Positions 1 through 33,472 of a DNA stretch of 33,472 nucleotides are shown piece by piece. The position numbers and the translations under genes were made by a program. Below the pieces are notes generated by a model. The model searched no databases and was not told where the DNA came from. It saw nothing but the letters and a program-made list of their open reading frames with translations. Positions within the stretch are counted from its first letter, which is position 1. Every line of letters starts with the position of its first letter. The stretch is from Planctomycetota bacterium (GTDB lineage: Bacteria > Planctomycetota > Planctomycetia > Pirellulales > Pirellulaceae): positions 1 to 33,472 of the forward strand of contig JBJTOW010000358.1 of NCBI GenBank assembly GCA_046074805.1. Direction: 5' to 3'.

Positions 1-118
1 CCTTGACCAACCCCAACAGGATGTGCTCGGTGCCGATGTACTCGTGATTGAACCGCTGGGCTTCCTGGTTCGCCAGCTGCATCACCTTCCGCGCCCTGTC
101 CGTAAACCGCTCGTACAT
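1..118 (-). CDS. clpC: ClpC-type AAA+ chaperone (Clp protease ATP-binding subunit), first 39 codons only; the gene runs off the left edge
   Basis: Absent from the ORF track because it is an edge ORF. The reverse complement of 1-118, starting at the ATG at 118-116, reads [39 protein letters not shown]. This is the canonical start of the ClpC Clp_N domain. Confidence 0.8.
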
Positions 119-299
119 TTCTCCCCCAATTCTTTCGCGGCGACCGCCCGGAGGAGAATTCCGCCCGGCCTTCACCGCGATCAGCAGATGTGTCGTGTCG
201 CTGTCCGAATCCTAGGTGTCGAAACCTGTTTCGTCGAAAAAATCTTCAAGCTCGTGGAAATCCGCCAGACGAGCCAACGTAGGCTGTCCCCTTGTCGTG

Positions 300-356
300 C
301 GGCTAGCCCGTTGTGACCCGGCTAGCCCGTTGTCACCCGGCTAGCCCGTTGTCAGA
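300..356. repeat. Three tandem copies of a 19-bp unit (CGGCTAGCCCGTTGTSACC); each copy contains the 8-bp palindrome GGCTAGCC
   Basis: Direct reading gives units at 300-318, 319-337 and 338-356, with 1-3 mismatches at the unit ends. The TGA stop (333-335) of the TPR gene lies inside unit 2. The array sits about 180-240 nt upstream of the clpC start. Confidence 0.9.
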
Positions 357-1151
357 CGCTGGCTCATCGACCGCCGACTTTTGCAATCGCTTCAAACTCT
401 CCCATTCGCGGTGGAATTCGAGCGACCAGCGTTCCGCTCCACTCAACCTCGCGAACTCCTCCAGTTGCACTTTGGCGTCCGTCAACCGGCCCATGCGTCG
501 CAATAACGTCGCCAAGAGCAACCGCGACTCGATGTCGTCGGGACGCATTTCGAGCAACGGTCGCAACTGCGATTCGGCTTCCGGCCAGTGGCCTTTCAAG
601 TAAGCTTCTTGAGCGGCGGCGAACCGGCGATCGCAATCTTCCTTTTTTGGCAGCCTCGCTATCCCCGTTCGCCACCTGTGCGAATTCCGCGCCGAAACGA
701 GCCAAAACAATCCGCACGCGGCCCATAAAACGCCCATTTCAAAGCGGTTACCGCTTCCCAGGGTGTCGAACGTAGCCAGCAACGCGGCATTGAGCATAAC
801 CGAGAAAAGGAACGCGGTGGCAAGCCCACGCCACTGTCCGGCCATCCATAGACGCGGCATTCCCGGCCACGCTAGCATCCAGAGCCCCGGCAGTCGAACT
901 AGATCGGCGGTCGCCAGGACACCAGCAGAGGGCGAGTTGCCGATGACGCGCGTCCCAACGGCCGCGGTCAACTCTCGCGAGTTACCATGCGATTGGTCCG
1001 ACTTGTCACCCGCCGCTGCCATCACTCCCTCGATTCCGCCGCCCGACCGCTCCGAATCGATGGGCCAATCCCCCTCGACCAATAGCGATATGCTCCCGCC
1101 GGAAGCGACGGAAAAACGATGTCGCCTTCGAGCGGAAAAGATTCCTTCCAC
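333..1151 (-). CDS. Membrane protein with a C-terminal TPR-like repeat region (hypothetical)
   Basis: ORF track, 272 aa. Hydrophobic segments include LATAFLFSVMLNAALLATF and VLWAACGLFWLVSA. They are followed by a TPR-like stretch (AAAQEAYLKGHWPEAESQLRPLLEMRPDDIESRLLLATLLRRMGRLTDAKVQLEEF). The start is uncertain; an internal ATG at 1022 is an alternative. Confidence 0.5.
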   Translation of the reverse strand: MEGIFSARRRHRFSVASGGSISLLVEGDWPIDSERSGGGIEGVMAAAGDKSDQSHGNSRELTAAVGTRVIGNSPSAGVLATADLVRLPGLWMLAWPGMPRLWMAGQWRGLATAFLFSVMLNAALLATFDTLGSGNRFEMGVLWAACGLFWLVSARNSHRWRTGIARLPKKEDCDRRFAAAQEAYLKGHWPEAESQLRPLLEMRPDDIESRLLLATLLRRMGRLTDAKVQLEEFARLSGAERWSLEFHREWESLKRLQKSAVDEPASDNGLAG

Positions 1152-1381
1152 GTCAAGCGGATTCTATCCAGCAATGCCCATGGCGACAAGGCAACTAAAT
1201 AGCTGGCTTGGCTTTGCGACGCGCGGACGTGCGGCAGGTCATGGCCCGCAGAAACTTGAATATTTTTCCCGGCCCGCTGTCGGGAGGCGATTCGTTTTGG
1301 ACCTATTCCCTGAGGAACAAGCCGCAAACGGATGCGGCCCGAGTCCGACCCCGGTTTTCACTTGCCTCAAGGAACTCAGCC

Positions 1382-1765
1382 GTGAAAAAGCTCATTCTCT
1401 CGCTTGCCGCACTCGCCTCGTTGGGATTGGGAGTTTCCACAACGATGGCCAATGACCTGTTCCGCTGGACGCCGTCCCGCATTCCCAGTTCACCGTCCCG
1501 CACGGTCTATCGACCGGACTACCGCGCAGATCTGCGATTCTCGGGCTTCGAGTATCGCACCGGCGGGCCGAATGGCGGAATAACTCTACGATTTGGCGGA
1601 AGCACTCCCGTTCCGCACCACCACGGGCACTCCACCTGCCGCCCATGCGGGTGCCCACACTCGCACACGCACTGCCATCATTCGCGGGATTACGACCGTC
1701 ACTCGCCTCGCGACTATCGCGACTATCGCGACTATCGCGATCACCGCGACTATCGCGGTTGGTGA
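1382..1765 (+). CDS. Small secreted His/Cys-rich protein with a C-terminal (RDY)n repeat (hypothetical, putative metal-binding)
   Basis: Same frame as ORF 1208..1765. A GTG at 1382 gives VKKLILSLAALASLGLGVSTTMA, a classic Sec signal peptide. The mature part contains HHHGHSTCRPCGCPHSHTHCHHSRDYDRHSPRDYRDYRDYRDHRDYRGW. Start choice is by signal-peptide logic only. Confidence 0.55.
   Translation: MKKLILSLAALASLGLGVSTTMANDLFRWTPSRIPSSPSRTVYRPDYRADLRFSGFEYRTGGPNGGITLRFGGSTPVPHHHGHSTCRPCGCPHSHTHCHHSRDYDRHSPRDYRDYRDYRDHRDYRGW
1709..1757 (+). repeat. In-frame 9-bp tandem repeat (CGCGACTAT, about 5 units) encoding RDY repeats
   Basis: Units at 1709-1717, 1718-1726 and 1727-1735 are identical. 1736-1744 is a variant (CGCGATCAC). 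1745-1753 is identical again, followed by a partial CGCG. Confidence 0.9.
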
Positions 1766-1810
1766 ATGGATCGGGACGGATGCGGCAACTTGAACCTCAC
1801 GGAGAGCGGG

Positions 1811-4042
1811 TCAGCGGCCGCCGAGTTCGCTGACCCGAGTGAACTCCTGTCCCGTCACAACGCCATCGCCGTCCGCGTCCAGGAATCGAAAATGTCGCTC
1901 GAGGAGCGCAGGGTTGTTCCGGTAGCGAGCCACCTCATTGAAAGCCTGTCGCGCCTCGTCCAACGTCATCCGGCCATCGCGGTTCGCGTCCGCCTTCGCG
2001 AACCGCGAGTCGACCGCCACACCTCGAAACGCCTCCGCGATTCGCTGACCGACCGTTTTGGGCTTATCGTCCGCGTCAGTCCCGCCCGCCGCTAGTCCGC
2101 CAGCCTTCAATCTGCCAGCCTTCGATCCGGATGCCGCGTTTCCCGAATCGTTCTTGGGTTCCTCGCGGCTTGATGCGTCAGCCGACGAAGGTTTGCCCGG
2201 AACGTAATACTCAATGTAGCCCAGCAACATTTCGTCAAACGTTTGCGGGCCCCATCGCACGGTTCGCTCGGGATCCGGATTCGCCGGATTGCCGGCACTG
2301 TTGTCGAACCAGCCCGTGACTTGTAAAGTCGTCCCAGCGGTCGCCGCGTAGGGCTCGGCGAGCCGGTACTGCAACTGCCAATTGAAGTCGTAGCGAGGTA
2401 TATCCAGCAGAACTTCCACTTGGCCGTCGGACCGTGTCGCTTCATAGCGAAACGCCTTTCCTCGCAGATGCATATGCGGCATGAACGCCAACACGATCGC
2501 GTCGCGCGGCACGCGCAGCGATGCCTGTTCCGCGTGATCCGACGCGCCCGGCGGAATCCGTATCCGGGTGTTCGCGATGCCAACCGTTTCCACCACATGC
2601 CGCGGTGGATCCTTTGTGAACCGTAGGGCGAGTTCCGTTCGATCCTCGGTCGCTTGGCCATTGGGCGTGTAATGCATTTGAAAAAGAAGCCTTGATCCCT
2701 TCGGCAGCTTCTTCGCGAATCCCGTCGGATAAACCTGGCTACTATTCCCTGGAACATACGCGGCGAAAAAGCCACTTCGCTCGTCGGGCTCCGCCCCACC
2801 CCGCCGACCATTTCCGTCCAGCACGAACACCAACACGTGATGCACGACCTCGCGCCGCGTTGGTCGAACCTCGAAAGCTTCCACCCATCGATCGTCCGTC
2901 AAGCCAGTCTCGACCACCAGATGCTGATACGGCATGGTGCCCTCGGCCTTGATGGGAACCGACTTCGGCAAACGCACCACCAAGTCCGGCTTGCCGATTT
3001 TCCATTCGCCGGGAACAGCCAGGGGGATAGGAGCGTCCGCCGAGTCCCCTTCCGGCAATCCATGGCCCAGCCAGGCGAGCAAGTCGTCGCGGTCGGCGGC
3101 GGAGAGCGAACGGTCGTTCAGCCAGCGAGCGGCGCCATGACTCTCCCGGGCGAACCATGGCGGCATACGCTGTTGTTGCACCACTTGCTGGATCATCGCT
3201 TTGTGAGCCGACACCTGTTCCAGCGTTTCCAAAGCGAAGGGGGCCAATCCTCCCGTCCGATGGCACTCGACGCAGTTTCTTTGCAAGATCCGCGAGATGC
3301 GATTGTGGTATGTCCATGGCCCCGGTGATCGCCACGTTTCCTGGTTCAACTCAAGAACACAACCGGGAGCGGCCGTCGCCTCAATCGCAGGCCGAACACC
3401 GCCGAGCATCGCTTCCAGCGCGTCGGCCAAGTACCGATTACGGGCCGAGTCCCGGGCGTAGTCGAGTCCGTATTGGTCGTCCACGGCGCCGTGATAGCGA
3501 ACTGTCCCCGCGGCATCGATCAGCACCGTATCGGTCGTCGTCGCCGCGCCCACCAATTGAGCGATTGCGGGCGATTTGTCCCGAACACATGACAGCCGCG
3601 GTGCGACGGCCGCCAGCAGTTCACGCAGCGGATCGACCGCTTTCCCAGGCAAGGACGTCTTGTTGTCCAGCGGCGGTTCAGCGGCCGCCACCAACAAAAA
3701 GCGCACCCCGCGCTGTTCATAGGTGTCGGCCAACCGGGCCAGCACGGGCAAATACTTGCGGCTGAGCGGACAGGTCGAACTGGTCATCGCCACGACGATA
3801 CCTTTGGCGGGAGGCCCAAAGCGGCCTTCGTCGCCTTCGAGATCCCGCCAAGCTGGCAGCACAACTCTACGCCCAACGCCATGATCGCCGGGCCGCAGAA
3901 TTTTAGGCGTCGCCGCAAGATCGGCCGCGTCGCTGGGGCTTGGCGCGCTACCAGCCAACGCCACGCCGACCGTCAAAATCCAAGACGCCATCGAGCGCGA
4001 AGCACATATTCGACGAAAATCGATCTTGGATTGGCAACGCAT
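1811..4042 (-). CDS. Secreted multidomain protein: thioredoxin-fold (redoxin) domain, Planctomycete-type c-haem module, copper type II ascorbate-dependent-monooxygenase-like (PHM/DBH-like) domain, and a C-terminal EF-hand pair
   Basis: ORF 1811..4324 is trimmed to the ATG at 4042 (MRCQSKIDFRRICASRSMASWILTVGVALAG, signal-like), because the longer form overlaps the upstream gene. Motifs seen: redoxin-like TSSTCPLSRKYLPVLARL; CVECH; HHVLVF, QMHYTP, PHMHLRG and FDEMLLGY (candidate Cu ligands); and two canonical EF-hand loops, DANRDGRMTLDE and DADGDGVVTGQE. Confidence 0.8.
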   Translation of the reverse strand: MRCQSKIDFRRICASRSMASWILTVGVALAGSAPSPSDAADLAATPKILRPGDHGVGRRVVLPAWRDLEGDEGRFGPPAKGIVVAMTSSTCPLSRKYLPVLARLADTYEQRGVRFLLVAAAEPPLDNKTSLPGKAVDPLRELLAAVAPRLSCVRDKSPAIAQLVGAATTTDTVLIDAAGTVRYHGAVDDQYGLDYARDSARNRYLADALEAMLGGVRPAIEATAAPGCVLELNQETWRSPGPWTYHNRISRILQRNCVECHRTGGLAPFALETLEQVSAHKAMIQQVVQQQRMPPWFARESHGAARWLNDRSLSAADRDDLLAWLGHGLPEGDSADAPIPLAVPGEWKIGKPDLVVRLPKSVPIKAEGTMPYQHLVVETGLTDDRWVEAFEVRPTRREVVHHVLVFVLDGNGRRGGAEPDERSGFFAAYVPGNSSQVYPTGFAKKLPKGSRLLFQMHYTPNGQATEDRTELALRFTKDPPRHVVETVGIANTRIRIPPGASDHAEQASLRVPRDAIVLAFMPHMHLRGKAFRYEATRSDGQVEVLLDIPRYDFNWQLQYRLAEPYAATAGTTLQVTGWFDNSAGNPANPDPERTVRWGPQTFDEMLLGYIEYYVPGKPSSADASSREEPKNDSGNAASGSKAGRLKAGGLAAGGTDADDKPKTVGQRIAEAFRGVAVDSRFAKADANRDGRMTLDEARQAFNEVARYRNNPALLERHFRFLDADGDGVVTGQEFTRVSELGGR

Positions 4043-4050
4043 AATCGACC

Positions 4051-4659
4051 TTATCGTGGCGAATAGGGGAACTCGGGAAGTTGCTGTAGGTAGGCGGGGC
4101 AAACGCCCTTCAGCCAGATGTAGTTGTGATCGATTCGTTTCGCTGAAACAACGCGGACGAAGATGAGGCCAAAGATGGCGAACGCCAATGTTCCGAAAAT
4201 GCCTCCGAATATTAGAGGCAAGAAGGCGGGAGACGTGTTCGCGTCGAATTGGAACGCGGCGATAAACGCGGCGACCGAGCCCAATCCACCGAGCCACGAA
4301 ACCCAGATCACCGTTCGCCGCCAAGCTAAGCCTTCAGGGCCCAAGCCAATTTCGATCTTTGCCCGATGACCCAGGATGTTCGCGAGCACAACGTAAATAA
4401 TAAGGTTCAGTAGCAGACTCAAGTAAATCGCGGGGTGATGCCAAAAAAGCTTTTGCGTTAACCGAGTGGAGGTTGGCTCATTGGTCTTCACGCAGCGATC
4501 TGGCAGCCGCGCCATCCGATGCATCACCAGCAAGTTGCCTTGCCGCCAAACACCACCCTCGTACGGGTTGCCAGCGGAATTGGGGAAAACGGCACCGGCC
4601 GGATTCAACGGTGCCTGATAGGGATTGGCGTTAGCGTCACTGAACGGGTTTTGCGACAT
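4051..4659 (-). CDS. Hypothetical membrane protein (Pro/Asn-rich N-terminus, 3-4 TM helices)
   Basis: ORF track, 202 aa. N-terminus MSQNPFSDANANPYQAPLNPAG, followed by hydrophobic helices (AIYLSLLLNLIIYVVLANIL, VIWVSWLGGLGSVAAFIAAF, FLPLIFGGIFGTLAFAIFGLIFV). It packs tightly between neighbours, with gaps of 52 and 8 nt. Confidence 0.6.
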   Translation of the reverse strand: MSQNPFSDANANPYQAPLNPAGAVFPNSAGNPYEGGVWRQGNLLVMHRMARLPDRCVKTNEPTSTRLTQKLFWHHPAIYLSLLLNLIIYVVLANILGHRAKIEIGLGPEGLAWRRTVIWVSWLGGLGSVAAFIAAFQFDANTSPAFLPLIFGGIFGTLAFAIFGLIFVRVVSAKRIDHNYIWLKGVCPAYLQQLPEFPYSPR

Positions 4660-4711
4660 TGTCTAGGAGATCCTGACCTCGAGGTGCGTGCGAAAAGATA
4701 GGGCGGGCCTG

Positions 4712-6061
4712 CTACGAAATCGCCTCGCGAATCAACGGAGCGTCTTCGACGATCAACTTCACGGGGCGATTCGCTGGCGTGTGGATTACTGTGTCCGGAT
4801 CGATTCCCAGGAGGTGGTAAAGCGTGCGGCCGAAGCTCTCGACCTTGTGGAATCCCGAGACAACTTGCTCACCCTTGGCGTCCGTCGCCCCAACCACACA
4901 ACCACGATTGAAGCCGCCCCCGGCAGCCAATACAAACTGCGCGTAGTCCCAATGGTCGCGGCCAGCGCCGGATTCTTTCGGTTTATCAATCTTCGGCTTT
5001 CTCCCCATCTCTCCCAACGCCAACACCAAAGTCGAATCAAGCAACCCGCGTTCGTCCAGATCGTCGAGCAAGGACGCCAAACCAAGGTCGAACATCGGTA
5101 TCTGCTGCCGGCCGGCGGTGAAGTTATCGCCATGCCAATCCCAATATCCAAGGTTGAAGTGAACCACTGGCACTCCCGCCTCGATCAATCGCCGCGCCAG
5201 CAGGAAATGCAGGGGATCGCCAATCGGGTAACGCGCCTTGGCCGGTTTGTTCCGCGTGAACCGCTCGACGGACGCCGTCGGCTCCTTCGAGAGATCGAGC
5301 GCTTCCCTGAGCTTTGGGGAACGCAACAGATTGAAGGCCGTGTGCTGGTATTGATCCAAGCCGGCGATTTGCGCGTCGCGGGCATCGTCGCGTCGCAGGC
5401 GTTGGTCGAGCAACCGTAGCAGATTGACGTTCCGCTCTAGCACCGGGATGTCCAATTGGGGCGTGAGCATCCGCGTCACCGCGTCTTTATCCTTGAGCGG
5501 TTGCATCACGAACGGCGCGTGAGCCGACCCGAGAAAACTACGGGCCAAAGCGTTGTGCGTATGCACATCGATTTCGTCAAGCACGACGAAGGAAGGCAAG
5601 TCCACCGGCCCCGGCCGCAGGCGATTGACCACGCTTCCGACCATCGGGTATTCGTCGCTTCCCGTCGTCAGCCGTGGGTTGCCTGTCAGCCAATACAGTG
5701 GAGCTTGACTGTGATCGCCCGGTTTATTCAGCGTCGTCACCGATCGAATCACGGTGTACTTGTCGGCTCGTTTCGCCAACTCGGGCAAAAGTTCTCCGAC
5801 CTGTAATCCCGGCACCTTGCTGGCGATGGGCTGGAAGACGCCGCGGTATTCTTCCGACGCGTCCGGCTTCATGTCGAACATATCCAAGTGCGGCGGGCCT
5901 CCGCCGAGCCAGCACACGATCATCCGTTTCGCTTGCCCTCGGCGGCCAACGGCGGCGTCGGAGCCGGAAGTAGCGGCGCCGGCGTTCGCGCGGAGCAGGT
6001 CCATCGTTCCGATACCGCACAGTCCCAGACCGCCGATGCTGAGGAAATCGCGTCGTCGCAT
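4712..6061 (-). CDS. DUF1501 family protein (sulfatase/alkaline-phosphatase-like fold) with a Tat signal
   Basis: Twin-arginine start MRRRDFLSIGGLGLCG. Family-typical motifs WLGGGPPHLDMFDMKPDA and GRDHWDYAQF. It sits immediately downstream of a DUF1549/DUF1553 gene, the usual pairing. Confidence 0.9.
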   Translation of the reverse strand: MRRRDFLSIGGLGLCGIGTMDLLRANAGAATSGSDAAVGRRGQAKRMIVCWLGGGPPHLDMFDMKPDASEEYRGVFQPIASKVPGLQVGELLPELAKRADKYTVIRSVTTLNKPGDHSQAPLYWLTGNPRLTTGSDEYPMVGSVVNRLRPGPVDLPSFVVLDEIDVHTHNALARSFLGSAHAPFVMQPLKDKDAVTRMLTPQLDIPVLERNVNLLRLLDQRLRRDDARDAQIAGLDQYQHTAFNLLRSPKLREALDLSKEPTASVERFTRNKPAKARYPIGDPLHFLLARRLIEAGVPVVHFNLGYWDWHGDNFTAGRQQIPMFDLGLASLLDDLDERGLLDSTLVLALGEMGRKPKIDKPKESGAGRDHWDYAQFVLAAGGGFNRGCVVGATDAKGEQVVSGFHKVESFGRTLYHLLGIDPDTVIHTPANRPVKLIVEDAPLIREAIS

Positions 6062-6079
6062 ACCGCCCTGCCCTTCCGA

Positions 6080-8869
6080 TTAATGCTGCAAAACGAATTC
6101 CCGCGTGTTCAACAATCCCCACAATACACCGTGCCAACCATCGGCTGGTGTGGTGGCCGCTGCAACGAACTCCAAGCACCCAGTCCGCTCTTCCGCCGAC
6201 GGAAACCGGCTCAACACAGCCAAAAACAGCTCGTCGAGCCGTTCGCTGTTGTCCAAGTCGACAGCCAGCAATCGAGCCACTCGTCCGTCCGCCGCCTTTA
6301 TCTTTTCCCAAATACGCGGATGGTTGGCCAACGCCAGCAACTGAAAAATGGAACTTTCCCCGTCCCGCTCACAATCGCACTGCACGGCCGCGTTCCGCGC
6401 GGGACGTCCAAACATTTCCAACGCTTGCGAAACAAACATGTTGCGGGGGGCGAAGGGAACTTGAACGGTCGTCGACCTTGGCGGCCAGTGGTGGTATTTC
6501 ATGTCCATGTCTTCATCGACGCCAGTGGCCGCGTTCAGCGCATCCAGCAAGACTTCCGCCGGTAATCGCCGCAAGGGAAAGGCGGCGTAATAGGAAGCGT
6601 CCGCGACCGTCGCCGAGGCTTGTCGATACGCCTGGCTGCCCGCGATCCGGCGATGCAGCACGCGCAAGTCATAGCCACTGGCGACGAATCGCTCGCACAG
6701 ATCACGCAGCAGAACTTCATGCGAGGCCGCGTTGAAGGCGGACAGATTGTCCGGTGGATCGATGAGCCCACGGCCGAAGTAGTGGGCCCAGACTCGATTG
6801 ACGATCGCGCGAACGAAAAATGGGTTGTCGCGACGCCGCATCCAGTTCACAACCGCCGCCCGCGGGTCTTCCATCGCCGCAACTTCTGTTGGCTGGGATT
6901 CGCCAAGCAAGCGGAAAACGGACGACTCGCGAGTTCCCAATGTGCTCGAAACTTTCGCTGGTTTTCCACTGGGTAACAGTCGGCATTCGGCCTGAAGCAG
7001 ACGCCGGGCCGCCTCGGGCAGGTACTTCGCCCGCCGTTCGATCTCCGCCGTTTCCACGCGATAAGCTTCCGCCCGATCCCAAATCTCCTGGGCGGCTTTA
7101 AGCTTGTTACGGGCGGCGTTTAATTCGGCCGAGTCTTTTGGAATGGTGTCGGCCGTGGTTTCTGGCTGACTGGTTTCTGGCTGGCTGGTTCCTGGGCCAT
7201 TTTCCGGCTTGCCCCGCGCGGCTTTGGCGGCCGCCTCGAGCCGAACAATGTCCCGTTTGGCCTGGTCGATTGCCGCTCTCGCCTTCTTACCATCGTCCTC
7301 CAAACGCTTCCCGTCGCCTTCCCGGCGCTGCTTGACTTGGCTTTCGAGCCGTTTCGCTTCCTCATTCCAACGTTTGAAGTGCGAGGCTGCGTCCTCGAAC
7401 CGTTTTTCGTTCTCTCCCTGGAAGCCAACCGTTCGCACCCGCATGAAAAAATTGGCGAAGTCGAGTAGATCGTCTTGCTGCCACAGATCATGCGGATGCC
7501 GATGGCACTGTGCGCATTCCAGACGCAAGCCGAGAAACGCATGGGCAACCTGCATCGCGCCCGACACGCCGTCCGATCCACGACGCTGCCAGTACAAATC
7601 AAGCGTTCGGCGATTGGCGTACAGATCCAAGTCGGGACGCCCCGGCGCGTATCCCCGGAACATCGCCTCCACCTCGTCAGCGTAAGCGTCCATGGATCGC
7701 CCCTCGCGGCTCGTCGCCAACAAAATGCGTTCCACAAGTTGGTCATAAGGCGTGTTTTCCCGCAGCCTTGCCCTCAGCCAAGCTTGCATTCGCGGGGCGT
7801 CGTGCTCCTTGGACAACGCGTCGGCATAGACGCCAAAATCGGCCGCTTTGAGCAAATCGCAGAATTTCATCGCCCACAGATCGGCATGAGCGGGACTCGC
7901 CAACTGGCGGTCTATCCAACGCTGATGGCGATCAGGCAGAGTATCGGCGAGGAAGTCTCGGGCCTCCTCCGGCGTCGGCAAAGCGCCCGTCAAGTCAAGC
8001 GTGGCTCGCCGCAGGAAAGTCGCGTCATCGCATTCAGGGGATGGCCGCAGATTCAAACCACGGAGTTTTTCCACCAGATGCACATCGAGCACGTCGCGGG
8101 GCTTCGTCTCGGGAAAAGGCGAAGCGTCGTCGTACGGCACTAGCACCGTGGCGATGGCTGGTTGGGCTCGATAGCGGACCATCAACCGACCTTCGCCCGG
8201 CGCGAGCACTTCGACTGACCCGCTCGAGTGGACGGAAGCCACGGACGGAGTCAACGATTGGAAGGAACAGTAGCCGGTTACATCCTCGCGGGAGCCATCC
8301 TGAAATTCCGCTTCCACCCGCAATTCATAGCGTTCCGATACCCGGCCAGTCCTCTGGGCTGGGGAAACCCGCAATTGGATGACACGTGATGCGTCGCGGT
8401 CGTCCCGTGGCATTCCGGCCGCAATCCACTTACGCAGCGACTCGTAGTCAGCGTCACCACGAACGAGTCGTCGTCCTCCGCCATGCCCCGCCAAGCCTAA
8501 CGCCTTTCGCAGGAGCAAACTGTCTGGCGCCGCGAAGGGGTCGACACGTCGTCCAAAATCGCCACGCACCAGTTGGTGCCAATCGGCGTCAGGGTCGGCG
8601 CTGAACATCGTCAGCCGAAAGCCCGCCTTACCCTGGACGGCGCCATGGCAGGTTCCGCCATTGCAACCAAGTTTCCCGAACAAAGCGACAACGTGCCGTT
8701 GGAACGAGACGGAGGGAATGGATGGGTTTGGCTGAGCCCTCGCGACATCGCCAAGGAAAACCACAAAACTCGCAACAAGCGTCGCCAACGCCGTCGCCCG
8801 AAGCCAGGAGAAAGACCACGTTAGCGGCCCACGAATCGACAAGCTTTCCAGACAACGGCGGAGATTCAT
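6080..8869 (-). CDS. DUF1549/DUF1553 (PSCyt2/PSD1) protein with an N-terminal CX4CH motif and a central coiled-coil insert
   Basis: 929 aa. N-terminal signal-like segment. GKLGCNGGTCHGAVQGKAGFRL (CX4CH). DUF1549-type LRRATLDLTGALPTPEE. Central CAQCHRHPHDLWQQDDLLDFANFF. C-terminal DUF1553-type region ending NTREFVLQH. Confidence 0.9.
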   Translation of the reverse strand: MNLRRCLESLSIRGPLTWSFSWLRATALATLVASFVVFLGDVARAQPNPSIPSVSFQRHVVALFGKLGCNGGTCHGAVQGKAGFRLTMFSADPDADWHQLVRGDFGRRVDPFAAPDSLLLRKALGLAGHGGGRRLVRGDADYESLRKWIAAGMPRDDRDASRVIQLRVSPAQRTGRVSERYELRVEAEFQDGSREDVTGYCSFQSLTPSVASVHSSGSVEVLAPGEGRLMVRYRAQPAIATVLVPYDDASPFPETKPRDVLDVHLVEKLRGLNLRPSPECDDATFLRRATLDLTGALPTPEEARDFLADTLPDRHQRWIDRQLASPAHADLWAMKFCDLLKAADFGVYADALSKEHDAPRMQAWLRARLRENTPYDQLVERILLATSREGRSMDAYADEVEAMFRGYAPGRPDLDLYANRRTLDLYWQRRGSDGVSGAMQVAHAFLGLRLECAQCHRHPHDLWQQDDLLDFANFFMRVRTVGFQGENEKRFEDAASHFKRWNEEAKRLESQVKQRREGDGKRLEDDGKKARAAIDQAKRDIVRLEAAAKAARGKPENGPGTSQPETSQPETTADTIPKDSAELNAARNKLKAAQEIWDRAEAYRVETAEIERRAKYLPEAARRLLQAECRLLPSGKPAKVSSTLGTRESSVFRLLGESQPTEVAAMEDPRAAVVNWMRRRDNPFFVRAIVNRVWAHYFGRGLIDPPDNLSAFNAASHEVLLRDLCERFVASGYDLRVLHRRIAGSQAYRQASATVADASYYAAFPLRRLPAEVLLDALNAATGVDEDMDMKYHHWPPRSTTVQVPFAPRNMFVSQALEMFGRPARNAAVQCDCERDGESSIFQLLALANHPRIWEKIKAADGRVARLLAVDLDNSERLDELFLAVLSRFPSAEERTGCLEFVAAATTPADGWHGVLWGLLNTREFVLQH
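7156..7198 (-). repeat. In-frame 15-bp tandem repeat (about 2.9 units) encoding SQPET repeats inside the DUF1553 protein
   Basis: Plus strand: TGGTTTCTGGCTGAC (7156-7170), TGGTTTCTGGCTGGC (7171-7185), then a partial unit to 7198. The protein reads GTSQPETSQPETTA. Confidence 0.85.
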
Positions 8870-8878
8870 AGGCGCATT

Positions 8879-9403
8879 TCAAGAATCGAGCGTCGGGCTC
8901 CAGCGTGGCAGTCGCGACTGAGCGAGAACCGTCTCGAGAGGATCGGCAGATTCATTGCCTGAACTAGCCTTAGGAGCGACGACGCCCGTGTTCGACGCCG
9001 TTTTACGCGCTCTCCGGACCAGCCAGTAGAAATAGGTGCTCAATCCGCCAAGCACCAGGAACGGCAAGGACAGCATCAAAATGATGCTCCAGAAGTAGCC
9101 CTGAACGATTCCCATGGCGGTCGGATCGTTTTGCGATAGCGAATCCTTGCAGTTCGGGCACGCCAACAGCGGGTCTACCAAACCGAACAAAAACACCCCG
9201 AACGCCAACATCAAGACAAAATCCCACCAACGAATCGCCGGCCTAGGAGCCAACACTCCATGCGCCCACACTCCATGCGCCCACACTCCAAACATCCGCG
9301 GTTCACTCGCCGGTTGATCTTGGGTAGTTCGGCTGTCAGCGACTCGACAACAAGCCTCCGCAGTGCGAATCGTCGATGGTACGCGAAGCGTCGTTCGATT
9401 CAT
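8879..9403 (-). CDS. Small membrane protein with a periplasm-facing CPNC motif (hypothetical)
   Basis: C-terminal part of ORF 8879..9781, whose upstream part overlaps the DUF420 gene in another frame. Candidate starts are the ATG at 9403 (MNRTTL) or at 9295 (MFGVWAHG). There are two TM helices (WWDFVLMLAFGVFLFGLV, YFWSIILMLSLPFLVLGGLSTYFYWL) flanking LLACPNCKDSL. Confidence 0.5.
   Translation of the reverse strand: MNRTTLRVPSTIRTAEACCRVADSRTTQDQPASEPRMFGVWAHGVWAHGVLAPRPAIRWWDFVLMLAFGVFLFGLVDPLLACPNCKDSLSQNDPTAMGIVQGYFWSIILMLSLPFLVLGGLSTYFYWLVRRARKTASNTGVVAPKASSGNESADPLETVLAQSRLPRWSPTLDS
9254..9290 (-). repeat. 15-bp tandem duplication (2.5 units) encoding GVWAH-GVWAH
   Basis: Plus strand: CACTCCATGCGCCCA at 9254-9268 and 9269-9283, then a partial unit to 9290. 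Confidence 0.85.
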
Positions 9404-9411
9404 GGGGAGAT

Positions 9412-9858
9412 CTACCTCGGGGGAAACAACTGGTACAGCATAATGTATACGACAACGCCCGTGACCGAAACGTACAACCAGATTGGAAAGGTCCAGCGCG
9501 CCAGGCGACGATGCGCCGACCGTAGCCCCTTCAATCCAAGGTAAATCGTCGCCACCGCCAAAATGGGCACTGCCATAGCCAGCAGAATATGCGAGATCAA
9601 GATGGCGAAGTAAAAATAGCGGACCAGCGCCGGGGGGTAGGCTGGAAACGGAGTGCTCGCACCATTCCGCACGCCGAAGTGATAGAGCAAGTAGCTGCCA
9701 AGAAACAGTGTGGAAACCGCGAACGCCGACATCATGACCTGGCGATGAGCCGTCTCGCGCCGCTGGCGAATCAACCACCATCCCACCAGAAGTAAAACGG
9801 TCGCCAGGGCGTTCAACGAAGCGTTAAGATGCGGAAGAATGTACTGCAATTTGTCCAT
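9412..9858 (-). CDS. DUF420 family membrane protein (CtaM-like oxidase accessory protein)
   Basis: ORF 9412..9897 trimmed to the ATG at 9858 (MDKLQYILPHLNASLNALATVLLLVGWWLI...). Four TM helices, and an HRRLARWTFPIWLYVSVTGVVVY tail typical of DUF420. It lies next to SCO and cox genes. Confidence 0.75.
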   Translation of the reverse strand: MDKLQYILPHLNASLNALATVLLLVGWWLIRQRRETAHRQVMMSAFAVSTLFLGSYLLYHFGVRNGASTPFPAYPPALVRYFYFAILISHILLAMAVPILAVATIYLGLKGLRSAHRRLARWTFPIWLYVSVTGVVVYIMLYQLFPPR

Positions 9859-9930
9859 CGCCCAATTCCTTACGCTTCCCCGCCACCCCACAGCCAACTA
9901 CTCCGCTACCTTGTGACCTCACCGCTCCAT

Positions 9931-10002
9931 CCCCTTATTCGCCCTCCCCAACACGAACCCCTGAAGCCCACTGCCCACTGCCCCACTGCCCACTGCCCCA
10001 CT
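9931..10002 (-). repeat. Dense G-tract array on the sense (minus) strand, ending in a regular GGG(G)CAGT repeat; candidate RNA/DNA G-quadruplex region
   Basis: The plus strand shows nine runs of three or more C between 9931 and 9999. The last five form CCC(C)ACTG units (9967-10002) that abut or overlap the SCO stop codon (10001-10003). Three further C-runs lie in 9861-9889. Confidence 0.85.
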
Positions 10003-10714
10003 ATTCTTCCGCCGCTGCTTGGGCCGCTTCTCGCGCCGCTGCCGCCGCGGCGCCCTTCTTTTTCTCCGCGTCGGCCGCCTTGCCAGCCGCTTCGGACGTG
10101 GTTTCCGCGAGCAGTTCATCCAACAACAATCGCATTTTGGCGAGTTCCTCGGTTTTCTTCCAATCGAACTTGCCGCGTTGCTGGCCCGCACGGTCGTAAA
10201 CGAGGAACGTTTCGATGTGCGTTTGTTCGTCGAGCGCCACTCGGTAGACTTCGGCCCCAATCCGTCGCAAATACTTCATTTCGCCCGTCAGAAACAACCA
10301 CTGCTTCGGATCGGCTTGGAACTTTTTCGCGTAGGCGGACAAAGCGGTCGGCGAATCGCGTTTGGGATCGCAGGTAATACTGAGGAATTTCACTCCTCGT
10401 TGAGCGTAGGTGCTCTGGATCGTTTCCAATTGGCGATTCTGCCGCTCGCATGGCCCCGGACATGAAGCGAAAAAGAAACTGACAACGTGGACTTCCCCCG
10501 CCAATTCCTTGGAATCGAAATCGCGGCCGCTACGCTCGGTGAGCTTGTAGTCGGAGATCCAGTCTGTTTGCGCCCAGGCGGGGTCGACTTTCGCGCCGAC
10601 GACCTGCGCTTCCGCTGGCCGCCGCGACGACTTCAGGTACGGAGCACTCACCAGGGCCAGCACACCGGCCGCGACCAATACTCCCGCTAAGCCAATCGCC
10701 GCCGTCCTTTTCAT
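10001..10714 (-). CDS. SCO1/SenC family copper chaperone / thiol-disulfide oxidoreductase with an Ala/Lys/Glu-rich C-terminal tail
   Basis: ORF 10001..10876 trimmed to the ATG at 10714 (MKRTAAIGLAGVLVAAGVLALV, a membrane anchor). Thioredoxin-fold with the CxxxC motif FFFASCPGPCERQN and the downstream conserved His in EQTHIETFLVYD. Its start overlaps the permease stop as ATGA (10711-10714). Confidence 0.85.
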   Translation of the reverse strand: MKRTAAIGLAGVLVAAGVLALVSAPYLKSSRRPAEAQVVGAKVDPAWAQTDWISDYKLTERSGRDFDSKELAGEVHVVSFFFASCPGPCERQNRQLETIQSTYAQRGVKFLSITCDPKRDSPTALSAYAKKFQADPKQWLFLTGEMKYLRRIGAEVYRVALDEQTHIETFLVYDRAGQQRGKFDWKKTEELAKMRLLLDELLAETTSEAAGKAADAEKKKGAAAAAAREAAQAAAEE

Positions 10715-11529
10715 TGCCAATCTCCGGCCGTCCGTGTTTTCCCGACGCCAATCGCGAGCAACGTCAACGCCGCCGCGAACACAACCGCTACTAGCCAGCA
10801 CCAAGGCTGGGCGGGCTGAAAGTATCCTAGCGGCAAGTCGACGCCCGACCATGCCCGCCGCGTGCCAGCCACGCAATAAGTGAGTGGATTAATCCGCATG
10901 ATGGCGTGTAAGGCGATCTGCGACCAGGAAGCCTGCTCGTTCCAGGCCGGCATTGGGAAGAATGCCCCGGATAGCAACCACATCGGCATCAAAAGCAAGT
11001 TCATGACCGCATGGAAACCTTGCGTCGAATCAAGCCTCCAGGCGAGGACGAATCCCAGCCCTGTCATGCCCACCGCCGTCAACGCCAACAGACCAAGCAT
11101 TTGCGTCCAATCGAGCCAATTCGACGGCGCGTCGATCAACGCGCCCAGAGCGAGCATGAACGACGCCTGCAACATCGCAATGGCGGATGCGCCCAGGAGC
11201 TTCCCCAGAACCATCGACCAGCGGCCAGCTGGACCCACCAACACCGACTGAAGAAATCCCTCGCGCCTGTCCTCGATGATCGAGATGGTCGAGAAGATCG
11301 CCGTGAAGAGCAAGGTGAGCATCACCGTGCCTGGGAAGTAGTACTCGAGAAACGTTTGGTCCGAATCCGGCGTCATTCGAAACGACTGCCGCAATCCCGC
11401 GCCGAACAACAACCAGAACAAGAGTGGCTGGCCAATGGCCCCGATTACGCGATGCCGCTGGCGAAAAAAACGCACTAACTCGCGCCACGCCAGCATTCGA
11501 ACCACCAGCCAGGGACGAACCGGCGTCAT
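10711..11529 (-). CDS. ABC-2 type transporter permease
   Basis: 272 aa with about 6 TM helices and ABC-2-like organisation. ATGA overlaps with both neighbours (11526-11529 and 10711-10714). Confidence 0.8.
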   Translation of the reverse strand: MTPVRPWLVVRMLAWRELVRFFRQRHRVIGAIGQPLLFWLLFGAGLRQSFRMTPDSDQTFLEYYFPGTVMLTLLFTAIFSTISIIEDRREGFLQSVLVGPAGRWSMVLGKLLGASAIAMLQASFMLALGALIDAPSNWLDWTQMLGLLALTAVGMTGLGFVLAWRLDSTQGFHAVMNLLLMPMWLLSGAFFPMPAWNEQASWSQIALHAIMRINPLTYCVAGTRRAWSGVDLPLGYFQPAQPWCWLVAVVFAAALTLLAIGVGKTRTAGDWQ

Positions 11530-12470
11530 GAGCCGACTCCTTCCCGCGCTAAACGGTGGCCCGTTAGGGCCAGAAAGACATCTTCCAGTGTCGGCTTACC
11601 GACCGTGATGGATCGGACATCCGTTGGAAATCGCTCGAGAATCCTGCCAACCCACACGCTGCCCGCAGCGGCCTCGAATCGAACACCACCTTCGACGGCA
11701 CGGACGATCAATTGAAATTCTTCCCGCAATCGCTCGGCCATACTTTTCGAATCGCGACACTTCAGTTCCACCGTGTCGCCTCCTAAAGTGGCTCGCAAGG
11801 CATCGGGTGAATCGAGTGCCACCAACCGGCCCTCGTGCAACAACGCCAAGCGGTCGGCACGCTCGGCCTCCTCGAGCAAATGCGTGGTGAAAACGATCGT
11901 CACTCCAGCAGTTGCTTGCAGCCGACGTAAGCCTTCCCAGAGGTCGACGCGTGCTCCCGGATCGAGTCCGGTGCTCGGTTCGTCCAGCAAAAGCAAAGAT
12001 GGCCTGTGGAGTACCGCCTTCGCTAACTCAACTCGCCGACGTAAACCGCCGGAAAGAGTTTCCACACGGTCGCCAGCACGTTCAGCCAACCCGGCATCCG
12101 CCAAGGCCCGCTCACGCGCCTCACGCAGCGCTGGCCCCGACATTCCGTACAACGCACCCGCGCACTCGATGTTCTCAGCGACCGAAAGTTTTCTATCTAA
12201 ACTGGGTGACTGGAAGACAACACCCAGCCGGCGACGTATCTCGGGAACCTGCCGCGACAAATCGAATCCCAGTAAAGACACCGAGCCGGATTGGAGCGGG
12301 ACGAGGGTCGAAAGCAAGCGAAACAAAGTCGACTTGCCGCCGCCATTAGGTCCTAAAAATCCAAAAATCTCGCCCGCTCGGACAGAGAAATCAAGCGAGT
12401 CCAGAGCAAGCCGCTCGCCATAGCGGAATGAGACGCCGCGCTGCTCAAAAGCCGACGCAGCATCGCTCAT
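11526..12470 (-). CDS. ABC transporter ATP-binding protein (DrrA/NatA/NosF-like, with a C-terminal accessory domain)
   Basis: Walker A GPNGGGKST, signature LSGGLRRR, Walker B LLLLDEPSTGLD, H-loop TTHLLEEA. About 90 extra C-terminal residues. ATGA overlap with the upstream ctaF-like gene (12467-12470). Confidence 0.9.
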   Translation of the reverse strand: MSDAASAFEQRGVSFRYGERLALDSLDFSVRAGEIFGFLGPNGGGKSTLFRLLSTLVPLQSGSVSLLGFDLSRQVPEIRRRLGVVFQSPSLDRKLSVAENIECAGALYGMSGPALREARERALADAGLAERAGDRVETLSGGLRRRVELAKAVLHRPSLLLLDEPSTGLDPGARVDLWEGLRRLQATAGVTIVFTTHLLEEAERADRLALLHEGRLVALDSPDALRATLGGDTVELKCRDSKSMAERLREEFQLIVRAVEGGVRFEAAAGSVWVGRILERFPTDVRSITVGKPTLEDVFLALTGHRLAREGVGS

Positions 12471-12988
12471 GTGGAATCGGCCTTCGCGGCCGCATCGCCC
12501 ACGCCCGCGGGAGTCGCGCCTTTCGAGGCTTCTTCCGAGGTCGCTTCACCGTTGCCTGCGGACGCCCCGCCCGTTGAATCGCCAGAAGCTTCCGCTGTGG
12601 GCTCCACCTCGGCATCTTCGTAATCCGAAGCGTACAGCGACCGTTCCTCCGCGTAGTATCGAGTTCGCTGACCGACATCAGGGACCAACGCGACAACTAA
12701 AAACACCGACATCAGCGACGCGGGGATCGTCAATACGTACTTCCAATTCGCTTCCCAAATCAAGTGCATGAAGAAGCAGATGACAAGCATCGCCTTCGTG
12801 CACGAGACAGCCATCATGAACACCCAGCCGACCACCGGCGTCTCCTGGAAGGGCCAGAATCGCGAATACGTGAAGAACGACATGGTGGTGAGCCCGCATA
12901 ACGCGAGAAACACCATCATGTATTTACCTACTCCACCATGCGAATGCTCACCGTGCGAATGCTCACTGTGACCGCTGGAACCTGTCAT
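12467..12988 (-). CDS. ctaF: Cytochrome c oxidase subunit IV (prokaryotic COX4/CyoD-like) with a hydrophilic C-terminal extension
   Basis: His-rich N-terminus (HSEHSHGEHSHGGVGKY) followed by three TM helices (MMVFLALCGLTTMSFF, VGWVFMMAVSCTKAMLVICFFMHL, YVLTIPASLMSVFLVVALV), as in the CyoD/CtaF family. Located directly after the subunit III gene. Confidence 0.7.
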   Translation of the reverse strand: MTGSSGHSEHSHGEHSHGGVGKYMMVFLALCGLTTMSFFTYSRFWPFQETPVVGWVFMMAVSCTKAMLVICFFMHLIWEANWKYVLTIPASLMSVFLVVALVPDVGQRTRYYAEERSLYASDYEDAEVEPTAEASGDSTGGASAGNGEATSEEASKGATPAGVGDAAAKADST

Positions 12989-13001
12989 GATCGATTTTCC
13001 T

Positions 13002-14228
13002 TTAGAACAAGTACAACAGCGGGAACAGGAAGATCCAGACTAGATCGACGAAGTGCCAATACAGTCCACCGTTTTCCAGTAGGTGGGCATTGGACGCGTC
13101 CAGCCGATAACGCAGCATCAACACAAACATCAGCAATCCGACAGCCACGTGAATCGCATGGAAACCAGTGAGCAAAAAGTATGTGCTCGCCCACATGTTT
13201 CCGCTTGGAATGTGAATGGGCAACCGTAGGCTGTGGTAGGCGTCATTGATGCCATGTTCCAGCTTATCCAGCGCCGGCACCAAGCTCAGCCACCCGTCGA
13301 CACGCCGCAAACGTTCCGTGGCGACCAACGCCTTCTCGTCCGTTGCCGCCCGAGCTTTCACCGTGGCCGCCAATTCGTCGCCAACCTCGGCGGCGTCCCG
13401 TTTCTCCAAGTCCGCCTTCTTGGCGTCCAGCGATTTCTGCTCGGCGCCGATAGCCGCCAGTTCGACTGCGATCGTCGACTTATCCCGCTCCATACGCTTG
13501 GTTTCGGCCGCTAGGAACTTCTCCGGTTTGTGGCCTTCCCGCGGATAGATAAACCAAGCAAGGCTGTTGAGCGCCGCTTGGCGACGCGCCGGATCCTCGC
13601 TTCGGGCCGCTGTCTGCTCGGCCCAGAAAACCAAGTAATCACGTAATTCCTCGCACCGCTTCTGCTCGTCGCTCGGAACGACAGCCTGCCCTTCTCCCGC
13701 CGCAGCACTCGCCTTTTTCCCGAGATCGGTCGCAAGGTCGTTCAATCTTTGCCTGACCGCCGAGGCGTAATTCAAATCAGCCTTGTCGTATATAAGGCTA
13801 CGTGGAGCCGCCGGATAAATTCCGTGTGAGAACTTGCTGTTGTACTCATACATTTTGACGCCGAGGAACACCGACCCGAGCACGAAGGTCGCGAATAGCC
13901 ATAGCCTTGCCATCGAACTCTGATTGAGCTTCGCCGCTTCGAGTCCTAAGACAATGGTGACGCTGGAGCAAATCAGAACAAATGTGTTGAAGGCCCCGAT
14001 CGGCTCGACGAGATGCACGTCATGCGGATGCGGCCAAGTTCCCGCCGGAACACCGAAACGCAGAACAACGTATGCCCCTATCAGCCCAGCGAAAAACATG
14101 ATTTCCGTGGACAAAAACAACCAGAGGCAAAGCTTGCCGTTGGCAAGCGGCAATCCTGGCTGATACGCCAGCTTGATATGGCCATGGCCGTGGTCGTCAC
14201 CGTGGCCGCCGTGGGAATCGTGCGTCAT
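13002..14228 (-). CDS. ctaE: Cytochrome c oxidase subunit III carrying a hydrophilic insertion of roughly 190 aa
   Basis: ORF 13002..14246 trimmed to the ATG at 14228 so it does not overlap ctaB. Subunit III hallmarks: [64 protein letters not shown] charged, helix-prone block lies between YEY and the STYF helix. Confidence 0.85.
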
Positions 14229-14238
14229 AGGGAATCCG

Positions 14239-15168
14239 TCAAGCAAGCGGAACGATCAGTAGGAGCCCCAGCAGAGCCGGAAGGTATATCAGCGACGCTC
14301 GCAACAGCAGCCGCGCGGAACCCTCCGTTCGCTGAGCGAAGAATATCACAGCACAAGCCAGTTGGGCAACGCCGAGCAACAAGACCATCGCGGCGTACCA
14401 CCCTGCGCCGGGCGCAGGTCCCGAGATAGCTGGGACGAGACTGACCGGCAGCAACGCTGCGGCAGCCAGCACTGCCTGAACGCCAGCGCGCCGTCCCGAT
14501 GGCTCCACAACGGTCATCATTCTGAGTCCCGCCTGTGCATATTGATGCCGGTACAGCCAAGCGATCGCCATGAAATGCGGGAACTGCCAAAGGAACATGG
14601 TCATAAAAAGAGCGGCCATTCTCAGGTCGTAAGCACCGCCCGCCGCCGCCCAGCCAATACAAAGCGGCATCGCGCCGGAGATGGCTCCAACGGCCGTATT
14701 GAACTCGGATCGCCGCTTAAGCGGGGTATAAAACATCACGTAGACGATCCAAGTACCAACCGCCCAGGCTGCCGCGTCCCATTGCACGACGGCAAACAGG
14801 TAGCTTGCGCCAACCGCCAGTGTCACACCCGCAAACGTCAACACTTGCCTCGAAGACATCCGGCCAGTTGGCAAAGGACGCCTTTCGGTGCGTGCCATGA
14901 GCCGATCCGAAAACCGTTCCAACCATTGGTTGGCCGCACTAGCGCTGCAGGCCACAAGCGCCGTGCCAATTACGGTGTGAACCAACAATCCCAAGTCCGG
15001 ACGACCCCAGCGCGCCACGTAGGCGGCCACAGCCACCGATACCAGCATCATCACGGTGATACGTGGCTTCGTCAGTTCCACGTAATCGGAACAACGAGCC
15101 GCTAAACTCGCGGCGCCATGTTTCATGGTTTCGGCGGACTCAACGGACGCCATAAACAGCTCTAACAA
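14239..15168 (-). CDS. ctaB: Protohaem IX farnesyltransferase (haem O synthase)
   Basis: UbiA-family polytopic protein. [24 protein letters not shown] start region, multiple TM helices, position between ctaA and ctaE. The exact start among several N-terminal ATGs is uncertain. Confidence 0.85.
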
Positions 15169-15219
15169 TCTAAAGCGACTCGAACAGGAACGCTGACTGC
15201 ATAAGAACCCGGAATGGAA

Positions 15220-16242
15220 CTACGCCATCCGACGTTTCGCCATCACTCCTCGACCGACCACGGTCCGATCCGACTCGACAGCGCGAAACGGCAAAATCCT
15301 CAGAGACCAAGTGGCCAACGAGACCGCGACCGCCAAGATCAGAGAACCGTTCGCCACATGGGCCGTCGTCACGAGCCCCTGCCACAGGCTGTTGGTTTGG
15401 ACCACAACACCCGCCGAAAAGTCCCATTCCCCAAGCCAAGTCGGCCACCCATATTTCACGATCCATGTCCCAATGCCCAACAGGATCTGGGCTGAGATCA
15501 AGGCCAAAATCGCCACCGCTCGACTGCCCAATTTTCGTCGTCCCCAAGCCGCCCGGACGAGCAGAACGCTGTGCACTGCCAGAACTCCGGCCATGACCCC
15601 ATGAAACACGAACACGCCGCGGAAGTACCCTGGCGTCGCGTTGACGGGCAGGTGCCGAATGGCAGCGCCGAGGACAAGCTGAAGATAGGCCAAAACGGCG
15701 GTGGTAACCGCCAGTCGCTGAACTATCGGACCCGCACGGTCCACGACCCGCTCGGATAATCGCCAATCCCGCGACGTGAACGCCAGAATCGCCACCGACA
15801 ACGCGAAAAAAGCAGGACCAACACAGCCGTGAATCATCGCCAGTTGGCGGTCATCGAGAATGACTCGCATCCCGCCCAGGACACCCTGCCCGACAACCGC
15901 CATCAGGGCGAGCGTTGCGACAATCCGCATCCACGAGCGGTCGTCTGTAAGCCAAACCGAAGTCGCCAGAGCGATCGCAATCAATCCGACGACGGCCCCT
16001 AAAAGCCGATGGCCGTGCTCGATGAATAAGTCAAATGGACCAGATACCCAGGTCTGCCACGGGTACAAAAACAAATTGTACCCGTAAGTGGAGGGCCAAT
16101 CCGGAACCGCCATACCAGCGTCGTAGGTCGTGACAAGACCACCGACCCAGATCAGGGGAAATGTCGAAGCAACAAGTGCCATCGCGGCTACACGAGTTGC
16201 CTTCGGCGCCGCCATCGATTTTCCACCATGACCTGAGTTCAC
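15220..16242 (-). CDS. ctaA: Haem A synthase (COX15/CtaA family)
   Basis: GGLVTTYDAGMAVPDWPSTYGYNLFLYP and FIEHGHRLLG motifs, about 8 TM helices, adjacent to ctaB. Confidence 0.85.
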   Translation of the reverse strand: MNSGHGGKSMAAPKATRVAAMALVASTFPLIWVGGLVTTYDAGMAVPDWPSTYGYNLFLYPWQTWVSGPFDLFIEHGHRLLGAVVGLIAIALATSVWLTDDRSWMRIVATLALMAVVGQGVLGGMRVILDDRQLAMIHGCVGPAFFALSVAILAFTSRDWRLSERVVDRAGPIVQRLAVTTAVLAYLQLVLGAAIRHLPVNATPGYFRGVFVFHGVMAGVLAVHSVLLVRAAWGRRKLGSRAVAILALISAQILLGIGTWIVKYGWPTWLGEWDFSAGVVVQTNSLWQGLVTTAHVANGSLILAVAVSLATWSLRILPFRAVESDRTVVGRGVMAKRRMA

Positions 16243-16279
16243 TTTGCCGTTTCCCTGCCGGATTACACCAAGTCGCGAA

Positions 16280-18085
16280 CTAGTGACCGCCAGCCGGCTT
16301 CGACTTCACGCCCGGCGGAGGTGGCTGCGTCTGCGGATAGTAATCCGTCGAGACCTCCGGCGAGCCGTACTCATAAGGACCGCGGTAAATGATTGGTTGG
16401 AAATCGAAATTCCCGTGGCCGGGCGGGCTTGGCGCCATCCATTCCAACGAATTGGCCTTCCATGGGTTGCGCCCAGCTCGCTCACCGAAAAACATGCTGT
16501 GGAAGAAATTGAAGGCGAAAATAGCCTGTGTCGCCACCATTCCTATGGCGCAAACCGTAATGAACTGATTCACAGGCTGGAGATGCTCAAAGATCTTGTA
16601 ATCGTATGGGTCGGCCAAACGGCGGGGGAATCCGACCGCGCCGAGCACGTGCATCAGGTAGAACGTCCCGTTGAGAAACACAAAGGTCAGAAAGAAGTGG
16701 ATCTTGCCGAGCGAATCGTTCATCATTCGCCCAAACATTTTGGGAAACCAAAAATAGATGGCTCCAAACACGGCCATCGCCGTGCCACCGAAAAGCACGT
16801 AGTGGAAGTGAGCCACAATGTAGTAAGTGTCGTGGATAAAAATGTCGACCGGTGTGGCCGCCATGAAGATCCCGGACAACCCTCCGATGACGAACATCGA
16901 AACGAACGACAAGGCGAACAGCATTGGCGTGTTAAACGTCAACCTGCCACCCCAGATCGTGCCTAGCCAGTTGAAAACCTTCACAGCGCTAGGCAACGCG
17001 ATCATCATTGTTGAGACCATAAACGCCATGCCGAGCAATGGCTGCATGCCCGAAACGAACATGTGATGGCCCCAGACGATGAAACCCAATCCGGCGATAC
17101 CGGATATCGAATAAACCATCGGTTTATAGCCGAAAATGGGTTTACGAGCGAAGCACGACATGATGTCGGAGACCATACCCATCGCCGGCAGAATCATGAT
17201 GTAAACAGCCGGATGGGAATAGAACCAGAATAAGTGCTGCCAAAGCAGTGGTTGTCCACCGCCGCTCGCCGCCGCTGAGTTGTTGACGACCAAGCCTTCG
17301 GGTAGGAAAAAGCCTGTATTGATCAATCGATCCGTCACCTGCATGAAACCCGCCGCCGTCAACACGGGCAATGCGAAGGCTTGCAGGATGGCGGTGATGA
17401 ACATCGCCCAAATCGTCAGCGGTAGCCGAAACATGGTCATGCCCGGCGCACGCATTTGAATGATGGTTGTCATATAATTGACGGAACCCATCATGGAGGA
17501 GACACCAACAAAGGTCACGCCGAGCAGCCACATCGTCTGGGATAGACCGCTCGATGGGGCCGCGTCTTGCATGACGGACAGCGGAGGGTAAGAGGTCCAC
17601 CCCGACCCCGCGCCATTTCCTGGCATGAAGAAACTAGAGCCGATGCAAAAGAATGCCGGCCACATGAACCAGTAGCTTAACATGTTCAATGTTGGGAACG
17701 CCATGTCGTCGGCACCGATCATGAGCGGGATCAAGTAGTTCCCGAACGCTCCGGCGAGGATCGGGATGATCACGAAAAAAATCATCACCGTCGCGTGCAT
17801 AGTGAACAGGGTCGTGTAAAACTCCGGAGCGATCTGGCCACCTTCGCCTGAAAACAACATCCGTCCGATAACGGGCATGTCGCTCCACTGCCAAGCCAGT
17901 TGCCAACGGATTCCCAATGCCAGCAACCCGCCCACCAAGAACCAAAGGAGGGTGGAAAACAGGAACTGTAAACCGATGATTTTGTGGTCTAACGAAAAGA
18001 CGTAAGTGCGGATAAACTTGCCAAGTTCCATTCCGCCCGCATGATCATGGCCATGCCCCAAGGCACCTGCCGGAACGCTAGTCAT
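16280..18085 (-). CDS. ctaD: Cytochrome c oxidase subunit I (haem-copper oxidase, A-type)
   Basis: 601 aa. LFWFYSHPAVYIMILPAMG (the HPxVY CuB/Tyr region), VWGHHMF (CuB His pair), HFHYVLFGG (haem ligand region). 8-nt overlap with ctaC. Confidence 0.95.
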   Translation of the reverse strand: MTSVPAGALGHGHDHAGGMELGKFIRTYVFSLDHKIIGLQFLFSTLLWFLVGGLLALGIRWQLAWQWSDMPVIGRMLFSGEGGQIAPEFYTTLFTMHATVMIFFVIIPILAGAFGNYLIPLMIGADDMAFPTLNMLSYWFMWPAFFCIGSSFFMPGNGAGSGWTSYPPLSVMQDAAPSSGLSQTMWLLGVTFVGVSSMMGSVNYMTTIIQMRAPGMTMFRLPLTIWAMFITAILQAFALPVLTAAGFMQVTDRLINTGFFLPEGLVVNNSAAASGGGQPLLWQHLFWFYSHPAVYIMILPAMGMVSDIMSCFARKPIFGYKPMVYSISGIAGLGFIVWGHHMFVSGMQPLLGMAFMVSTMMIALPSAVKVFNWLGTIWGGRLTFNTPMLFALSFVSMFVIGGLSGIFMAATPVDIFIHDTYYIVAHFHYVLFGGTAMAVFGAIYFWFPKMFGRMMNDSLGKIHFFLTFVFLNGTFYLMHVLGAVGFPRRLADPYDYKIFEHLQPVNQFITVCAIGMVATQAIFAFNFFHSMFFGERAGRNPWKANSLEWMAPSPPGHGNFDFQPIIYRGPYEYGSPEVSTDYYPQTQPPPPGVKSKPAGGH

Positions 18086-18923
18086 TTTCGGTGGCTCCTG
18101 TCTTCGGCTGGAAACCGCTTCGCTCCTGCTCGGCGTATTGCCCAGCCAGCCAAGCGTCGAATTTCTCTCGGCTCTCCAACGTCATTTTTCCACGCATCTT
18201 GTAGTGTCCCCAGCCGCACAACTCGGCACATACAATGTCATAAATTCCCGGCTTGTTGCCGTGGAACCAGACGAACTGCTTCATGCCTGGAACGACGTCT
18301 TGTTTCACCCGTACGTGCGGCAGGAAAAAGCTGTGGAGAACGTCCATGCTTTTGATCTGAATGACAACATCCTCATCGACCGGCAAATGAAGGTCATTCA
18401 CTTGGTGGACATCGTCAGGGGTGCCAATCACGTTGTCCTTACCGGCATAACGAATTCGCCATTCGAATTGCCGTCCCGTAACCTCCACGATCGGAGCCTT
18501 TAGCACATCGTCGTCCGTGCCTTCGATCCCATCTGGGCCGGCCTCCGCGACCGGACGACGCATTTTTTGGTCAGCCCAGGCGTTCATTTGGTAGATTGCG
18601 ATGAAGAGCAAAGTGGCGGCCGGTAGCACAGACCAAACTATCTCCAAAGCGTGGCTACCGTGCATGTAGACAGGAGGCTGGGCATTTTTCGCTGCGTCGT
18701 ACTTCCACATGAACCAGAACAACGCAACGCCAGTGCCTATGAAAATCACTCCAGTCAAGTACAGGATGAACATGAACAGCTGATCAACGACACCACCATA
18801 GTCGTTGACGTTTTCCGGCAACCAATGATCCCGAAATGGTCCGACACCAGCGATCGCGAACACGAAGGCGAGTGTTCCGAGGATCGGGACCGATAAAAAC
18901 AACAAGCTCCAAAACCGTCCCAC
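18078..18923 (-). CDS. ctaC: Cytochrome c oxidase subunit II (CuA subunit, no fused cytochrome c domain)
   Basis: Two N-terminal TM helices, then a cupredoxin domain with DVLHSFFLP and the CuA motif CAELCGWGHYKM. There is no CxxCH motif in the protein. Confidence 0.9.
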   Translation of the reverse strand: MGRFWSLLFLSVPILGTLAFVFAIAGVGPFRDHWLPENVNDYGGVVDQLFMFILYLTGVIFIGTGVALFWFMWKYDAAKNAQPPVYMHGSHALEIVWSVLPAATLLFIAIYQMNAWADQKMRRPVAEAGPDGIEGTDDDVLKAPIVEVTGRQFEWRIRYAGKDNVIGTPDDVHQVNDLHLPVDEDVVIQIKSMDVLHSFFLPHVRVKQDVVPGMKQFVWFHGNKPGIYDIVCAELCGWGHYKMRGKMTLESREKFDAWLAGQYAEQERSGFQPKTGATEND

Positions 18924-18938
18924 GTTGATTTCTCCCGC

Positions 18939-20210
18939 TTAAAGGCGATCGCGTGTGATTTGAGGCTGCTGCCGATCCTGTTTGCTCAACGATTCGTACG
19001 GCAAGCTTCGGACGTAGTCAACGATGCTCCAAATGTCATCTGGAGTAAGCCCCTTTTCATTTTCCGGCGTTTTCATAGGAACGGCTGGCATCGGTGTTCC
19101 GTCGATTCCGTTGGCGATTCGCCAGTACAGGTCGATGGGGCGTCGACCCCCGCGGTAAATGCCTTGTCGGAGATTTCGAGGGCGTATGTTCCTTGGCTCC
19201 AGAGCACCAAGGGCTAAGTACGTAGACAAATTCTTGGGGTTGGCGGGATCTAACTCTTTCGTCCAATCATCATAGTCATTGATTTGTCCATCGCCCAAAG
19301 CCGAATCGCCATGACACTTGACGCAGTTCGCAATCGAACCATAGAACAGTTCGCGGCCACGCGCTATCGACTTGGCACGAGCGTCCGGGTCCTCCCATCC
19401 ACTGCTTCGTTCTTCGATGGGTACCGCTAGACCGTCCGCTTCCAACCAAGGCTGAACAACCTCAGCGACGATCTCATTGAGCCGGGCGATTTTTCCGTTG
19501 TACACCGCCGGATTAGTCTCTTTCTGTGACGCGTCGAGGATGAGCTGCTCGCCAGCGTTGAGTTCAACTAGCTCATCTACCAGTCGTCGCTCCACCTCCC
19601 CTCGAAGCGACAGATACTTTACGTAGTGGACAAGCGATTCCACCTCGTCCTGGTCTAGCACTTTGAAAGAAGGCATCGCGGTGCCAGCCACGCCATCGTG
19701 CAAGATCTTCCGCAAGTCCTCGTGGGTCGGACGCTGCCCCTTCACAGTCGACTTAAACTTGAATCGGCCCATGCGGTAATCGCGTGGGTATGGGTTCAGG
19801 AAGGCGGACGTTGGTCCAAGACCGTCGCCGGTGATCCCATGGCAATGAACACAGTGCTCCCGATACAGACCGTGAGGTTGCCCACCCTTATCGCTCGCAA
19901 CTTTTCCGGAGGACATCTTCACACGCTCGATGTCCACGAGCGGAGCAAGATCAATGCCGGGTATTTGCGGGAGGTAAGGGTCATCCGGAGTGCCAAAATA
20001 CGCCGCCAGGATGTTAGCTATGTCAGCGGTCTGAGGTGCTTTAAATGGCTCGACTCCCTCATTTTCCTTGCGTTTCACGTAGACAAGGTTGCCACGAAAA
20101 CCGGCTTCGGGAGCGCCGCATCCGGCGACGAACGCCAACAGCAAACCGGCCGCCACAGAGTCCCGCACCGTCCACCTGGACAGCCGTGATCGAATGGATT
20201 CCGCTCGCAT
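18939..20210 (-). CDS. Dihaem c-type cytochrome, probable lipoprotein
   Basis: ORF 18939..20318 trimmed to the ATG at 20210 (MRAESIRSRLSRWTVRDSVAAGLLLAFVAGCG, lipobox-like). Two CxxCH motifs (CVHCHG, CVKCHG), each followed by a candidate Met ligand segment (GTAMP, GTPMP). Confidence 0.8.
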   Translation of the reverse strand: MRAESIRSRLSRWTVRDSVAAGLLLAFVAGCGAPEAGFRGNLVYVKRKENEGVEPFKAPQTADIANILAAYFGTPDDPYLPQIPGIDLAPLVDIERVKMSSGKVASDKGGQPHGLYREHCVHCHGITGDGLGPTSAFLNPYPRDYRMGRFKFKSTVKGQRPTHEDLRKILHDGVAGTAMPSFKVLDQDEVESLVHYVKYLSLRGEVERRLVDELVELNAGEQLILDASQKETNPAVYNGKIARLNEIVAEVVQPWLEADGLAVPIEERSSGWEDPDARAKSIARGRELFYGSIANCVKCHGDSALGDGQINDYDDWTKELDPANPKNLSTYLALGALEPRNIRPRNLRQGIYRGGRRPIDLYWRIANGIDGTPMPAVPMKTPENEKGLTPDDIWSIVDYVRSLPYESLSKQDRQQPQITRDRL

Positions 20211-20283
20211 AGACTTAACCTGTGTAGAAAAATGAGTATGCAGTCGACCGAGAGAGCAGTAAACGTGTTTCCAACCAAGCCTG

Positions 20284-21201
20284 CTACTGGAACAGCGTTC
20301 CGGCGACCTGGACCTCAAGCTTCGTCGTTTCCCCGGGTGTCAACGTCCGCTTGAAGCGGCCCTTGCCCCATTTCTCGGATGTTCCGTTCACCGTCACGTC
20401 CTGCAGGAAATTGGTTTTTTCTTGCCAAACGCGAAACTCAAGCTCAACGCCCGCCGGCAGGTTTGGAATTTCGAACGATCCGTCAGGCTTCGTCACCGCG
20501 AAGTACGAATTTTTACGGGTGATCATGTAGGCTTTCATCCAGGGATGGATGGCACAAGCTACCGGGAACGGTTGGTCTTCCTCCGCCTTCGGCTGGTAAA
20601 GGCCAGCCGCGTTGGACGGAATTGTTTGGTCGTACGCTGGGTTCTTCTTTGGCTTCAGACTCGTGTTGTGGCCAACAGGGTCGCTGTTCTTAATCCGGAT
20701 TGGCTGGGACGATTGAATCGCAAGCAACCGGGTTAGAAAGACGCATTCCTTTTGGTCGAATATCACCTCGTCAGCCTTGCCGGGCTTGGCGTCCGGATGC
20801 GTCCATGGCTCATCGTCTGGCAGTTTCTGAGAAACGAACACGAGGACGTTACCGATGCCACCTTCGGGCGAAATTACAAACTCTTGACTGAGGACCTGTT
20901 TGCCGCCTGGAGCACATACTCCTTGGTCTTTGTCGACCGACAGCGTTGCTGCTGACGGTCGATCGCCAGCTATCCTGAAAACGCCAGACAAGGTCGCCCA
21001 CCCTGTCGGCATGGCCGAAGGGGTCGTTGCAGAATCCGTACTCGCTCCTTCGCCGCCACCGGCTTCGAGCGCCGTTCGAAGCGATTTGGCCATCGCCAAG
21101 TCTGGCGACACATTGACAGGCAATCTGGGGCCACAGCCGTTAGCGGATGCAATGACGGAACCCGTCGCCAGCACCGCCATCGAAATCCAAGATTTTTTCA
21201 T
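20284..21201 (-). CDS. Cupredoxin-like (amicyanin-type loop) protein with a C-terminal beta-sandwich, probable lipoprotein; paralogue 1
   Basis: ORF 20284..21240 trimmed to the ATG at 21201 (MKKSWISMAVLATGSVIASANGCG). Candidate type-1 Cu ligands are DPVGHNT (His) and CAIHPWM (Cys-x2-His-x2-Met, as in the amicyanin CTPHPFM loop). Then FAVTKPDGSFEIPNLPAGVELEFRVWQE. Confidence 0.7.
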   Translation of the reverse strand: MKKSWISMAVLATGSVIASANGCGPRLPVNVSPDLAMAKSLRTALEAGGGEGASTDSATTPSAMPTGWATLSGVFRIAGDRPSAATLSVDKDQGVCAPGGKQVLSQEFVISPEGGIGNVLVFVSQKLPDDEPWTHPDAKPGKADEVIFDQKECVFLTRLLAIQSSQPIRIKNSDPVGHNTSLKPKKNPAYDQTIPSNAAGLYQPKAEEDQPFPVACAIHPWMKAYMITRKNSYFAVTKPDGSFEIPNLPAGVELEFRVWQEKTNFLQDVTVNGTSEKWGKGRFKRTLTPGETTKLEVQVAGTLFQ

Positions 21202-21291
21202 CGCCAGAACCTCGCGTAGCAACCGGTTACTTAGCCTCACCGCGGTCCGCCGACTTTGAGTCGGCGGCGGGCCAATGGAGCTTGCGTTCGC

Positions 21292-22089
21292 CTACTTCGA
21301 CAGTGTTTTCAGTGCGACCTTGAACGTACCCAAGTTGTTGGCACCTGCCTTGATCGTGAAATCCGCTCTTCCCTTGCTCCATTTTACCGTTTTACCGGCA
21401 CCATCCTTAACTTCCTGGATGAAACCAGCCCCTTCGTGCCAAATCTGGAATTGCCACTCTCCGGCTGGCAGCTTCGGAATCGTGACCGATCCGCTCGCAT
21501 CGCTTACCGCCGCGTAGGGGTTGTCGCGCACCAGCAACTTAGACTGCATCCATGGGTGTATCGAGCAGCTGACCGATGCCGGAAGACGTTCTTCTTTCTT
21601 GAACGATTGCTTCAGGAGTCCGCCGGCTGGAATGATTGGATTCACAGGCGGATTGTCCAAGACGTCGATTTTGGTGTTGTGGCCGATCGGATCGGAGTTT
21701 TTCAGGACAAGCGTTTGTGCGGTCCAGAGAACGGCGACGTGCGGTTCAAAACGGCAGCCTTTATTGTCTAGGACGACTTCGGTGCCCTTCATCTTTTCCA
21801 GGTCGGGGTGAATCGCCACTTTTTTACCGACCGCAGGCCGCAAATAGACGAAGACGTTGCCGATTCCGCCGCCCGGGCCAAATGCCAGGGTTTCGTCTAC
21901 CAGCTTTTCCTTACCACAGACTTGCTGGTCCTTGTTAATGGTGAGCGGCTTGGAGGCTGGTGCCGCTCCGTCGAGCACGAATTTTAGTGATAGGTCGCCC
22001 CAGGTTTGAGCGTTAGCATTCGCCGCATTCACAATGGCACATATGGCTACGACGAAAAAAACAATTTTACGCATCGGTTTTAACTCCAC
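21292..22089 (-). CDS. Cupredoxin-like (amicyanin-type loop) secreted protein; paralogue 2
   Basis: Signal peptide MRKIVFFVVAICAIVNAANANA; the start may be the ATG at 22074 rather than 22089. DPIGHNT and CSIHPWM motifs. AAVSDASGSVTIPKLPAGEWQFQIWHE is colinear with paralogue 1. Confidence 0.7.
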   Translation of the reverse strand: MELKPMRKIVFFVVAICAIVNAANANAQTWGDLSLKFVLDGAAPASKPLTINKDQQVCGKEKLVDETLAFGPGGGIGNVFVYLRPAVGKKVAIHPDLEKMKGTEVVLDNKGCRFEPHVAVLWTAQTLVLKNSDPIGHNTKIDVLDNPPVNPIIPAGGLLKQSFKKEERLPASVSCSIHPWMQSKLLVRDNPYAAVSDASGSVTIPKLPAGEWQFQIWHEGAGFIQEVKDGAGKTVKWSKGRADFTIKAGANNLGTFKVALKTLSK

Positions 22090-22119
22090 TTAGTTCTGTT
22101 GGTACGTTGATTCGAGCAG

Positions 22120-25100
22120 TTAGCCGCCACCGCCAGCAGCGGGCTTCTCCGTTGCGGGCGCTGCTTCCGCAGGTGGCTCGGGACTTGCTGGCGGCGCAGC
22201 CTGTTGGACGAGTGGTGCAACGAGCGTTTTGTCCTTGGCGAAATTGTCGTAGTTCATCAGCAAGTCCACCAGGGCGTCCACTTGTTCCAAGCTGGTTCCA
22301 TGATAAAGGTCTTGGGAGATACCGCCGAAGTTCTTCGTATCAGCTGGGTCGTAGGGAATGTTCACTGGCATGCTGGTGTATGGCAGAATCCGCTTTGGGT
22401 TCGCGATCCAATCTCGGAGATAACCAGGCCGCAGACGCTCGTAGATTCTCGCAAGGTTCGGTGCCTTCGCTCGGTCAGCACCCGTCGGCGAGTAGTCGCC
22501 GACAATATGGCATTTCACGCAGTAGTTGCTGTTCGTGATCATTCGCATTGCGTCTTGCAGGCGAGTGCGGTCGCTGCCAGCGGCGTCACTCGCCGGCTTT
22601 TCGGGCGTCACAACAGCCTTTGCTTGATAAGTTGTCTCTTTTTCGGCGAGATAGCTAGGCAGTCGATGTTCGGTTGCCGCGTAGGGAAACTCCGCTCCGT
22701 CCTTCCTCGCGAAATATTCCGCCAGGTCCGAAGCTTCCTCAGCGGACATGTTGAACTTCGGCATTCTCAGTACAGCAGCAGGTCGGATTGGGTACGGGTT
22801 GAGCAGGAAGTTGTGGAGCCACTGGGACTGCACCTTTTGTCCTTCTCCAACAAGAGGTGGTGGCACCCATGCCCACGATTCGGTTCCCTTTGCGGCTGGG
22901 TTAATCAGTTTTTCCCGCGCTGTTACGTGCGGCAGTAGGTATCGCGCCAACACGCCGCCCTCGGTCTCGGCCCGGTGCGTCAGTTTCGAGGCGGGAATGT
23001 TGATCTGCATGATGCCTGGTTCGTATTTCTGCCCATCAATTAGCGTTGGTTGCCAAAGCTCAAACGGATACGAAACAGTGTTGCGCTCGTAATCCCCGTC
23101 ATTCTCGACAGGATCACCTTCGACGTCGTTGACGACCGGCAAAGCATCGGCATCGTTTAGACCGGGCATGCCAGATAGATGAGCCTTAATCAGGCCAGCG
23201 GCGTTAGGCTTTTTTGACTTCGCTACGAATTCCGATGAAAAACTTGCGGCTAAGTAAGGATACTGGTTAGTCGCCGCCTGCTCTCCGTATTCGCCGGATT
23301 TAGCTGTGACTTCCCACCGCTCGGCTTCCAGCACGTGGCAGCCACCGCAGTTGTACTTTTCAAGAGCCTGTCGTCCCTTGATCCAGGCTAACTGTTCAGT
23401 GCTGGGCCTATAGACATACTTGGGCGCCGGTGGGTCCGACACGAGTCCCAAGACAAAGGTCATGATGGCCTCACGGTCGGCGTCCGAGAACGGAAACTTC
23501 GGCATCCGCAGTCGTTCGTTGTAACGTTTGTTTTCAGTCTTTTCGTAGTCGTAGCTGCGTGGTTCGGTCAGCTTTTGCCATAAGAATCCCTCCCGGTGGC
23601 CAGCCTCGATATGCTTTACGTAAAACTCAGGCGTCTTTTTTACCGGATCATGGTGCCGCGTGACTCCGTCATCGCCCGTGGAAACAAATTCGCCGCTCTT
23701 TACGACCCTACCACTTGCGTTTAGGTCTGCCTTGGATGGTGAAGTTGGCGATCCGCCGTTGGCAGCTGTGCCGTGGCCACCATGGCTATGACCATGCTTG
23801 TGCAGGAAGTGGGTGATATGCTCAAAGGCGAGCTTAGCTGGTTCTTTGCGACCCCAATCCGCCAATCCCGTTCCGATCGGCTTCGCGTCTTCGAATCCCG
23901 GAATATCGTGGCAACCAAAGCAGCCGTACTTAGCAATCGATTTACGACCGATGTAGTTAAGCTTCTGGCGACTCGACACTTCCTGGTTGGCTTCGAAGTC
24001 TGCGTCTGAAACCAACAGTTCCTTTTCCGCTCCCTTAAGCGTCTTCTCAAGCTTGGCTGGGACGCCGAACTTCACATACTTCGCGGCGGCTCCAACGTAG
24101 AAGGCTTCTTCGAGGTTTTGACGCGTCGCCTCCTCCAAGTCGCCTGCGACCGAATCGCTCAATCCAGTTGGTTGCCACTCTAGTTTCGAGGTCATCAGGT
24201 ATTCCACGATGTCCGCCACAGGATCGGTAACGTGGACAACATTGCCTTTTTCATCCTTGTGCTGGATGGGATCGAGATAGAGATCCGGCATGACTGTGCG
24301 TGCGTGATACTTGGTCGGCTTCTTGATCCAAGAATAAAGCCATTGGCGTCCATTCTTATTGCGATCCGCCGCGAACTTGCTTCCTAGTCCTGTTAGGTTG
24401 GGCCCCTGCATGACCTCCTTCGGATCTCGATAGCTTTTTATGTCATCAAAGTCACCGTGGTTATGGCACGCCAGGCAACCCCGCTCTTGGAAAGCAACCT
24501 TTCCTCGTTCGATTCGGGCAGACTGCTTTTCTTCCGGTGTGCCGCCAGGCTCATTCACTTCAGGTGGAGTTAGGAAGTCGAATTGCTGCGACCGATCCTG
24601 GAGGTAAGCCACCATTCCAGCGATCTCCACTTCTTCCATTTTCTCCGTTGCATGCGCCGCCTCGGCTTCTAAATGGCTCCATAGTTTAAAGAATTGCGGC
24701 ATTTTCGTGGATGGCCGGAAGTTCTTCGGCTCTCGGATCCAGTCGGCCAGGAAGTCCGTATCCGCCTTCTTGGCGACGAACCGCAAACTGGGCCCGGACT
24801 TTCTGAACTTACCGGGCGTCTCCTCGTCCTTCAGTAGTTCCGCGAGGCTGTGGGCTACAGTCGGGAAGACTGGATCCGCTGATTTGGCATCTTCGGCAAG
24901 ACGCGTAGCCAACTTTGCACGAGCTTCAGGTCTCTCTGGATTGGCGATGATCGCGTTGAGGTCAGAGAGATCGTTGGATGACAGTTTGTCCAGGAGATTG
25001 GCGGTTGACAAAACATGCTTCAGCTGCTGCGCCGCAGCGAAGTAGTTAGGTTCGAGTCGGACGTCAGGTCCCACTCGCCGTGTTGGGCCATCGAATCCTT

Positions 25101-26979
25101 TCATTTCATGGCACCCGTAGCAACCGTAGGTCAACATCAGGTCGTAGCCGTGCGTCAGTTTCGGCGCGGGTGTTTCCGGGAATCGCGGACTTGCTTCGAG
25201 CTCCGTGACATCGTGGTGGCACTTCAAGCACGCCGCTTCAGAGAACCGCTTCGCGTACATGGGGAATATCCAATGCGGATTGTCATGCCAGCCATGTTCT
25301 CGCGACCACAACTCTTGTTGTCGTTCGGAATCTGGCGTATGGGACGCCCATTTAAACTGGGTCGCGCTGCCCTGTCCCTCGTGGCAGACGGTGCATGCGA
25401 ACGTTTGCAACTTATGTGGACTTGTCGATCCAACAAATAGGTCCAGACGCGGATGAGATGTGTACGGATTGGCGAAACCTCGGCGAATCTCCACGACGAC
25501 TGGCTTACCAAAATCGGCGGTGGATAACAGCATTCGTTCGACTTCGCGAGGAGAGTCCACGACGTTGCCGTTGACGCTAATGACGGTGTCGCCGACAGAT
25601 ACGCCCGGCGATGGCGATTCTGTGCCGTCTTTCCCCGCCTCGAGCACTGAACGCCGCAACGATTCACCGGTCGATTTGGATTTCTGCGAGGCGGACAGAG
25701 TCGGTTCCGCCGTTGCGGCGAGTGAGTTTGGCATTACCAAAGCAACGGTCACATCGTCGCGTTGGACAAGCCCTTCTTCAGCCAAGCGGAAACCGTAAAC
25801 CTTTTCGAGCAGATCCTGCTCGACCGATGTGACAAGTTTCTCACCTGCGGCGATCCGAGCGGTCCTAGTTGTTTCGACGTCTTTCCTCGCAGTGTCGATG
25901 TCGGCCTTCGGAGGTACAGCAATGCTGAGCGAGTAAATACGAGCACCGTCGAATAGCGGCTTGTCTGCCGTGCCCGGGAGTGTTTTCTCCATGGCTTGAT
26001 GGCACGTCGTGCAGCGATCGAAGCGTCGAACTTTGCGGAAGTTGTAGTCAATCGTAAGGTCGTCACTCCACAAGTTATCGATTTTCCGCGGTGAATTGAA
26101 CGCATCCAGAACAGGCAGCGTCAACCACTTCTTCCCTAGGTACGGGAAGGTACTCGAGAAGTACGTCATCTGCCTCTCCGAGTAGCCGGACTGCAGCTTT
26201 CGGAGTTCGGAGCGGTTGTCGTCCAACGCCTTTTTGGCGATGTCTTCGTTGGTTCGCGCGATTCGCACGATCGATTGCAGCTTTTTCCGGTGTTCGTCGG
26301 CGGCTTGGTACTTGATCTTCAGCGACTCGAGTTCCGCCGCTACTCGGTCCACCTTCTCCTGCAAGGCGTCCCGTTCCGCCTGAGGGAGGTTATCACGGAC
26401 AGCGAGATCGAGTTTCGCGCGAACGGCATCAAGATCCGCGGACTTGAATTTCCGGGCATTCAGCGCGTTGTCTTCGATGAATTTCGCTTGGTTGACAATG
26501 CGAGTGAGCGCATCGATGACGCGATCATGGGCGTCCTCCGCTGCTTCAATCAGTTTACCTTCCGCTTTCGACGGTTCGGAACCAAGCTCCGAAGCCGCCT
26601 TCGAAGCGGCGGCGTTCAACTGCTCAATTCCCAGGGCGTTGAAAAGCTTTACGCTCGTGCCGTCCTCCGCAGATCGACGGTCCGCTTCGGCCTTGAATTC
26701 ACTCAGCAGATCGTCGGAAACGGGGGCGGTTCGCGCCAACGCCAAGGAATCGGCAAGTTGCTCATGCGCCCGAATGGCGTCGTTAGTCTGGTACTGCAAT
26801 TGCAGCCATGAGTTATACGACAAATCCATGTGCCGCGCCGTATCTTGATACGGTTTCCACTCGCGGTCGTGATCTGCGATGAACATCCAGGCGGTGGACA
26901 GTAACAGCGCGAACGCTGAAACGCCGAAGACGCGATGCAGAAGCTTTTGATTACGCCAAGTCTGTTCGGAAGCCGGCAT
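22120..26979 (-). CDS. Giant (1619 aa) membrane-anchored octahaem c-type cytochrome with an N-terminal coiled-coil and a PDZ-like domain
   Basis: N-terminal TM helix (VFGVSAFALLLSTAWMFIA), then about 230 aa rich in heptad-like charged/Ala/Leu sequence. Eight CxxCH motifs: CTTCH, CTVCH, CLKCH, CYGCH, CLACH, CFGCH, CGGCH, CVKCH. PDZ-like GVSVGDTVISVNGNVVDSPREVERMLL...VVVEIRRG. Recurrent MP(x)F segments (KMPQF, VMPDLY, RMPKFPF, RMPKFNM, SMPVNIP) suggest His/Met class-I-like modules. Confidence 0.85.
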   Translation of the reverse strand: MPASEQTWRNQKLLHRVFGVSAFALLLSTAWMFIADHDREWKPYQDTARHMDLSYNSWLQLQYQTNDAIRAHEQLADSLALARTAPVSDDLLSEFKAEADRRSAEDGTSVKLFNALGIEQLNAAASKAASELGSEPSKAEGKLIEAAEDAHDRVIDALTRIVNQAKFIEDNALNARKFKSADLDAVRAKLDLAVRDNLPQAERDALQEKVDRVAAELESLKIKYQAADEHRKKLQSIVRIARTNEDIAKKALDDNRSELRKLQSGYSERQMTYFSSTFPYLGKKWLTLPVLDAFNSPRKIDNLWSDDLTIDYNFRKVRRFDRCTTCHQAMEKTLPGTADKPLFDGARIYSLSIAVPPKADIDTARKDVETTRTARIAAGEKLVTSVEQDLLEKVYGFRLAEEGLVQRDDVTVALVMPNSLAATAEPTLSASQKSKSTGESLRRSVLEAGKDGTESPSPGVSVGDTVISVNGNVVDSPREVERMLLSTADFGKPVVVEIRRGFANPYTSHPRLDLFVGSTSPHKLQTFACTVCHEGQGSATQFKWASHTPDSERQQELWSREHGWHDNPHWIFPMYAKRFSEAACLKCHHDVTELEASPRFPETPAPKLTHGYDLMLTYGCYGCHEMKGFDGPTRRVGPDVRLEPNYFAAAQQLKHVLSTANLLDKLSSNDLSDLNAIIANPERPEARAKLATRLAEDAKSADPVFPTVAHSLAELLKDEETPGKFRKSGPSLRFVAKKADTDFLADWIREPKNFRPSTKMPQFFKLWSHLEAEAAHATEKMEEVEIAGMVAYLQDRSQQFDFLTPPEVNEPGGTPEEKQSARIERGKVAFQERGCLACHNHGDFDDIKSYRDPKEVMQGPNLTGLGSKFAADRNKNGRQWLYSWIKKPTKYHARTVMPDLYLDPIQHKDEKGNVVHVTDPVADIVEYLMTSKLEWQPTGLSDSVAGDLEEATRQNLEEAFYVGAAAKYVKFGVPAKLEKTLKGAEKELLVSDADFEANQEVSSRQKLNYIGRKSIAKYGCFGCHDIPGFEDAKPIGTGLADWGRKEPAKLAFEHITHFLHKHGHSHGGHGTAANGGSPTSPSKADLNASGRVVKSGEFVSTGDDGVTRHHDPVKKTPEFYVKHIEAGHREGFLWQKLTEPRSYDYEKTENKRYNERLRMPKFPFSDADREAIMTFVLGLVSDPPAPKYVYRPSTEQLAWIKGRQALEKYNCGGCHVLEAERWEVTAKSGEYGEQAATNQYPYLAASFSSEFVAKSKKPNAAGLIKAHLSGMPGLNDADALPVVNDVEGDPVENDGDYERNTVSYPFELWQPTLIDGQKYEPGIMQINIPASKLTHRAETEGGVLARYLLPHVTAREKLINPAAKGTESWAWVPPPLVGEGQKVQSQWLHNFLLNPYPIRPAAVLRMPKFNMSAEEASDLAEYFARKDGAEFPYAATEHRLPSYLAEKETTYQAKAVVTPEKPASDAAGSDRTRLQDAMRMITNSNYCVKCHIVGDYSPTGADRAKAPNLARIYERLRPGYLRDWIANPKRILPYTSMPVNIPYDPADTKNFGGISQDLYHGTSLEQVDALVDLLMNYDNFAKDKTLVAPLVQQAAPPASPEPPAEAAPATEKPAAGGGG

Positions 26980-27010
26980 GGACGTTTCCTCCCGGTGAAG
27001 CCGTGTCCTA

Positions 27011-28384
27011 CTAGAAATTCAGCAGGTACTCTGGGATCGCCACGAAGTATTTCAGGTTGATGGACCATCTCAGGACCATCTTGATGGGTAGCAGCAACAT
27101 GCTTAGTAGCAAGTTGGTCATCACCATATACCGTATGAAACCCATCTTGATAAACAGGTCACGGAAAAACGGCAGCACAGCCATGGCAGGCGGCAATGCG
27201 GCGAAGTACATGAAAACCAGTATGATTCCGGGGGACTCACGCAGCGCTATGTACGCGATTTTCACGAGCAGGCTGGAACCTTCCGGTGCAGCGGGGCGCG
27301 GCATTTGCAGAAGGTCGATCCAGAAGAACATCGAGAGGTCGATGTTGTTCAGCGCTTCGACTTTGTGGGTGTCCCATTTTTCGTAGAAGCCGAAGAAGTT
27401 CCAGTTCGGACCACGGAGGAAAGTACCCATCACAATCAGGGTGATCCACAACACGAGGAAGCCGAATTGGAAGGTTAAGTATGCGAACTTGCGCTCGTTG
27501 ATCGTGTAGTAGCCCATACCCTTTTTGTTGAAATCGATGTACGGGATCGCCATCAATCCAACGACTACGGTTCCCGGAAGGGCGACGCCCGCCATCCACG
27601 GATCGTAGTAGACGAGCATTTCTTGCAGGCCAAGAAAGTACCAAGGGGCCTTGGAAGGGTTCGGTGTTTTGACCGCGCTGGCGGGTTCCTCTAGTGGTGC
27701 CTGTAGAGCCAACGCCCACACGACCAGGAAGGCGGTCAGGGCCACCATGCAGATAAGTTCGGTGTAAACCAAGTCCGGCCAGGTTAAAACCTTTTCCGAG
27801 TCGAGCGCTTCAAGGGGTGGCTCACCGCGTGCCGTTCGTTCGTCGTTGATGACGGCTCGGTAGCTGGCCAACCAGGTAAAGAATCCCAGGAGGAAGACGA
27901 GGCCGACGATGGGGACATTGTCCGGCTTGGTTACGATGCTGGCGAAGTCCATGTCGGTCATCGAGAAACCCATCACCAACAGCGATAGGTTAAGCCCGGT
28001 CCAGGCGACCCAGGGTTTCACGAAAAAGTTGCGGCCAGCGTATAGCCCGACAAGCAGTAGCAAGCTTCCGACCGAGTAAACAACGGGTCCCATGATCGCG
28101 TCCGCGCCTTCCCGCAGGAAGGCGGGCAGCGAGACAATGCCTAACGAAGCTTTGTTCCCGCTGAAGGCAAGGGGCGACATGACTAAGTAGGCGATGGACA
28201 CGAGCAGCCAAACTAGGGCTGTCGTCACCGGAAATTTGCGCAGCTTAAAAAGCAACCGCGACTGGTTGGTTTGCCACAGGTACAGGGAGGCGAAACCATT
28301 CATCATGGCTAGGGCGACATAGTAGTAGCCCAGAAAGCCGCCGATGTGGTGAAGAAATTCTTCTTCGCTGACGTGACCGTGCAT
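27011..28384 (-). CDS. Cytochrome b C-terminal / b6f subunit-IV-like protein, expanded to about 10 TM helices
   Basis: 457 aa. The central region has the Qo-site motif in the form NPSKAPWYFLGLQEMLVYY (PEWY equivalent), followed by subunit-IV-like helices. About five extra TM helices are N-terminal and two are C-terminal. It lies 15 nt downstream of the cytochrome b6-like gene. Confidence 0.8.
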   Translation of the reverse strand: MHGHVSEEEFLHHIGGFLGYYYVALAMMNGFASLYLWQTNQSRLLFKLRKFPVTTALVWLLVSIAYLVMSPLAFSGNKASLGIVSLPAFLREGADAIMGPVVYSVGSLLLLVGLYAGRNFFVKPWVAWTGLNLSLLVMGFSMTDMDFASIVTKPDNVPIVGLVFLLGFFTWLASYRAVINDERTARGEPPLEALDSEKVLTWPDLVYTELICMVALTAFLVVWALALQAPLEEPASAVKTPNPSKAPWYFLGLQEMLVYYDPWMAGVALPGTVVVGLMAIPYIDFNKKGMGYYTINERKFAYLTFQFGFLVLWITLIVMGTFLRGPNWNFFGFYEKWDTHKVEALNNIDLSMFFWIDLLQMPRPAAPEGSSLLVKIAYIALRESPGIILVFMYFAALPPAMAVLPFFRDLFIKMGFIRYMVMTNLLLSMLLLPIKMVLRWSINLKYFVAIPEYLLNF

Positions 28385-28399
28385 GAGTGTGAATCCCGT

Positions 28400-29176
28400 T
28401 TACAACGGACCGCTGATACCGCCGTCCTTGCGCACACGCCAGAAGTGGATGGCGATGAGGAGCGAGGCGGCCAGTGGAATGGCGATGCAGTGCAAAATGT
28501 AGAACCGGTTCAAGGTTTCCTCGCCCACGAACCGGGCGCCAAGCAAACCAAAGCGGGCGTCCGAGGCTGCGGTGATCATGTCGATCCCGTCGACGGTCAA
28601 CAACGCCGCACCGGGGCCCTCGTGACCGAGGACGGGATGGGCTCTTGCCATGTTGGAACCAACGGTGATAGCCCAAATGGCCAACTGATCCCAAGGAAGC
28701 AGATATCCCGTGAATGAGAGTAGCAGGGTTAACAGGAGCAAAATGACGCCGATCACCCAGTTGAATTCTCGAGGCGGCTTGTAACTTCCTGTGAGAAACA
28801 CTCGATACATGTGAAGCCATACGGTGATCACCATGGCGTGCGCGCCCCACCGGTGAACTTCGCGGAGAATACCCAGCGAAGCAACGTCGCGCAACGCCAG
28901 GATGTCCGTATAGGCCCATTCGAGCGTAGGACGGTAATAGAACATCAGCAGCACGCCGGTGACTGTTTCCACCAGGAAGAGGAAAAACGTCACACCGCCC
29001 ATGCACCAAGTGTAGCTGAGTGCGATTCCTTGCTTTTTGATCGATACCGGGTGGAGATGAAGGAAAAAATTCGTGAGCATCACCACGATCCGATTTCGCC
29101 GGTCAACCGGCATCGGATGACGGAAAATGCTTTTCCAGATCTGGGACTCACGAATGACTTCGCTGAGCGATGGCAT
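28400..29176 (-). CDS. Cytochrome b6-like protein (cytochrome b N-terminal four-helix domain)
   Basis: [69 protein letters not shown] closely parallels the b6 helix B-D region, including the haem-ligand His residues. The second His pair region is [23 protein letters not shown]. Confidence 0.9.
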
Positions 29177-29371
29177 AGAAGGCTTCCAAGTGGGTCGCAG
29201 CGGCGGTTGTCATCGTGTCACGGTGCTTTGTCGCCTCTTGGAGACGCCGCATTCGTATTAGATGCCAGTTCCTGTTTTCCGCTTGCTATCCAAAGATCTC
29301 TGCGATGGACGGTGAACGCTGTATATTTGTTTTCCGGTCGTTAAGCGAAGCTTATGCCGCTCCGGCGATCA

Positions 29372-30553
29372 CTATGTTGGCACGAAAGACGATGTGTCCT
29401 TCCACTGCCCTGTTTCCTCGTGGAAGACACGACTCTTGTCAACTTCCAACTGGCCATCATCCGAAACCTTGATCGCGTAGCGTTCAAGCGGTCGTGGAGC
29501 CGGTCCCTCGAAGTTGACGCCGTCCTTATAAAAACCGCTTCCATGGCATGGGCATTTGAATTTCTGTTCTGCTTCAAGCCAATTAGGAGTGCACCCCAGG
29601 TGCGTGCAAACAGTCTTCAGTGCGAAGATCTGGGATTGGCCTTCGTACTCGTGCTTGACCACCCATACGCCGAACTGGGCTTTGAAACGTTCATCAACTT
29701 GGCCTGGCGCCAGGGTGTCGGGGAACCCGACTTTGAACTTCGTCGGCGGTTCGGTGAGTATGTTGGGGAAGAAGAATCGGGCGAGGCCGAGAACCCACAA
29801 GAGGTGAGTCACCGCCAGCGACGTGAAACCGAGTGCGAGAGAGGATCCGGCGATCATCGACGACACGGAGGCGAAAAAGCCGCGACGCGATTCCTCTTTT
29901 TTGCCTTTGGCGGCAGGTTTAGTCTGGGCATACTCGGGCTTCGCCGGCATCGGCGGCGCTTCGAGCTTTTTCTTCGCGGGAGCGGTTTCGATGCCTTTTT
30001 CCTTGGCTTCCGCTTTTGACACGGGGCCCGGCTTGGCCGCACCAACTCCCCGTGCCGCCGCGAGGATACTCGCCGTGTCCAGCGCGGCTGGTTTCGCGGG
30101 GGTGGCTCCTCCTTCGGCCTTCACGGCTGCAGGCTTGGTGGATGCTTTAGCGATGGCCGGCTTCGCCGCCGCAGTCGGGGACTCTGTAGTTTTGGTGGTG
30201 GTAGGCTCCGAGGCCACTACATCGGCAGCGGGTACGCCCGCAGTCGCCTCGCTCCCGCCCGCTTTAGCAGCCTTGGCCGCTCGGGCTGCCGCCAGAATAT
30301 CCGCTGTGCTCATGGGCCCTGGCTTGGGCTTGGATACGCTCGCCGTCCCTGCGGGTGTCGGGGTAGATGCCGGACCAGCAGGGGCAGACGGGGCTGTTTC
30401 GGGCGAAGGCTCGCTGGCGGCCTTGGCAGGTGCTTCGGTCGTCGCCGCTGTGGGAGCGGCAGTCGTGGTGGCCGCCGGGGGCGCACCGCCCGCCTTGTTG
30501 GCCCGGGCCGCAGCGAGAATCTCGGCGACCGACATTTTCTTGTTGTCAGCCAT
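29372..30553 (-). CDS. Rieske [2Fe-2S] protein with an Ala/Pro/Thr/Lys-rich N-terminal extension of about 220 aa preceding an internal twin-arginine/TM anchor
   Basis: Rieske boxes CTHLGC and CPCHGS. SRRGFFASVSSMIAGSSLALGF (Tat-like motif plus helix) sits at residues about 222-245. The N-terminal region holds three copies of an xILAAAR motif. Confidence 0.9.
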   Translation of the reverse strand: MADNKKMSVAEILAAARANKAGGAPPAATTTAAPTAATTEAPAKAASEPSPETAPSAPAGPASTPTPAGTASVSKPKPGPMSTADILAAARAAKAAKAGGSEATAGVPAADVVASEPTTTKTTESPTAAAKPAIAKASTKPAAVKAEGGATPAKPAALDTASILAAARGVGAAKPGPVSKAEAKEKGIETAPAKKKLEAPPMPAKPEYAQTKPAAKGKKEESRRGFFASVSSMIAGSSLALGFTSLAVTHLLWVLGLARFFFPNILTEPPTKFKVGFPDTLAPGQVDERFKAQFGVWVVKHEYEGQSQIFALKTVCTHLGCTPNWLEAEQKFKCPCHGSGFYKDGVNFEGPAPRPLERYAIKVSDDGQLEVDKSRVFHEETGQWKDTSSFVPT

Positions 30554-30777
30554 AAATCACGTACGCTCAATGAGTTCGTGACAAGGAAGAACTAGTCCCA
30601 ACGCATTCGCACCGGCTGTAGTCACACCCGGAGCGGTCACACCACTGCGATGACCCGCCCGAAAACCGCGCAGAATCCGGTGCCGCCCAGCGATAGCGAC
30701 TCGGGGCCTGAACCGTGACCAACTTGCGTCGTTAAAACGTGGCACGCGCGGAATGGGAAGAAGGCGAAGGTTTGCGA

Positions 30778-30799
30778 GTTTGTGATATTTTTCACAAAC
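30778..30799. promoter_or_regulatory. Perfect 22-bp palindrome GTTTGTGA-TATTTT-TCACAAAC matching the CRP-family core TGTGA-N6-TCACA
   Basis: Read directly from the sequence: 8-bp arms are perfectly complementary and the spacer is AT-rich. It lies in the 624-bp divergent intergenic region, about 235 nt upstream of the Rieske ATG and about 390 nt upstream of the purD ATG. Confidence 0.5.
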
Positions 30800-31177
30800 C
30801 ACTTCCACATGTTTTACCGGACCAGCTTCCGCGCTGTCAACTGCCAAGCTGTTCATTCACCACCGCCAAGTCGTCTCCGCCTGGAAGGGAAATTCGCCGT
30901 AGGCCTCTGACAGCCGCTTCTGGACCATCCTACAATCGCCGTGCACGATCGATTGGGGACCTATGAAGAAGTCAGACCGTCAGCGGGCCAGGTGCTCGCC
31001 TTGGAAACCGGGGAAATCGGTACGTCCATAACCTACCCACGGAGTATCGTTGGGCGGAATCTCGCTGTCGTCCGTCGATTGTGACTGATTCGCTTCCGCC
31101 ACGGGCTTCGTGGACTAGGCGGCAACGGGCGTGTGTTTTCTCGCTGTGTGGCTCGACTGGTAAGGTTTGGAACCGAT

Positions 31178-32497
31178 ATGAACGTTTTGGTGATCGGAAG
31201 CGGCGGTCGCGAACATGCTTTGGCCTGGAAGCTGGGGCAGAGTTCACGCGCGGACAAGGTCTTCGTGGCGCCTGGCAATGCCGGAACGGCCATCGACGCG
31301 GAGAACATTCCGATTTCCGCCCAAGATGTCGCGGGACTGGTCAAGTTCGCGAAGGAGAATCGGGTAGGGCTGACGATCGTTGGCCCCGAACAGCCACTGG
31401 TGGATGGGTTGGTCGACAGCCTGCAGAAAGCCGGCCTGAAGGTCTTTGGTCCGTCGCAATCTGCGGCTCAACTAGAAGGTTCCAAGGTCTTCTGCAAAAA
31501 CATGTTACGCGTCGCCGCAGTGCCAACGGCCGAGTTTCAGGTCTTCCGAGATCCGGAATCGGCGGCGAGGTTTGTGCAGGAACGATTCCCCGAGCCCGAC
31601 CAGGCCACTCCGCTGGTGGGGAAGGCTGACGGGTTAGCGGCTGGCAAAGGAGTCATGGTCTGCCGTTCGCGTCCGCAGGTCATGGAAGCGATCGATCGCA
31701 TCATGCGAAAACGCGAGTTTGGCGACGCCGGCAAGTCGATTGTTCTGGAAGAACGGCTAGACGGCGAAGAGGCGTCGATCCTCGCGATCACCGACGGTAA
31801 GACCATCGTTACACTTCCCGCCGCGCAGGACCACAAGGCGGCCTATGACGGCGACAAGGGACCAAACACGGGTGGGATGGGGGCTTACTGCCCCGCTCCG
31901 CTGGTCGATGCCGCGAAGATGGCTTGGATCGAGGAACATATCCTTGTGCCCACGGTTCATGCGATGAAACGTTCCCGGCATCCGTTCCGCGGAGTGCTCT
32001 ACGCCGGACTAATGCTGACCCACCAAGGGCCCAAAGTCCTGGAATACAACGTTCGCTTTGGCGATCCCGAGTGCCAACCTCTGCTGATGCGGCTGCAATC
32101 CGATCTGCTGGATGTGCTTGAGGCGACCGTCGACGAAAGACTCGACGAGTTGGAACCGCTCCGTTGGGACCCGCGTCCTGCTGTGTGCGTTGTGATGGCG
32201 AGCGAGGGCTATCCAGGACCGTACGACAACGGCCAGATCATCCGCGGCCTTGACGACGCCGCTCGCCTCCCCGACGTGAAGGTTTTCCACGCAGGAACTC
32301 GCCGTAACGCGGCTGGCGATGTCCTCACTAGCGGCGGACGCGTGCTTGGCGTCACGGCTGTTGGTCCAAACATCGCTGGTGCCAAACTCCAAGCCTACTC
32401 GGCCGTTAAATGCATTCGCTGGCACGGGGCCTGGTGCCGCAAGGATATCTCGGACAAGGCGTTGGCCTCGCAATTGGCGGCGGGCGGTGGAGGTTAG
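31178..32497 (+). CDS. purD: Phosphoribosylamine--glycine ligase
   Basis: ORF 31133..32497 trimmed to the ATG at 31178, giving the canonical MNVLVIGSGGREHALAWKL start. APGNAGTA, an ATP-grasp core (GLAAGKGV, EERLDGEE) and the C-terminal GGRVLGVTA motif. Confidence 0.95.
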   Translation: MNVLVIGSGGREHALAWKLGQSSRADKVFVAPGNAGTAIDAENIPISAQDVAGLVKFAKENRVGLTIVGPEQPLVDGLVDSLQKAGLKVFGPSQSAAQLEGSKVFCKNMLRVAAVPTAEFQVFRDPESAARFVQERFPEPDQATPLVGKADGLAAGKGVMVCRSRPQVMEAIDRIMRKREFGDAGKSIVLEERLDGEEASILAITDGKTIVTLPAAQDHKAAYDGDKGPNTGGMGAYCPAPLVDAAKMAWIEEHILVPTVHAMKRSRHPFRGVLYAGLMLTHQGPKVLEYNVRFGDPECQPLLMRLQSDLLDVLEATVDERLDELEPLRWDPRPAVCVVMASEGYPGPYDNGQIIRGLDDAARLPDVKVFHAGTRRNAAGDVLTSGGRVLGVTAVGPNIAGAKLQAYSAVKCIRWHGAWCRKDISDKALASQLAAGGGG

Positions 32498-32536
32498 TGG
32501 CAGTTGTTGGTTGTCAGTTGTCGGTTGTCAGTCGAC
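32498..32536 (+). repeat. Imperfect short tandem repeat built on a GGTTGTCAGT/GTTG core, immediately after the purD stop
   Basis: GGCAGTTGTT (32499-32508), GGTTGTCAGTTGTC (32509-32522), GGTTGTCAGTCGAC (32523-32536). GTCAGTCGAC recurs at 32562-32571. Confidence 0.6.
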
Positions 32537-32712
32537 GGTACGCGGTAATCGATGGGCCGTGGTCAGTCGACTTTGCGATGCGTCATAGCCTGCGGCCAAG
32601 GAATTCAAGCGAATGAATCCAATTCCAAGTCGTTCGCAACATGCGATTGGCGATGGAGCGGAGACATCCTTCTTTCGCTGAAACCGTCGACAACGACTCG
32701 AATTTGCCGCTG

Positions 32713-33225
32713 TCAGCCACCCTGCCGCGGAGGCGGAACGCCGAATTCGCGGAGCCAAGCGGCGACCTCGGACGGGCTGAGTGAATGGTCTGGTTTGGAC
32801 TCTTCGGCGGCTGCGGCACCGCGTGCGGCGTTTCGTCGGAGTTCCATCTGCCACAGGTCGCTATCGACGAACTTCGCTCCGCGTTGACGAGCGGCCCGTT
32901 GCACCCTGTGGTCGCTCGAAACCACCGTTAGCCGCCGAGGATCGGCCGCCTCGACGAGCAATTCCTCCAGTAAGGCGTCGGCGCTCGTGTTCCGCGGGGC
33001 GAAGCGAACGGCGATTCCGCGATGGGAGTACTGGCGTGGCAAACCGGGCGGCGCGTCGGCCGCGTCGAAGACGATCGTCGTCCGAGTCACTTCCCGTTCC
33101 GGCAAATGTTCGACGAGAAAATCGAGCAACGCTTCGCGCGAACTCTCCCCGCCTTTTTTGCCTCGAAGCGGCCCCAGGATGCCGGCGGCGAACAGCAAGT
33201 TGTAGCCGTCGATCAACAACGCCAT
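32713..33225 (-). CDS. YacP-like NYN (PIN-like) domain protein, predicted RNA-binding/ribonuclease
   Basis: ORF 32713..33342 trimmed to the ATG at 33225, giving MALLIDGYNLLFAAG (typical NYN/YacP start). TIVFDA acidic motif and VVSSDHRVQRAARQRGA near the C-terminal part of the domain. Confidence 0.7.
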   Translation of the reverse strand: MALLIDGYNLLFAAGILGPLRGKKGGESSREALLDFLVEHLPEREVTRTTIVFDAADAPPGLPRQYSHRGIAVRFAPRNTSADALLEELLVEAADPRRLTVVSSDHRVQRAARQRGAKFVDSDLWQMELRRNAARGAAAAEESKPDHSLSPSEVAAWLREFGVPPPRQGG

Positions 33226-33472
33226 CTCCGGTTCATCCCTTCGCCCTGTTAGGTTCCCAGCGAGTGTCGATTCCCGTCGTCCTTGGACATATCGCTGGTG
33301 GCAAGTTACCCGAGTGAATTGTCCGAGCGATAGGGTGGCCACCGTTCCTTCCCAATGCTGGCTCCAATTAAAAAATCAGCTTGGCACGCCGCGGATCGGC
33401 CTTCCCGATCATTTTGATAACGAGAGTCCGCGATGCGACGGACTGGGAAGTCCGTCGTACCAGGAGATTACA

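Follow-up and report, generated by a model that had tools for sequence, protein, structure and literature searches.

Among the nearest described counterparts of the locus analyzed here are the Rieske/cytochrome b complexes of the APWY clade, which combine a Rieske protein with a split cytochrome b and the motifs WCMGG and APWY (Kao & Hunte 2014, PMC4122944; Baymann et al. 2012, PMC3509893). In the parts of these papers that we used, the subject is the phylogeny and motifs of cytochrome b and Rieske proteins, and a conserved gene order that also takes in cupredoxins, a dihaem cytochrome c, an aa3 oxidase, and its biogenesis genes is not described there. Kao and Hunte considered reverse operation possible for complexes of this type, none of which had been characterized at that time (PMC4122944). 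Colinear clusters of alternative complex III (ACIII) and oxidase genes have been interpreted as a compact quinol-to-oxygen chain (PMC6995999, PMC4013037).

Here, the window is the whole of the 33.5-kb contig JBJTOW010000358.1 (33,472 nt) from a Pirellulales-type planctomycete. It contains 22 genes (Table 1), most of whose labels in an earlier, sequence-only reading were borne out by Pfam; corrections concern the cupredoxins, which lack a database match, and the DUF1553 protein, which is also a DUF1549/PSCyt2 protein. We propose, with a probability of about 0.72, that g1 to g18 (8879 to 30553) constitute a lineage-typical aerobic respiratory supercluster of 18 genes, followed downstream, in a narrow clade, by two unrelated gene pairs.

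Table 1. Genes of the array, in order of transcription, with coordinates in the window and basis of the assignment
Gene	Assignment	Coordinates	Strand	Basis
g1	Rieske [2Fe-2S] protein	29372..30553	-	Pfam Rieske, 38 bits
g2	Split cytochrome b6-type subunit, N-terminal half	28400..29176	-	Pfam Cytochrome_B, 135 bits
g3	Enlarged subunit-IV-like membrane protein	27011..28384	-	Pfam Cytochrom_B_C, weak, 21.9 bits
g4	Octahaem c-type cytochrome, 1619 aa	22120..26979	-	Several cytochrome c Pfam/NCBIfam matches
g5	Secreted putative type-1 copper (cupredoxin-like) protein	21292..22089	-	Ligand motif
g6	Probable lipoprotein, putative type-1 copper protein	20284..21201	-	Ligand motif, paralogue of g5
g7	Dihaem cytochrome c, probable lipoprotein (AGC lipobox)	18939..20210	-	Pfam Cytochrom_C x2; 2 CxxCH
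g8	CtaC, oxidase subunit II	18078..18923	-	Pfam COX2, COX2_TM
g9	CtaD, haem-copper oxidase subunit I	16280..18085	-	Pfam COX1, 499.7 bits
g10	CtaA, haem A synthase	15220..16242	-	Pfam COX15-CtaA
g11	CtaB, haem O synthase, UbiA family	14239..15168	-	Pfam UbiA, 161.7 bits
g12	CtaE, subunit III	13002..14228	-	Pfam COX3 in two stretches; NCBIfam CtaE/CyoC/QoxC
g13	CtaF, prokaryotic subunit IV	12467..12988	-	Pfam COX4_pro
g14-g15	ABC ATPase and ABC-2 permease, putative DrrAB-like exporter	10711..12470	-	Pfam (ABC_tran, ABC2_membrane), NCBIfam
g16	SCO1/SenC copper chaperone, CPGPC motif	10001..10714	-	Pfam SCO1-SenC
g17	DUF420 = CtaM, assembly factor for haem-copper oxidases	9412..9858	-	Pfam DUF420, 146 bits
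g18	Small two-TM membrane protein, CPNC motif	8879..9403	-	tblastn homologues
g19-g20	DUF1549/DUF1553 (PSCyt2+PSD1) protein and DUF1501 (Tat-signal) protein	4712..8869	-	Pfam
g21-g22	3-TM membrane protein and secreted redoxin/haem c/Cu-monooxygenase-like/EF-hand protein	1811..4659	-	Pfam

The 22-gene array is confirmed as a real feature of the window. All 22 reading frames between 1811 and 30553 are on the minus strand and open with the start codons chosen in the sequence-only reading, and its 21 junctions (195, 15, 31, 30, 90, 73, 15, -8, 37, 51, 10, 13, -4, -4, -4, 142, 8, 9, 18, 52, and 8 nt) were recovered identically upon recomputation. The three ATGA overlaps were located at 12467-12470, 11526-11529, and 10711-10714, and the 8-nt overlap between ctaC and ctaD is ATGACTAG at 18078-18085. 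The coding fraction of the array is 97%, and 22 same-strand genes at this density lie far beyond random orientation; the ten longest plus-strand ORFs within it had no Pfam match. Many junctions are of 15 nt or less or overlap, and those of the g1-g18 block are tight and probably translationally coupled.

The bc-type module of the first four genes is, by its motifs, of the uncharacterized APWY-clade type. The Rieske protein starts with an Ala/Pro-rich extension of ~225 aa, in which three S-x-A-[ED]-I-L-A-A-A-R repeats, also found in the Blastopirellula marina orthologue, precede a twin-arginine motif. Its Box II reads CPCHGSGF, with the SGF tail kept in 37 of 38 orthologues, and a Rieske “SF” signature implies, according to PMC3509893, a moderate potential that would suit the oxidation of menaquinol. 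In the cytochrome b6-type subunit, the haem ligands form two His-x13/14-His pairs; the protein also has the haem-ci motif WCMGG (CxGG), which is present in 46/46 orthologues and is known from the APWY clade (PMC4122944). The subunit-IV-like protein, 457 aa long and with about 8 hydrophobic segments, matches the NCBIfam families ExtQ and cytb6_f_IV below their cut-offs and has the Qo motif APWY, as do 51 of 52 orthologues. The large cytochrome, with a single N-terminal transmembrane anchor and 8 CxxCH motifs (8 also in 50/52 orthologues), is presumed to be the c-type subunit of the complex.

Three candidate carriers follow. The label “cupredoxin” for g5 and g6, paralogues with 36% identity, is putative and is based on an invariant set of type-1 copper ligands: H132, C170, H173, and M176 in g5 (99-100% invariant in 75 sequences) and H178, C216, H219, and M222 in g6 (100% invariant in 66 sequences, where the lipobox Cys is 80% conserved). 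Pfam, NCBIfam, and PDB sequence searches of both proteins gave no match, and hhalign probabilities were only 61% and 18%, the former in a comparison of g5 with amicyanin in which all four ligands were aligned. The AF2 model of g5, which has a beta-rich C-terminal extension, reached a pLDDT of only 32. The dihaem cytochrome gene stands between the bc-type and the oxidase genes; its product has more than 4200 homologues, from Pirellulales/Planctomycetota where named. Residues G30 and C31 are invariant.

In the oxidase, CtaC has the CuA motif C-x3-C-x3-H-x2-M and, lacking CxxCH, no fused cytochrome c domain, and the sequence and hydropathy of CtaE reveal a hydrophilic insert of ~220 aa. CtaM (DUF420) is a known oxidase assembly factor (PMC4958251, PMC13344008), and Sco-CtaM fusions have been noted in planctomycetes (PMC13344008). 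The exporter pair g14-g15 is an optional module, missing from the otherwise colinear cluster in 7/80 loci. The small membrane protein g18 had no match in Pfam or NCBIfam, and it is the final gene of the conserved block. Homologues found by tblastn come straight after DUF420 in at least 17 loci from genomes and in several from metagenomes.

A comparison of synteny across Planctomycetota, one of the checks proposed beforehand, revealed that these modules are adjacent well beyond one genome. The survey covered 80 species genomes (Pirellulales/Planctomycetota), whose loci are the best-scoring relatives of one gene, and the breadth of synteny applies to them. In 69 of these, g1-g18 keep their order and strand and are strictly contiguous within reach of each locus. 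Both bc and ctaC/D genes are found in 59 of the 80. Of the 58 loci that extend more than 6 kb beyond the dihaem gene on its upstream side, 54 have the bc genes there, and the module is missing in 4. The block is shared by the cultured Anatilimnocola NA78 (L067) and Blastopirellula marina DSM 3645 (L047); B. marina and Pirellula staleyi belong to the APWY-clade set of PMC3509893. As claimed earlier, genes for a donor complex, for candidate carriers, for the oxidase, and for haem A synthesis and copper handling follow one another on one strand here, and the conservation of their order in 69/80 species genomes supports a co-inherited quinol-to-oxygen unit.

We suggest the following electron path. 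The Qo site at which menaquinol would be oxidized belongs to a b6f-like Rieske/cytochrome b complex of the APWY clade. In this complex, cytochrome b is split and bears the haem-ci Cys, subunit IV is enlarged, and the anchored octahaem cytochrome c would stand in for cytochrome f/c1. Electrons could then pass to periplasmic or membrane-tethered carriers, i.e., any of the secreted and lipoprotein type-1 copper proteins and the lipoprotein dihaem cytochrome c, and from these to the CuA of an aa3-type oxidase (CtaC/D/E/F) that would reduce O2. CtaA and CtaB would make haem A, SCO and CtaM/DUF420 would supply copper, and g18, the CxxC membrane protein, may have a further part in cofactor supply, as may the ABC-2 exporter. 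The genes may be co-transcribed and their products might form a supercomplex.

It is possible, if rather unlikely, that the block comprises instead several independent transcription units (bc, carriers, cta, assembly) that selection for joint inheritance or assembly would keep side by side and that form neither one operon nor a physical respirasome. The larger gaps of 195, 90, 73, and 142 nt would suit such units, as would the unusual length of a single mRNA of 21.7 or 28.7 kb and the loss of modules described above (the ABC pair in 7 loci, the bc module in 4). Gap lengths also differ among relatives, e.g., between SCO and DUF420, with 142 nt in the window versus 6 or -4 nt elsewhere. Yet, besides the many short or overlapping junctions, the gaps of the array contain no terminator-like site, their promoter-like matches are at chance level, and comparison with relatives revealed no conserved sequence in them. 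The sigma-70-like pair TTTACT-N17-CATACT, put forward as an internal promoter at 20234-20262, is a weak candidate: it lies one base off that position, agrees with the consensus at 8/12 positions, falls under the scan threshold, and is not kept even in a relative with 87% identity.

That all 22 genes form one co-regulated functional unit, with the DUF1549/1553, DUF1501, and peptidylglycine alpha-hydroxylating monooxygenase (PHM)-like proteins acting in respiration or in copper or haem handling, is improbable. A copper or haem theme is conceivable given the CxxCH motif in each of g19 and g22 and the two-copper core of the latter, and the junctions that lead through g19-g22 (9, 18, 52, and 8 nt) are short and on the same strand. 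The Pfam domains of g22 are Redoxin, Cytochrome_CBB3, Cu2_monoox_C, and EF-hand. Its AF2 model (pLDDT 85.9) matched PHM in Foldseek at an E value of about 1e-14 and TM scores of about 0.64-0.69, as well as dopamine beta-hydroxylase (DBH) and thioredoxin-like folds; the protein has a PHM/DBH-like two-copper monooxygenase core. As in these enzymes, the fold has two domains, and the full pattern of CuH (HH and H) and CuM (HxH and M) ligands is invariant in 117 homologues; unlike them, g22 is bacterial and secreted, and its core is fused to a thioredoxin-like domain at the N-terminus, to a domain of mono-haem cytochrome c type, and to EF-hands at the C-terminus. The arrangement, however, is kept only in three close-relative contigs (L081, L163, and L168; 76-90% identity), and g19-g22 are absent after DUF420 in 23/23 loci from metagenomes that continue for 4 kb or more past this gene. 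Orthologous pairs stand elsewhere, in unrelated neighborhoods, in STL-PLA34, STL-PLA36, JBIIHW, and Anatilimnocola NA78; g19/g20 orthologues lie away from the cluster in L164, L165, and L169, and the g21-g22 pair is unlinked from it in L082, L166, and L167. Orthologues of g19/g20 and g22 are on other contigs or about 6.7 Mb off in record coordinates; in the closest genome relatives (L003-L006), whose 10-kb flanks end at g17/g18, the genes that follow were inferred from the location of the orthologues. The DUF1501 family is very large in such planctomycete genomes, and the rare cases near oxidase genes are therefore compatible with chance: paralogues near two other oxidase clusters share only 29-35% identity, and in one case a distance of 5.6 kb and an opposite-strand ORF lie between paralogue and cluster. 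Hence, g19-g20 and g21-g22 are two unrelated pairs, each independently conserved, that adjoin the cluster only in the narrow clade of the window. A respiratory context for DUF1553/DUF1501, as the sequence-only reading had it, is unsupported, and its interpretation as a whole is partly supported.

We also give little credence to a bc module working in reverse or as a branch point, where a high-potential donor in the periplasm would deliver electrons to the octahaem cytochrome, the cupredoxins, and the dihaem cytochrome. By analogy with rus/petI of Acidithiobacillus ferrooxidans, these carriers would pass some electrons downhill to the aa3 oxidase and others uphill, through the APWY complex, to menaquinone. 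Known Pirellula-like planctomycetes are organoheterotrophs, which counts against such a role, as do the near-universal presence of the cluster in the sampled relatives, expected of a housekeeping chain, and the lack in the block of an outer-membrane cytochrome and of a dedicated substrate oxidase. The conserved APWY and WCMGG motifs, the former tied to reverse operation in PMC4122944, and the rus-like combination of cupredoxin, dihaem c, and aa3 (PMC8239418) are set against the “SF” signature, which fits menaquinol oxidation, and against the description of Pirellula-like planctomycetes as strict aerobes with few exceptions (PMC6995999); the synteny found here points to an oxidase-coupled role instead.

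The supercluster may be less exceptional than was first thought, when bc-type and oxidase genes were said to be usually in separate operons. Actinobacterial qcr genes adjoin cta genes. Since such adjacency exists and ACIII-oxidase clusters are reported in planctomycetes (PMC6995999, PMC4013037), the rarity was overstated. In these clusters, as in the window, the genes of a haem-copper oxidase (caa3/aa3 in the clusters) are colinear with those of a quinol:cytochrome c oxidoreductase that includes a multihaem subunit, but ACIII derives from the molybdopterin family rather than from Rieske/cytochrome b, and the window has no ACIII genes. The actinobacterial bcc-aa3 system (qcrCAB and cta, an obligate III2IV2 supercomplex; PMC4505504) resembles the window in that menaquinol-oxidizing Rieske/b genes adjoin aa3 genes and a dihaem cytochrome c may serve as the link, without need for a classical soluble cytochrome c. 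It differs in its unsplit cytochrome b, its PDWY motif, and a dihaem QcrC that is a subunit of complex III, and its array lacks the octahaem subunit, the cupredoxins, and the genes for haem A and copper assembly. The A. ferrooxidans rus operon (cyc2-cyc1-orf-coxBACD-rus; PMC8239418) likewise unites a cupredoxin, a dihaem c, and aa3 subunits in one same-strand array, but its role is the oxidation of Fe(II) by an acidophile. It also encodes an outer-membrane cytochrome, and the bc1 genes are left to separate pet operons. Finally, DUF420 adjoins SCO and oxidase genes here as it does in Bacillus and Staphylococcus (PMC4958251, PMC13344008), the window having the two factors as separate genes, with the ABC-2 exporter before them and the CPNC membrane protein after.

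The minus-strand array described in the sequence-only reading was reproduced exactly by an ORF map and a scripted check. It consists of 22 uninterrupted ORFs (g1 to g22, in transcription order) with the 21 junctions originally proposed: 195, 15, 31, 30, 90, 73, 15, -8, 37, 51, 10, 13, -4, -4, -4, 142, 8, 9, 18, 52 and 8 nt. The three ATGA overlaps (ctaF/ABC, ABC/permease and permease/SCO) and the ctaC/ctaD overlap (ATGACTAG) were recovered as well. Coding sequence makes up 97% of the interval, and Pfam gave no match for the ten longest ORFs on its plus strand. Beyond its downstream end lie a likely convergent plus-strand ORF and then a minus-strand TPR gene, with short tandem repeats on this side. 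The window itself corresponds to an entire contig of 33,472 nt.

Coordinates of the array, its borders and the features discussed in the text
Feature	Position (nt)	Strand	Remark
purD	31133-32497	+	divergent, upstream border of array
Rieske-purD divergent intergenic region	30554-31132		580 bp
99-aa ORF in this region	30557-30856	-	no Pfam match
Array g1-g22	1811-30553	-	
Respiratory block g1-g18	8879-30553	-	
g1, Rieske protein	29372-30553	-	
CtaD, His-rich N terminus	~18030-18085		
g12, CtaE	13002-14228	-	
CtaE, His-rich N terminus	~14180-14228		
CtaF, His-rich N terminus	~12940-12988		
Tandem repeat GCCCACT, SCO-DUF420 gap	9966-10002		period 7/15, 2.4-4.6 copies
g18	8879-9403	-	
15-nt tandem repeat in g18	9249-9290		encodes GVWAH repeats
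g19, DUF1549/Big_2/DUF1553	6080-8869	-	
g20, DUF1501	4712-6061	-	
g22, PHM-like protein	1811-4042	-	
Tandem repeat, downstream side	1708-1757		9-nt x5.6
Tandem repeat, downstream side	300-354		19-nt x2.9

The donor complex, candidate carriers, oxidase, haem A synthesis and copper handling had been proposed to form one colinear set, and for g1-g18 this is borne out well beyond the present genome. Relatives were found through the central gene g7, encoding a dihaem cytochrome c, which has more than 4200 homologues, all from Pirellulales/Planctomycetota where the source is named. An alignment scan with one genome per GTDB species turned up a relative in at least 564 species; the best 80 of these loci were kept, each with a flank of at most 10 kb, and searched by tblastn with all 22 window proteins. 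In 69 of these best 80 loci the genes found make up a strictly contiguous and colinear run on a single strand, from g1 up to g17 or g18, within the reach of the flank or contig. The bc-type and ctaC/ctaD genes occur together in 59 of the 80, and the bc module lies upstream of g7 in 54 of the 58 that have more than 6 kb on that side. Variation among the 80 is modular, the ABC pair being absent in seven and the bc module in four. Among the 80 are the cultured Blastopirellula marina DSM 3645 (locus L047) and Anatilimnocola sp. NA78 (L067), which share the block. Hence, the modules are not adjacent in this genome alone, and the conserved gene order supports g1-g18 as a co-inherited respiratory unit. 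In three variant clusters (L066, L073 and L075), ctaA/ctaB come immediately after the dihaem gene, and no ctaC/ctaD homologue could be detected.

The sequence data also fit co-transcription over long stretches. The evidence for this is indirect: the genes overlap or are separated by short junctions, terminator-like sites are absent from the 21 gaps, counts of promoter-like and terminator-like sites in sequence scans are at the level of shuffled sequence, and Rfam matched no RNA family at the gathering threshold. The promoter hexamers proposed upstream of the dihaem cytochrome gene did not hold up: they agree with 8 of 12 consensus positions, lie one base away from where they had been placed, and are not conserved in a close relative (L001, 87% protein identity). 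When the larger gaps were aligned with the six closest loci, neither their sequence nor their length was conserved, and the 195-nt gap held no convincing small ORF. The SCO-DUF420 gap looks like a recent expansion, because in relatives the two genes are 6 nt apart or overlap by 4 nt, against 142 nt here. A tandem repeat lies within it.

The labels given to the bc module (g1-g4), i.e., Rieske protein, cytochrome b of the N-terminal type, subunit-IV-like protein and octahaem cytochrome, agree with Pfam, NCBIfam and the CxxCH count. The Rieske protein (Pfam Rieske) has both cluster-binding boxes, CTHLGC and CPCHGSGF, the latter kept in 37 of 38 orthologues. The product of g2 is a split cytochrome b of the four-helix type (Pfam Cytochrome_B, 135 bits), with two His pairs assigned by spacing (HRWGAH...LH and LH...IH) and the haem-ci motif WCMGG (CxGG) in all 46 orthologues. 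A split cytochrome b has been described before in B. marina and P. staleyi (excerpt of PMC3509893). A separate subunit IV, with weak matches in Pfam and NCBIfam, is encoded by g3 and carries the Qo motif APWY (KAPWYF), present in 51/52 orthologues. The g4 cytochrome (1619 aa) has eight CxxCH motifs, and 50 of its 52 orthologues have eight haem motifs. By its sequence, the module is a member of the b6f-like Rieske/cytochrome b “APWY clade” named by Kao & Hunte. The Rieske protein is unusual in having a long cytoplasmic extension before the Tat signal-anchor: residues 1-225, rich in Ala, Pro and Lys, precede the twin-arginine motif SRRGFFAS and include three S-x-A-[ED]-[IM]-L-A-A-A-R repeats, and the same three are found in the B. 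marina orthologue (L047 2-964).

The next two genes, g5 and g6, had been read as cupredoxins, and only part of this label stands. Across 75 orthologues of g5 and 66 of g6, the ligand set His ... Cys-x2-His-x2-Met is 99-100% invariant, and it aligns with H53, C92, H95 and M98 of amicyanin (hhalign probabilities 61% and 18%). Searches of Pfam, NCBIfam and PDB with the two sequences gave no match. An AF2 model of g5, built from a 2-sequence alignment (g5 and g6), had a pLDDT of 32. The orthologue alignments thus establish a type-1 copper ligand set, not a cupredoxin fold. One variant cluster (L046 5571-9722) has three cupredoxin paralogues in tandem and no bc module upstream.

Among the remaining genes of the block, Pfam and NCBIfam upheld the assignments of dihaem cytochrome c, CtaC/D/A/B/E/F, ABC ATPase, ABC-2 permease, SCO and DUF420. 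The oxidase is an A-family haem-copper enzyme of the aa3 type (COX1, 499.7 bits, with COX2, COX3 and COX4_pro matches). Its subunit II (CtaC, g8) carries the CuA motif CAELCGWGHYKM, and no CxxCH motif of a fused cytochrome c was found in it. The DUF420 protein g17 is the oxidase assembly factor CtaM and not an unknown: it has the four-TM domain at full length (Pfam, 146 bits), and its gene adjoins SCO in 40 loci. [quoted passage not shown] CtaE has a hydrophilic, charged insert of ~220 aa between transmembrane helices (residues ~135-340). This insert seems to be variable among relatives, since tblastn breaks the gene into two separate segments at many related loci. The N termini of CtaD, CtaE and CtaF are His-rich (one stretch reads SGHSEHSHGEHSHGG), as is an internal stretch of the octahaem cytochrome (HFLHKHGHSHGGHG, residues ~1050-1065), and these stretches may be metal-binding. 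The N-terminal part of g18, where the GVWAH repeats lie, could be variable, or the real start could lie further on, because homologues in close relatives have 97-132 aa against 174 aa here.

The conserved block would encode all the parts of a menaquinol-to-O2 chain. Quinol would be oxidized by the b6f-like oxidoreductase, with the membrane-anchored octahaem protein as its c-type subunit. There are three candidate periplasmic or tethered carriers: the putative type-1 copper proteins, one secreted and one a lipoprotein, and the lipoprotein dihaem cytochrome c. The terminal step would fall to the aa3 oxidase, expected to need an external donor because its CtaC has no fused cytochrome c domain. 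CtaA and CtaB would provide haem A synthesis, and SCO and CtaM copper delivery. Two further products, the ABC-2 exporter and the CPNC membrane protein, may plausibly act as accessory factors. We tentatively propose, with a probability of about 35%, that in Pirellulales the aa3 oxidase has the APWY Rieske/b6 complex, with its octahaem subunit, as its dedicated menaquinol-oxidizing partner, the two being connected via the tethered type-1 copper proteins and the lipoprotein dihaem cytochrome, possibly in a new III-IV supercomplex architecture. The conserved synteny is compatible with a III-IV respiratory supercomplex.

The main rival to this proposal concerns the direction of flow: the complex could run in reverse, as was suggested for APWY complexes (excerpt of PMC4122944). 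We rate this lower, as the block includes no substrate oxidase. The block is near-universal among the sampled relatives, and the described members of this clade are, as far as is known, organoheterotrophs, which also counts against reverse flow. They are mostly strict aerobes (excerpt of PMC6995999), and the “SF” signature of the Rieske protein indicates a moderate potential (excerpt of PMC3509893), both of which argue in the same sense. If the APWY complex is indeed the dedicated menaquinol-oxidizing partner of the aa3 oxidase, the reverse-operation proposal would be overturned.

The respiratory context suggested for the DUF1553/DUF1501 pair found no support. Pfam and NCBIfam identify g19 as PSCyt2+PSD1 (DUF1549+DUF1553), g20 as DUF1501 and g22 as Redoxin/cytochrome c/Cu2_monoox_C/EF-hand. 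The full downstream order (DUF420, small protein, DUF1549/1553, DUF1501, ~200-aa membrane protein, g22) is confined to three contigs of close relatives, L081 (g22 86% identical), L163 and L168 (g19 76% identical in each), and across related genomes these were the only places where orthologues of g19-g22 were found beside the respiratory block. In a metagenome scan by DUF420 alignment, 23 loci had 4 kb or more of sequence beyond DUF420, and homologues of g19, g20, g21 and g22 were absent downstream of it in all 23. STL-PLA36 has the block on contig 6 (L003) and a g19/g20 orthologue pair (62%) in an unrelated neighbourhood on contig 50; in Anatilimnocola NA78 the two lie at 0.66 Mb and 7.35 Mb. 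In STL-PLA34 the block is on contig 19 (L002), and a g21-like gene and a g22 orthologue (54%) are beside clpX on contig 14. Homologues of g22 are also found in unrelated contexts in JBIIHW (contig 15, block on contig 1, L005) and JACKHM (contig 3, block on contig 5, L018). Because g19-g22 are linked to the block only in close relatives and lie elsewhere in more divergent genomes, the array is, by gene order, a composite of the g1-g18 block and add-ons.

The g19 orthologue group is strongly conserved, its 56-62% identity spanning a range that starts in Pirellulales and takes in Gemmataceae and Zavarzinella. In two further loci (L164 and L165) and in the three close relatives, but not in L169, the g19 orthologue has a DUF1501 gene directly behind it. 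Given this conservation and adjacency, g19/g20 behaves as an autonomous two-gene unit. The g19 protein has a single CxxCH, and g20 has a twin-arginine signal. We also considered, and rejected, a recurrent association of DUF1501 with oxidase genes: the DUF1501 genes upstream of oxidase clusters in L037 and L066 are paralogues (29-35% identical), one of them 5.6 kb off, with several genes between, including an opposite-strand ORF. The DUF1501 family is very large in these genomes, and such rare events look compatible with chance. We found no treatment of DUF1553 together with DUF1501 in the searchable literature. For these two large families, the synteny analysis does away with a functional lead that is tempting but has no support.

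The core of g22 is well supported as PHM/DBH-like, with the two-domain beta-sandwich of a putative copper monooxygenase. The AF2 model (pLDDT 85.9) matches peptidylglycine alpha-hydroxylating monooxygenase in Foldseek over ~280 residues (E 8.5e-15, target TM 0.64-0.69) and also dopamine beta-hydroxylase, while its N-terminal part matches thioredoxin-like folds. Invariant in 117 homologues are the ligands for both copper sites, H384/H385 and H440 for CuH and H506/H508 and M588 for CuM. The redoxin/cytochrome c/PHM-like/EF-hand architecture defines a large family (more than 2300 matches), with named members from Planctomycetota and Verrucomicrobiota (Chthoniobacter, Roseimicrobium) and varied neighbourhoods that include sulfatases, FG-GAP/ASPIC and DUF1501 genes.

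An entire clade is made up of complexes with an APWY Qo motif, and none of its members had been characterized when it was defined, according to the excerpt of PMC4122944. In many species-level genomes of Pirellulales, the genes of such a complex keep a fixed order together with those of cupredoxin-like proteins, of a dihaem cytochrome c and of an aa3 oxidase with its haem A and copper assembly genes. This gives it a testable role, that of the main aerobic menaquinol-to-oxygen chain, and the test is feasible because the cultured B. marina DSM 3645 and Anatilimnocola sp. NA78 carry the block. Gene clusters of ACIII and oxidase are known, planctomycetes included (excerpts of PMC6995999 and PMC4013037). 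For the bc-cupredoxin-aa3 cluster of Pirellulales, the searchable literature offered component-level treatments only, and we found in it no description of the specific 18-gene arrangement and its conservation. The actinobacterial qcr/cta genes are a known case of colinear quinol-oxidoreductase and oxidase genes. That system, where the dihaem QcrC bridges the bcc and aa3 complexes, is brought to mind by g7, whose place between the two enzyme modules is conserved.

Follow-up and report, generated by a model that had tools for sequence, protein, structure and literature searches.

Which protein accepts electrons from the Rieske cluster when the genes for a Rieske protein and cytochrome b are accompanied by no gene for cytochrome c1 or f? 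The question is raised by a window of 33,472 nucleotides of planctomycete DNA, in which these genes are followed by one very long open reading frame (22120-26979, minus strand) that encodes 1619 amino acids without internal stop codons. The product, called here the octahaem cytochrome c or simply octahaem, had been described in an earlier note as the electron exit of the complex, sitting where cytochrome c1 or f would be. The analysis presented here leads to a related reading, namely that octahaem is probably the c-type subunit, and the functional replacement of cytochrome c1/f, of a planctomycete Rieske/cytochrome b6-like menaquinol oxidase.

The octahaem gene begins with an ATG codon at 26979, and the stop codon of the upstream subunit-IV-like gene is at 27011-27013, leaving the 31 nucleotides that had been given as its distance from the cytochrome b genes. 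A Shine-Dalgarno-like GGGAGG is located 8-13 nucleotides 5' of the ATG, and the start is called correctly, as residues M1-P2-A3-x-E5 are kept in at least 95% of homologues. Translation as one polypeptide, on which the earlier reading depended, agrees with the intact reading frame and with full-length homologues that carry exactly eight CxxCH motifs (117 from an initial search; when the search was made exhaustive, 82 of its 84 long representatives). The computed mass is 180 kDa for the apoprotein and ~185 kDa with eight haems, values above the ~175 kDa at which a haem-stained band had been expected.

The three genes directly before octahaem, all on the minus strand, encode a Rieske iron-sulfur protein of 393 amino acids (29372-30553; Pfam Rieske, syntenic in 65 loci), a cytochrome b6-like protein that corresponds to the N-terminal half of cytochrome b (28400-29176; Pfam Cytochrome_B, 3e-39), and an enlarged subunit-IV-like protein of 457 amino acids, SUIV (27011-28384; Pfam Cytochrom_B_C). 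The Rieske protein is extended at its N-terminus by a long Ala/Pro-rich stretch, carries a twin-arginine signal, and retains the cluster-binding boxes CTHLGC...CPCHGSGF together with the potential-raising Ser. The CxGG haem-ci motif of the b6-like protein is found in 67 of 70 loci, and the APWY Qo motif of SUIV, a protein with at least eight hydrophobic segments and a conserved C-terminal IPE[YF]xLN[FL], in 75 of 78. Synteny was judged in the best 80 genome loci and in divergent variants, where the locus was long enough, and in all loci reaching upstream the Rieske, cytochrome b, SUIV and octahaem genes are arranged in the same order and on the same strand. This invariable placement directly behind the three genes bears out the assignment of octahaem to the c1/f position, and the scans of window proteins turned up no cytochrome of the c1 or f type, as had been claimed for the cluster. 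By gene co-location, octahaem qualifies as the c-type subunit of a Rieske/cytochrome b complex.

Downstream, and again on the minus strand, are cupA (21292-22089) and cupB (20284-21240), paralogous genes (37% identity) for secreted proteins with a putative type-1 copper site and a CarboxypepD_reg-like beta-sandwich. Their earlier description as cupredoxins is upheld in part: a C-x2-H-x2-M motif is conserved in the homologues (C[NSA]IHPWM in 74 of 74, with GHN in ~63 of 74), whereas matches to Cupredoxin_1 are sub-threshold only, and the assignment is hence putative. No PDB sequence match was found for either protein. The next gene encodes a CcoP-like dihaem cytochrome c (18939-20318, minus strand; two Pfam Cytochrom_C matches and an NCBIfam ccoP-like match) with two CxxCH motifs in 63 of 64 loci, which is probably a lipoprotein and whose true start is likely to be near 20210. 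It is followed by the aa3-type oxidase genes CoxB, CoxA, CtaA, CtaB, CoxC and CoxD (12467-18923, minus strand; Pfam COX2, COX1, COX15-CtaA, UbiA, COX3 and COX4_pro), in which CoxB conserves the CuA motif and has no fused cytochrome c domain. The cupredoxin-like, dihaem c and aa3 oxidase genes are usually found downstream of octahaem, and the oxidase genes are colinear in every sufficiently long locus of the close family.

The super-operon so formed, Rieske-b-SUIV-octahaem-cupA-cupB-dihaem c-CoxBA-CtaAB-CoxCD in every long close-family locus, lends itself to a different explanation, unlikely although to be taken seriously, in which octahaem forms the backbone of a III-IV respirasome, one stable and hard-wired supercomplex, and provides a direct bridge from the Rieske cluster to the aa3 oxidase, with CupA, CupB and the dihaem cytochrome as fixed subunits and no diffusible carrier, comparable to QcrC and to ActA/ActE of ACIII-caa3. 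The missing cytochrome c domain of CoxB is in keeping with this explanation, as are weak domain-level Foldseek matches to QcrC (7q21_C) and a weak correlation between the length of a helical insert in CoxC (112-299 amino acids) and that of the helical bundle of octahaem, both measured by alignment (Spearman 0.42, p 0.005, n=44, kinship ignored); the correlation, taken as no more than a lead, may reflect shared ancestry alone. The loci of bundle-less lineages carry no CoxC. A fixed respirasome is also difficult to reconcile with the dispensability of the bundle and of the PDZ-like domain in some lineages, and with Rieske-b-SUIV-octahaem cores that have no oxidase genes nearby (L084, L085/86 and L091/92). 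Since the oxidase structural genes are missing from this locus in some lineages, the final acceptor may differ between lineages. In the case of L084, the four core genes are followed by unrelated genes, and octahaem therefore belongs with the Rieske/b module and not with the oxidase; judged by gene content, it is the only encoded c-type candidate acceptor for the Rieske cluster at that locus.

The eight CxxCH motifs counted previously were confirmed on re-checking (aa 323, 529, 584, 620, 835, 1020, 1211 and 1487), and use up all 16 Cys of octahaem; 0.005 such motifs would be expected by chance from its composition. Among 227 diverse members, the only non-motif His and Met residues that are 100% invariant are H509, H522, H547, M760, M897, M1159, M1406 and M1537, and these three His and five Met imply, as far as residue conservation can indicate, three bis-His and five His/Met six-coordinate haems. 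The Met residues account for the MP(x)F segments that had been seen to recur after the haem motifs, with MP[QK]F after haems 4, 6 and 7 (aa 760, 1159 and 1406), MPD (aa 897) after haem 5, and MPV (aa 1537) after haem 8. An invariant sixth-ligand candidate for all eight haems suggests an electron wire rather than an enzyme, and the haem wire that had been proposed fits this pattern.

That octahaem is instead a catalytic multihaem enzyme or electron-entry module, oxidising some periplasmic substrate (for example a sulfur compound, in a SoxX-like manner, or Fe(II)) and passing the electrons on to the oxidase or, running backwards, into the quinone pool, is highly improbable. The NCBIfam SoxX model (TIGR04485) scores 70.6 bits against a cut-off of 61, and SoxX proteins are the best PDB relatives of the C-terminal domain, but the cut-off is passed only when three partial class-I domain matches, spread over 1619 amino acids, are added together, and no SoxA/YZ/B genes are present in the window or in related loci. 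In addition, the octahaem sequence has no CxxCK or other atypical haem motif, the invariant sixth ligand on every haem predicts no open coordination site, and no HAO/NrfA-type match was obtained with Pfam, NCBIfam, the PDB profile search or Foldseek. Octahaem was not assigned to the SoxX equivalog family, whose members are monohaem partners of SoxA of ~80-140 amino acids encoded in sox gene clusters, and a SoxX-, HAO- or Nrf-like catalytic reading was rejected on the ligand pattern and gene context.

The haems are distributed over modules of different types, all encoded on the minus strand. The haem-1 module (aa 281-355, nt 25915-26139) carries CTTCH at aa 323-327 (nt 25999-26013); its residues 281-320 are among the most conserved stretches of the protein (0.80), and 'RFDRCTTCH', which served as a scan pattern, is close to a family signature. 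The CxxCH motifs of haems 2, 3 and 4 lie with H509, H522 and H547 in a multihaem c7/c3-like block (aa 505-640, nt 25060-25467). Pfam Cytochrome_C7 (PF14522) matches this block at aa 581-627 (27.7 bits against a cut-off of 24.8), MtrC II/IV and c3 Pfam matches are below cut-off, and the block can be classed, by its motifs, as of the multihaem cytochrome c7/c3 type. The remainder of the haem-4 module (aa 641-800, nt 24580-25059) is class-I-like and FixO/CcoO-like, with distal M760 in MPQF and weak FixO/CcoO matches at aa 726-797. The haem-5 class I cytochrome c domain (aa 815-935, nt 24175-24537; CLACH at 835, distal M897) is matched by Pfam Cytochrom_C (PF00034) at aa 823-878 (E 9.5e-10, 40.1 bits against a cut-off of 21.3).

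In the haem-6 module (aa 1000-1195, nt 23395-23982; CFGCH at 1020, distal M1159), a His-rich, variable loop (aa 1054-1113, nt 23641-23820) shows 45-51% gaps across the family and an AF2 pLDDT of 30-36, and the His-rich patch pointed out earlier, HFLHKHGHSHGGHG, is the partly conserved segment of this loop at aa 1057-1070. The haem-7 module (aa 1200-1440, nt 22660-23382; CGGCH at 1211, distal M1406) has a beta-rich insert at ~1216-1340 in the AF2 secondary structure. Last is the SoxX/CcoO-like haem-8 class I domain (aa 1478-1585, nt 22225-22548; CVKCH at 1487, distal M1537), whose family profile matches, in the PDB, SoxX (1.6e-6), SCO1-cyt c (5.5e-6), CcoO (2e-3) and Aquifex c1 (6kls_C, 9e-3). 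The two near-duplicate haem modules of the earlier note, with YGCYGCHEMKGF at aa 617-628 and YGCFGCHDIPGF at aa 1017-1028, extend to their surroundings, as the haem-4 module is homologous to modules 5, 6 and 8 by profile comparison (hhalign 96-97%). Taken with the PF00034 match, the SoxX profile match and the five MP Met residues, this mutual homology identifies class I c-type cytochrome domains in octahaem. The AF2 model of aa 500-1619 is confident and compact (pLDDT 82, pTM 0.84), and Foldseek returned no global structural match to it, the best matches being single class-I domains at E>=0.1.

Ahead of the haem modules, octahaem has a single hydrophobic segment (aa 17-35) within an AF2 helix at aa 11-37 (nt 26869-26949, minus strand), in agreement with the one N-terminal transmembrane helix noted before. 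The anchor is N-in by charge bias, is flanked by the conserved H15 and H37, and forms with the N-terminus one of the best conserved parts of the protein (identity 0.58-0.71). Such strong conservation speaks for an anchor that is packed against other parts, rather than for a signal peptide that is cleaved off, and is what would be expected if the helix were packed into the complex. It is followed by a periplasmic elongated helical bundle (aa 42-269, nt 26173-26856, minus strand; AF2 pLDDT mostly >90) with helices at 42-63, 66-82, 89-101, 108-115 and 118-130, at 141-195, and at 200-241 and 243-269. The coiled coil of ~230 amino acids described earlier is thus real as a helical segment, but AF2 predicts several helices, arranged as three long stretches, and hence an elongated multi-helix segment rather than a single long two-stranded coiled coil. 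Its sequence is poorly conserved across relatives, and Foldseek with the N-terminal model found only generic long helical bundles (F-BAR, AhlC and ClyA, E~0.02). The F-BAR/ClyA-like matches (TM 0.18/0.35) were judged non-specific, and a membrane-curvature role is not claimed.

A PDZ-like domain lies at aa ~396-500 (nt 25480-25794, minus strand). The Pfam models PDZ_2 and PDZ_6 are sub-threshold in octahaem (17.8 and 16.8 against 27 bits), and the PDZ-like block of the earlier note is sustained by other evidence: the family alignment matches DegQ/S2P PDZ domains in PDB profiles (E~2e-3), Foldseek gives PDZ matches with a probability of 0.99-1.0 and TM(target) of 0.5-0.72, and precomputed PDZ families (PF13180, PF17820 and PF00595) are recorded on many homologues. 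In one homologue (P0318) with a relocated PDZ domain, PDZ_2 scores 34.8 against 27 bits. Two glycines of the 'YGFRLAEEG' loop, G396 and G403, do not vary within the close family. Among 402 members, the bundle is missing in 28 and the PDZ domain is missing at the aa ~396-500 site in 25, with both missing in none. Bundle and PDZ are lineage-variable and therefore lie outside the electron-transfer core; by their distribution among homologous sequences, they appear as accessories. The earlier reading is borne out for the c1/f position and the eight-haem wire pattern; the scaffolding of cupredoxins or the oxidase that it proposed for these two parts is a conjecture.

One elaborate scheme for the accessories, in which octahaem is the spine of a respirasome, is rather unlikely as a whole. 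The conserved periplasmic tail of SUIV, IPE[YF]xLN[FL]-COOH, would be clamped by the PDZ domain, or the complex would be held by the bundle, or both. In the oxidase, the partner of the bundle would be the helical insert that subunit III exposes to the periplasm. Electrons would pass from Rieske to CuA over ~twelve centres in fixed positions (8 haems, 2 Cu and 2 haems), free of any diffusible carrier, and the three bis-His haems would provide a branch or buffer towards further partners in the periplasm. The SUIV C-terminal tail is conserved with or without a PDZ domain in octahaem, and its last residue differs in three of four PDZ-less loci, three of those loci probably representing one clade. 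Every known octahaem member keeps the bundle or the PDZ domain.

The PDZ domain, which suggests binding of partner C-termini, also enters into the proposal that octahaem acts as an electron hub in the periplasm, anchored in the membrane and expressed together with the Rieske/b complex without being a stable subunit of it. The true Rieske acceptor would then be the lipoprotein dihaem c, which is encoded close by in most loci, or a cytochrome encoded elsewhere, and octahaem would exchange electrons with a number of enzymes in the large periplasm of planctomycetes, a role for which eight haems and three bis-His centres, more than a c1 replacement needs, might seem suited. We consider this quite unlikely, given that no dihaem c or cupredoxin-like gene lies beside the core at L084, that the transmembrane helix and its flanks are highly conserved, that the position right after SUIV is invariant even in very divergent members, and that the multihaem-containing Kuste4569-4574 complex of Kuenenia is reported to co-migrate whole (PMC12954380).

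If octahaem is the c1/f replacement, its N-terminal helix would anchor it in the cytoplasmic membrane beside the b6-like protein and the enlarged SUIV, and the other ~1580 residues would be periplasmic, with eight covalently bound six-coordinate haems, haems 1-3 bis-His and haems 4-8 His/Met in class-I-like modules. Quinol would be oxidised at the APWY Qo site and the Rieske cluster would reduce one octahaem haem, from which the electron would hop from haem to haem across the compact C-terminal assembly and exit to the two cupredoxin-like proteins and the lipoprotein dihaem c, and on to CuA of the aa3 oxidase. The bundle and PDZ would be non-redox docking or stabilising accessories. What the data show directly is the layout of the sequence, its conservation, the ligand pattern, the synteny and the predicted folds; from these we infer a physical association with the Rieske/b core, the haem binding, the membrane topology, which way and in what sequence the electrons flow, the haem at which they enter and the partners to which they exit. 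Gene adjacency, it should be noted against the c1/f replacement, is no proof of stable association. Bis-His haems are usually of low potential, and three of them fit poorly into a downhill route that starts at a Rieske centre with the potential-raising Ser; they could instead lie on a side branch. The Rieske cluster and CuA would be separated by twelve redox centres, far beyond the needs of transfer, and part of the chain may therefore have another role.

The closest parallel is found in the same phylum. In Kuenenia stuttgartiensis, hexa/octahaem cytochromes c stand in for cytochrome f in two b6f-like Rieske/b complexes, and in AF3 models of both complexes the multihaem transmembrane helices occupy the same position (PMC12954380). 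Compared by description, octahaem resembles the subunits Kuste4573/Kustd1485 in being a membrane-anchored multihaem cytochrome c in place of cytochrome f, and its complex shares with the anammox complexes a b6-like split cytochrome b and an enlarged SUIV; Kustd1485 is likewise large, with long alpha-helices around the complex, and in both proteins many haems have no obvious purpose (PMC12954380). The anammox complexes differ in containing NAD(P) oxidoreductase and, in one, an HAO-like octahaem protein, and in their proposed electron bifurcation (PMC12954380), whereas the partners in aerobic Planctomycetia are cupredoxin-like proteins, dihaem c and aa3 oxidase. A literature search found no published description of the octahaem protein, whole-protein Pfam and NCBIfam scans gave domain-level matches only, and the family alignment, searched as a sequence profile against the PDB, retrieved nothing but PDZ relatives. 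The statement that no characterised protein has such an architecture was thus fair, yet the anammox hexa/octahaem subunits are a published precedent (PMC12954380).

QcrC of the actinobacterial bcc-aa3 system (PDB 7q21) is also a multi-haem, class-I-derived c1 replacement, with linked III and IV genes and menaquinol, but has two haems, ~250-280 amino acids and a C-terminal anchor, as opposed to eight haems, 1619 amino acids and an N-terminal anchor. The NCBIfam QcrC model (NF050122) does not match octahaem, and Foldseek gives a non-significant E of 1.6 for 7q21_C. With ActA (pentahaem) and ActE (monohaem) of Alternative Complex III, octahaem has in common a periplasmic chain from bis-His multihaem centres to a His/Met haem and the passing of electrons from quinol to a haem-copper oxidase, in some cases as part of a supercomplex; ACIII, however, lacks both a Rieske protein and cytochrome b and has its quinol site in an NrfD-like subunit, and neither the PDB profile search nor Foldseek matched octahaem to ActA by sequence or fold. 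With cytochromes c1 and f the likeness is one of gene-cluster position and of the presumed role as Rieske-cluster acceptor, those proteins being monohaem with a C-terminal anchor whereas octahaem has eight haems and its sole hydrophobic segment at the N-terminus. Octahaem was not placed in the c1 (PF02167) or f (PF01333) families, as neither matches at E<=1 and the protein has eight CxxCH motifs and only an N-terminal segment.

Planctomycetia are abundant aerobic heterotrophs of oceans, soils and lakes, and to our knowledge their respiratory chain has been the subject of no biochemical study. Judged by these results, an entire class of bacteria has a ~185 kDa eight-haem subunit at the centre of its quinol:cytochrome c oxidoreductase. 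This adds one more solution to those known for the 'c1/f problem' of Rieske/b complexes, bears on the question raised by anammox of why planctomycete complexes hold so many c-type haems, and offers a concrete target for cryo-EM and complexome work. Hundreds of entries called 'hypothetical protein', 'c-type cytochrome' or 'PDZ domain-containing protein' could be named as the cytochrome c subunit of the complex. At E<=1e-30 the family is present in at least 554 GTDB species genomes and makes up at least 693 clusters, and the matches with meaningful names are from Planctomycetota. Full-length homologues are 1158 to 1977 amino acids long, with identities as low as ~30%, and nearly all of them have exactly 8 CxxCH. 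Matches to divergent queries were, by name, from Pirellulales, Thermoguttaceae, Rhodopirellula and unclassified Planctomycetia/Planctomycetota, and no Brocadiales were among the named matches of the homologue searches, including those with two divergent queries. One match is in a MAG labelled Candidatus Nealsonbacteria, and is probably contamination. MAGs labelled 'Kuenenia' (L031 and L067) carry octahaem members, one of them together with aa3 genes, and these labels may be wrong.

The minus-strand ORF at positions 22120-26979 translates without a stop into 1619 residues, with a computed mass of 180 kDa (~185 kDa with eight haems). The start codon of this cytochrome (hereafter the octahaem) lies 31 nt past the stop of the gene for an enlarged subunit-IV-like protein (SUIV), which agrees with the spacing downstream of the cytochrome b genes claimed in the earlier note, and is preceded by a GGGAGG ribosome-binding sequence. 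Because M1-P2-A3-x-E5 is conserved in an alignment of relatives, the start codon is right. The sequence contains exactly eight CxxCH motifs (aa 323, 529, 584, 620, 835, 1020, 1211 and 1487), where composition alone would give 0.005; they consume all sixteen cysteines, and the sequence has no CxxCK or other unusual haem motif. The lone hydrophobic segment is at aa 17-35. The eight motifs and single N-terminal transmembrane segment that had been read from the DNA are thus confirmed, and the His-rich patch, the two similar YGC[YF]GCH modules and the MP(x)F segments were all found as described. The claim of one polypeptide also holds, since there is no internal stop and full-length relatives carry the same eight motifs, as expected of a real, conserved protein. 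Two histidines, H15 on the cytoplasmic and H37 on the periplasmic side, flank the transmembrane helix (26869-26949, minus strand) and are kept in 91-97% of family members; they might serve as ligands or make contacts inside the membrane complex.

The minus strand of the window encodes, in order, a Rieske protein, a b6-like cytochrome b with a CxGG haem-ci motif, SUIV and the octahaem, followed by a pair of secreted paralogues, each with a C-x2-H-x2-M motif, and a dihaem c (a CcoP-like cytochrome), then CoxB, CoxA, CtaA, CtaB, CoxC and CoxD, and lastly an ABC transporter, SCO1 and a DUF420 protein. The window has neither a c1 nor an f gene, as had been stated for the cluster. When the window proteins were searched by tblastn against 80 genome loci, order and strand were identical in every sufficiently long locus, and functional motifs were conserved from locus to locus. 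In divergent relatives, the octahaem comes after Rieske, b and SUIV wherever the contig extends upstream. For instance, one locus (L084) has the four-gene core of Rieske, b, SUIV and octahaem alone, and the genes that come next, a sulfatase among them, are unrelated; two others (L085 and L086) have the core plus one cupredoxin-like gene and dihaem c with no oxidase; and a further two (L091 and L092) have the core, cupA (the first of the two secreted paralogues), dihaem c, CtaA and CtaB, with CoxBAC absent. Since Rieske-b-SUIV always precedes the octahaem, and the core stands without oxidase genes, the octahaem belongs to the Rieske/b module. In one divergent lineage (L085, at 5032-6918 and 3556-4920, and L086), genes for an FAD-dependent oxidoreductase and a 628-aa Fer4_5 iron-sulfur (ferredoxin-type) protein lie directly upstream of the core on the same strand, a pair reminiscent of the NAD(P) oxidoreductase modules in anammox Rieske/b complexes. 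The purD gene (GAR synthetase; 31133-32497, plus strand) is divergent from the Rieske gene of the window; this neighbourhood is old, because the same arrangement recurs in the distant lineages of L091 and L092, whose octahaems lack the long helical segment discussed below.

The best-supported reading of this arrangement makes the octahaem the c-type subunit of a planctomycete menaquinol oxidase of the Rieske/b6-like kind, and its electron exit. The conserved N-terminal helix would anchor it, the Rieske cluster would donate electrons to it, and the eight haems would relay them to co-encoded periplasmic carriers and on to the aa3 oxidase. In L084, the octahaem is the only encoded candidate acceptor for the Rieske cluster. 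The core of the earlier interpretation, a c1/f replacement that may act as a haem wire, accordingly draws support from comparative evidence (gene order, ligand pattern and L084). A fully hard-wired III-IV respirasome, a more specific proposal that is compatible with the octahaem as electron exit, remains under consideration, as does a co-expressed but independent periplasmic hub.

Further evidence for an electron exit comes from an alignment of 227 diverse members, architectural variants included, in which the only histidines invariant (100%) outside the eight motifs are 509, 522 and 547, and the only invariant methionines are 760, 897, 1159, 1406 and 1537. Each of the five methionines belongs to an MP motif that follows one of haems 4 to 8, and the three histidines lie just ahead of and inside the block holding haems 2-4. 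These eight putative sixth ligands for eight haems are taken to mean three centres with bis-His and five with His/Met ligation, with the matching of each histidine to a particular haem something that we infer. As the three histidines and five methionines are invariant and no unusual motif is present, all haems are predicted to be six-coordinate, which would be a signature of electron transfer and not of catalysis. A catalytic or electron-entry role for the octahaem is unlikely, with both the ligand pattern and the gene context speaking against it.

A word-indexed search recovered 273 relatives; among the 120 listed, every one of the 117 full-length proteins (1535-1949 aa, 43-89% identity) has exactly eight CxxCH motifs. 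When aa 1-1200 were used in an exhaustive HMMER search of 1.84 billion representatives, 2492 matches reached E<=1e-3 and 693 reached E<=1e-30; among the matches listed, 82 of the 84 representatives of at least 1250 aa have exactly eight motifs. A pattern scan that took one genome for each GTDB species found a relative in at least 554 genomes, and the best 80 of these are labelled Planctomycetota or lower ranks inside it (Pirellulales, Pirellulaceae, Planctomycetaceae, Planctomycetia, Lacipirellulaceae and similar), except for one 'bacterium'. Relatives are named 'hypothetical protein', 'c-type cytochrome', 'cytochrome c2', 'cytochrome c551/c552', 'PDZ domain-containing protein', 'mono/diheme cytochrome c family protein' or 'cbb3-type cytochrome oxidase cytochrome c subunit' in the databases, and the family is described in no paper found by a literature search. 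The octahaem is a real, conserved, widespread and uncharacterised respiratory subunit. Two MAGs labelled Candidatus Kuenenia (L031 and L067) carry family members placed after Rieske-b-SUIV, followed in L067 by dihaem c, CoxB and CoxA (aa3 oxidase genes); these labels probably reflect a binning or labelling problem, not anammox biology.

Replacement of c1/f by a multihaem cytochrome c is not a new concept, and dihaem c subunits are known in Actinobacteria, epsilon-proteobacteria and heliobacteria. The most relevant precedent is the anammox planctomycete Kuenenia, where two b6f-like complexes have a hexa- or octahaem cytochrome c in place of cytochrome f, and where Kustd1485 is described as a large protein whose long alpha-helices wrap the complex (PMC12954380). 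Three homologue searches returned no match named as Brocadiales.

In the AF2 model of aa 1-560 (pLDDT 87, pTM 0.75), residues 11-37 form one helix and further helices span 42-130 (broken), 141-195 and 200-269; haem 1 is surrounded by a beta-rich module, and a mixed alpha/beta domain lies at ~396-500. The 'coiled coil' of the earlier note stands as a helical segment and falls as a single long coil: in the model it is made up of several helices spread over three long stretches (the bundle, aa 42-269) and looks like an elongated multi-helix segment, not one long two-stranded coiled coil, and Foldseek matched it to generic long bundles alone. The last domain of the model matched PDZ domains (Foldseek probability 0.99-1.0), a PDB search with the family profile matched the PDZ domains of DegQ and site-2-protease, and precomputed PDZ Pfam families are present on many homologues. 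The model of aa 500-1619 (pLDDT 82, pTM 0.84) is a single compact, confident assembly, with disorder confined to its first ~43 residues, its tail and the variable His-rich loop (aa ~1065-1113). Foldseek found no global relative of it in the PDB; the best matches were single class-I domains (SoxX), and those to QcrC (7q21_C) and Aquifex c1 (6kls_C) were non-significant. Domain-level matches aside, neither Foldseek nor the family profile found a relative in the PDB. Pfam assigns 823-878 to a class I cytochrome c and 581-627 to a c7-type block, the modules of haems 4, 5, 6 and 8 are homologous to one another, and the profile of the last module matches SoxX (1.6e-6), SCO1-fused cytochrome c, CcoO and, weakly, Aquifex c1.

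The PDZ domain and the bundle were counted in 402 full-length members, with a haem 1-haem 2 spacing of 50-98 aa (usually ~150-250) taken as PDZ-less, and haem 1 at aa ~105-195 (usually ~250-330) as bundle-less. PDZ is missing from its canonical site in 25 members, the long bundle in 28 and both in none. Since each is missing in some members, bundle and PDZ lie outside the redox core; that at least one is kept by selection fits a docking or stabilising role. The scaffolding role proposed earlier for the coil and PDZ, both optional across the family, is speculative. In one member (P0318, locus L088), the usual PDZ site is empty and a PDZ_2 domain (34.8 bits, above threshold) occurs at aa 720-809, after the haem-5 domain, pointing to an independent gain or a relocation of the PDZ. 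For the predicted PDZ domain of the octahaem, one possible ligand is the C-terminus of SUIV, which from a hydropathy count should be periplasmic. It is conserved as IPE[YF]x[LI]N[FL]-COOH in 78 of 78 loci with a canonical PDZ, whereas four loci that lack the canonical PDZ have IPEWFFN[VI] or IPEYLFYF, kinship being ignored.

SUIV itself (27011-28384, minus strand) has 457 aa and at least eight hydrophobic segments, whereas canonical subunit IV has three helices; its APWY Qo motif is present in 75 of 78 loci. Box II of the Rieske protein reads CPCHGSGF, keeping the potential-raising Ser, with Phe at the position held by Tyr in high-potential Rieske proteins. Published mutational work on these residues bears on cluster potential, and the box suggests a cluster of intermediate-to-high potential, acceptable to His/Met haems. 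The same residues are discussed in PMC12954380. The Rieske protein of the window (29372-30553, minus strand) also has a ~220-aa Ala/Pro/Thr-rich N-terminal (cytoplasmic) extension (aa 1-225), with three '[ST]xA[ED]ILAAAR..K' repeats ahead of the twin-arginine signal 'SRRGFFASV'; the Rieske proteins of L084, L085, L091 and L092 lack it and have just 185-201 aa.

The two secreted paralogues (20284-22089, minus strand; 37% identity) have no Pfam, NCBIfam or PDB sequence match. Both have an invariant C[NSA]IHPWM motif and a GHN motif, reminiscent of an amicyanin-type type-1 copper site, followed by a CarboxypepD_reg-like beta-sandwich. They seem to form a so far undescribed family of putative cupredoxins linked to the Rieske/b-octahaem complex. 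Within the oxidase, CoxC (13002-14246, minus strand) has a ~200-aa charged, helix-prone insert (aa ~145-345) between hydrophobic segments three and four. The insert is 112-299 aa long in related loci, and its length correlates weakly with that of the bundle (Spearman rho 0.42, p 0.005, n=44, kinship ignored).

Just downstream of the respiratory operon is a common planctomycete gene pair of unknown function, encoding a 929-aa PSCyt2/PSD1 (DUF1549/DUF1553) protein (6080-8869, minus strand), which has a CNGGTCH motif at its N-terminus as well as a charged helical insert, and the adjoining DUF1501 protein (4712-6061, minus strand). Within the operon, four proteins have His-rich HGH-type patches, HFLHKHGHSHGGHG among them: in the N-termini of CoxC (~14200-14246), the CoxD-like protein (~12940-12988) and CoxA (~18030-18085), and at aa 1054-1070 of the octahaem (23770-23820). 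By topology, the three N-terminal patches would be cytoplasmic and the fourth periplasmic, with metal handling or a proton antenna as possible roles.
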